In this document: positions 1 to 25,492 of the stretch, in pieces
How positions within the stretch are numbered: position 1 is the first letter of the stretch
Layout: each line of letters starts with the position of its first letter
Origin: Candidatus Pacearchaeota archaeon
Lineage (GTDB): Archaea; Nanobdellota; Nanobdellia; Pacearchaeales; GW2011-AR1
Assembly: GCA_018303895.1 (NCBI GenBank)
Contig: JAGVXJ010000068.1
Span: 1-25,492, forward strand
Length of the DNA stretch: 25,492 bases
Direction of reading: 5' to 3'
Program-made: the position numbers and the translations under genes
Notes under the pieces: model-generated
What the model saw: the letters and a program-made list of their open reading frames with translations, nothing else
What the model was told of the DNA's origin: nothing
Database searches by the model: none

Positions 1-653
1 TTAACTTCTGCAGAAACTTCTATAAATTTTTTATTTATTTTTACTTCTATTGACTCTCCAGTTGGTTGGATTATTTTTTTAAATCCACTAAAAAGATTAA
101 ATGCAATACTTCCCGAACCACAAGCAGTTTCTTTTACAAAAGAATTGACTTCACGAACATAAACATAAGGAGTTATTTGTTTTGATTATAAATAATTACA
201 CCGAAGGCGGGTTTGTTATACTTATTGGACATTTCTAAAAGAAATTCTTTTGAGGTTTTTTCTCCATCTTTTTTGTTAATGCAAATAAATCCAATTCCAC
301 CAAATAAAATTACCTTGTCAAATCGTTGATAATCTAATGGGATTTTTATTTTAGTTTTCTCTCCGGAATTTTCATAGTCAATTCCTTCTGTTATTCCACT
401 GGTGAATATTTTTCCTTGTTTATTTTCTAGTTGAGACGCAAAAGCTAATGTCCCATTAATGCATAATTCTCCCCCCATAAGTTCCAATTTTGGAATTCCA
501 TTTTTTGAAGAAATAAAATCAACCTGTTCAACTTTTTTTAGCAATTCCTTTGAAACTTGATTTTTTAATTCTCGAGGGTAGTTGCTAACTAACGCCGTGC
601 TATTTCCCCCTGCAATTTTCAAAATAGAGTAGGTGAATATAATCAGCTTTCAT
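1..653 (-). pseudogene. DapF/CntK-like (PLP-independent, two-cysteine) amino-acid epimerase/racemase with two single-base frameshifts; 3' end runs off the window
   Basis: ORF 173..622 carries GGN-STALV and GELCING (first catalytic Cys motif). A different frame starting near 176 reads ITPYVYVREVNSFVKETACGSGSIAF...IEVSAEV to the window edge and carries the second Cys motif, ETACGSG. ATG at 653 is one base out of frame with the body (ATGAAAG vs ATGAAG). Confidence 0.7.
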
Positions 654-697
654 ATTAAGCAAATCCTCCAAAAAAAGAAAGAAATTTTTTCATTTCT

Positions 698-773
698 TTC
701 ATTAATGCTCGTCCAGACTCTCACAAGCTCGGTCCCAACTTTGTAAGCAAAGATTGGCGCAGTGACTTCGCAT
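698..773 (+). repeat. Dispersed mini-element copy A (left arm 698-713, 44-nt hairpin insert 714-757, right arm 758-773)
   Basis: Arms ttcattaatgctcgtc and cgcagtgacttcgcat match 9279-9294 and 9297-9312 at 30 of 32 positions. The insert folds as ccaa-ctttg-taag-caaag-a-ttgg. Confidence 0.85.
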
Positions 774-775
774 GA

Positions 776-847
776 AGCGGGAGGCGAGAATCGAACTCGC
801 GTCTTGGGATCCACAATCCCACATTCTACCACTGAACTACAACCGCC
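776..847 (-). tRNA. tRNA-His (GTG) with encoded G-1; two acceptor-stem mismatches; no encoded CCA
   Basis: Minus strand reads G-GCGGTTG TA GTTC AGTGGTA GAAT G TGGGA TT GTG GA TCCCA AGAC GCGAG TTCGATT CTCGC CTCCCGC T. D, anticodon and T arms are canonical. Confidence 0.9.
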
Positions 848-1068
848 ATTATAGCCCTCAAATTCCAATTTATTCAATTGAGAAAAACTTGATATAAAAA
901 GATTCTTATTCAAAAACTTAGAATCAATAGAAAGATTTGCAGGCAAATCATTCAGTTGACTTTTTAACAAGTTAAAAAGATCAAAAGCACAGCTGTAGAA
1001 ATCCTTCTTTGGATCAATGAAAACATTCTCGCACTAAGGCGAGTTTGAGTTTAGCTGTCATAGAATTT

Positions 1069-1821
1069 TCAGTTATAACCAGTTTTTAAATTTTTACTTT
1101 CCAGAATTTTTATCGCTTCAAGGACGACTTTGATTGAGTTTTTCATTCCTTCATCAACCTTATTTTCATCGACGAGACGATAGATTACTTCCGGATTTTT
1201 TCTAACTTCTTCCGGTGGTTCAGGCGTGTTAACAGTTAATATCGCACCAGCCATCATTTTTCTTAATTGAGCAACTAAAAAAACTGCCGAACATTCCATC
1301 TCCGAACTGACTAAATTTTTTCCTTCCAATTTTGTAAAATTTTCCAAAGGTTCATAAAATGCGTCGTGAGTTCTGTTTGTTCCGACGAAATATCTCACTT
1401 TCAATTTTTTTGCTGCTTCAACTAACGCGTTAAAAACTTCTTTGTTCGCTTTAATTTTTTGATTTTCATAACCATATTCTTTTGTCGTTCCGTCGGCACA
1501 CCATGCTGAATCAGGAATTATCAAATCTCCAGGTTCCATTTCTTTTAACAATCCACCACAGGTTCCGATTCTTATCAAAACTTTTGCTTTAACATTAGCC
1601 AGCTCTTCAGTTACAATTGCTGCTGAAGGACATCCCATTCCCGTCGTGACTACTGAAATTTTTGTATCTTCATAATTCCCCTCGGCAATTCTAAGCCCGC
1701 GATTATTATTAATTTCTTTTTCATTAGTCAAAAATTTCAATATCTTTCCAACTCTGTCTGGATCTCCGGGAAGAAGAACATAATTTTGAATCTTGTCTAT
1801 TTTCAAATGTGGTTGAATCAT
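1069..1821 (-). CDS. udp: Uridine phosphorylase / NP-I family nucleoside phosphorylase
   Basis: Motifs LLPGDPDRV, TTGMGCPSAAIVTEEL, LIRIGTCGGL, THDAFY and EMECSAVF. Confidence 0.9.
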   Translation of the reverse strand: MIQPHLKIDKIQNYVLLPGDPDRVGKILKFLTNEKEINNNRGLRIAEGNYEDTKISVVTTGMGCPSAAIVTEELANVKAKVLIRIGTCGGLLKEMEPGDLIIPDSAWCADGTTKEYGYENQKIKANKEVFNALVEAAKKLKVRYFVGTNRTHDAFYEPLENFTKLEGKNLVSSEMECSAVFLVAQLRKMMAGAILTVNTPEPPEEVRKNPEVIYRLVDENKVDEGMKNSIKVVLEAIKILESKNLKTGYN

Positions 1822-1853
1822 TATTTAATTTGTCTCGCAGGTTTTAAATATTT

Positions 1854-2660
1854 TTAGATTATCTTCTGGATATAATTCACAAAATCTAAAACTCCTTCAG
1901 TGTAGGATTTTCTTGAAACTAGTCCGTTATTTTTTCTTACAAATCTTTTTACTTCTTCTCTCGCGTTTGCCGGACAACCAATCATTTTTGGTGAAGATTC
2001 TTGAAACATTAATATGTCTGGAATTTCATCTCCAAATGAAGCTATTCTATTTTCTCCCGCAATTTTTTTCATCGGATTACTCTTCAAAGCATTTTTTGGA
2101 GTGAGAATAATATTCCCATACTTTTTAGAAAAGAAAAGATTGTATTTTTCTCCGTAAACTTTTTTTAATCTTTCAAAAACATTTGAAGTAAATTCATCGT
2201 TCTCTGTTGGAATTCCTTGATTGATTACTCTTGGATAAACTGTCGCTGTAAAGATTCTGCTTTTTTCACAGTATGCTTCTTTAGAAAGCGAACTGAAAAA
2301 TTTTTCTGGACTTTTGACTAAGTCATCTGTAGATATAAAAGAAACTCTGTCACATAAATTTTTCAAACTTTTTTTCAGGTTCTCCCGCGAAAATTTAACA
2401 CCAAATGCATTTTCATCCAAATTTTTTGCCGGATTAAAAACTCCCTGCCCATTTTCGTAAACTATTAATCCATTAGTTTTTATCTGTGACCAAATATCAA
2501 TAATATTTTTCAATGATCGATTTGAATTCAAATGGAAATTTATTTCACCAAAATATTTTCTTAATTCCTTTTTTAATTCATCAACTGGGATATTAAATCG
2601 GTATTTTTCGTCAATAAAACACCCATCAATATCAAAAAAAACATCAGTCTTCTTCTTCAT
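1854..2660 (-). CDS. HAD-superfamily phosphatase, subclass IIB (Cof/SPP-like)
   Basis: Motif I FFDIDGC, motif II LNSNRS, motif III Lys (KSNP), motif IV FGDEIPD, then GCPANA. Confidence 0.85.
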   Translation of the reverse strand: MKKKTDVFFDIDGCFIDEKYRFNIPVDELKKELRKYFGEINFHLNSNRSLKNIIDIWSQIKTNGLIVYENGQGVFNPAKNLDENAFGVKFSRENLKKSLKNLCDRVSFISTDDLVKSPEKFFSSLSKEAYCEKSRIFTATVYPRVINQGIPTENDEFTSNVFERLKKVYGEKYNLFFSKKYGNIILTPKNALKSNPMKKIAGENRIASFGDEIPDILMFQESSPKMIGCPANAREEVKRFVRKNNGLVSRKSYTEGVLDFVNYIQKII

Positions 2661-3555
2661 TTTTCTTTCTCTTGATTATTAATTCGTAGACAATATTACT
2701 TCTTTTAGACGGTTTTAATGCTACACTTATTTCATCCATAGCCAAGATTGATTTAATCGTTTTAAAGAAAGATTTATATTTGATTTTATAATCTTCAACA
2801 AATTCTTTCGGGATACTTGCCCAATTTTCTGGGTTCTCTGAATATTTAATGAAAAGATTTGCAGAGTTATCTGTATTTCTCATCGGAACTTTCCGACCAT
2901 CAAAACCTAAACAATCTCTCATTTCAAGCCAATCAATCCAATCAAAACTTTGAACATATTTTGTATTCAATCCAATAGCATTAAGTTTTTCGATTCCTTT
3001 TTTCCCTGCGAAAGCCAAATAAATTTTTTCTACTTCAATTCCTTCTACTCTAAATCTATTTTCGATTTCATCTCCAAGTGTCCCACCTTCAAAAGTTCCG
3101 ACGTCCATCAAGTCAATTTTTTTCCCATACCGCTTTTTTATTTGTCTTACTTGCTCGTCCAATGAAACAGCTCTAAATCTTGGGCCAAGTTTGTGTGGTT
3201 CATTCAAATTGTGCGGATTCTGAATTCTTGTAACATGATAATTTCCGTCGGGTAAATCTTGGCAATAAACATCATCAAAACTTATAATCGGATTTGATCC
3301 ACCATTTTCCGAGATTACTTTTCTCAAGCCCGAATCGATTTCTCTATCTGAAATAAATTTCATTTCCCAAGAAAAATTTCCTTTTTCATCGCTATCTTCT
3401 CTCTTTCCAATCAAGTCCCGCATTTCAGTAAAGTAGTATTGCTCAAGGAGTCTCAATGATTGTTTAATCTCGTCACTTAAAGGAACATTATGTCTATTTT
3501 CCAATAAGGGAACCAATCCACCAGTTAAGAGATAAACTTTATTTCGAGAGGGCAT
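2644..3555 (-). CDS. Hypothetical protein with a divergent type I phosphoribosyltransferase-like motif
   Basis: KKIDLMDVGTFEGGTL resembles the PRPP loop hhhhDDhhxTGxT. The stop overlaps the HAD gene start by 17 nt, suggesting an operon. Confidence 0.55.
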   Translation of the reverse strand: MPSRNKVYLLTGGLVPLLENRHNVPLSDEIKQSLRLLEQYYFTEMRDLIGKREDSDEKGNFSWEMKFISDREIDSGLRKVISENGGSNPIISFDDVYCQDLPDGNYHVTRIQNPHNLNEPHKLGPRFRAVSLDEQVRQIKKRYGKKIDLMDVGTFEGGTLGDEIENRFRVEGIEVEKIYLAFAGKKGIEKLNAIGLNTKYVQSFDWIDWLEMRDCLGFDGRKVPMRNTDNSANLFIKYSENPENWASIPKEFVEDYKIKYKSFFKTIKSILAMDEISVALKPSKRSNIVYELIIKRKKNEEED

Positions 3556-3600
3556 GAAATTACCATGCCAACTTGTTTATATATTTTTCCAAAAATAGAA

Positions 3601-3636
3601 TTGTACTTTTCTTCTAATAATTTTCTGACCCTCTAT
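3601..3636 (-). repeat. Second copy of the last 12 codons of eIF5A (33 of 36 nt identical to 3678-3713)
   Basis: The copy reads ata gag ggt cag aaa att att aga aga aaa gta caa; the gene reads ata gag gga caa aaa att att aga aga aaa gta taa. Confidence 0.95.
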
Positions 3637-3669
3637 GCGAAGCGACTACGTTCGGCGAGCATTTCTGGA
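3635..3669 (-). repeat. Dispersed mini-element copy C
   Basis: Minus strand tccagaaatgctcgcc-gaa-cgtagtcgcttcgcat aligns with copies A and B. It contains GCGAAGC on the + strand at 3637-3643. Confidence 0.8.
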
Positions 3670-3677
3670 ACAAAAAA

Positions 3678-4070
3678 TTATACTTTTCTTCTAATAATTT
3701 TTTGTCCCTCTATATCCCAATATTCACAATTTTCGCCTTCAACTAATTGGGCGAACAATTCTTCATCAGGGCAAGGAATATCCATTGTTTCAAAATTTTC
3801 TAAATCCATAACACTCGCAACTTTATCTCCTTTTGAAAGAACTTGTGCTTTTCTTTTATCCACCATTGGAACTTCGAACTTATCATGTCCCGGGCTAACA
3901 AAAACTTTCTTGTTTCCTGCAATTAAAGGCATTGCTTCAATTCTACATTTTGCGTGTCCGTGCTTTCCTGTCTTTGAAACATCCATACTTCTTACAACGC
4001 AAGGAACTCCATCAACCATAATGTTGACGCCAGCTTTCGCCTCTGTTGCCTCTATAATTTTTAATACCAT
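3678..4070 (-). CDS. eif5a: Translation factor aIF5A/eIF5A (130 aa; start corrected to ATG 4070)
   Basis: Hypusine motif SKTGKHGHAK and C-terminal OB-fold text QVLS...VMDLENFET. The longer track ORF overlaps the promoter region and the divergent gene. Confidence 0.95.
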   Translation of the reverse strand: MVLKIIEATEAKAGVNIMVDGVPCVVRSMDVSKTGKHGHAKCRIEAMPLIAGNKKVFVSPGHDKFEVPMVDKRKAQVLSKGDKVASVMDLENFETMDIPCPDEELFAQLVEGENCEYWDIEGQKIIRRKV

Positions 4071-4189
4071 ACGGACAATAAAAAAAGTATGTTTATAAAG
4101 ATTTTTACTAAATTTTTCTATTTCTAAAAAATAAATATCCTTTAAATCAAAAGATTTAAAAGTCGTAATAACTGGAGAGTTAAAACAAA

Positions 4190-4954
4190 ATGGCTCAATC
4201 AACTCAATTCAGAAACGGGCAATTGCCAAGAACACCTTCAGAAAGTTTGGAATCTATCTCTTCCAATCAGATATCTCAACAAATTCCAGAAGCTGATTTG
4301 GAAATGATTTCAAAAAAAGATGCCGACACAATTCTTGCACTTGCCGGAAGTTTTTATGAAAGATTCATGACTCGTGAAGCGGAATTGAAAGAAAAAAATA
4401 GCCTGACTCAATCTCAAGATAAATTAGTTCAATTAATTTTAGGAGAGATGGTCCCAAAAACTTATCTTTATGATATTGCAGAGCAAAATGGTTTGCCAAG
4501 AGAATTAATAGACAACATGGCGAAGATTAGTCTTGACAGCGGAAGAAGAAATGAATTAATGCAAAAATACTCTATGGATTTTTCTAAATTAGCTCGTGCA
4601 AAATATCTATCTAAAATGTTTGAAACACTTCTTCCTAATGACCATTATAAGATTAGTGATATAGATCGCTACGAACATTTTGCTATTTCAATAGATGAAT
4701 CTAGCACAGTCAAAAAAGATTTATTCGAATTATTATATGATCGTTGGATTATGAAAGACAAAAATCTTAACAAATTAGTAAGAAAATCAAAAACAATAGC
4801 CCATTTTAATTTTTGTTATAATACTCTAAAAGGAGAGGTAAGTGATCCATTTATTCTAAATGTTTTTGACTTTATTTTGGAACATTCGGATTCTGGAATG
4901 AAACCTTATCTTGAACCTAAAAAAGGAGATCTTAAATTCTCTGGTGCAATCTAA
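4190..4954 (+). CDS. Hypothetical helical protein
   Basis: 254-aa ORF divergent from eIF5A; no family motif recognised. Confidence 0.7.
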   Translation: MAQSTQFRNGQLPRTPSESLESISSNQISQQIPEADLEMISKKDADTILALAGSFYERFMTREAELKEKNSLTQSQDKLVQLILGEMVPKTYLYDIAEQNGLPRELIDNMAKISLDSGRRNELMQKYSMDFSKLARAKYLSKMFETLLPNDHYKISDIDRYEHFAISIDESSTVKKDLFELLYDRWIMKDKNLNKLVRKSKTIAHFNFCYNTLKGEVSDPFILNVFDFILEHSDSGMKPYLEPKKGDLKFSGAI

Positions 4955-4995
4955 CCTTCGCAAACTTTTTTAAACACTCTTCTTATAATTTTTTC

Positions 4996-5718
4996 ATGGC
5001 TTTGCAAAAAAAAGATTTTGTTGAAATAGAATTCACTGGAAAATTGAAAGACGGCGAAGAAATTTTTGATTCAAACATTAAAGCAGACGTTGAAAAAATG
5101 CACGCTGGTCATAATCACAGCAAAGAAAAGCATGATATGAATGTCAAGCCATTTGTTTTTTGTTTGGGAGAAAAAATGTTTCTCGAGGGTGTTGAAGATT
5201 TTTTAATTGATAAACCAGAAAATTCTGCTTCGTATAATATCGAAATTTCTCCAGAAAAATCTTTTGGGGTTAGGAATCCAAAATTAGTTCAGGTTGTTCC
5301 GATAAAAGTTTTTCATGCTCAAAGAATAAATCCAACTCAGGGAGATGTTTTGAATTTCGACGGAAAATTGGGAAAAATTTTGTCAGTTTCTGGCGGAAGA
5401 GTAATTACTGATTTCAATCATCCTCTTGCTGGAAAAGAAGTTATTTACAAGGTTAATCTAAAAAGAAAAGTCACTGATATAAATGAAAAAGTAAAAGCTC
5501 TGTTTGATTTCTTTTTCAGACAAAATTTTGAGTTTTCAGTTTCAGCTAACAAATTAATTGTAGAAGTTCCGACTGGATATTCACAACTCTTGATTTTGTT
5601 CAAAGACAAATTCAAAGAAATTTTAGGTTTGGAACTTGAAGTAAAAGAACTTTCTCTTGAAAACAAAAAAGAAATTTCTCAAAAGATAAAAGATAAAGTT
5701 GAAGAGATGAAAAATTAA
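4996..5718 (+). CDS. slyD: FKBP-type peptidyl-prolyl isomerase, archaeal long type (SlyD-like)
   Basis: DFVEIEFTGK...FDSN, PEKSFGVRNP and DFNHPLAGKEV (FKBP/IF-domain signature), plus an archaeal C-terminal domain. Confidence 0.9.
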   Translation: MALQKKDFVEIEFTGKLKDGEEIFDSNIKADVEKMHAGHNHSKEKHDMNVKPFVFCLGEKMFLEGVEDFLIDKPENSASYNIEISPEKSFGVRNPKLVQVVPIKVFHAQRINPTQGDVLNFDGKLGKILSVSGGRVITDFNHPLAGKEVIYKVNLKRKVTDINEKVKALFDFFFRQNFEFSVSANKLIVEVPTGYSQLLILFKDKFKEILGLELEVKELSLENKKEISQKIKDKVEEMKN

Positions 5719-5761
5719 GTTTCAACAAAATCCTTATAACTTTTGTTTTATTCTTTTTCTT

Positions 5762-6289
5762 ATGTCTTTAGATAAAAAATTAGAATTAATGAATTTATTA
5801 CATCAGTTAAATGTTGTCCAAAAAGGAACTTTCTCTTTAACCAGCGGGAAAATTTCAAATTTTTATCTCGACATTAAATTAGCTTTGGGAAATCCCTTGG
5901 CATTAATTCTAATGAGAGACTTACTTGTAGAAAAATTTTCTGAAAAAACTAGTTGTGTTGTTGCTTGTGGTTATGGCGGAATCGCTCTTGCAAGTGCAAT
6001 CTCTACAAATTATAACCTTCCCTTGTCGATGGTTCGAGCAGAGGAACGAACTCACGGAATGAAAAAAGCAATTGAAGGTTACATTCCAAATCCAAGCGAT
6101 GTTTGTGCTTTTATCGACGATGTTTTTTCAACAGGGAAAAGCATTAATTTGTTAGCAGATAAAATCCAACTAACCAGCGCAAAAATTTCAGGAGCTTATG
6201 TTGTTGTCAATCGGACTGATTTAAACAATAGTGAAAAAAATATTCCCTTTTCTCTTTATTCTTTATTTTCCATAAAAGATTTAGTCTAA
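5762..6289 (+). CDS. pyrE: Orotate phosphoribosyltransferase-like
   Basis: GTFSLTSGKISNFYLDIK, RAEERTHG and the PRPP loop FIDDVFSTGKS. Confidence 0.85.
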   Translation: MSLDKKLELMNLLHQLNVVQKGTFSLTSGKISNFYLDIKLALGNPLALILMRDLLVEKFSEKTSCVVACGYGGIALASAISTNYNLPLSMVRAEERTHGMKKAIEGYIPNPSDVCAFIDDVFSTGKSINLLADKIQLTSAKISGAYVVVNRTDLNNSEKNIPFSLYSLFSIKDLV

Positions 6290-6360
6290 TCTTAATACTC
6301 TTGATTATTCCTCTACATTTACATAATAATACTTATAAACACAAATTGATTCTCCTTTTC

Positions 6361-7473
6361 ATGACTGATGATATGTTCAAAAGAAGTGAAACAAAAGAGA
6401 AAAACTCTTCGGACGAAGTTCGGGAAATTGATAAAGAACTTGAAGAGCTATTAAAGAAACAGGCTGCGAAGATAAAAGTAATAGGAATTGGTGGTGGCGG
6501 AAATAATTCTTTGAGTAGAATGAGAGAAATTGGAATCAAAGGTGGAGAACTTATTGCGATAAACACCGACGCACAGGATTTGCTTTATGCTAACGCAGAT
6601 CATAAAATTCTAATCGGAAAAGAATTGACCATGGGTCTTGGTGCTGGAAGCAATCCTAAAGTTGGTGCCGAGGCTGCGAAAGAATCAGAATCTGAAATTA
6701 AGAAAAAACTTTCTGGCGGAGATATGGTTTTCATAACTTGTGGTTTGGGTGGAGGAACTGGAACTGGTGCAGCACCAGTCGTTGCAGCATTATCTAAAAA
6801 GCAAGGTGCCTTGACTATCGGAGTTGTAACTTTGCCTTTCACTCTTGAGGGTGCAAAAAGAATTGAGAATGCTATGGAAGGCCTTGAAAAAATGCAAGCT
6901 TCCGTCGATACTTTGATTGTTATCCCAAATGATAAACTTCTTGAACTTGCCCCAGATTTACCTTTGCATACCGCATTTAAAATTGCCGACGAGATTTTAA
7001 CGAATGCTGTGAAAGGCACAACTGAATTAATTACTACTTCCGGACTTGTAAATTTAGACTTTGCAGATATTCGTGCAGTAATGACTAATGGTGGAGTTTC
7101 TTTAATTGGGATGGGTGAAAGCGATTCTCAAAATCGTGCTGCCGATGCTGTTGAGAAAGCAATAAATAATCCTTTACTTGATGTGGACATTGCAAATGCG
7201 CAAGGAGCTTTAGTAAATATCGTCGGTGGACCTGACATGACTTTGGATGAATGTAGAATTGTTATGGACTCCGTTGGTTCAAAATTAAGTCCAGATGCAA
7301 AAATAATTTGGGGTGCAAAAATTTCTCCAGACATGGAAAAATCAATAAGAGTTTTAATTATTGTGACTGGCGTAAGAAGTTCGCAAATTTTGGGAGATGT
7401 TGATACTCTCGACGAAACGAGAAGAAAAGAAATTGAAGAAGAATTGGGGATTGAATTTTTTGAAAGTCAATAA
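6361..7473 (+). CDS. ftsZ: Cell division protein FtsZ (start moved to ATG 6361)
   Basis: GIGGGGNN, NTDAQD, GLGGGTGTGAAP tubulin signature and NLDFAD. A TATA-like cttataaa lies about 25 nt upstream of 6361. Confidence 0.97.
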   Translation: MTDDMFKRSETKEKNSSDEVREIDKELEELLKKQAAKIKVIGIGGGGNNSLSRMREIGIKGGELIAINTDAQDLLYANADHKILIGKELTMGLGAGSNPKVGAEAAKESESEIKKKLSGGDMVFITCGLGGGTGTGAAPVVAALSKKQGALTIGVVTLPFTLEGAKRIENAMEGLEKMQASVDTLIVIPNDKLLELAPDLPLHTAFKIADEILTNAVKGTTELITTSGLVNLDFADIRAVMTNGGVSLIGMGESDSQNRAADAVEKAINNPLLDVDIANAQGALVNIVGGPDMTLDECRIVMDSVGSKLSPDAKIIWGAKISPDMEKSIRVLIIVTGVRSSQILGDVDTLDETRRKEIEEELGIEFFESQ

Positions 7474-7477
7474 TAAA

Positions 7478-7711
7478 ATGGGAATCGAAATAAACGAATA
7501 CAAAGTTAAAGTTTTAGAAAGATTATGTTCAGCTCTCCCATTTAATACAACTATTTTCGAGGAGAAAGGATATTGTACTCTTTGTTCTCGAGATTGTTTT
7601 TATGCAAAAATTCCTTCGGAAGAAGACAAAAAAATTTTGTGCACAAAAAAAAATTATACTTTCTTGGATGAAACTTCTCCAGTCAATTTCAAAATTCCTC
7701 ATTTAGCCTAA
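7478..7711 (+). CDS. Small Cys-rich hypothetical protein (possible Zn-binding), 77 aa
   Basis: ATG 4 nt after the ftsZ stop; sequence contains C...CTLCSRDC...C. Confidence 0.6.
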   Translation: MGIEINEYKVKVLERLCSALPFNTTIFEEKGYCTLCSRDCFYAKIPSEEDKKILCTKKNYTFLDETSPVNFKIPHLA

Positions 7712-7750
7712 TAAACGAAATTTTAAAAACTCTGAATATTTGATTTAATT

Positions 7751-7954
7751 ATGGAAGACAATAATTTGGGCGGTTCTGGTTTCTCAACGAACGCAAAATC
7801 TTTTTTAATAAAATGTAAACGAGTTTGGTCAACACTTAAAAAACCTTCAAGAAAAGAATTTGAGATGGTTGCTAAAATTTCGGCAATAGGTATTGTTATT
7901 CTAGGCCTGTTTGGTTTTTTAATTTCAATTGTCATTAAGATGATTGCCGGTTAA
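7751..7954 (+). CDS. secE: Protein translocase subunit SecE/Sec61-gamma
   Basis: KKPSRKEF followed by the TM segment IGIVILGLFGFLI; conserved position between ftsZ and spt5. Confidence 0.92.
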   Translation: MEDNNLGGSGFSTNAKSFLIKCKRVWSTLKKPSRKEFEMVAKISAIGIVILGLFGFLISIVIKMIAG

Positions 7955-8061
7955 TTTTTACCTAAACAGAAAATTTAAAAACCCTTTTCCTTACTTATTT
8001 CTAACTACTTCTAAAAATTTAGGAGTTAGTTGAAACTAAACAATTCAAAAAATAAAACAAA

Positions 8062-8532
8062 ATGATATTTATTATTAAGGTAATGACTAATAAAGAAGAG
8101 CGGGCACTCGACATGATTGCTGACAGAGCTCGTAAAAAAAATTTAAATGTTTTTTCAGTAACTCGTCCACACGGAATGAGAGGATATATTCTTATCGAGG
8201 CTGAAGATAGAGATTCTGCAGAGGAAGCTTCATTTAATCTTCCATATGTTAAAGGAATAATTGGAAAAACAACAACTCTTGACGAGATAAAAAATATGTT
8301 TGAATCATCAGCGTCGACGGTTTCAATAAAAGAAGGAGACATAATCGAAATTATTGGTTCAACCCTTAAAGGAGAAAAAGCAAAAGTTTTAAGAATAGAC
8401 AAACAGAAAGAAGAAATTGTTGTAAGCTTGCTTGGAGCAGTTGTTCCATTACCAGTATCAATAAAAATGGATAATGTTAAAGTTATCCGAAGAGAAGATA
8501 TGGATGATGAAAACTCATCCGAGGAAAATTAA
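8062..8532 (+). CDS. spt5: Transcription elongation factor Spt5 (NusG)
   Basis: NGN-domain text GYILIEA and KOW motif GDIIEIIGSTLKGEKAKV. Confidence 0.95.
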   Translation: MIFIIKVMTNKEERALDMIADRARKKNLNVFSVTRPHGMRGYILIEAEDRDSAEEASFNLPYVKGIIGKTTTLDEIKNMFESSASTVSIKEGDIIEIIGSTLKGEKAKVLRIDKQKEEIVVSLLGAVVPLPVSIKMDNVKVIRREDMDDENSSEEN

Positions 8533-9285
8533 ATGATAATAAAATTACTTGTTGAGGGTGGAGAAATGAAACCAGGACCAACTCTTAGTCAGAAGCTTGG
8601 ACCAGCTGGAATAAATATGAATCAGGTTCTTCAAAAAATTAATGAATCGACTGCTGATTTCAAGGGACTTAAAGTTCCGGTAGAATTAGATGTTGACGTC
8701 GGAACAAAGATTTTTGAAGTTAAAGTTTTTTCACCACCAGTTTCAGAACTTTTGAAAAGAGAGCTTAAAATTGAAAAAGGATCCGGAACTCAAAAAAAAC
8801 AGTTTGCAGCAAATGCTTCAATTGAACAAATAATTTCTGTAGCTAAAACTAAATTTTCAAACATGCTTTGTAAGGATTTAAAATCTGCAGTTAAAACCGT
8901 CGTTGGAACTTGTGTTTCACTTGGAGTTTTAATTGAAAATAAATCACCTGTTGAAATAGAACATGAAATTGATGAAGGAAAATTTAACAAGGAAATCAAA
9001 GAAGAAAAAACAAAAACTTCTGAAGAAAAAAAGAAACAACTTGAAGAATATTTCTCTGATGTAAAGTCGCAACAAGATAAACTTCTCAAACAGATAAACT
9101 TCTCAAACAAGAACAAGCTGCTAAAGAAGCTGCTGCCGCTGCTGCACAAGCAACTGCCACGACTACGGCTGCTACTCCTGCTGCAACTTCTGCGACGGCA
9201 ACTACGCCAAATGCTCCTGCAAAAACAGCAGAAGCAAAAGCGCCCGCAAAAAAAGAAGCTAAGAAAAAGTAAAACTTTTTCATAA
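8533..9285 (+). CDS. rpl11: Ribosomal protein uL11 with a C-terminal extension; tail frameshifted by a 17-bp duplication (alternative-frame stop TAA 9270-9272)
   Basis: KLLVEGG...PGPTLSQKLGP, VPVELDVD, PPVSELLK and VVGTCVSLG. Confidence 0.93.
   Translation: MIIKLLVEGGEMKPGPTLSQKLGPAGINMNQVLQKINESTADFKGLKVPVELDVDVGTKIFEVKVFSPPVSELLKRELKIEKGSGTQKKQFAANASIEQIISVAKTKFSNMLCKDLKSAVKTVVGTCVSLGVLIENKSPVEIEHEIDEGKFNKEIKEEKTKTSEEKKKQLEEYFSDVKSQQDKLLKQINFSNKNKLLKKLLPLLHKQLPRLRLLLLLQLLRRQLRQMLLQKQQKQKRPQKKKLRKSKTFS
9075..9108 (+). repeat. Perfect 17-bp tandem duplication (agataaacttctcaaac x2) inside rpl11
   Basis: Seen directly at 9075-9091 and 9092-9108. Confidence 0.95.
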
Positions 9286-9312
9286 ATGCTCGTCGACGCA
9301 GTCACTTCGCAT
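9279..9312 (+). repeat. Dispersed mini-element copy B
   Basis: ttcataaatgctcgtc-ga-cgcagtcacttcgcat; 30 of 32 arm positions identical to copy A. Confidence 0.85.
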
Positions 9313-9370
9313 AAAGAAGAAATAAACTGCTTTTTGTGTTGTTTTTGAATGTTAATCAATCAGCAAATAA

Positions 9371-9378
9371 TTTATAAA
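9371..9378 (+). promoter_or_regulatory. Archaeal TATA box for tRNA-Pro
   Basis: tttataaa ends 25 nt before the tRNA 5' end. Confidence 0.6.
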
Positions 9379-9402
9379 CAAATTTTAGCTGAATTTCGTT
9401 AT

Positions 9403-9476
9403 GGGGATATGGGGTAGCCTGGTTAGCCTATGAGGTTTGGGACCTTATGACCCCGGTTCAAATCCGGGTATCCCCA
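9403..9476 (+). tRNA. tRNA-Pro (TGG), intron-less, no encoded CCA
   Basis: GGGGATA...TGAGG TT TGG GA CCTTA...CCCGG TTCAAAT CCGGG TATCCCC A; perfect 7-bp acceptor stem. Confidence 0.95.
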
Positions 9477-9592
9477 TTAGTAGTTGAATGAAATGAAACT
9501 ACTTCGGATTTGAAATTCAAATCCCGAGCGATTTCGCGAATAAGAAAAACGAATTGATTTAAACTGAGCGAGGTCGCGAGTTAGGTATCCCC
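9477..9592. mobile_element. Palindrome-rich ~110-bp element ending in a 9-bp copy of the tRNA-Pro 3' end (att-like)
   Basis: ggtatcccc occurs at 9467-9475 and 9584-9592. Stems at 9479-9503 and 9506-9524. Internal repeat gagcgaNNtcgcga at 9526-9539 and 9566-9579. Confidence 0.5.
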
Positions 9593-9673
9593 CAAATTTT
9601 ATCGCTCAATCAAAAATAGAATAATTTAAAAACCATTTTTGTAATCTATTATTATATTATCTAGAAACTAACC

Positions 9674-9892
9674 ATGACAAAAACAAAAAAAGTAAAAGCA
9701 GCCGGAAGATTTGGCGTCAGATATGGAAAGAAATCAAGATCCAAACTTGCTTCTGTTGAATCTTTTCAAAGAAAAAAACAGAAATGTCCTTTCTGTAAAA
9801 AATTAGGTGTGAAAAGAAAATCAAAAGGAGTATGGCATTGTTTGAAGTGCGGAAAAAAATTTGCTTCAAATACTTACTATCTAACTAATTAA
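9674..9892 (+). CDS. rpl37ae: Ribosomal protein eL43 (L37ae)
   Basis: GRFGVRYG and the zinc ribbon CPFC...GVWHCLKC. Confidence 0.95.
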   Translation: MTKTKKVKAAGRFGVRYGKKSRSKLASVESFQRKKQKCPFCKKLGVKRKSKGVWHCLKCGKKFASNTYYLTN

Positions 9893-9893
9893 A

Positions 9894-10031
9894 ATGACAA
9901 ACTACAAGTGTTTTAAATGTGGAAAGAAAATTGCTAATACAGCGTTGGATCAAAGATTCGTTTGTCCTTCATGTGGAAGTAAAATTTTCTACAAACCTCG
10001 AACGCATACTCGAAGAGTGAAAGCTGAATAA
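9894..10031 (+). CDS. rpoP: RNA polymerase subunit P (Rpo12), 45 aa; absent from the ORF track
   Basis: Hand translation MTNYKCFKCGKKIANTALDQRFVCPSCGSKIFYKPRTHTRRVKAE; conserved position after rpl37ae. Confidence 0.93.
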   Translation: MTNYKCFKCGKKIANTALDQRFVCPSCGSKIFYKPRTHTRRVKAE

Positions 10032-10032
10032 A

Positions 10033-10353
10033 ATGTCCGACAAAGAACAAAAGATTCAGGAGTTGCAATTTTTTGAACAGAATTTACAAAATATTCTCTA
10101 TCAAAAACAAGCGTTTGAACTCGAACTTTCTGAAACTCAATCAGCGATGGAAGAATTAAAAAATTCCAACGGAGAAGTTTTCAAAATTGTTGGTCAGCTT
10201 ATGATTAAATCCAGTTCTCAAAAAATTAAAGAAGAATTAGATAACAAAGAAAAATTAATTTTAATCAGAATAAAATCTTTAGAAAAACAAGAAAAAGAAT
10301 TTAATGAAAAAGTTTCTTTTCTGAGAGAAGAAATCATAAATTCTAAAAAATAA
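10033..10353 (+). CDS. pfdB: Prefoldin beta subunit
   Basis: Coiled coils flanking the beta-hairpin VFKIVGQLMIK. Confidence 0.9.
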   Translation: MSDKEQKIQELQFFEQNLQNILYQKQAFELELSETQSAMEELKNSNGEVFKIVGQLMIKSSSQKIKEELDNKEKLILIRIKSLEKQEKEFNEKVSFLREEIINSKK

Positions 10354-10419
10354 TCTTTTTCTCGACGGTAAAAATAGAAAATATCTTTATTCAAAATATA
10401 CTTTTGAACTTACGAAATG

Positions 10420-10427
10420 TTTATAAA
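10420..10427 (+). promoter_or_regulatory. BRE/TATA promoter for sepF (probably a leaderless mRNA)
   Basis: cgaaatg then tttataaa about 22 nt before ATG 10449. Confidence 0.55.
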
Positions 10428-10448
10428 TAAACCATCTGTAAAAATGTT

Positions 10449-10841
10449 ATGGTGTTAAAAAAATTGAGGCAAGCTTTATCTGGTTCATCTGGAAACTCAT
10501 CTGATGAATACCTTGAAATTGATTTGACTCAGGAAAAGAAGGATAAGAAAGTCTTAGTCAGACTTTTCACTTTGAGACAGTATGAAGAAGTGAATGATAT
10601 CCTGAATTCTTTGAGAGAAGGTTATTCAATTGCGGTTGTGGATATAAAACCATTAAGACAGAAGGATTCAATTGAGCTAAAAAGAGCCGTTTCGAAAATT
10701 AAGAAAACCGTTGATGCTATTGGAGGAAACATTGCAGGATTTGGAGAGAATACAATCATAATCACTCCCTCTTTTGCAAAAATTCATAAAGAAGCCGAGA
10801 AGGTACCGAAAGATGCATCAGCTGGCAATAAATTTATGTAA
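10449..10841 (+). CDS. sepF: Cell division protein SepF
   Basis: LREGYSIAVVDIKPL...GGNIAGFGENTIIITP, the archaeal SepF core. Confidence 0.88.
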   Translation: MVLKKLRQALSGSSGNSSDEYLEIDLTQEKKDKKVLVRLFTLRQYEEVNDILNSLREGYSIAVVDIKPLRQKDSIELKRAVSKIKKTVDAIGGNIAGFGENTIIITPSFAKIHKEAEKVPKDASAGNKFM

Positions 10842-10869
10842 TTTTTGAAAATCCTCGAACTCATAAAAG

Positions 10870-11709
10870 ATGGTGAATAAAATTTGGACTTTTGGTTTAA
10901 TCTCATTACTAGTTTTACTTTTTGTTTCTTTAATGGTTAGTGCTCTTCCTTCGAATATTGACATAAAAACTTTGCCTTACCATAAAGTTATTGTAACCGT
11001 CTCAAAAGATAGTTCTGTTCTTGAAAGATTCAATGGTACTTCAAATTATTTTGGTGAACTTAATTTTTCTCATTCTTCAACACTGAAAGATTTTGACGTT
11101 TTTGTTCAAGTAGATACTCTTGGTGGAGAAAGAGTTTATGGTCCAGAACTTTACCCTGAACACAGATCTGGAGATCCTTTATTAGTGGAGTTGTTCCCCG
11201 TGGGATATGTTTTTCCCTCTGCCCCATCAATTAAATCAGAAAATAATTCGTCTGTTGAAAATTCAAGTATTTCTGATTCCAATGAAACCTTAGTCAATTC
11301 TTCTATAACTGGTGCGGTAATTTCAAAAGATGCTTCTTCAAATAAATCAGGAATATTAACTAATCTTGCGATTCTTGATGAACAGGGTAAGCTTAATTTT
11401 TCAACATCTTTCTTTGTATATCTGATAGTATTAATTGTGATTATTCTTGCCATATTCTTCTTAGTTAAAAGATTAAGAAATCGAGATCCCTATTCTAAGG
11501 GAAATAAAAATGAAGAAGTAAAGGTTAGAAAACTTAGTGAAGTTCTTGCAGAAAAAGAAAGTGGAGAATCCTCTTCAGGTTCTTCTCAAGACTTGTTGGC
11601 TGCTCAACAGAAGCTTAGAGAAGCTGAATCAGAAGTTAACAAACTAAGAAATAAAGACAAGATAGAAGCGCTGAAAAGAGAAATTGATAATCTAGAACGA
11701 GGAAATTAA
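10870..11709 (+). CDS. Hypothetical membrane protein (signal peptide, extracellular domain, Ser-rich linker, TM helix, coiled-coil tail)
   Basis: Hydrophobic N-terminus, N-x-S/T sequons, TM VYLIVLIVIILAIFFLV, and heptad-rich C-terminus. Confidence 0.75.
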   Translation: MVNKIWTFGLISLLVLLFVSLMVSALPSNIDIKTLPYHKVIVTVSKDSSVLERFNGTSNYFGELNFSHSSTLKDFDVFVQVDTLGGERVYGPELYPEHRSGDPLLVELFPVGYVFPSAPSIKSENNSSVENSSISDSNETLVNSSITGAVISKDASSNKSGILTNLAILDEQGKLNFSTSFFVYLIVLIVIILAIFFLVKRLRNRDPYSKGNKNEEVKVRKLSEVLAEKESGESSSGSSQDLLAAQQKLREAESEVNKLRNKDKIEALKREIDNLERGN

Positions 11710-11814
11710 TTTATCCTATTATATTACTAACTTTAATTTAACAAACTGTAATTTCAAACATATCTTAGAATATAGAAATCTTTATAAACCGTGTAAACTG
11801 CAAAATGACACAAC

Positions 11815-13467
11815 ATGGAAAACAAAAATGTCCTTTTAGGATTTGCGAGTGTTTTAGGATTATTAATTCTAGCTAGTCTTGTAGTCGGATTAAGTATTTC
11901 AAATCCTTTTTCAGTTTCATTATCTAACTCAACGAACTCTGGAAGTGTTTCAGTTTCTGGAGATGACCTATTTAATGTAACCACTTCTCTTCCAGTTTCA
12001 AAAGAAGACAGCACAAACAAAGTTAAGTTTACTTTAACTAATACTACTGCCATTATAAATGTAACTTCAGCAACTTTCACAATTTCAGCACAAGAACTTT
12101 CTGATGTTGGTTTTCTTGATACTTACTCTGTAGCTTTTGAGCTTGATTCTGTCAACGCTTCAAATTCTTCAGATACAGATAAATTTAATATAACTGCTTC
12201 TTACCAAAATACTGAATATTGTTCTGAAACTATATCAAATAATATAGATGTAGAAATCACAGACATTATTACCCAATCAGGTTTGGGTGATGATGATAAT
12301 TATTGGTATCCAATGGATGATGTTGAAATAGAAGTAAAAGTTAGTTATGATGGTTCAGATACTAAAGATGAATTCCAGAATGGAGAACTAAGCTGGGCAA
12401 TTTATACTTCAGACGGAAAGCAAATTATGGATGGAACTGAAGACATTGCAGATATTGAAGATGGAGACGATGACACGGTTTATATTTCATTCAGAGTTGA
12501 TCCAGATGATTTTGATTCAGAAGTTGAAGATTATATACTATATATTTCTGCAACTGGAGAAGAGGACTATTCTGAATCTTCAAAATCAAATGCAGACATT
12601 TGTGCTTCTTCAGATCCAGAGAGTATTGATTTGAGAGTTAATGATGATTTTGTAACTTTAGACAATCTTGAACTTTCTTCAGGATTAAATACTACTCAAT
12701 GTGGCGAAGAAATTCAAATTAACGGAGATGTATGGAACATTGGTTCTGATAAACAGAAAGAAGTATCTGTTAGAGTTTATAGTTCTGAACTTGGTTTGAA
12801 TAAATATTTAGATGTGGGAGACATAAGTGCTTTTGATAATGAGGTTCTTCCGTTATTATCTTTCAAAATTCCTGAAAATGCTACAGCAAAAACTTATACT
12901 ATCCGATTTGAAGTACTAGATGAAAGCGGGGATATTTATGAAAATAATGATGATGATGTTTCATCTTCTTTCGCATTCCCATTAAAAGTTGAAGGAACTT
13001 GTGGTTTGCCTTCTTCCACTTTGTCTATATCTATTCCCGAAGCAGTTGAGGGTATATCTGGAAAAGATTTAGTTGTAAAAACTTCAATTACCAATCTTGG
13101 AACAAGTATAGTTAGTTTGACTTTAAGTCCAAAAGATTATTCTGGCTGGGCTTCTTCGATGAATGTCGAGCCACAAGTTTTAATTCTTGGTGCTGGAGAA
13201 ACTAAAGAAGCTTCATTTACTTTCAAAACAAAAGAAGATGTTTCAGGAGACAAAACTTTCAATCTTGAAGTTCTTTCATCTGGAAAAGTTGTTTCAACAA
13301 AACCTTTCAGCGTAACTTTAAGTGAATCATCAAATATTTTCACCGGATTGATTGACAAAATAAAATCTGGCGTCGGAGCAAGTTGGTACTTGTGGTTAAT
13401 CGGTGCAATAAATCTTATCTTAATTATTGTGATAATCGTTGTAGCTGTAAAAGTTGCACGGAAATAA
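11815..13467 (+). CDS. Putative S-layer-associated surface protein (acidic Ig/CARDB-like domains, C-terminal TM anchor)
   Basis: Signal peptide, many sequons, VWNIGSDKQKEV and ITNLG Ig-like strands, and C-terminal LWLIGAINLILIIVIIVVAVKVARK. Confidence 0.75.
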   Translation: MENKNVLLGFASVLGLLILASLVVGLSISNPFSVSLSNSTNSGSVSVSGDDLFNVTTSLPVSKEDSTNKVKFTLTNTTAIINVTSATFTISAQELSDVGFLDTYSVAFELDSVNASNSSDTDKFNITASYQNTEYCSETISNNIDVEITDIITQSGLGDDDNYWYPMDDVEIEVKVSYDGSDTKDEFQNGELSWAIYTSDGKQIMDGTEDIADIEDGDDDTVYISFRVDPDDFDSEVEDYILYISATGEEDYSESSKSNADICASSDPESIDLRVNDDFVTLDNLELSSGLNTTQCGEEIQINGDVWNIGSDKQKEVSVRVYSSELGLNKYLDVGDISAFDNEVLPLLSFKIPENATAKTYTIRFEVLDESGDIYENNDDDVSSSFAFPLKVEGTCGLPSSTLSISIPEAVEGISGKDLVVKTSITNLGTSIVSLTLSPKDYSGWASSMNVEPQVLILGAGETKEASFTFKTKEDVSGDKTFNLEVLSSGKVVSTKPFSVTLSESSNIFTGLIDKIKSGVGASWYLWLIGAINLILIIVIIVVAVKVARK

Positions 13468-13474
13468 TTTTAAA

Positions 13475-13762
13475 ATGAAAAAAATGAATTTGAAGAGGTT
13501 TGGACTTTTAGGTTTGCTGGCTGGAATGATTTCCTTAAATAGTTGTGCTGGTTCTTGCCAAAATGCTTGCAGTGATATTTCACGGGATGCAATTAGAAGA
13601 GATTATGTTCTAACTTTGTACGGGTGTGACGGCAAAGAAATTGAAAAAAGAGAGCTTAAACATACATTCATCGAAGTCTCTGAGAATGGTTCTGGTATTA
13701 GATATGTCCAAAATGATAAATTAATTATGATAAATGGGACTTATATTCTGGAAGAAAAATAA
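13475..13762 (+). CDS. Small lipoprotein-like hypothetical protein (95 aa; start corrected to ATG 13475)
   Basis: MKKMNLKR, a hydrophobic stretch, then an LNSC lipobox-like motif; beta-rich C-terminus ending NGTYILEEK. Confidence 0.65.
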   Translation: MKKMNLKRFGLLGLLAGMISLNSCAGSCQNACSDISRDAIRRDYVLTLYGCDGKEIEKRELKHTFIEVSENGSGIRYVQNDKLIMINGTYILEEK

Positions 13763-13765
13763 TTT

Positions 13766-13816
13766 TTATCTCTCCCCATAAAAAATTCTTTCGTAAATTC
13801 TCGTCCATAATTTTTT
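13766..13816 (-). repeat. Second copy of the last 17 codons of the PAP2 gene (47 of 51 nt identical to 14038-14088)
   Basis: The copy encodes KKLWTRIYERIFYGER*; the gene encodes KKLWTRIYERIFYGEK*. Confidence 0.95.
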
Positions 13817-13818
13817 GT

Positions 13819-14037
13819 TCTTCATGGAAAGTTAATCGTTAACTTTCTATAGCGTAGCGAGAAAAATTATTTAGATTTTTCTTCATGGAAAGTTAATCGT
13901 TAACTTTCTATAGCGTAGCGAGAAAAATTATTTAGATTTTTCTTCATGGAAAGTTACTTGTTAACTTTCTATATGTTTTGTTCACAAAATATTTCTGAAC
14001 GAATCTTATTCGTTCTATAGCGTAGCGAGAAAAAAAA
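13819..14037. repeat. 61-bp tandem repeat array (starts 13819, 13880, 13941) plus a variant fourth module; hairpin + TATAGCGTAGCGAG units
   Basis: Stem gaaagttaa-tcg-ttaactttc. Tail ttctatagcgtagcgagaaaaa at 13845, 13906 and 14013. Variant stem gaacgaat-ctt-attcgttc at 13997-14015. Confidence 0.95.
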
Positions 14038-14658
14038 TTATTTTTCTCCATAGAAAATTCTTTCGTAAATTCTCGTCCATAATTTTTTTTCTTTTTCCCC
14101 ATACATAACAAATTCTCCAATCAAGTATCCGATTATTGCGCCGAATATTACATCACTTAAGAAATGAACTCCAAAGTATACTCGTGAAAAAGCAATCAGA
14201 CATGCAAAAACAATCCAGACATATTTGAATCTTGGAAATTCTTTACTCAAAATTGGAATTGAACAAAATGCAAGCATTGCTTGAAATGAAGGGAAAGAAT
14301 AATTCCAAATAATAAAATTTTCTTTTATCAATAAAGGTAAAGTTTCAACTATTTCTTGTTGAAATGGCCTTAATCTTTGAACCCCAACCTTTAATAAAAA
14401 ACTTACCATCACTGCGAGCAGAGAAGATACCCACAACGGCAAAACCCATTTTCTTTTGTGTTCTCGCCACATAAACAAGCTCGTTAAAATTAATAAAATA
14501 ATTACTTCTGAACTTACAAAAGTAACTCCCAAAAAAACTTCATCCAGAATATCTCCCCTCAAAAAAGAAACTTTCTCGACGATTTGTGCATCAAAATACA
14601 AACTTATCAGCCCAACTATCACTGCAATTAAAAGAATAATTATTCCTTTTTTTTTCAT
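14038..14658 (-). CDS. PAP2-family membrane phosphatase with a degenerate C2 motif
   Basis: C1 KVGVQRLRP, C2 SFPSFQ (normally PSGH), C3 SRVYFGVHFLSD; several TM helices. Confidence 0.85.
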   Translation of the reverse strand: MKKKGIIILLIAVIVGLISLYFDAQIVEKVSFLRGDILDEVFLGVTFVSSEVIILLILTSLFMWREHKRKWVLPLWVSSLLAVMVSFLLKVGVQRLRPFQQEIVETLPLLIKENFIIWNYSFPSFQAMLAFCSIPILSKEFPRFKYVWIVFACLIAFSRVYFGVHFLSDVIFGAIIGYLIGEFVMYGEKEKKLWTRIYERIFYGEK

Positions 14659-14777
14659 CTCAATAGATTAAATCATAAACCCCTTTTCAAAAAATTAAAT
14701 ATTAAATTCTTTAAATAGGTTTCTCATTTACCCTTTTTAATAAAAAAGCTTTTAATGATGTTTTCCCTGAAGAATAA

Positions 14778-15407
14778 ATGTTCCAGAATATTTTATCTTT
14801 TATTTCTCATCTTGATTCAAATCTTGTTGCTTTAACCGTGAGTTACGGGATCCTGATATATCCATTAGTGTTTCTGATTATATTTGCTGAAACTGGGTTG
14901 GTTTTTGCGCCGTTTCTTCCTGGAGATTCTTTGCTTTTTGCGGCAGGAGCAATTTCAGCGTCGGGAATGTTAAATATTTTTGTGCTTTATTTTCTTCTTT
15001 TACTTGCCGCAATTTTAGGAGATAGTGTAAATTATTCCATAGGAAAATATTTCGGTCAAAAAATTATTTCTAATCAGTGGGTTAATTATAAGTATATTGA
15101 GAAAACAAAAAACTTTTATTCAAAGTATGGAAATAAAACAATTGTTATTTCAAGATTCATGCCTATTGTTAGAACTTTTGCTCCTTTCGTTGCTGGAATT
15201 GCGAAAATGGATTACAAAAAATTTCTATCATATAATATTCTTGGTTCTTTTCTTTGGGTTACTATTTTTCTTTCTCTTGGTTTTTTCTTCGGAAATATTC
15301 CTTTTGTAAAACAACATTTTAGTATAGTTGTCTTCGGAATAGTATTCATTTCAATAATCCCTGCGATAGTTGAATTCATAAGATACAAATTTTCAAACAA
15401 AAATTAA
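14778..15407 (+). CDS. dedA: DedA/VTT-domain membrane protein
   Basis: IFAETGL...PFLPGDSLLF, GDSVNYSIG and RFMPIVRTFAPFVAG. Confidence 0.93.
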   Translation: MFQNILSFISHLDSNLVALTVSYGILIYPLVFLIIFAETGLVFAPFLPGDSLLFAAGAISASGMLNIFVLYFLLLLAAILGDSVNYSIGKYFGQKIISNQWVNYKYIEKTKNFYSKYGNKTIVISRFMPIVRTFAPFVAGIAKMDYKKFLSYNILGSFLWVTIFLSLGFFFGNIPFVKQHFSIVVFGIVFISIIPAIVEFIRYKFSNKN

Positions 15408-15410
15408 ACT

Positions 15411-16028
15411 TTAATTTTGCTGTTTGATTAAATCATTAGTCTGTTTAACTTTTTGCAAAAGAAATCTTTCAGTTGCAATTAAAATTTCACAGTTGTTAAT
15501 TGTCATTGTATAACAAGTTTTTGAGTTCTGGACAATTTTTGTTTCATTTCCAACATCCATTTCTAAAAAGAGATATCTACCCTTTTCATCGCACGATGCA
15601 TTTTTATCTTGAATTGATTCAATTCCAAGATATCCAAAATTAATTACAATATTTCCAACACCAATACTCCCATCACCATTACATACAAAGTCATTTGTAG
15701 AGTTTATTACCATTACATCTCTCGTTGAAACATTTCCATCAAAGGGAATTTCATAAATATTCTTCGGATCATTTCTGAAATAAATGTTTAAATCCAATGA
15801 TTTTCCATTTTGTATCGTCGGTAAATTAGTTTGATAAAAATTTAATTCTCCAACTTTAACCTTTTCAAATTTCATTCCTTCATATTGAAACTTCCCAATA
15901 TTTTTCACAAACAAAAAAACTAAAAAAGAAACAGCCAAGATTAACAAAATTCCGGCAATTATTTTTACGAATTCTTTTTTATGATTTTTCTTTTCAGCAG
16001 TCTCTTTTTTTTCGTCAACTTTTTCCAT
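15411..16028 (-). CDS. Hypothetical single-pass membrane protein, paralogue of 16041..16625
   Basis: Charged N-terminus, one TM helix, YEGMKF, and C-terminal Cys pairs. Confidence 0.75.
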   Translation of the reverse strand: MEKVDEKKETAEKKNHKKEFVKIIAGILLILAVSFLVFLFVKNIGKFQYEGMKFEKVKVGELNFYQTNLPTIQNGKSLDLNIYFRNDPKNIYEIPFDGNVSTRDVMVINSTNDFVCNGDGSIGVGNIVINFGYLGIESIQDKNASCDEKGRYLFLEMDVGNETKIVQNSKTCYTMTINNCEILIATERFLLQKVKQTNDLIKQQN

Positions 16029-16040
16029 TTTATCCTAAAC

Positions 16041-16625
16041 TTATTGTTTTATTTTGAACAATTTAAACAAATATTCATCGGTAAGCTCAAGCATTTTTTC
16101 TGATTTTCCTCGGATATAAACACAATTTTGTTTTTGTTCCAAGCTTTCATTTTCAGAATATTCTATAATTATAAAATTATTGGTGCAATCTTTTTTTACA
16201 ATTGAAACGTCGCAAGTTTTATCTTCAGGACAAGCCGTTTGAACTCGTTCTACAATTGAATTTGCTCGAGGATCAAGGTTTCTATACAACTCACCTTCGG
16301 CATCCTGATTTTCTGAATAAATATACAATGGTAGAGAGTAATATTTCTCTATTGTGTCTACTTTTGAACTAACATTTTCAGTTTGCATCGGATTATAAAA
16401 AAAGATTAAATTATTTCCCTCTTTTTGTGTTATCCAAAAATTGTTTTCATCTTTAGTAAATGTTATCCCTTGATACTTAATTTTTCCTGACGAGGTATTT
16501 CCAAAAGAATCAATTATAACTCCAAAACTACTTCCTAAAAGAATAAGCCCCAAAACAATCGCCACAATAACCTGTGTTCTTTTTTTCTTTCTCTGAACAT
16601 CCTGTTGATTTTCAATTTTTTTCAT
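16041..16625 (-). CDS. Hypothetical single-pass membrane protein
   Basis: Basic N-terminus, TM IVAIVLGLILLGSSFGVII, YQGITF, and C-terminal Cys pairs. Confidence 0.75.
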   Translation of the reverse strand: MKKIENQQDVQRKKKRTQVIVAIVLGLILLGSSFGVIIDSFGNTSSGKIKYQGITFTKDENNFWITQKEGNNLIFFYNPMQTENVSSKVDTIEKYYSLPLYIYSENQDAEGELYRNLDPRANSIVERVQTACPEDKTCDVSIVKKDCTNNFIIIEYSENESLEQKQNCVYIRGKSEKMLELTDEYLFKLFKIKQ

Positions 16626-16830
16626 ATTAATCTTTATTCAAATTAGTATAAAAACCTTATGAAAACAACTAAATATTTTTTAAAGATTTTCAAATCTCTC
16701 GACGACAAATAAAAAATTTAACCCATTCTGCAACTATCGAGTTTACTCGACGTTTATAGTTTTTCTTTTACAATATATTTTCTTTCGTTTCATCAGAAAC
16801 GACGACAAGGATTTATTCTTGCCATTTTTC

Positions 16831-16896
16831 TAAAAAAAGAAACCCAGCTAACACCAGGTAGAATAAAAAAAAGAAAAAAATAAAAAAGAAAAATTA
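16831..16896 (-). terminator. S-layer terminator region: long T-tracts followed by a hairpin + T-run
   Basis: The minus strand after TAA is almost all T/C (16863-16896), followed by acctgg-tgttag-ctgggt-ttcttttttt (16859-16832). Confidence 0.6.
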
Positions 16897-16910
16897 AACT
16901 GAGTTTGTTC

Positions 16911-19325
16911 TTAAGCCGAAGCTACTTCAACACTTCCACCAGCCGAAACAGTACCTGTGTACTTCTTGCCAGCAGCAGTATCGTAGTTTGCAGGGTTAGC
17001 TAATAAATTAGCAGCAGCAGCTGAAGTGTCAGCAGCATCGTAACCAGCAACAACAATTGCAACATTTCCTGCTGAGAATTTGTCAGCATAGCTTGCAATC
17101 ATAAATTGTCCAGGTCCAACACTAGTACTATCTGCGAATTCTGTTTCACAGTAAGCACCGCCTAAAACTTTAGCAGTAGCAGCATTAATACAGCTTCCTC
17201 CAACTAAAACAACATTTCTTCCACTCCATGATGACTCTTCACTATCTTTGAAAAGCATATTACCTGTCTGACCTAAAGTTGTTTCAGGTGCGGTCAAGTA
17301 AGCAGTGAAATAAGATTCATCACCGTAGTATACAAATTCAGCTGATCTCTGTGAGCTTGATGTTCCCTTTCTCCAGAATTCGATTGGAACATTTCCTGAT
17401 GCAGTTGCAACAGCAACTCCTACCAAGTCATCATCGTTAGTTGGGTCAGAGAATATCTGACTTGCAGCTAATGAAGTAACACCCGATACTTCGATGTCGC
17501 TATCTGTTTGAACTGTTACATTCGCCTTAGCACTTGCACCTATACCAATGTTCCCATCCTTGTCTTCTCCCTTAACAACTAAAGAGAATCTACTTGCATT
17601 GTTTCCAACGACTCCCCCAGCACGATTTGTTGCAGTGAAGTTTATGGACCCATCAAGAGTTGAGTTTTCCGTACCTGTAAAAGGCATGGCAATCTCCAAT
17701 CCTTCTTTAGTGTAAAGTCTGTTGAAAGATGAACCTGCATTACCTGATAAGTTTACGTATTTAGTTGTACTTCCTTCAGTTCTTATTTGATTAAGAGTTA
17801 AAGTAAGACTTCCAATATCACAAGTAGCACTTCCAGAACTATCTGATCTATCCTTACATGCATCTTCAAAACCACTTTCAGTTAATTTCTGAACTGTAGT
17901 GTAGTTGATTCCATCAGTTTTTGAGAAACTGGTGAATCTTAATACATAAGACTCATGGTCTTTTGTACTATTCCAAGATGCAACCATCCAATCATGCAAT
18001 GAATCATTCCAAATCTGTCCCGCAGCTAATGTTTCATTTGTAGTGAAAACTAACTTTGTAGCAGATTCACCAATTCCAGCCAAGTCTTGTGAACTTGCGT
18101 ACAAAATTGGGATAGTGATTTCTCCATCTTTAAGGGTAGCAGTAAGTTCCATCTTAGTACTTCCCGAATTCTTTAATTTAACTACTTCCATAGTTGGTTT
18201 TTTGAATTCGTCCATAGTGAACTTAACAGCTTTAAATCCAGGCATTTCTAAATCAGAGTCGGCAGTTATAAAAGCTTCGTCATCAGTTTTCCATTCCAAG
18301 ATTATCTTTGTAATGGTTTCTTTTGAACCACTCATTGCTCCTCTTGTAACCCAACCAGTTAATTCTTCGACGCTATCGTCGTTCAATTTAACTTTTTGAG
18401 CGTTTTGTAATTCCAGTTTCCCAGAACCAACACTGAATTCGACTTTTCCAACTGTTCCAGCAACATCTCTTGCAAGGATATCCTTAATTCCGATGTATGT
18501 TCCATCATCTAATTTATAAGTTCCTCCTTCAGCAAGTGAATTTGTTATTTGCTCGTTAACCTTAAGTTTAACTTCTGTTGTACTAACATATTCTATTGAA
18601 ACGTCATAACTCTTCCCACCAACAGTCATAGTTTTTGTTTCACCTTCTGAAACAATAGCACTATCTGCTGAGTCTAAAAGAGTAAACTTAACGTTTGTTC
18701 CATTATCTGCATCGAGAACAAAATAGTTCTTTCCTAAAATGTTGAAGTTAGTTGTTTCAAAGTCAACTAAATCTCCCCCACTTACATCAGATTCTGGACT
18801 ATCAATAAAACTCAGAGTGTAGTTCAAAACTACATGATCTGAAGATAAATTAATACCATAAGTCAAAGCTTCATCCTTATAATCACTATCAGAGAAAAAC
18901 ATTGTTTCCAATGCACCTCCAAGAGTTAATTTTTGCTCGAAATCATATTCAGTGTTTTCATCATTTGAATACAATCCGTCAGCAAGAAGGACACCAAGGT
19001 CTTCGTCGTCAACCGTTGATCCGAATACAGTAGCAAAATCATCCAACAAGTTAATCTTGTCGCTTGCTTTTTCAAGCTTTACAAAATCTCCACCAGTTGG
19101 TGTTCCCCCTTCAGATTTAACTTGTTTCTTAAGGTACTCGTTTATATTTGATGCAGCAACTTGATCAGTTGAAGCAGCACTAGCACCATAAACAACAGCT
19201 GAAGCAGACGCACTTCCATCAGAGAACGGAGCCGGGAATGCAGCAGCAGCCGCAAAGCCAACACCTGAAGCCATCATCAACGCGCTCGTTAAAGCAGCTG
19301 ATATCTTCTTAAAATTGAATTTCAT
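16911..19325 (-). CDS. S-layer protein (Methanococcales/Thermococcales-type N- and C-terminal S-layer domains)
   Basis: MKFNFKKISA...GFAAAAAFPAPF N-terminus, VVYGASAASTD, C-terminal NVVLVGGSCINAATAK and VVAGYDAADT, and many sequons. Confidence 0.9.
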   Translation of the reverse strand: MKFNFKKISAALTSALMMASGVGFAAAAAFPAPFSDGSASASAVVYGASAASTDQVAASNINEYLKKQVKSEGGTPTGGDFVKLEKASDKINLLDDFATVFGSTVDDEDLGVLLADGLYSNDENTEYDFEQKLTLGGALETMFFSDSDYKDEALTYGINLSSDHVVLNYTLSFIDSPESDVSGGDLVDFETTNFNILGKNYFVLDADNGTNVKFTLLDSADSAIVSEGETKTMTVGGKSYDVSIEYVSTTEVKLKVNEQITNSLAEGGTYKLDDGTYIGIKDILARDVAGTVGKVEFSVGSGKLELQNAQKVKLNDDSVEELTGWVTRGAMSGSKETITKIILEWKTDDEAFITADSDLEMPGFKAVKFTMDEFKKPTMEVVKLKNSGSTKMELTATLKDGEITIPILYASSQDLAGIGESATKLVFTTNETLAAGQIWNDSLHDWMVASWNSTKDHESYVLRFTSFSKTDGINYTTVQKLTESGFEDACKDRSDSSGSATCDIGSLTLTLNQIRTEGSTTKYVNLSGNAGSSFNRLYTKEGLEIAMPFTGTENSTLDGSINFTATNRAGGVVGNNASRFSLVVKGEDKDGNIGIGASAKANVTVQTDSDIEVSGVTSLAASQIFSDPTNDDDLVGVAVATASGNVPIEFWRKGTSSSQRSAEFVYYGDESYFTAYLTAPETTLGQTGNMLFKDSEESSWSGRNVVLVGGSCINAATAKVLGGAYCETEFADSTSVGPGQFMIASYADKFSAGNVAIVVAGYDAADTSAAAANLLANPANYDTAAGKKYTGTVSAGGSVEVASA

Positions 19326-19561
19326 TATTTTTTATTTTCCCTCCTTTTTACCTCTATGGAGTATGTTGCCTATGGCAACCTATCTCATTCAAAAGCCATA
19401 GGGAAAACTTTCTTATCTGAGATGAGCATAACTTACACACGGACAATCAATCTGTGTGACCTGAATCCCCTAAATCTCACTTCCGGAAATCCAGGATTTA
19501 ACCCCATGTAAGTCCTTTCGAACTTATTATGGAAAACCTATCTTTCTTTAAAAAGTTTCGC
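19326..19561 (-). promoter_or_regulatory. S-layer promoter (BRE cgaaac + TATA tttttaaa 19555-19548), ~200-nt structured 5' leader and Shine-Dalgarno aaggaggg (19346-19339)
   Basis: Motifs seen directly; several perfect stems lie in the interval. The transcription start is inferred. Confidence 0.6.
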
Positions 19562-19705
19562 CCTAATTTTTTGTCATTGCAACCCAAACACGCCTTTTTT
19601 CAAGGTTTTATTTATAAGCTTTGCTTTGTCACTTACTTACACAACAGATTTTTGGGTCTTGAAAGTAGAAAAAAATAAGTCCAAATAATTTACAAATAAA
19701 TAAAA

Positions 19706-20311
19706 TTAATAATAATTCTTAAGATAAATTTGGTAGTTTTTTCCTTTTATGAATTCACTCCAACCAACTCTGGATGTCTTGGTTTGGCTTCCTTCCGAAA
19801 TACTCGTCACTGTTTCTTTTTGTTCACCATCAATCTTATAAATATTAAGTGAGAAACTTTTAACATAGCTTTCTTTTCCAGGATTAAAACTTTGATTTAT
19901 TGCGCCACGAAATATAGTCTCCATTCTTTTACATATGTCTTCATTTGTATTTTCACACTTTTGTTTAGTCACACATTGCGGAACCATGTCTTTCAAAGTT
20001 AAAATTTTTCCATTCATGCTACAGTTTGTGGTAATTTGTAAAGCAGATTCTAAAAAACTATCAAGTTGATAATCTTTTTCTTCAATTCCTTTTTTTCCAG
20101 TCAAAACAAAACCCAAAACAATCAAAAGTATAACCATAACTAAAATCATGATTAATACAAATCCCACCATTTCCTCCTGTCCAGATTTTCTGGATAGGCT
20201 TGAAAGATTTCTTTTAGAAATCTTTTCCTCTTGAGCTTTTTTCTTTTGAAAAAAGTCAACGTGATGATTTGTCCACAAATCTTTCTCCTGTCCAGATTTT
20301 TTTATTTTCAT
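19706..20311 (-). CDS. Pilin-like protein (class III signal-like KSG/QEEMVGF + hydrophobic helix) with an expanded leader
   Basis: Basic leader, G|Q junction, then 20+ hydrophobic residues and a Cys-containing globular domain. Confidence 0.65.
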   Translation of the reverse strand: MKIKKSGQEKDLWTNHHVDFFQKKKAQEEKISKRNLSSLSRKSGQEEMVGFVLIMILVMVILLIVLGFVLTGKKGIEEKDYQLDSFLESALQITTNCSMNGKILTLKDMVPQCVTKQKCENTNEDICKRMETIFRGAINQSFNPGKESYVKSFSLNIYKIDGEQKETVTSISEGSQTKTSRVGWSEFIKGKNYQIYLKNYY

Positions 20312-20836
20312 TTAAAATTGATTTTCATAACTGACAATTATTCTCCCCAGTTCACATTTATCATAAATTATTCCGTTTTCATTTTCTTTTTTGCAAACAG
20401 AAACAAAGTTCGAATAAGTTCCTGAAATATTTTTTCCTAAAAGATTAATTACATTACAATCTGGATAATTTGCAAATGTGCATTCTTTCTCTTTTTCTTT
20501 CGGATAAATCGTTTTCACAACGACGTTTGTGTTACTTCCCCAAAAATCTTCATACTTTTTAATATTATTTTTCAGTGCAATAATTTTGTCTGCATCAACA
20601 CAATTTGTTTTTCCACTACCCAAAGCCATACCACAAGAAAATTCTGGTGAGTTCGCAATCTTTGTTGCAAGAAGCATTGCGTTTTGTTCTCTCAAAGTAT
20701 TCGCCTGATTTTTTATATCTGAAAATTTGTAAACTAAAACAAACATTCCAACTAAAACAAAAAATAAAGTTACGGCTATTAACATAAATGCCATCTGTTG
20801 GATTTTAAGTTGTCCAAATTTATTTCTTATTACCAT
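20312..20836 (-). CDS. Pilin-like protein (KFG/QLKIQQMAF)
   Basis: Short basic leader, G|Q junction, hydrophobic helix and four Cys. Confidence 0.65.
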   Translation of the reverse strand: MVIRNKFGQLKIQQMAFMLIAVTLFFVLVGMFVLVYKFSDIKNQANTLREQNAMLLATKIANSPEFSCGMALGSGKTNCVDADKIIALKNNIKKYEDFWGSNTNVVVKTIYPKEKEKECTFANYPDCNVINLLGKNISGTYSNFVSVCKKENENGIIYDKCELGRIIVSYENQF

Positions 20837-21885
20837 AATCTACATTCCCCTAAATTTTGATTTGTATCTTCAAGAACTTTTGCATTTTCCATAATCGAAT
20901 TTATTTGTGACGAGCTCGTAATTCCACCAGCAGTTCTCGCGAAATTTATTAACTCACTTCCAAAGTTTGTTCCACATCCGTTCTTGCTTATCAATTTTGA
21001 TTTTTCTGAATAAATTATTGCTAAACTGCTAATTCTTTTCATAATTCTTTTAACCTGACACTCGTAAATTTCTTTTTCTGAAAAAATCGCCGCAATCATT
21101 AAAGCATTTCCGGCGTAACTCATCTGTTCGCCATTTTTTTCGACGTATCCTGCTTCATCCAAAAAGCCCGAAACAGCGACGTTACAAACGCCAGAAGAAC
21201 TTCCGAAACACACTTTTATTGAGTTCTGAGAACAATTTTCAATTTGAAGTTTTGGGTTACTTGAACTTAAAGCACCGATTTCGTTTTTCAAATCACTTTC
21301 CGGCATTTCTTCAAAACAATAATCTTTTGAGTCTGAAGTTAGATAAATTAAATCTGCTACCTTAAACGGCATTTCCAACGGCTTTGAAAAAATGTAAAAC
21401 TTTTTGCCTTCAATTGGATTTTCTGAAAAAATATATTTATTTGAGAACCCAACTGGATTTTCCGGTTCGGACCATTTTCCCAAATTTTTTTGTGAAACAC
21501 TGATTATTTCTTTTCCAAAATTCCCATCCAAGTCATCACAAGCATTGTATATTCTTGTTTCTGTCGGAACGTCAAAAGAAGTCGTTGTTCCCGTCGTGAA
21601 ACTTGACTCTAAAGGATTTAGTATTATTCCAATTTCCCTTGCCGTTGTTACATCGCTTTGAGTATTTCCAAGCCCGATTATCTTTACAGCAGCAAATATA
21701 GCCAAAAAGATTATTGCTCCCCCTATAATGATGGCAAAGAGCCAAGAAAACGAAAATTCCAGCACACCATCTTTAGATGATTTTGCATAATTTATTTTTT
21801 TGTAATTTCCTTGCAAATTCCCCTCATGAGAAGTTTGTAATTTTCGTGGAAAATTCTTTTTTGCAAACTTCTCTTTTGATTTCAT
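20830..21885 (-). CDS. Large pilin-like protein (KDG/VLEFSFSW) with an expanded leader
   Basis: Basic leader, hydrophobic N-helix and a Cys-rich C-terminal domain. Confidence 0.6.
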   Translation of the reverse strand: MKSKEKFAKKNFPRKLQTSHEGNLQGNYKKINYAKSSKDGVLEFSFSWLFAIIIGGAIIFLAIFAAVKIIGLGNTQSDVTTAREIGIILNPLESSFTTGTTTSFDVPTETRIYNACDDLDGNFGKEIISVSQKNLGKWSEPENPVGFSNKYIFSENPIEGKKFYIFSKPLEMPFKVADLIYLTSDSKDYCFEEMPESDLKNEIGALSSSNPKLQIENCSQNSIKVCFGSSSGVCNVAVSGFLDEAGYVEKNGEQMSYAGNALMIAAIFSEKEIYECQVKRIMKRISSLAIIYSEKSKLISKNGCGTNFGSELINFARTAGGITSSSQINSIMENAKVLEDTNQNLGECRLW

Positions 21886-22431
21886 TTAAACTCGCTGTAT
21901 CTTGACTTTAGTATCAGAAATACTTTCTTTAATTATAACCAGACTTAATTTTCCATCTTTATTCTTAAAACAGTAAGGATTTTCTTTCTGTGTTGTTTTT
22001 TCCACATCCAGATTTTTTATATTCAACGCTTCCAAATTTCCAGATGCTTCATGCGGATAAAAAAAAGTATTTTCTTCACCAGTATAATCTCTTTCAATAT
22101 CATTTTTTACTTTAGTCATTCCTGCCGTCGGTTGAGCATGATAATTCCAAATACAAACTGCCTGGACTTTTCCTGGAAGATTGTACTCATAATTCTGACT
22201 TCCTTCTGACGAACGCCATAATGTGTCAACATTTTCCTGAAGACTTGTTCCGAATTGTGCAATCTGTAATTTATCTCGGTAATTCAAAAACTTTGTTATT
22301 GCAAAAAAAGTAAATCCTAGAAAAGCAACAATCAAAACAATTGTGAAAATCATACCAAAAGACATTTCCATTTGAGCCCTCTTTGATTTTATTCTAAAAC
22401 TTTTTTTCTGACGGAGAAAACCTCTTTTCAT
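21886..22431 (-). CDS. Pilin-like protein (KRA/QMEMSF)
   Basis: Best match of the four to the archaeal prepilin consensus [KR][GA]|Q, followed by a hydrophobic helix. Confidence 0.7.
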   Translation of the reverse strand: MKRGFLRQKKSFRIKSKRAQMEMSFGMIFTIVLIVAFLGFTFFAITKFLNYRDKLQIAQFGTSLQENVDTLWRSSEGSQNYEYNLPGKVQAVCIWNYHAQPTAGMTKVKNDIERDYTGEENTFFYPHEASGNLEALNIKNLDVEKTTQKENPYCFKNKDGKLSLVIIKESISDTKVKIQRV

Positions 22432-22514
22432 GAAAATTATAAAGAATTCAAATTTATAAATTGTTCGGATGATCTAAAAATTTTTATTTGATTTTGAAGC
22501 GAAAAACTAAAAAA

Positions 22515-24878
22515 TTAAATTACGTCTTCAACAATTGTGTAAGTGTCATACGGTTTTATTATCATCGAGCATTTGTTAGGTAACGGCTCGTTTCCGTAAA
22601 TATCTTTACACTTCAAATAATAATTTGAATCTGGTTTCCAGTCAGTGAAGTGATTTGTGTCGTCGATATCTTGGAACTTTGTTCCCTCGTTGTAATAATA
22701 AGTGCAATCAACATTGTCATAAACACATTCTGCTTTCTCATTTGTGGCTATCTTCAAATAATTACTTTCATAATAAACTCTTGTGACTAATGGTGCATCA
22801 TTATCTGAATCAATGAAGAAGCTCGTTTGTTTTCTGTCTGCATTTCCACCAAGGTCAATACACTTTACATCGAAAGTGTAGAATAATTCATTCAAGAATA
22901 AATCCTGTGAATGTTGTAATCCACCTGTGTTGAAGAATTGAACGAAATTTTGTTCTGGTTCAATTGCTCTTTTGAAATAACACTTTGCTTCTCCCTCATT
23001 TGCTCCGCCGAAAGTTTCAGCAGTTAAAGTTACTTTCACAGTTTCAGTTGAATCTTTTATTGTTTCATTAGGTCCGATTTTTGTAATTACCAACGGAGCT
23101 GTGCCTAAAATTGCATAAGGATATGATTCAGTATTTTTATTTGAAACTGGGCTCATCATGTCTTCACATCTGAAATAGAATTTATTCTCTTCGCCGTTCT
23201 TTAATGCGTTAAGTTTTGCGACGTGCTTGTATAAATTCATTCCATTAACTTCTCCAGCCTCTCCACCAACTTGTGAATCAATCATAGTGTTGTTCATCTT
23301 GGTTATATCTTGGTCGAATCTGCTCCACTTACACTTTGCTTTTTCGTTTGTATAAACATTCACATCAAACCCTGAAATATTATAAGCGATTGGGAAATTA
23401 TTTAGCGGGTCAGTTGTAATAATTACTGGTGCCGTCGTGTCTGGCCCTTCATTAACACAGAATTCGAAAACAAATTCTGCGGTATTTTGATTTCCGTTTG
23501 CATCTTCACATCTTACAAACATGTTAAAGTTTCCGCCGTTGTTGTAAGTTACATTCTCACCTAACGACGCTGCAGTTGGAAGCGACATAATTTGTGAATG
23601 ATTTTGCGTCAGTAAAGTATTTTCACCGAAGTAATAAGTCATATTATCATAATCTCCTTTTCTTTGATAATCTATTTTACAAGTTGCTGGTTCGTTTGTT
23701 GTTACACCGAAAGATACTGGTGTGAAAGGTGGAAGGCAATTTGCATAACTTGATGAACTTGTTCCAGGAGCATTTCCTGCATAAATTAATTTAACTCCTT
23801 TGTCTGGTGGAGAAACATCTGTTGTTTTGATATATTGATATTTTCCGTCGGAAGGTAACGCATCTTCCCATGGACGAATCTCTGGAGCAACAACATCATT
23901 TCTGTTTGTTGCGAAACACATTTCTTCTTCAGTTCCAGCATTAACTATTTGACAAGCTTTTCCTAAACTTCTACACATATATTCAGAGCACGGAAGAATT
24001 CCCATCTCATTACATAAATGACAATCATCTCCACCCAACGGAGCCTGCCATACAACATTAGAAAAAGTTTTTTTCTGTTTTGCTTCTTCTTTATATGTCG
24101 CTACAAATATAACCATAGCACCAGCGAAAGCACTTCCTAATCCTAATAAGCTACTCCCTAAAACATCTCCAGATAAAGAACCAACTGCAGCACCAATTGG
24201 AAAAGCTGCACCAACTGCATAACTTGCAGAATTCCAAAATCCTTGATGTTCTTTTGCATTTTTCGCAACTACTTGTAATATCCCCCCAAGAATAGTTCCC
24301 CAAATTGCGGCATTGATTAACTTAGCTGCCAATTTTTTTCCACCAGTTAGTGTTTGCTTACATTCGTCATTTTTTGTATAAACTTCATCTACACATTTTT
24401 TTTGTTCATCTCCTTTTTTTGAGCTACATCCAGCAGCAGTTAAAAAAGCATTACATTTTTCAGGATCAACAACATCTCCACTATTCGTTGTTTGAACTAA
24501 TCCTCCCCCAAAAAAATCTTTTGCAATTTGAGCTGCAAGTCCAAGATACTGACCAGTGTCTGTTTTTGAATTTACCGCTAACGGACTGCTACTCTGAACA
24601 GGATTATCTCCTGCCGGTTGGCTGGTTACACATTCTCCATCGGCGTTACATTTTTTTTCTGGACTAGGGCAATTCTCTTCATTACACAATGCTTCATCTA
24701 AATCCCCCATATTCAAGTTTTCTTCACTACCTGAATCAATTTGATCTTTCATCCATTTAACTAATGGACTTTCACTCCCTTCCCCGTCATATGATGAAAC
24801 TAAATTCGTAAATGCAATTATTCCAACTAATAAAATCATTACTTCAAATACGGCTATTTTTTTATTTTGTGTTTCCAT
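22515..24878 (-). CDS. Large secreted Cys-rich protein with a Gly/Ala-rich hydrophobic segment and about four Ig-like repeats
   Basis: Signal peptide. Repeats TNEPATC, TNEKAKC, TNEKAEC and VRCEDANGN, FRCED, VKCIDLGGN, LKCKDIYGN. Confidence 0.75.
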   Translation of the reverse strand: METQNKKIAVFEVMILLVGIIAFTNLVSSYDGEGSESPLVKWMKDQIDSGSEENLNMGDLDEALCNEENCPSPEKKCNADGECVTSQPAGDNPVQSSSPLAVNSKTDTGQYLGLAAQIAKDFFGGGLVQTTNSGDVVDPEKCNAFLTAAGCSSKKGDEQKKCVDEVYTKNDECKQTLTGGKKLAAKLINAAIWGTILGGILQVVAKNAKEHQGFWNSASYAVGAAFPIGAAVGSLSGDVLGSSLLGLGSAFAGAMVIFVATYKEEAKQKKTFSNVVWQAPLGGDDCHLCNEMGILPCSEYMCRSLGKACQIVNAGTEEEMCFATNRNDVVAPEIRPWEDALPSDGKYQYIKTTDVSPPDKGVKLIYAGNAPGTSSSSYANCLPPFTPVSFGVTTNEPATCKIDYQRKGDYDNMTYYFGENTLLTQNHSQIMSLPTAASLGENVTYNNGGNFNMFVRCEDANGNQNTAEFVFEFCVNEGPDTTAPVIITTDPLNNFPIAYNISGFDVNVYTNEKAKCKWSRFDQDITKMNNTMIDSQVGGEAGEVNGMNLYKHVAKLNALKNGEENKFYFRCEDMMSPVSNKNTESYPYAILGTAPLVITKIGPNETIKDSTETVKVTLTAETFGGANEGEAKCYFKRAIEPEQNFVQFFNTGGLQHSQDLFLNELFYTFDVKCIDLGGNADRKQTSFFIDSDNDAPLVTRVYYESNYLKIATNEKAECVYDNVDCTYYYNEGTKFQDIDDTNHFTDWKPDSNYYLKCKDIYGNEPLPNKCSMIIKPYDTYTIVEDVI

Positions 24879-24884
24879 TTTTTA

Positions 24885-25490
24885 TTATAGGTATGATAAC
24901 AAAGCCTGTTCACTAAGGTGGCCACAATTAGGGTTCAATATCAAACTCTTTTCAACATTACTAACTATCTGATAAAGTGCTTCTTTCTTTTTATTTAATT
25001 GAGGTTTTGTTGCTTCATTTTTTTGCATTAGTTTGTAAACTTTTATTTCTTTTACGAACTCCATGACCTGGTTAAGTATCTGATTACAATCTTGAAAATG
25101 ACCACAACACACAAGTTCATTCGTTGATTCACTTGAACATTTTCCTGAAACAATTTTTCCAACACTTGTTCCACTACTTGAAGTACAATAATTTTCATCA
25201 GTCATAATTGCATCTTTTATTTGACATTCCCCACTAACTGGTGCATTTATGCAAACTGAGCTTCCGCCCGTCACTGTTCCACCCCCACTATTTGAACCTT
25301 GTCCACCAGATGCGGGTGGTACCGACGGTGAACTTCCTTTCGGAACGCAACAATTTGCCCCAACTAATCCTCCATAAAAATTACAAGTGCCTTTTATTTC
25401 TTCGTTAGTATCACAATTTCTTTGTCTACAAGTTCCACCATTTCCCCCTTTATCTTTTGGTAGACACCAATCACTTTTATCTGGATCACT
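24885..25490 (-). CDS. 5'-partial Cys-rich secreted/surface protein (open to the window edge)
   Basis: Hand translation shows no stop from 25490: SDPDKSDWCLPK...NCCVPKGSSPSVPPASGGQGSNSGGG..., in frame with track ORF 24885..25274. Confidence 0.7.
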   Translation of the reverse strand, partial: SDPDKSDWCLPKDKGGNGGTCRQRNCDTNEEIKGTCNFYGGLVGANCCVPKGSSPSVPPASGGQGSNSGGGTVTGGSSVCINAPVSGECQIKDAIMTDENYCTSSSGTSVGKIVSGKCSSESTNELVCCGHFQDCNQILNQVMEFVKEIKVYKLMQKNEATKPQLNKKKEALYQIVSNVEKSLILNPNCGHLSEQALLSYL

Positions 25491-25492
25491 TG

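Follow-up and report, generated by a model that had tools for sequence, protein, structure and literature searches.

Short non-coding elements between duplicated gene ends in a DPANN archaeon: candidate mobile cassettes carrying a spare gene end

We found that short non-coding elements in the genome of a groundwater archaeon lie right after the stop codon of a gene, between its functional end and a second copy of that end. This layout was confirmed in the window analysed here (25,492 nucleotides), which is contig C11 of the tiny, 792-kb metagenome-assembled genome (MAG) of a DPANN archaeon. Our results suggest small mobile cassettes by which an extra gene end passes from one lineage to another. 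We did not find this kind of element described in the literature.

Gene ends duplicated around short inserts

An initial annotation, made from the letters of the window alone, had described a succession of gene end, insert and second gene end at several genes. Each listed site was checked in the sequence, and the arrangement is present at eIF5A, PAP2 and tRNA-Pro (Table 1). The genome-wide scan of gene ends proposed there, with at least 7 of 11 matching residues as the criterion, returned a second copy no more than 450 nt away at 20 ORF ends, against about one expected (a three-fold shuffled control gave 3), an enrichment of about 20-fold. Direct repeats made of the target's 3' end thus occur at eIF5A, PAP2, tRNA-Pro and about 17 other loci. 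The targets are mostly conserved or universal genes (S7, S9, S11, uL11, eIF5A, aRF1, aIF5B, SMC, RadA, FEN1 and tRNA-Pro). The target gene remains intact and in frame, copy 1 encoding the same or nearly the same residues as its orthologues. Across sites, the repeats vary from 12 to more than 60 nt and the inserts from 26 to 271 nt.

Table 1. Positions of the features in the window.
Feature	Position	Strand	Basis
M1 in its 69-nt long form, directly adjoining tRNA-His (774-847, minus strand) at the 3' end	705..773	+	sequence comparison
eIF5A gene-end copy 2, not translated, with CAA in place of the stop	3601..3636	-	sequence comparison; L052 alignment
M1 core at eIF5A, 28 nt, GCAT end abutting copy 2	3635..3662	-	sequence comparison
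eIF5A segment U, T-rich post-stop bases, reverse complement of copy 1 start	3663..3677	-	RNA fold
eIF5A gene-end copy 1, functional, last 11 codons and stop	3678..3713	-	sequence comparison
eIF5A gene, 130 aa, stop 3678-3680	3678..4070	-	ORF list; Pfam IF5A-like_N; orthologues in 92 loci
uL11 gene, real stop 9270-9272	8533..9272	+	profile match; other-run contig
M1 core after uL11	9286..9312	+	sequence comparison
Possible short second uL11 end copy, AAG AAG AAA TAA (KKK-stop), two synonymous changes	9314..9325	+	
tRNA-Pro (TGG)	9402..9477	+	tRNA/RNA family annotation
Insert after tRNA-Pro: hairpin, then 9506-9514	9478..9515	+	sequence comparison; RNA fold
tRNA-Pro 3' end, second copy, halves 9516-9525 and 9582-9593	9516..9593	+	sequence comparison
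PAP2 gene-end copy 2, stop kept	13766..13816	-	sequence comparison
PAP2 insert, 221 nt	13817..14037	-	sequence comparison; RNA fold
PAP2 gene-end copy 1, 16 codons and stop	14038..14088	-	sequence comparison
PAP2-family phosphatase gene, stop 14038-14040	14038..14658	-	ORF list; profile match

At eIF5A, the two copies show three differences (GGA/GGT, CAA/CAG and TAA/CAA) and enclose a 41-nt insert composed of a T-run and a core that we call M1. Segment U is predicted to pair with the gene end in a 15-bp stem (3694-3708 with 3667-3681), among the strongest stop-spanning stems of the genome. Copy 2 occupies the position of the single gene end of locus L052, and the sequences 3' of both align. 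Besides this window, the duplication was found in one related genome (G003, locus L012) and at 8 of 80 metagenome loci. It starts at the identical codon every time, in ten lineages with unrelated inserts. At locus L100, the insert measures 271 nt, contains a small open frame and is flanked by identical copies.

The PAP2 copies agree at 47 of 51 nt, the differences being three synonymous changes and one K/R replacement. The last codons of copy 2 match the orthologue of a same-genus comparison genome (G001) better than those of copy 1 do. The insert contains a T-run complementary to the gene end and carries a motif named M2 three times (14013-14033, 13906-13926 and 13845-13865). A 61-nt unit is repeated in tandem about 2.5 times (13818-13973), and there are stems of 6 to 8 bp that close 3-nt loops. 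The antisense-strand motif said to be common to the eIF5A and PAP2 inserts (tatGCGAAGCGA / tataGCGTAGCGA) was found in both.

The 9-nt repeat reported at tRNA-Pro (9467-9475 and 9584-9592) is real and belongs to a copy of about 22 nt of the tRNA 3' end. This copy is split by a 56-nt element (9526-9581) of a third repeat family, M3, other members of which lie on contigs C12 (13057-13112) and C9 (2621-2672). Upstream of the copy, 9506-9514 matches its beginning in reverse complement and forms a 19-nt palindrome with 9516-9524. The gene is 95% identical to that of G001, whose downstream site is empty. The uL11 frame is broken in this assembly because of a 17-nt tandem duplication (9075-9108). An 8-bp stem spanning the stop (9263-9270 with 9274-9281, RNA fold) precedes its M1 core, and the KKK-stop stretch that had been listed as a weak case is present after the core; as a possible second copy it is weak on its own. 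The M1 long form at tRNA-His is oriented opposite to the gene, and no second tRNA-His end copy was seen beside it (705..773). The 16-nt repeat noticed in a pilin leader exists (20174-20189 and 20285-20300) with a different layout; we excluded this case because a paralogue on contig C41 has most of the presumed insert as conserved coding sequence.

Cores, stems and divergence between the copies

The M1 core is 27 nt long (69 nt in its long form) and occurs in 16 copies in the genome. Its termini, ATGC....CGAC and GTCG....GCAT, are inverted repeats. An exact pattern match retrieved 21 stretches in about eight other DPANN MAGs, so the core is identical across genera, and there too a duplication of this type usually brackets it; the relatives holding it are labelled Woesearchaeota or Pacearchaeota. 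Fourteen of 25 distinct copies lie within direct repeats of at least 14 nt, compared with 3.4% in the control. The core was not found in a viral contig collection.

The bases that follow the first stop, which we designate segment U, match the beginning of the duplicated segment in reverse complement. Six of the seven strongest stop-spanning stems genome-wide fall at duplication sites; no general genome-wide enrichment of such stems was detected. The elements had been called palindromic, which holds for the strong hairpins formed by gene end and post-stop bases and for parts of the PAP2 insert. It does not hold for the M1 core, which by nearest-neighbour energies folds no better than shuffled sequence.

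The count of synonymous differences suggested earlier was made on 22 pairs of copies, in which 93 differing codons are synonymous and 22 are not. In the subset recognised by nucleotide identity only, 23 are synonymous and 8 are not (P = 2.7e-5, against the 37% synonymous changes expected if copy 2 decays freely). This synonymous excess led us to reject free decay of a leftover copy. At the S7 gene (C62), 9 of 14 codons are changed and all nine changes are silent; at aRF1 (C81), nine of ten changed codons are silent. Serine switches between TCN and AGY separate the copies at C62, C82, C43, C19 and L154, and in-frame 3-nt indels do so at C1 and C19. Identical blocks common to both repeats reach 13-35 nt in PAP2, C43, C81, C30 and L077, and at most 5-6 nt in C62.

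Comparison with related genomes, also called for at the outset, revealed empty sites. A scan of the whole of G001 found no gene-end duplications, the orthologous ends all being single; its orthologues and its tRNA-Pro, together with loci L052, L083 and L062, represent empty targets. In two comparisons, the distal copy is nearer than the other to the end of the closest relative (4 vs 9 differences of 33 for L082/L083; 5 vs 8 of 33 for L078/L062). Loci L076 and L075 share 45 identical gene-end bases despite a 15% difference in the gene body, an exchange of gene ends, and in the four-copy array of L076 the best-preserved copy is the most distal.

A candidate cassette and competing explanations

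On balance, we lean towards small protein-less mobile cassettes, each consisting of a gene end, an antisense segment and a core, that recombine with the homologous gene end. Such a cassette would carry three parts. The first, X, repeats the final 6-21 codons and the stop of a conserved gene, or a tRNA's 3' portion. The second, U, is 6-15 bases long and reverse-complementary to the beginning of X; the two would pair into a stem-loop that holds the stop inside its loop or close to it. The third is a core, which may be M1 (27 or 69 nt), the M2 motif or different cores in other lineages. After entering from another lineage, it would recombine with the resident homologous gene end to yield X - U - core - X, the gene retaining a complete in-frame end and the other copy remaining untranslated. 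The copies would then differ as orthologues do, by silent and conservative changes and in-frame indels, because both were working ends in different lineages until the event. Arrays could grow by repeated events or by unequal crossing-over.

We infer that the cassette moves as one piece and that recombination takes place within X, in an att-like or single-crossover manner, catalysed by an enzyme acting in trans. In a single strand that folds back on itself, U would present the target in duplex form, or it would guide the event in another way. A more specific version is offered tentatively, since we rate it as possible and rather doubtful: DPANN cassettes may be self-addressed, the folded antisense segment and gene-end copy imaging the target duplex while a host or trans-acting enzyme exchanges strands. 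Any conserved gene or tRNA end would then be a potential landing site, and the cassette could cross genera with the gene unharmed.

Several results count against cassettes. In some pairs, such as C62, no identical block exceeds 5-6 nt, which is little for homologous recombination or to serve as a crossover core. At informative sites relative to G001, 42 agree with copy 1 and 26 with copy 2, and flank complementarity over all M1 copies is only in slight excess (7.0 vs 6.0 in the control). Tandem units are identical at C34, C47, L149, L151 and L154, and identical or nearly so at C1 and L156, so some copies arise in place. Neither a free or circular cassette nor a filled/empty polymorphism inside one population was seen in the four runs searched. 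Finally, no recombinase linked to the elements was found in this 71%-complete genome.

The mobilising enzyme is absent from the window, as had been claimed. The genome has a single tyrosine recombinase, on another contig, which is probably its chromosome-resolution enzyme. It also has one Y1 transposase gene fragment at the end of C15 and three reverse transcriptases (contigs C20, C29 and C34). The proposed link to HUH nucleases was not borne out: the end hairpin of the sole Y1 gene is unlike M1, and no M1-like sequence stands beside six Y1 genes of relatives. Y1 is present in 3 of 4 genomes holding M1 and also in 9 of 37 genomes without it. For an element derived from REP/RAYT or IS200/IS605, rejected on these unlike ends, the direct repeats bracketing 14 of 25 M1 copies are a further misfit. 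Inverted termini and many copies fit a MITE or DNA transposon, but variable-length repeats and the synonymous excess do not. A diversity-generating retroelement was rejected as well: the changes are silent, only about 5 of 12 differing positions in C81 have A in copy 2 (by inspection), the reverse transcriptases lie on other contigs, and the targets are ribosomal proteins and translation factors. Flanking 3'-end repeats, an intact gene and empty sites fit an integrative element that restores the gene end; neither an integrase in the element nor an integrase-bearing parent was found, with inserts of 26-271 nt and a genome 71% complete.

We consider it unlikely that the core transposes alone and that the duplication arises at the target site itself, as might happen through cuts at both feet of the stop-spanning hairpin or by template switching. 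In that scenario, later homologous recombination with alleles of other lineages would overwrite one copy, so that the copies come to resemble two working alleles. The identical or near-identical tandem units and the gene-end exchange at L075/L076 speak for it. So does the fact that the duplicated segment coincides with a stem-loop; because the length of this stem-loop varies, repeats of 18 to more than 60 nt would be accounted for. However, the C62 and C20 pairs differ at 24-36% of bases with few or no amino-acid changes, and would require very diverged DNA to recombine over tracts of a few tens of bases. The start codon of the eIF5A duplication, common to ten lineages with unrelated inserts, is a further difficulty, and we know of no transposase that yields duplications so variable in length.

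Less probable still is an origin from full-size integrated viruses or plasmids, of which deletions would have left only the inserts. Integrases of these elements would have targeted gene 3' ends, with att sites that carry a replacement end, as known integrative elements of archaea and bacteria do. The L100 insert, with its small open frame and identical copies, speaks for this reading. Archaeal elements are also documented at 3'-distal sites of tRNA and protein genes (PMC6563490). Yet inserts go down to 26-41 nt, no long-range gene-end repeat encloses an element in this genome except one weak case at 835 nt, and the core is missing from the viral contig collection. The initial annotation had kept remnants of integrated elements as an option, which is less likely than small mobile cassettes because the same 27-nt core lies at many different genes in many genomes (more than ten genes in this one, about eight other genomes).

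It is very improbable that the second copy is selected because it is still used, through removal of the insert from RNA, precise DNA excision in a subpopulation, or a mini-ORF. An in-frame ATG or GTG immediately precedes copy 2 in C62, C81, PAP2, C47 and L077, and the preservation of the most distal copy of L076 would fit, but most other cases have no start codon there and the stop is lost in copy 2 of eIF5A and S9. A joint skipping the insert is absent from four runs, there is no match to known RNA families, and neither model accounts for both copies remaining coding simultaneously.

We dismiss an assembly artefact, in which the assembler would have placed the gene-end versions of two strains one after the other: the MAG is fragmented, with scaffold gaps and several perfect tandem duplications (the 17-nt one in uL11 is missing from another run's contig), but independent assemblies cross the eIF5A structure identically (Logan contigs of four runs, which come from three or more studies, and ENA MEGAHIT contigs), the layout recurs in MAGs of other projects and assemblers, and the inserts fall into conserved families.

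We conclude that the central proposal of the initial annotation, a non-autonomous element family associated with gene ends from related lineages, passed every test that it had named. Of its interpretation as a whole, the element family and the lineage origin are supported, and the HUH link, the M1 hairpin and the pilin case are not.

Relation to known elements and implications

Phage 21 and e14 at E. coli icd, and P4-like elements at tRNA genes, carry an att site with a replacement 3' end. Documented archaeal integrated elements use tRNA and protein genes as targets in their 3'-distal regions, come with direct repeats and can occupy one site repeatedly, in tandem (PMC6563490). The elements described here resemble such integrative elements in the gene-end direct repeats around an insert, the intact gene, copies diverged as alleles, the preference for conserved genes and tRNAs, tandem re-use and empty sites in related genomes. 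They differ in that the inserts (26-221 nt) encode nothing and have no linked integrase, that a single core family is found at many different genes, each provided with a gene-end copy of its own, that some repeat pairs seem to lack an identical core, and that the element itself contains the start of its target in antisense.

CIMEs are cis-mobilisable, integrase-less derivatives of ICEs flanked by att sites, for example at the fda 3' end in Streptococcus thermophilus. They too are non-autonomous and flanked by gene-end repeats, with an enzyme presumably acting in trans; in contrast, they are kilobases long and have one target site and a known parent, none of which was seen here. In integron attC sites and the CTX phage attP (XerCD), single strands fold into their own recombination site. 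As there, an imperfect hairpin overlaps the ORF end, arrays occur with a hairpin 3' of each cassette, and a folded single strand presenting a duplex image of the target would fit. Those systems rely on one invariant chromosomal site and on a tyrosine recombinase that is either dedicated or supplied by the host, whereas each target here has its own sequence and no integron integrase or attI-like site is known, with the general tyrosine-recombinase family covered by the search. The resemblance may indicate a possible working mode rather than membership. MITEs make short identical target duplications of fixed length, and REPs make none. Our elements share with MITEs and REP-type repeats a short, multi-copy, non-coding nature, short inverted termini and a position mostly directly 3' of genes; unlike them, they bring a diverged copy of the adjoining gene end.

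If the cassette reading is true, it shows DNA movement between the very small genomes of episymbiotic archaea by gene-less elements far smaller than any known integrative element, with a self-encoded target address. It would indicate a recombination activity acting on short, freely chosen sequences, and would provide markers for recent exchange between unculturable lineages. It would also account for stray gene-end fragments and for unusual stem-loops 3' of housekeeping genes, which annotation pipelines ignore or miscall. Even with an ordinary mechanism, the displaced copies would preserve, like fossils, a history of essential genes having their ends replaced.

Repeated gene ends in the window and across the genome

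The window is contig C11 of a 792-kb metagenome-assembled genome (MAG; 82 contigs, 33% G+C) recovered from groundwater samples, and it codes for archaeal eIF5A, FtsZ, Spt5 and uL11. The initial annotation had described gene ends followed by an insert and a second copy of the same end, a layout confirmed at two protein genes (Table). The last 11 codons and the stop of eIF5A (minus strand) recur beyond a 41-nt insert with three differences, two silent and one turning TAA into CAA. The end of the PAP2 phosphatase gene recurs beyond 221 nt, with three silent changes and one K/R replacement; short-read contigs break at the PAP2 repeat array, so the number of units there is provisional. Logan contigs from four runs and at least three studies cross eIF5A copy 2 (the presumably untranslated end), insert and copy 1 (the functional end) with 0 or 1 difference, and the spacing is the same in MEGAHIT contigs from ENA. 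These independent contigs rule out an assembly artefact at eIF5A.

The remaining sites proposed in the window fared less evenly. In this assembly, a perfect 17-nt tandem duplication puts uL11 out of frame; a contig of another run lacks the extra unit, and removal of one unit restores a reading frame that ends AKKEAKKK-stop. An eIF5A-type core and then a 12-nt KKK-stop copy follow the gene, a case that is weak by itself. The copy of the tRNA-Pro 3' end is real but measures about 22 nt, not 9. In the leader of a pilin-like gene the 16-nt repeat exists, but most of what lies between its units is present in a paralogue as conserved coding sequence, and we therefore did not count it. This gene has an N-terminal extension with the repeat and an 11-bp stem, and over its first 71 nt it is 90% identical to the paralogue on contig C41, so that the extension is shared by the family and carries a local addition of 57 nt. 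A chimeric acceptor stem was considered for tRNA-His, which has U5.C68 and U6.U67; the latter mismatch is also present in G001, a genome of the same genus, leaving a weak case of just one mismatch beyond its tRNA-His.

For the genome-wide scan, each ORF of at least 100 codons had its last ten codons and stop compared, in every frame, with the 450 nt that follow. At 20 ORF ends, 7 or more of the 11 positions agree, compared with 3 ends in a three-fold shuffled control; local direct repeats called blind from the nucleotide sequence fell at the same loci. Gene 5' ends of this genome were not clearly enriched (10 vs 3, the matches resembling internal repeats). The targets include translation genes (S7, S9, S11, uL11, eIF5A, aRF1 and aIF5B) as well as SMC, a RadA-like ATPase, FEN1, a DHH phosphoesterase, TrmB, LemA, PAP2, a methyltransferase and tRNA-Pro. 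Five contigs carry further perfect tandem duplications of 37–79 nt, which could reflect strain variation or misassembly; the one on C39 breaks into a gene whose product ends ...DVWEHAYYL.

Coordinates of gene-end copies, repeats and candidate enzyme genes (C, other contigs of the MAG; L, loci from relatives or metagenomes)
Feature	Location	Remarks
eIF5A end and its repeat	window 3678-3713; 3601-3636	minus strand
PAP2 end and its repeat	window 14038-14088; 13766-13816	
uL11 17-nt tandem duplication	window 9075-9108	
uL11 stop in restored frame	window 9270-9272	
M3, third small repeat family	window 9526-9581; C12 13057-13112; C9 2621-2672; C42 10375-10401	
tRNA-His	window 774-847	
Pilin-like gene, N-terminal extension	window 20174-20300	
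M1 arrays	L147 6150-6330; L149 4780-4990	at 3' end of apparent structured RNA gene; repeated ...GGTGGCCTACCC.GACTTA
IS200/IS605-type Y1 transposase gene	C15 4740-5052	truncated at contig end; CCCCACAGC..GCTGTGGGG hairpin before gene
Reverse-transcriptase loci	C20 3513-5023; C34 3767-4971; C29 9483-10133	
Other tandem duplications	C3 3854-3927; C6 3723-3864; C39 8576-8687; C55 250-368; C9 3523-3748	

Divergence between copies and the antisense segment

Differences between the copies are those expected of two functional alleles. The proposed synonymous bias holds over 22 pairs (93 synonymous vs 22 other differing codons) and also in the eight pairs picked by nucleotide identity alone (23 vs 8). 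Under a null model in which copy 2 decays freely and copy 1 accepts only silent changes, 37% of the changes should be synonymous (P = 2.7e-5 for 23:8). The end of ribosomal protein S7 (C62) differs at 9 of 14 codons, always silently, and that of aRF1 (C81) at 10 of 21, nine of them silently; in four pairs a serine switches between TCN and AGY codons, and in-frame 3-nt indels occur in two. For most of the time since they separated, both copies were thus constrained as coding sequence. The codon statistics, serine codon-family switches and in-frame indels rule out a duplication of the target followed by free decay. Activity of a diversity-generating retroelement was rejected as well, the differences not being adenine-specific and the targets being housekeeping genes. 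A mini-ORF starting from an ATG at the end of the core would require a codon that is present in some cases and missing in most, and neither an archaeal bulge-helix-bulge intron nor translational bypass finds support in the sequence, eIF5A copy 2 having no stop.

Directly after the stop of copy 1 lies a segment, absent from the initial annotation, that is the reverse complement of the bases with which copy 1 begins. At eIF5A it is predicted to form a 15-bp stem with the stop codon at its foot. Six of the genome's seven strongest stop-spanning stems are at duplication sites, and in the S7 array every antisense segment, as read from the sequences, matches the copy it belongs to more closely than the adjacent copy. 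Complementarity in the flanks of all copies of M1, a small repeat family found within the inserts, is just slightly above control, so the segment is firm in the best cases and short in others. A terminator role for the elements is plausible. Stop-spanning hairpins as a general terminator habit were rejected, since neither this genome nor G001 is enriched in them over shuffled pairs.

Small repeat families and empty sites in relatives

M1 has the ends ATGC..CGAC and GTCG..GCAT and measures 27 nt, or 69 nt with a middle piece. It is present in 16 copies in this genome. About eight other DPANN MAGs have its exact pattern, in 21 stretches altogether, and none of the viral contigs in the collection searched has it. 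The genomes with this repeat bear the labels Woesearchaeota, Pacearchaeota or Nanoarchaeota, which identifies the host of the window as a DPANN archaeon. M1 is patchily distributed, being found in four genomes of four genera among 41 relatives. A direct repeat of at least 14 nt brackets 14 of 25 distinct M1 copies, compared with 3.4% of shuffled pairings. Several form arrays, and some are located at the ends of tRNAs or of an RNA-like gene. Next to tRNAs the core runs opposite to the gene and the working copy lies on its other side. The M1 core folds no better than shuffled sequence. Known RNA families matched nothing except the two tRNAs. The M2 motif of the PAP2 insert is also found on C28, C82, C62 and C81. 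M3 consists of two GAGCGA..TCGCGA mini-palindromes 40 nt apart; a 56-nt member interrupts the orphan tRNA-Pro end copy in the window.

Related genomes provide empty sites. The identical scan of the whole 594-kb G001 genome returned only two lysine-rich chance matches, all orthologues there are single-ended, and its tRNA-Pro site is empty. Among the eIF5A loci sharing the window's gene order, L052 is the closest. It has a single gene end, and the sequence beyond it aligns with that beyond copy 2 in the window, which therefore carries 77 bases more than L052. In both, a PRTase-like/HAD/nucleoside phosphorylase operon follows eIF5A; most relatives (L002-L011, compared with window 3556-3600) have the L40e gene directly after it. 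Besides the window, a second eIF5A end is present in the related genome G003 and in 8 of 80 metagenome loci, with the copy always beginning at one and the same codon of the gene, inserts unrelated in sequence and four copies at one locus. At L100, the 271 nt after the eIF5A stop form an insert with a small ORF between two identical eIF5A ends, possibly a larger element akin to the cassettes. The gene ends of loci L076 and L075 have 45 bases in common without a difference although the gene bodies differ by 15%, which is direct evidence of gene-end exchange. Some comparisons with the nearest relative (L082/L083, L078/L062 and the PAP2 tail) point to the distal copy as resident; G001, compared at all loci together, identified no consistent incoming copy (42 sites for copy 1 vs 26 for copy 2).

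Possible mobilization and transfer between lineages

The proposed link to IS200/IS605 (HUH) enzymes was not borne out. This genome encodes one tyrosine recombinase, one Y1 transposase fragment with an unrelated end hairpin, and three reverse transcriptases resembling those of diversity-generating retroelements. No M1-like sequence adjoins the Y1 genes of relatives, and co-occurrence of Y1 and M1 among these non-independent genomes is too weak to count. The reverse-transcriptase loci are unrelated to the gene-end copies; two of them have imperfect 66-80-nt repeat pairs nearby, in the style of diversity-generating retroelements. A search for full-length elements between distant gene-end repeats gave a single weak match, and no free cassette was seen.

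Among known systems, integrative elements that rebuild the gene end at their insertion site come closest. In archaea, such elements use 3'-distal sites in tRNA and protein genes and re-use sites in tandem (PMC6563490). The outcome is the same here, but the present elements have no linked integrase, which sets them apart from that class; they are only tens of bases long, one core serves many targets, and an antisense segment is built in. We did not find this layout described in the literature searched, the coverage of which was incomplete, and novelty is therefore unproven.

Together, an identical core across genera, coding-type divergence and empty sites point to cassettes, composed of a gene end, an antisense segment and a core, that pass between lineages. 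A cassette would recombine with the homologous resident end, yielding gene end, antisense segment, core and gene end in that order. This topology would keep the gene whole in either gene direction, which fits the mirrored arrangement at tRNAs, and identical tandem units show that copies also multiply in place. The targets are mostly universal genes, whose ends are alike enough across lineages to be recognized by an imported sequence.

Follow-up and report, generated by a model that had tools for sequence, protein, structure and literature searches.

A family of tiny non-coding hairpins with the marks of a mobile element at gene ends of a Pacearchaeota genome

Three copies of a short hairpin sequence, here denoted R1, lie in the window, the contig of 25,492 nucleotides from a Candidatus Pacearchaeota archaeon that was analysed as a whole. 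We think it probable, at about 0.6, that R1 represents a family of tiny non-coding hairpin mobile elements that have an exact ATGC end, insert at a CTTY target and are flanked by a long target duplication of variable length. The initial annotation had proposed a REP/REPIN- or MITE-like mobile element; the mobility and the likeness to REPs and MITEs held, whereas membership of the REP/REPIN-RAYT group did not. Mobility is supported by the patchy occurrence of R1, by its absence from the loci that match all three window copies in a syntenic genome, by empty and filled sites behind the gene for S28e, and by target duplications that flank the element.

Read in the strand beginning ATGCGAAG, the R1 cores of the window are located at 705-773 on the minus strand (copy A), 9286-9312 on the minus strand (copy B) and 3635-3662 on the plus strand (copy C). 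A search with the 16-nt arm pattern, allowing at most one mismatch, matched these three places exactly, with no match expected from 100 shuffles. Copy A is a long form of 69 nt whose arms (758-773 and 705-714) enclose an apical insert, and four near-identical long forms are present elsewhere in the same genome (contigs C2, C44, C47 and C81). Copies C and B are short forms of 28 nt and 27 nt, respectively. Each core is followed by a tail, at 695-704 (minus strand) for copy A, 3663-3675 (plus strand) for copy C and 9276-9285 (minus strand) for copy B; the tail of copy A is of the YYATGAAAG type that follows many cores. The three copies had been placed correctly in the initial annotation, with ranges that each take in about 7 nt of the 3' tail, and the arms of A and B differ at two positions, as claimed there. 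The variable middle that it described exists and forms a hairpin of its own in copy A; it is the apical loop of the R1 hairpin, measuring ~43 nt in A, 3 nt in B and 4 nt in C rather than the 44, 2 and 3 nt first given.

Copy A adjoins the gene for tRNA-His (774-847, minus strand), whose 3' trailer ends in CTTC and constitutes the target flank abutting the element; copy C adjoins aIF5A and copy B uL11, both identified by Pfam. The position of all three copies behind translation genes, which had been remarked upon earlier, was verified, but the link to translation looks coincidental because other R1 copies follow many unrelated genes. The cttcgc|AT end on the plus strand, described as common to the three copies, corresponds to a fixed junction, and the duplication abuts ATGC within 0-1 nt. 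The acceptor stem of this tRNA-His carries U5.C68 and U6.U67 mismatches and U73. Its orthologue in a genome of the same genus, G001, also has U6.U67, but A5-U68 and C73, indicating that one mismatch is ancestral and not caused by copy A, while the other two changes are specific to the genome of the window. The uL11 gene contains a 17-nt tandem duplication (GATAAACTTCTCAAACA, twice, at 9075-9108) that shifts the frame, and the Ala/Lys-rich tail, which is conserved in G001, is read thereafter in another frame and ends with TAA at 9270-9272. An intact uL11 allele exists, since a contig in public run X5 is shorter by exactly 17 nt at position 9075.

The R1 core is an imperfect palindrome with the layout ATGC-GAAG-stem-loop-stem-RCGA-GCAT and occurs in forms of 27, 41 and 69 nt. 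An outer stem (ATGC/GCAT) is followed by a symmetric GAAG/RCGA internal loop, an inner stem of 3-5 bp and an apical loop of 3 nt in the common 27-nt form, ~15 nt in the 41-nt form and ~43 nt in the 69-nt form of copy A; most copies end in a short tail. Across 13 copies 93% of the stem cells are paired, none of 500 shuffles reached the observed pairing or covariation score, and the pairing was lost when the partner columns were slid. Covariation of the arms, which had been suggested as a check, was found in both stems, with compensatory double changes from UA to CG in the outer stem and from GC to AU or CG in the inner one. Among 20 distinct cores, positions 5-6 (GA), 21 and 23 (C and A) of the internal loop are invariant and positions 7-8 and 22 nearly so. 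The terminus is ATGC in all cores, or ACGC or ATTC accompanied by a compensating change. G.U pairs favour the GAAG strand by 15 to 7 (p 0.07), a suggestive bias. Individual copies fold with energies no better than those of shuffled sequence, hence the case for the structure is made by covariation only.

Several other structural readings were considered. Locus-specific pairing of the 5' flank with the tail was marginal (permutation p 0.06), and we do not claim such an additional outer helix. The Rfam scan of the window gave no match at the R1 elements. A kink-turn needs a 3-nt bulge and tandem G.A pairs beside a non-canonical stem, and a bulge-helix-bulge motif consists of two 3-nt bulges around a 4-bp helix. 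Both were rejected, as the covariation register yields a symmetric 4x4 GAAG/RCGA loop, neither strand gives the required order when read by hand, and Rfam returned no match. Hammerhead and dif-like readings did not fit either. A CRISPR array was dismissed on the grounds that tandem R1 units are separated by identical sequence each time rather than by unique spacers and that the genome of the window has no Cas1.

A covariance model built from the R1 copies was run on genomes. In the genome of the window, denoted G000 (0.79 Mb in 82 contigs, 71% complete), it identified 24 copies, all of them intergenic, with ~88% of this genome lying under ORFs. An exact-pattern scan of metagenome contigs revealed 87 cores on 71 contigs. 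The expectations that further copies should exist and that they should prefer gene 3' ends were both borne out, by the 24 copies of G000 and ~87 more in metagenome contigs, and by a strong bias of R1 towards gene ends. R1 was detected in 8 of 151 sampled genomes of the same taxonomic family, each carrier belonging to a different genus, and the seven carriers other than G000 have 1-8 copies each (5-8 in G005, depending on the search). None was found in 16 genomes from other families of the order or in the same-genus genome G001, and the core pattern had no match among viral contigs. Identical 27-mers are shared between different genera. In every contig with several cores all of them lie on one strand, forming direct rather than inverted clusters. 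We found no description of such elements in DPANN, Nanoarchaeota or Woesearchaeota in the searchable literature.

The window is represented in public runs from groundwater and soil metagenomes, with no RNA run among those listed. In the contigs of four groundwater and soil runs copies A and C were unchanged with no empty allele, nothing bridged copy B cleanly, and no presence/absence polymorphism of R1 was seen within the source population. Several R1 copies sit at contig ends. Two contigs of G000, C47 (2000-2300) and C56 (1-210), are identical over ~210 nt of flank and spacer (L009, L010), whereas 3 and 6 differences separate their two R1 cores, suggestive of an exchange of core types. Beyond a 24-nt target common to both, C47 carries a long-form R1 copy and C56 none, and the contigs then diverge.

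The comparison with G001, which is syntenic with the window, showed no R1 at the loci matching copies A, B and C. Behind uL11, ~98 nt including the core are absent from G001 and the end of the gene joins the tRNA-Pro promoter directly; behind aIF5A there is no R1, and neither is there one behind tRNA-His, whose gene in G001 was located by synteny, a DNA search for tRNA-His in four relatives having given no match. The R1 core was also found at none of 80 aIF5A loci from other genomes. Among 79 aIF5A 3' ends of other genomes, two (L051 and L092) carry a duplicated gene tail behind unrelated inserts of 42 and 54 nt, and the insert at one S28e site (L197) is similar to these.

Sites in both states are seen in metagenome contigs behind the gene for S28e. 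In two lineages the site is empty, with the stop codon followed immediately by the next start codon, and in four lineages it is filled with R1, one of them having three cores. One further lineage carries a related palindrome with the same ATGC end and the same GAC-TGC-GTC apex as R1, and another a third type of insert. The duplication at filled sites begins at the same AAAGG and spans the last codons up to or through the stop; it includes a G-rich run that may be the ribosome-binding site of the next gene. Between lineages the core at this site differs by only 1-2 nt whereas the flanking coding DNA has diverged by ~15%, as estimated by eye, and a core kept so well is not expected of a purely selfish relic. 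In three lineages (L170, L186 and L190) the orphan S28e tail beside the core is identical over ~18 nt, and the tail copy attached to the gene follows each host's own sequence. Recombination may have spread the shared orphan tails laterally, or they may have been kept alike by selection acting on the ribosome-binding site of the gene that follows.

In about a third of R1 copies the sequence just 5' of the ATGC end reappears shortly 3' of the element, over 13-55 nt. Counting repeats that abut the core and score at least 12, we obtained 18 of 48 R1 copies as compared with 0.8% of 3000 random intergenic control positions (p ~1e-25), and 24 of 80 metagenome copies; about half of the copies have no detectable duplication. 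The duplications measure 38 nt (contig C1), 36 nt (copy C), 24 nt (C43), 23 nt (C47) and 22 nt (C19) in G000, ~24-30, 18-33, 49 and 55 nt in its relatives and 15-35 nt in metagenome contigs, and the lengths observed overall include 13, 15, 22, 23, 24, 26, 30, 36, 38, 49 and 55 nt. One perfect case has a 49-nt repeat three times around two inserts. Two metagenome cases with repeats of 26 nt and 22 nt have only 1-2 nt past the core, demonstrating that the bare 27-nt core can be the whole insert. The youngest repeats are perfect, as expected if they were made at insertion and not brought in as a tail. The repeats that flank R1 behave as long, variable target-site duplications, and in many cases they exceed R1 itself in length. 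The initial annotation had not linked this long duplication to R1.

At copy C the left target copy (3599-3634, plus strand) holds the last 12 codons of aIF5A as an orphan; it is 36 nt long with 3 mismatches, ends 0 nt before the core, and its stop codon is now CAA. The right target copy (3676-3711, plus strand) serves aIF5A as its functional end, and the stop codon occupies 3678-3680 of the minus strand. The duplicated stretch begins 12 codons ahead of the stop and finishes 2 nt beyond it, and the differences are mostly synonymous. At copy B the present end of uL11 (K K K stop and 3 nt; 9261-9275, plus strand) is the weak repeat partner of 9314-9327 (plus strand), probably an older uL11 end (AAG AAG AAA TAA AC), which abuts the core and resembles the single gene end of G001. 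The two are alike at ~11 of 14 positions with one indel, placing this repeat below the scoring threshold. No target duplication was found at copy A.

A pyrimidine run of at least 4 nt precedes 36 of 48 cores, as against 10.8% of the control positions. The usual last four bases before the core are CTTT or CTTC, CTTT alone accounting for 37 of 80 metagenome copies, and this target word is complementary to R1's own GAAG, which lies 4 bases inside the element. On the sense strand of the gene the word reads AAAG or GAAG, matching lysine-rich ends, and this accounts for the orientation bias, the GAAG sequence being on the antisense strand of its neighbouring genes in ~10 of 12 co-directional contexts. 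Copy A is an exception in orientation because its pyrimidine run is the trailer of tRNA-His. At the three G000 sites read by hand (C1, copy C and copy B) the stop codon is followed by an oligo-T run before the hairpin begins.

The R1 family is modular and mosaic, as indicated by stand-alone occurrences of an internal module and by tails made of accessory hairpins. The cargo module of copy A (715-757, minus strand), an inner hairpin followed by a conserved 3' stretch, is also found without R1 arms at two other loci of G000 (C19:6172-6214 and C37:5081-5123), where the inner stem covaries and Rfam gave no match. The insert of copy A is nearly identical in the four other long-form copies, which together form a sub-family of five; the composite has spread as such, and the cargo is therefore not captured anew each time. 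Capture of internal cargo, as put forward in the initial annotation, thus agrees with the stand-alone module, and repeated capture does not agree with the sub-family. The tails and neighbours of R1 are often other small hairpins, the tails range from 1 to 70 nt, and some are common to sub-families at unrelated loci. The 222-nt insert behind a PAP2-like gene of the window consists of accessory hairpin modules.

Related arrangements were seen outside the R1 cores. At C19:6140-6260 and C37:5050-5170 (L146, L147) a conserved multi-hairpin unit of ~85 nt, present twice and lacking an Rfam match, encloses the cargo module. In the window at 13764-14090 three 61-nt modules in tandem, in each of which a GGAAAGTTAA..TTAACTTTC hairpin precedes AGCGTAGCGAG, are enclosed by a gene-tail repeat of ~52 nt; this region has no R1 core, and its accessory motifs also serve as R1 tails on contigs C73, C62 and C81. 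A multi-hairpin insert of ~117 nt behind tRNA-Pro (9467-9608) terminates in 9-10 nt that repeat the 3' end of the tRNA (GGTATCCCC) and is not an R1 core.

We searched for an enzyme that could mobilise R1. None of the profiled families (Y1_Tnp, RVT_1, the TnpB zinc ribbon, DDE_Tnp_1, tyrosine integrase and Cas1) tracks R1. The Y1 HUH transposase is present in 4 of 8 R1 carriers and 44 of 143 other genomes (p 0.22; the genomes are incomplete), and reverse transcriptase in 6 of 8 carriers and 50 of 143 others (p 0.03, although relatedness makes these genomes non-independent). G000 has a Y1 HUH TnpA gene at the end of contig C15, where the upstream hairpin is unrelated to R1, and no R1 core lies near the four Y1 TnpA genes of G000, G005 and G020. 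DDE_Tnp_1 (IS4-type) is absent from G000, G005 and G159, and Cas1 from G000; a tyrosine recombinase is present in G000, as in most archaea. The multi-copy proteins of G000 are housekeeping paralogues with no transposase-like ORF among them, and the recurrent neighbours of R1 in the 71 metagenome contigs are ribosomal and other housekeeping genes only. Since G000 is only 71% complete, a partner gene may be unassembled. A diversity-generating retroelement was also considered and rejected: G000 has reverse transcriptases of that type, but the R1 repeats do not show the expected adenine-specific differences. One such retroelement occupies C29:9288-10900 (L043), in which an RT-16 RNA motif precedes the reverse transcriptase and the template and variable repeats differ at adenine positions; two more, broken reverse transcriptase copies lie on C20 and C34.

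R1 resembles REPs, MITEs and organelle G+C clusters and fails the defining features of each. In PMC3733652 and PMC3116915, the REP/REPIN and BIME mosaics of enterobacteria are described as short, extragenic, imperfect palindromes with many copies, often behind stop codons, with compensating stem changes and mosaic arrangements. R1 is likewise a many-copy, intergenic, imperfect palindrome with covarying stems that is found in mosaics with small motifs, but it lacks the GTAG/CGTC tag, clusters in direct rather than inverted order, has no flanked RAYT that we found, makes long target duplications, and is nanoarchaeotal and patchy rather than vertically stable. With IS200/IS605 elements and PATEs it shares a hairpin with unpaired conserved bases and strand-specific insertion 3' of a word that pairs inside the element; the oriented insertion 3' of a tetra- or pentanucleotide by which PATEs are recognised is seen in R1, with CTTT or CTTC in most copies. 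Neither of those groups duplicates its target, and the two ends of such an element differ, whereas R1 is a single hairpin that makes duplications of 13-55 nt and does not co-occur with TnpA. MITEs, like R1, are small, non-coding and multi-copy, with direct target repeats. The two 12-nt arms of R1 could stand for the terminal inverted repeats of a MITE, but a tail of 1-70 nt separates the core from the right duplication. MITE duplications are short and fixed (2-10 bp), in contrast to the long, variable ones of R1, and one end of the R1 element is itself variable. A MITE also shares its ends with a parent IS, and we found no R1 parent in G000 or the 71 metagenome contigs.

To our knowledge, the IS1634/IS1549 group of the IS4 family is the only one among prokaryotic transposons with direct repeats of long and variable length, tens to hundreds of bp, a property in which R1 is alike. 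These elements are 1.5-2 kb long and encode a DDE transposase; R1 is tiny and non-coding, and DDE_Tnp_1 was absent from the three genomes named above. The G+C clusters of yeast mitochondria (GC42) change in patterns set by structure, merge and shuffle units, and possibly spread between lineages by recombination (PMC4478555). R1 is like them in these respects, and both are non-coding hairpins of 27-42 nt, but G+C clusters are flanked by repeats of 2-3 nt (AG or ACT), whereas R1 duplicates 13-55 nt at a CTTY target. At WHO elements in the 3' end of yeast FBA1, according to PMC7282813, the gene retains a functional 3' end and its former tail persists downstream. A working gene end with an orphan tail downstream is common to R1, WHO elements and fungal mitochondrial mobile ORFs; the latter two code for proteins, use one target gene and bring a foreign tail, in contrast to the 27-nt R1 with its many targets and initially identical repeats.

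The copies show that R1, in our favoured reading a mobile hairpin, enters in one orientation directly 3' of a pyrimidine run complementary to its own GAAG, and that many insertions leave a direct duplication of 13-55 or more bases. Given the purine-rich sense strand of gene ends, with lysine codons and TAA, the preferred site would be antisense and within the last codons, and only insertions whose duplication passes both the stop codon and any start signal of the next gene that overlaps it would leave both genes intact. Survival of such stop-spanning duplications would explain the position of copies just 3' of stop codons and the orphan gene tail beyond them. As the most probable route we favour a trans-acting enzyme that would nick single-stranded or folded DNA at CTTY|ATGC, after which an uncoupled break of the second strand and fill-in would generate the duplication. 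We know of no transposition chemistry that gives so long and variable a duplication around so small an insert. We judge R1 to be selfish or neutral rather than a host device, although the resident copies are unusually well conserved.

The same layout might arise with no enzyme, if a nascent strand at the pyrimidine run of a gene end jumped to a like run beside R1, copied the hairpin and a variable stretch, and returned upstream at an A-rich patch, re-copying the target. Such template switching would account for duplications of 13-55 nt or more with a fuzzy, often A-rich far boundary, for tails of 1-70 nt, some of which recur within sub-families at unrelated loci in the manner of donor flank taken along, for the common mosaic and nested combinations of hairpin modules and for the lack of a linked transposase, and the likeness of gene ends offers microhomology on both sides. 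We nevertheless consider it unlikely, because the |ATGC junction is exact in nearly all copies, the clean cases with 1-2 nt have no evident microhomology at the return jump, and identical cores across genera together with the constancy of the internal loop point to a specific recognition factor. Less likely still is mobilisation of R1, as a genuine REP or IS200/IS605-type element, by a Y1 HUH transposase (TnpA/RAYT), with the GAAG of R1 guiding cleavage at CTTC or CTTT. In IS608 the target word is recognised by a complementary word inside the element, and the R1 layout matches: a hairpin with mismatched conserved bases, in one orientation, 3' of a tetranucleotide that pairs with a word 4 nt inside. 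The TnpA gene on C15 and the G.U bias towards the GAAG strand also agree with this reading. It is opposed by the target duplication of R1, which IS200/IS605 elements and REPs do not leave, by the occurrence of Y1_Tnp, which does not follow that of R1, by the distance of all cores from the four TnpA genes and the different hairpin upstream of the one in G000, and by the lack of a GTAG/CGTC tag and of inverted REPIN pairs.

We consider it improbable that R1 mainly serves the host, acting at gene boundaries as a structured RNA or as DNA recognised by a protein (a 3' stabiliser, a terminator aid or a boundary element), and that its spread is secondary. The stems covary around a conserved internal loop, the copies lie at gene ends, and the core at the S28e site is kept across diverged lineages better than its flanks, as such a role would predict; on the other hand, 143 of 151 related genomes lack R1, as do orthologous loci, the purine-loop strand of R1 is antisense to the flanking genes in most co-directional cases, and R1 matches neither an Rfam family nor a K-turn or bulge-helix-bulge. 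Moreover, an oligo-T run can end a transcript in archaea, and the runs before the hairpins at C1, C and B could end the mRNA first. It is very improbable that the layout is the scar of integrative or homing elements of the WHO or integrase type that brought a replacement gene end, rather than a target duplication. The doubled gene tail with mostly synonymous differences at aIF5A has this appearance, as does the S28e tail, identical on the core side in three lineages and host-like where attached to the gene. Yet the same 27-nt core is found at dozens of unrelated targets, each with a locus-specific repeat, many repeats are perfect and non-coding, one of them including a promoter region, and the inserts encode no protein, some being the bare core plus 1-2 nt. 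The mobile hairpin with its own target duplication remains the reading we prefer. A broader proposal, which we make tentatively and regard as doubtful, is that R1 and similar hairpin inserts share an undescribed insertion route, driven by an enzyme or by replication, in which a duplication at least as long as the element is set off at a word pairing with the element's loop; the long duplication would let mobile DNA settle harmlessly in the overlapping gene ends of ultra-compact genomes.

A mechanism of this kind would lie outside known transposon chemistry, and the exact CTTY|ATGC junction together with the complementary, conserved GAAG offers a concrete substrate for biochemistry. R1 repeats break assemblies and should be masked in the annotation of these genomes. 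R1 would also explain their orphan gene tails, which might be misread as small ORFs, as recoding or as scars of integration. Selfish DNA is generally assumed to find almost no space in the small genomes of DPANN archaea. R1 is tiny, and in many cases its arrival doubles the gene end together with the stop codon and the start signals of the next gene, so that nothing is broken, and R1 would show one way in which mobile DNA can persist in compact DPANN genomes.

Follow-up and report, generated by a model that had tools for sequence, protein, structure and literature searches.

A short palindrome-bearing insertion and an orphan gene end behind the aIF5A gene of a groundwater DPANN archaeon

The window analyzed here is a 25,492-nt stretch of DNA that makes up contig C11 of G000, a metagenome-assembled genome (MAG) labeled Candidatus Pacearchaeota. 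The G000 assembly totals 792 kb in 82 contigs, with 32% GC and an estimated completeness of 71%. It comes from a small groundwater DPANN archaeon, whose relatives have genomes of 0.4-1.4 Mb and carry the labels Woesearchaeota, Pacearchaeota or Nanoarchaeota. The window encodes an intact aIF5A, and the end of this gene occurs a second time just downstream, behind a 41-nt insert that holds a T-run and a GC-rich imperfect palindrome ("element C") (Table 1). We refer to the translated copy as the working end and to the other as the orphan. Next comes a 303-aa gene, the ancestral neighbor of aIF5A in the clade of G000. General archaeal promoter geometry suggests a promoter role for the TATA-like box in front of it.

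Table 1. Positions of the features discussed, in window coordinates
Feature	Position	Strand	Evidence or remark
aIF5A gene, 130 aa, intact	3678..4070	-	Pfam IF5A-like_N, E = 2.5e-12; orthologues in relatives 75-88% identical
aIF5A working gene end (copy 2), last 11 codons + TAA	3678..3713	-	repeat comparison
41-nt insert: T6 run (3672-3677) right after the stop codon, then GC-rich imperfect palindrome (element C)	3637..3677	-	absent in L078
aIF5A orphan gene end (copy 1), TAA decayed to CAA, untranslated	3601..3636	-	abuts the distal palindrome arm
Match to covariance model R1 at aIF5A	3628..3674	+ (opposite to aIF5A)	53.4 bits, E = 1e-10
TATA-like box of the downstream 303-aa gene, ~25 nt before the ATG at 3555	3576..3583	-	by sequence; conserved in L078
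Downstream gene, 303 aa, no Pfam match	2644..3555	-	same neighbor after aIF5A in L078
88-nt family member	693..780	-	abuts the 3' end of tRNA-His; R1 36.6 bits
Best-scoring family member	9274..9319	-	R1 66.5 bits; overlaps the stop of the uL11 gene
uL11 gene	8533-9285	+	Pfam Ribosomal_L11
PAP2 locus: gene end 14038-14088, 221-nt insert of 61-nt units, orphan 13766-13816	13766..14088	-	47/51 identical

The two aIF5A ends form direct repeats identical at 33 of 36 positions, and both read IEGQKIIRRKV on the minus strand. An earlier note on this DNA had described the duplication with exactly this identity, with its three differences (GGA/GGT, CAA/CAG and TAA/CAA) and with the T-run and element C in the 41 nt between the copies, and all of this is borne out. 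The pair can be extended to 45 nt at 87% identity (3592-3636 / 3669-3713), the additional 9 nt being T-rich and possibly matching by chance. A 33/36 repeat within 300 nt was not obtained in any of 100 dinucleotide shuffles of the window; in the real window such repeats occur only at aIF5A and at the PAP2 locus. The region 3400-3900, which includes the insert, has no match in Rfam 15 (best score 20 bits against a gathering score of 43).

The junction is real. Logan contigs from other samples (groundwater and soil) and from two other studies span the whole filled structure unchanged. Record 9 of X3 spans 2952-4168, gap-free and with 1 difference; record 17 of X5 matches 3244-3845 throughout. The earlier note had made its observation conditional on support for the junction, and these independently assembled contigs provide it. 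A joint that skips 77 nt, as in a collapsed allele, is absent among the joints listed for the contigs of four runs. The longest exact run common to both copies is 22 nt, below usual assembly word lengths, so confusion of the two aIF5A ends by an assembler is unlikely.

The nearest lineage that we found, L078 (88% amino acid identity), has the same genes on both sides of the site at ~80% nucleotide identity. The filled stretch is the only large gap between the two sequences, and in L078 the gene end occurs just once. Because L078 shows the same gene order without the 77 bases of insert plus orphan, these bases are, by this comparison, an insertion at the gene end. The earlier note proposed sister comparison as a way to recognize the native copy. 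The G000 orphan retains the CAG codon of L078, where the working copy has CAA, in keeping with import of the latter, but G000 and L078 are too divergent at ~80% nucleotide identity for an imported tract to be visible.

We examined ~175 related aIF5A loci from GTDB species genomes and metagenomes (Woesearchaeota- and Pacearchaeota-type MAGs). Most relatives have the usual arrangement, with an L40e gene immediately after aIF5A. In thirteen lineages aIF5A is followed by an orphan end, set off from the gene by a short GC-rich spacer that measures 20-48 nt in nine of them and 234-268 nt in two. The duplicated lineages are spread across the aIF5A tree, every one of them has a close sister free of the duplication, and 11 changes are required to explain the 11 duplicated rows that the tree took in. 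In 12 lineages the orphan starts at the bases GARGG and runs through the stop codon (now CAA in G000). A candidate role of the orphan as promoter of the next gene was dropped, as TATA-like boxes of their own precede both L40e and the 303-aa gene, downstream of the orphan. A mini-ORF through the orphan was also considered and set aside: an in-frame ATG is present at PAP2 and in L103, and absent at aIF5A here and in most lineages.

The two copies in these 12 lineages differ at 70 bases, 53 of which are third codon positions, and the differences include CGN/AGR and CTN/TTR switches. Only one of the 70 changes the product, the TAA to CAA change of G000. Random substitution would be expected to give 49 product changes on average (P < 5e-5, a value that overstates independence since the duplicated lineages are related). 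The 11 lineages other than G000 contribute 67 differences without any product change, whereas G000 has three, one of which destroys the stop of the orphan (P = 0.12, not significant). The term "synonymous recoding" used in the earlier note is overwhelmingly supported across the relatives and lacks significance for the window by itself.

The GC-rich part of the aIF5A insert is one member of a multi-copy family of imperfect palindromes. A covariance model (R1), built from 19 copies after a fuzzy search, finds 24-27 matches in the 0.79-Mb MAG. Four of the members are 88-nt versions with an extra internal segment, and there are modular relatives with shared termini and a different middle. In the family alignment (A1) 93.9% of cells are paired and six pairs have compensatory changes on both sides; the aIF5A copy carries one inserted nucleotide and a G-to-A substitution in its inner stem. 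Folding as RNA or as DNA is no better than that of shuffled sequence, so the hairpin is putative and is suggested by covariation among copies only. The family is patchy, with 8, 2 and 2 matches in three other genera and none in 57 further relatives, a genome of the same genus included.

Family members sit at the ends of several different genes in G000. Of 16 copies that could be placed, at least 12 follow a stop codon at a distance of 0-16 nt and are antisense to the gene concerned. Several stand between two repeats of the sequence that they entered (18-57 nt), one of which is always in direct contact with the palindrome; at other copies, many of them high-scoring, flanking repeats are undetectable. 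Two further members lie in the window (Table 1). The 88-nt member begins right at the tRNA-His 3' end (gene at 774-847) in the same orientation as the gene, and mismatches in the acceptor stem of this tRNA were flagged in the earlier reading; the tRNA end may have been replaced. The uL11 gene next to the best-scoring member encodes a 250-aa product with a long Lys/Ala-rich C-terminal tail past the Pfam domains.

The R1 model finds no family member at 160 other aIF5A loci. The other aIF5A lineages use different spacers, and at least two unrelated spacer families occur at this gene. By eye, ten of these lineages appear to share a T-run followed ~11 nt later by an AGTC/ATTC-like motif in the spacer. 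The spacer of G003 is single-copy within its genome.

The second such repeat in the window is at the PAP2 gene, where 17 codons including the stop recur 272 nt downstream. Between the copies stand three tandem units of 61 nt, which represent a related module. The copies have three synonymous differences and one Lys/Arg difference, and the stop is kept. An arm of the element supplies an in-frame ATG for a 19-codon mini-ORF through the orphan. Among the contigs listed from other runs, none covers the PAP2 span 13811-14059. L102, G020 and this PAP2 locus have arrays with more than one orphan and spacer. In the array of G020 (C26, 34520-34760; L050) three target copies alternate with two palindromes at a period of 93 nt; its target is a gene end whose stop differs between the copies (TAA/TAA/TGA).

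Some other loci have a comparable layout. Contig C27 of G000 has an exact 33-nt repeat of the 3' part of a tRNA 89 nt downstream (9037-9069 / 9126-9158) with a 56-nt AT-rich spacer, a classical att-like layout in miniature. On C30 (6013-6046 / 6081-6114) the stop/start overlap (ATGA) of two genes is split by a 34-nt spacer plus a 34-nt copy of the junction, such that the first gene retains its end and the second its upstream region. In the metagenome contig L126, ~270 nt past the aIF5A stop, lies an insertion of 304 nt that comes with an exact repeat of 41 nt; the sister L132 has the empty site. A 100-aa ORF in this insertion enters the second repeat copy in frame and ends with the last 12 residues of aIF5A.

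Comparisons between close sisters suggest which copy is foreign in some relatives. L108 and L189 are 93% identical in the gene bodies (aIF5A and L40e), 70% in the first copy (the working end), 56% in the spacer and 100% in the orphan and downstream. Since the working end and spacer are diverged while the body is at 93% and the orphan at 100%, these values indicate that in each of the two lineages the working end and spacer were imported and the orphan is native. The orphan of L108 has four differences from the working end of its sister L109 and seven from its own working end. First copies in relatives are up to 27% diverged against a background of 7%. In L107 vs L218 and L102 vs L207 the spacers are 93-98% identical and the gene bodies 80-85%, which argues for horizontal spread. 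A working end borne by the element is supported by L108/L189 and L107/L218, and first copies in two relatives appear to be imports. L102/L101 and L082/L086 have the opposite pattern, with a first copy that looks native, and the direction of import seems to be not uniform, or not always readable, as it is not in G000. By analogy with L108/L189 and L107/L218, the working end of G000 probably came in with the insert. A search for a donor allele of the G000 aIF5A end found none.

We favor, with confidence that is evenly balanced, the interpretation that a miniature non-coding insertion left its footprint at the aIF5A stop, and that the working end, the T-run and the palindrome were imported as one unit. 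The palindrome, a small mobile element whose T-rich arm on the gene side now comes after the stop codon, would first have inserted behind a stop codon in some strain. This allele would then have entered a related lineage, with the gene-side join made by homology and the distal palindrome arm attached just before the GAG GGN codons of the resident gene. The native end would thereby have been displaced and left untranslated, and its decay would have begun with the TAA to CAA change. The outcome would be no different if a tiny circle of gene end and spacer had integrated in the Campbell manner. De Vries and Wackernagel reportedly described in 2002 homology-facilitated illegitimate recombination in transformable bacteria, in which one homologous anchor and one illegitimate or microhomology join insert foreign DNA. 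Such an event would likewise leave the imported end followed by an insert and then by the native end that it displaced. It is not known to occur in DPANN archaea.

The data show the insertion itself, the repeat family, the recurrence at aIF5A, conservation of a coding type in the orphans of relatives, and imported first copies in two of these relatives. Import of the first copy in G000, the way in which it was joined and any enzyme involved are what we infer, and several observations weigh against them. The pattern of G000 taken singly is the non-significant one noted above, with one of its three differences non-synonymous in kind, and the two sister pairs with a native-looking first copy point the other way. 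With one palindrome family at the ends of different G000 genes, each case would need its own donor allele. The repeat family is not tied to any enzyme, and its fold is no better than that of shuffles. Homology with one illegitimate join does not itself explain the GARGG junctions at aIF5A.

A possible reading, though one that we consider on the unlikely side, is duplication in place. Here a MITE-like palindrome, served by a trans-acting transposase or by the repair of nicks that are widely staggered, would duplicate 18-57 nt of its target, and the three differences would arise later. This would fit the occurrence of the same family between repeats of unrelated G000 targets, some of them exact (18 nt on C3, 22 nt on C19, 30 nt on C1), and the 88-nt and modular versions with common termini, as in MITE families. 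The three differences of G000, loss of the orphan stop included, are consistent with drift. Duplication in place does not account for the relatives: the 11 other lineages have 67 differences without product change, the first copies of close sisters have diverged much more than their gene bodies, and the repeats invariably reach precisely to the stop codon. Many high-scoring family copies, too, have no flanking repeat.

There are precedents for duplication in place. IS1549 and IS1634 have similarly long and variable flanking repeats (8-514 bp), but these are insertion sequences of 1.5-2 kb with a DDE transposase (PMC2266710), and DDE_Tnp_1 is not found in the G000 assembly. Insertion with long target duplication (ILTD) of restriction-modification genes (PMC2853133) is an empty-site insertion with repeats of more than 30 bp that often lie over a stop or start codon, with no mobility gene in the insert. 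The aIF5A locus resembles it in its repeats of 36-45 nt, its single copy at the empty site of L078 and its want of a mobility gene. ILTD differs in that it involves bacterial units of kilobases with near-identical repeats, whereas the inserts here are tiny and in the relatives one repeat is far more diverged than background. REP and MITE sequences of prokaryotes and the GC-rich hairpin clusters in organelle genomes that are AT-rich (reviewed in PMC3184786) are alike in being multi-copy GC-rich palindromes, post-stop, with an orientation bias and modular variants, as found here in a 32% GC genome. They differ in having no or a short fixed target duplication, which contrasts with flanking repeats of 18-57 nt at some copies of our family and undetectable ones at others, and in having no recoded gene ends.

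We also looked for enzymes and carriers. In the 71%-complete G000 assembly DDE_Tnp_1 and Cas1 were not found, which weighs further against duplication in place, and TnpB was below the cut-off. A Y1_Tnp fragment is present at the end of contig C15. Y1 occurs in three of four repeat-positive genomes vs 14 of 57 negative ones, a weak association, and at nine loci no palindrome lies beside a Y1 gene. The only Phage_integrase match in G000 is a tyrosine recombinase on contig C9. A pattern scan of IMG/VR for viral carriers gave 0 hits.

The earlier note suggested an att-like scar, and a larger integrase element (provirus or plasmid) could have used the aIF5A 3' end as attB and been deleted, leaving attL and attR 41 nt apart. 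Part of this suggestion stands. As with gene-end-restoring elements, the repeats cover a 3'-distal target up to the gene end, stopping at the stop codon like attL/attR cores, and relatives have the empty site. Integrative mobile elements (iMGEs) of archaea have att cores of 29-69 bp, target the 3'-distal portion of tRNA or protein genes, for which they supply a substitute end, and can form arrays where a single site is used (Krupovic et al. 2019, PMC6563490). They share with our loci direct repeats of 30-50 nt that reach the gene end, an intact gene with the displaced end downstream, an empty site in relatives, and arrays by re-use of a site (L102, G020 and PAP2 here). They differ in cargo, which is kilobases with an integrase there and a non-coding palindrome of 20-48 nt here, and here one palindrome family occurs at several genes in one genome. 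A scar of this kind is improbable. The 20-48 nt spacers of nine among 13 lineages are too uniform for random internal deletions, and the insert belongs to a family of 46-nt elements with many copies. There is no recombinase in the 41-nt insert and no integrase nearby, and the G000 assembly holds no third copy of the aIF5A end as a far att site. Among the ~175 loci none has a kilobase integrase element between the repeats, the largest inserts being 234 and 268 nt.

The earlier note alternatively proposed a deletion switch. The locus could toggle the aIF5A C-terminus and terminator, or the orphan could be a functional spare end, with selection keeping orphans intact since cassettes are often excised. 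The orphans of relatives do keep their frame, residues and stop, and scattered presence over the tree would fit frequent loss through the repeats. We regard this as very doubtful, as the stop of the G000 orphan is gone, a regulated recombinase is absent, and the independent contigs of four runs have the filled form only, with no collapsed form among the joints listed. The collapsed product, which would end ...RRKVQFYFWKNI and a stop (VQFYFWKNI, then stop) with the extension that the earlier note gave, would bear eight foreign residues. The predicted read-through into a PRTase-HAD-udp cluster has no support: the collapsed gene would stop after these residues, and the downstream gene has its own TATA-like box in the filled and in the empty lineage.

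Least credible, to the point of being negligible, is that the repeat arose when a mixture of strains was assembled, or that it is a template/variable repeat (TR/VR) pair like those of DGRs. G000 is indeed a MAG in many fragments, in which other exact repeats look suspicious, and it encodes DGR-type reverse transcriptases with true TR/VR pairs on contigs C20 and C34. Both readings are rejected: the independent contigs agree, the two copies share an exact run of only 22 nt, the aIF5A repeat is 36 nt on a contig (C11) without a reverse transcriptase, and differences between the copies have no adenine bias (A is involved in 29 vs 25 of 70 in either copy).

The three DGR-type reverse transcriptases of G000 are on other contigs (C20, C29 and C34). 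The A-biased TR/VR pairs beside them lie on C20 (3520-3578 / 4005-4063, reverse transcriptase 4306-5023) and on C34 (4565-4644 / 4892-4971, reverse transcriptase 3767-4102); on C29 the gene is at 9483-10133. G000 also contains exact 79-nt repeats on C8 (3622-3700 / 3796-3874) and C9 (3523-3601 / 3670-3748), and exact tandem duplications of 56 and 71 nt on C39 (8576-8687) and C6 (3723-3864). Some of the repeats on these four contigs are inside ORFs, and they may be assembly artefacts or real tandem repeats.

The recurrence of the layout points away from a genetic switch and towards a poorly known class of very small insertions at gene ends. We tentatively extend this to the group, with less confidence than we have in the single locus. 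DPANN archaea of the Woesearchaeota and Pacearchaeota type may carry ultra-small non-coding cassettes of 60-100 nt, each consisting of the recoded last 10-17 codons and stop of a gene, a T-run and a palindromic module. Such cassettes would home to the stops of essential genes, replace the resident end and move between lineages, and would be gained and lost too fast for the displaced ends to decay. Their mobility could perhaps come from Campbell-type integration of tiny circles or from one-ended joining at the palindrome. We found no description of elements of this kind in the literature on DPANN.

For the single locus the consequence is modest. The present-day effect of the insert is likely small, as aIF5A is intact and its 3' region probably gains only a terminator-like T6 run, next to the palindrome. 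For annotation, orphan ends and post-stop palindromes are not to be read as switches, pseudogenes or assembly errors. If import is true, essential translation genes of genome-reduced archaea would be repeatedly edited at their 3' ends by mobile DNA that encodes nothing. This would offer a handle on gene flow and recombination in uncultivated DPANN archaea, and it may represent a new mode of DNA mobility.

Follow-up and report, generated by a model that had tools for sequence, protein, structure and literature searches.

The question raised by this locus is why the last codons of a phosphatase gene, together with their stop codon, occur a second time a short distance downstream of the gene, and what was placed between the two copies. 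The window, meaning the whole stretch of 25,492 nucleotides that was analysed, is contig C11 of a 792-kb genome (32% G+C, 71% complete) whose proteins match those of Pacearchaeota and Nanoarchaeota. The gene itself (14038-14658, minus strand) was predicted as an ORF of 206 aa and belongs to the PAP2 superfamily, with a match to Pfam PF01569 at 4.2e-20 and 72.3 bits against a gathering cut-off of 27.2; its homologues in Pacearchaeota and Nanoarchaeota are named PAP2 or undecaprenyl-diphosphatase. The proximal tail copy, A, comprises the last 16 codons plus TAA and is the functional end of the gene (14038-14088, minus strand), and the distal copy, B (13766-13816, minus strand), is identical to it at 47 of 51 nt. 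A repeat finder applied to the window returned the same pair as a 51-nt direct repeat of 92% identity with a spacing of 272 nt. The match, the spacing, the four codon differences (TTC/TTT, GGA/GGG, GAA/GAG and AAA/AGA) and the TAA terminating both copies were all recovered as the earlier note had described them. A 51-mer with four mismatches in 25 kb is far beyond chance. The similarity becomes ~6 nt longer if one indel is allowed, and then reaches into the AAGAA end of the element described below. The closest homologues keep the tail motif W-T-R-I-Y-E-R-I-x-Y-G-E-K/R, and natural PAP2 endings include GEK as well as GER. Copy B stops 3 nt from the stop of a convergent, small lipoprotein-like gene (13454-13762, plus strand; an ORF with no Pfam match) that bounds the locus. 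The reading favoured here, at a probability of roughly 0.55, is that copy B is a non-functional spare PAP2 tail, left when a palindromic mobile element entered the 3' end of the gene.

Given that the data are metagenomic and that some scaffolds contain N gaps in the repeat array between the copies, two strain haplotypes of the PAP2 end might have been chained during assembly, which was the outcome that the earlier note named as refuting its proposal. Fourteen sequencing runs contain this organism. Every junction of the locus was present in Logan contigs from four runs of four studies, including the run from the plus-strand gene into copy B (13450-13811) and that from copy B into the first 61-nt unit (13787-13847), and a single 417-nt contig (13927-14343) covers a unit, copy A and the PAP2 body. 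Logan depth was the same on the two flanks, and five independent ENA/JGI assemblies gave the same order. Complete junction k-mer paths in four studies, equal flank depth and agreement among assemblies contradict a join of haplotypes, and an artefact of this type is scarcely credible. An N gap falls within the 61-nt array in two of the five assemblies, and the 2.6 units of the window are accordingly an uncertain number.

Read in the direction of the gene, the spacer begins right behind the PAP2 stop with a run of eight T (14030-14037, minus strand), which is the left end of the element and likely acts as an archaeal oligo-T terminator; at most other loci the proximal stop is also followed by a T5-T8 run. 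Next comes a long-form type-1 element (13940-14029, minus strand) for which three hairpins were predicted on the antisense strand. Counted with its T-run, this element measures 98 nt (13940-14037), has a fold z of -3.7 on the plus strand and is 97% identical to C82:15645-15742, which lies behind the aIF5B gene. It is followed by two 61-nt tandem units (13818-13939, minus strand), each made of a foreign mini-tail (EEKSK and a stop) and then a short-form element; by Tandem Repeats Finder the array extends over 13818-13973 with period 61, 2.6 copies and 97% matches. The match for the unit is a 208-aa gene on C82, with which it aligns over the final codons, the stop and the element behind them (56 of 62 columns identical, one 3-nt gap), so elements can carry an upstream tail and its stop along with them. 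In one run (X10), a contig placed at 13884 and 13945 exits a 61-nt unit after TTCTTCA into the unrelated sequence TCTTTCTTGGCGG.., which suggests a further copy of the element at a locus outside this assembly.

Across the genome, the spacers fall into three families (types 1, 2 and 3), with hybrids of types 1 and 2. The ends of type 1 are arranged as TTTTTCT-CGCTACGCTATAGAA-hairpin-CCATGAAGAA, type 2 reads CTTTCAT-ATGCTCGYCG-(0-50 nt)-CGCAGTSRCTTCGCAT-RAAG, and type 3 is a third type of hairpin; the putative terminal inverted repeats are only 6-8 nt long and of low complexity (TTTTTCT/AGAAAAA and CTTTCAT/ATGAAAG). The genome contains 14 type-2 right arms, 8 type-1 cores and 5 type-3 copies, while a reversed-sequence control for the three types gave none and the core motif had no match in 100 shuffles. 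The type-1 core was also present behind four further genes. Nineteen of 24 element copies lie at most 200 nt behind the stop of a co-oriented ORF, compared with 35% of random positions (P=1e-5). The element is 40-100 nt long and occurs at many genes, the inserts between tail copies are 40-270 nt long, and no pair has an ORF between its copies. Up to E = 5, Rfam covariance models returned nothing relevant for five element loci. The type-1 core motif was absent from the other genomes among 60 relatives, and the type-2 arm was found in only two of 100 relatives (G005 and G010, from two other genera of the family), where it likewise comes with duplicated tails. At two loci of G005 (L038 and L044, on contigs C8 and C74), elements of type 2 run in frame through Lys-rich ORFs with no stop, in the manner of Rickettsia palindromic elements.

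The 800 nt downstream of each of 1143 ORFs of at least 100 aa were scanned, on the strand of the ORF, for a copy of its last eight residues plus stop with 6/8 or more identical. The scan returned 12 cases and its reverse-complement control none; at least 12 genes have a second tail no more than 300 nt behind the first. The genes concerned encode uS7, aRF1, aIF5B, FEN1 (the PIP-box tail), a RadB-like ATPase, a DHH/RecJ-like protein, an SMC/Rad50 protein, PAP2 and unknowns. Shorter tail copies were found in addition at eIF5A, uL11 and sites on C1, C15, C19, C28 and C47, and there are about 15 sites in the genome at which an element behind a stop codon is followed by a second gene tail. Every pair inspected has a co-oriented, hairpin-containing spacer between its copies. 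The distal copy begins at an RAAG motif common to the element end and the gene tail, and similarity between the copies stops at the stop codon plus 0-20 nt, giving a duplicated target of 9 to about 60 nt; at some loci, e.g. C19, the left junction has no T-run. Young pairs are identical or nearly so (22/22 at C19, 41/42 at L158 and 20/20 at tRNA-Pro of the sister lineage introduced below). In G001, a genome of the same genus assembled from 36 fetched stretches (594 kb, 856 ORFs), a single, low-complexity tail repeat was found, and searches with the type-1 core and type-2 right-arm motifs gave no match. Exact tandem repeats spanning gene ends were also seen at C34:560-700 (SMC/Rad50-like, beside an N gap) and C9:3560-3725; they may be very young events or reflect limits of the assembly, and were left out of the evidence.

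Three further instances are located within the window. The eIF5A tail is followed by a type-2 element and a tail copy identical at 33/36 nt (3601-3713, minus strand) in which the stop has been lost, and the end of the uL11 gene (KKK and stop) is followed by a minimal type-2 element and another KKK and stop (9258-9325, plus strand). At 9402-9608 (plus strand), tRNA-Pro has behind it an insert together with pieces of its own 3' end, a relic that was split by a nested insertion; in the sister lineage, the final 20 nt of tRNA-Pro are exactly repeated around an inverted type-2 element.

The differences between paired tails are mostly silent. Pooled over pairs, 22 were synonymous and 4 non-synonymous where 18% synonymous would be expected (P=4e-13); because some pairs were detected by amino-acid similarity, this count is biased against non-synonymous change, and the codons beyond the eight detection residues contain 6 silent differences and no replacement. 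The count is conservative in that boundaries were set at the nucleotide level and the most diverged pairs were truncated. In uS7, the 42-nt tail (13 codons plus stop) differs at 10 nt without any amino-acid change and includes a Ser switch between TCT and AGT; a TCC/AGT switch is present in aIF5B, and the aRF1 pair shows 11 silent differences against 1 replacement. The aIF5B tails are 28% different, and the element between them is 97% identical to that at PAP2. Such codon variety exists among real genes: in 75 distinct metagenomic uS7 ends, the Ser is TCN in 59 and AGY in 16, and both Arg codon families occur. The distal uS7 copy lies 5 nt from one real uS7 end (L142) and 10 nt from its own proximal copy. 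Decay of a dead copy in place cannot give such a pattern; the two copies of such pairs must have been working gene ends in different lineages, and uS7, aRF1, aIF5B and FEN1 provide strong evidence for separate coding histories. PAP2 is thus not the strongest support for the earlier note's model of gene-end capture, which is upheld in general form: the layout recurs genome-wide with a synonymous excess, and a C82 gene end sits in the 61-nt units.

Series of tails were found as well. Three extra copies follow uS7 at C62:1-300 (L050), the last of which (KNEAEK..QADSVR and stop) is split by a nested mini type-2 element, and 6 of 80 metagenomic uS7 loci (30-42% G+C) have one to three extra tails with spacers starting CTTTCAT. 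At L142:1659-2030, four uS7 tails all end in ADSAR and a stop, with Ser codons AGT, TCT, AGC and TCT and Arg codons CGT, AGG, CGT and AGA; the array looks like two diverged tail-element-tail modules in tandem. A second aRF1 tail was present in three lineages (this genome, the sister and a third), with different spacers. One distal aRF1 copy has an internal deletion and two replacements. The distal copies of two lineages differ by 9 silent against 2 replacement changes, and a distal-distal pair is the closest of all (11/63 nt) in a nearly star-like tree. This divergence fits independent recent insertions, and could also reflect an unexplained constraint on distal copies. The sister aRF1 (L059:1501-2994) is 497 aa long with a match to an intein-splicing domain; here the protein (C81:5778-6869) is 363 aa without an intein, and in both the second tail lies downstream.

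The age of the PAP2 event was judged against a sister lineage with conserved synteny, 78-88% identical in nucleotides along 19 kb and ~93% identical in PAP2, which has no second PAP2 tail and whose sites at PAP2, eIF5A and uL11 are all empty. Its PAP2 tail reads ACA..ATA TTT..GGA GAG AAA, whereas copies A and B both have ACG and ATT in place of ACA and ATA. The event is thus younger than the split from the sister, given the empty site and the shared ACG and ATT. Relative to the sister, each copy has two changes of its own: in copy A these are the silent TTC and GAA, and in copy B they are GGG, which is silent, and AGA, which replaces Lys by Arg. The earlier note had called this near-pure synonymous change and had concluded that both copies were coding under selection. 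The three silent changes and the one replacement stand, but for PAP2 they are not significant, and the pair alone does not show selection on both copies: a duplication made in place, after which the dead copy drifted, explains the differences equally well. The eIF5A pair gives a similar picture, with an empty sister site, a single silent change in the proximal copy and a distal copy that lacks its stop.

That one copy came from a related strain was also part of the earlier proposal, and it agrees with the separate lineages seen at other loci. Under such an import, which is a serious rival at PAP2 though less probable than the favoured reading, tail A, its stop, the T-run and the element would have come from a close relative, and homology-facilitated recombination would have displaced the native tail B downstream, as in fungal mitochondrial mobile ORFs. 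Paired tails with histories in different lineages are well supported at other loci, copy B is contiguous with native downstream context, ending 3 nt from the neighbour's stop, and its K>R variant GER is a natural homologue ending; at eIF5A, one informative site is a CAG of the sister that the distal copy keeps and that is a silent CAA in the proximal copy. Against it, the shared ACG and ATT and the two private changes in each copy would make any donor nearer than all sequenced relatives. No PAP2 between 66% and ~93% identity was found among 5.8 billion proteins, and no donor can be named, as the next closest PAP2 is only 66% identical. JGI metagenome contigs contained neither an empty allele (PAP2 body joined to the native downstream flank, 0 matches) nor an allele with tail B as its working end, a weak result in that near-identical records may have been absent from the scan. 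For the PAP2 pair itself, the data do not separate a duplication made in place from import out of a very close relative.

Other explanations would dispense with an element that makes the duplication, or would give copy B a role. A tandem slip may have duplicated the tail first, with hairpin elements landing there later by chance; tandem amplification is active here and elsewhere (the 61-nt array, C25, C9 and L194), but at more than 15 loci the distal copy begins immediately at the right end of the element, whose orientation follows that of the gene, a regularity that independent later landings would not give, and G001, which matches neither element motif, has no tail duplicates beyond its low-complexity repeat. 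This sequence of events is improbable. Still less likely, the copies would be attL and attR of a site-specific integrative element (a virus or plasmid) that had entered the PAP2 3' end and was later almost wholly deleted. The duplication of tRNA 3' ends, which are classic integrase targets, and a tyrosine recombinase gene on C9 would suit that origin; the ORF-less interval between all copies, a repeat length varying from 9 to 60 nt and the same 40-100 nt element at many different genes do not, nor was any tail copy found 0.8-8 kb downstream in this genome or at 80 uS7 loci. The earlier note had further drawn attention to an in-frame ATG that would make copy B a 19-aa frame. The ATG is present (13823-13825), contributed by the terminus of the element, and opens the frame MKNKKLWTRIYERIFYGER plus stop (13766-13825, minus strand), and a peptide or alternative C-terminus could be argued from it, from the intact stop and from codon-clean distal copies at several loci. 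At other loci, however, the codon in that position reads ATA, is lacking or lies out of frame, distal copies show lost stops (eIF5A), deletions (L062) or nested insertions (uS7, tRNA-Pro), and here a T8 run lies ahead of the array. The frame is probably not a gene, and any function of the distal copy is very unlikely, slightly more so than an att origin.

For the favoured reading, in which an element entering the 3' end of PAP2 made the duplication, the junction sequences suggest a possible route. The left end of the element, rich in pyrimidines, is similar to the oligo-T behind stop codons, and the right end, rich in purines, is similar to the Lys/Glu-rich stretch of codons that lies slightly ahead of the stop. 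On insertion, microhomology might link each end to the target at two sites taken in reversed order, and the tail and stop lying between those sites would then be present on both sides of the element. The outcome would be equivalent to a long target duplication whose length can vary but which always takes in the stop. The proximal copy would remain the working gene end, now followed by a fresh T-run, and the distal copy would decay. At PAP2, the element would have arrived first and the array of such elements later, after the split from the nearest known relative. With age, pairs would gain the tails of relatives, probably by homologous recombination, for which the conserved gene body on one side and a tail copy or shared element on the other would serve as homology arms.

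Candidate enzymes were sought in the genome, which is 71% complete. GIY-YIG, HNH, LAGLIDADG and Cas1 gave no matches in it, TnpB gave sub-threshold matches only, and a XerA-like integrase is unlinked to the elements. So is a truncated IS200/IS605 Y1 TnpA at a contig end (C15:4852-5052; L063:1468-1701); the hairpin ahead of it (CCCCACAGC/GCTGTGGGG) bears no relation to the gene-end elements, and no transposase with ends matching the element was found in this 71% of the genome. A more far-reaching and tentative proposal, doubtful as it now stands, is that DPANN archaea host ORF-less portable gene-end cassettes (tail, stop, terminator and hairpin) that spread between lineages without a dedicated enzyme, the duplicated tail of a conserved gene and the gene body serving as homology arms. 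If so, homing would need nothing beyond the recombination of the host, and species would repeatedly exchange the 3' ends of their essential genes.

The closest published analogue found is the carboxy-terminal duplication made by mobile ORF elements of fungal mitochondria, reported for Allomyces atp6 and for Glomus atp6, atp9, cox2 and nad3, where the tail of the gene was taken to have moved horizontally along with the element (PMC3630166). Both systems have a working end, an element and a displaced C-terminal copy with mainly silent differences. In the mitochondria, mobility is driven by an ORF of ~1 kb encoding a LAGLIDADG or GIY-YIG endonuclease, whereas the inserts here are 40-270 nt long, have no homing endonuclease or other ORF between the two tails, and belong to DPANN archaea rather than organelles.

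Among prokaryotic MITEs and palindromic repeats (Correia/NEMIS, RPE, REP/REPIN and ERIC; reviewed in PMC10969869), the likeness is in small, multicopy, hairpin-forming, ORF-less units that lie mostly at gene ends and sometimes in frame within genes, like some G005 copies; the short terminal inverted repeats of such elements have a counterpart here of only 6-8 nt of low complexity. MITEs make a short target duplication of fixed length, whereas the duplication here ranges from 9 to ~60 nt and regularly crosses a stop codon; the review (PMC10969869) does not mention stop codons or C-terminal duplication. The element accordingly resembles MITEs in being small, ORF-less and multicopy and departs from them in its target duplication, and no autonomous parent with the same ends was found in the genome (71% complete). 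A Y1 transposase gene flanked by the repeats, as in REP/REPIN systems, was not found either; the C15 fragment has a different hairpin. Nor does any recombinase-bearing element lie between the gene-end repeats in the manner of integrase att sites, the inserts being ORF-less. Phage 21 and e14 integrate into the 3' end of icd in E. coli and supply an alternative 3' end that keeps icd working, with a silently different displaced end; unlike the elements here, they are integrase-driven, kilobase-scale prophages of a single site. IS91/ISCR, Helitrons and IS200/IS605 derivatives have hairpin-dependent ends and carry over adjacent host sequence. The EEKSK-stop units carry a host tail in a similar manner, but no HUH partner with matching ends was found here. 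Searches of the literature on MITEs or palindromic elements of Pacearchaeota and Nanoarchaeota returned nothing relevant, and no description of an element behind a stop codon followed by a second gene tail was found for archaea or bacteria.

The best reading of the element is that of a MITE-like unit with a variable, stop-spanning target duplication and exchange of tails between lineages. Were this correct, palindromic elements in ultra-small archaea would rebuild the 3' ends of core genes of translation, replication and repair, and the displaced tails would record lineage exchange at nucleotide resolution, offering a direct measure of recombination between uncultured DPANN species. Many mini-ORFs that mimic gene ends behind genes would be explained, and annotators would be warned that such frames are scars. 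The layout known from mitochondrial homing endonucleases would be extended to cellular genomes, here without the nuclease.

Three minor observations concern element-like arrangements of other kinds. At 698-847 of the window, the 3' end of tRNA-His directly adjoins a type-2 element whose middle is 44 nt long and which faces the other way from the usual order of gene and element. On another contig of this genome (C44:4780-4900; L047), a type-2 element seemingly lies between two similar gene starts (ATGGAAAAAGAA.. and ATGGATGAAGGC..), which may represent duplication of a gene 5' end. At 20174-20300 of the window, a 16-nt perfect repeat occurs 111 nt apart in a pilin-like leader with a hairpin between, and the alignment of the window to the sister splits into overlapping segments across this interval, for which the duplication may be the reason.
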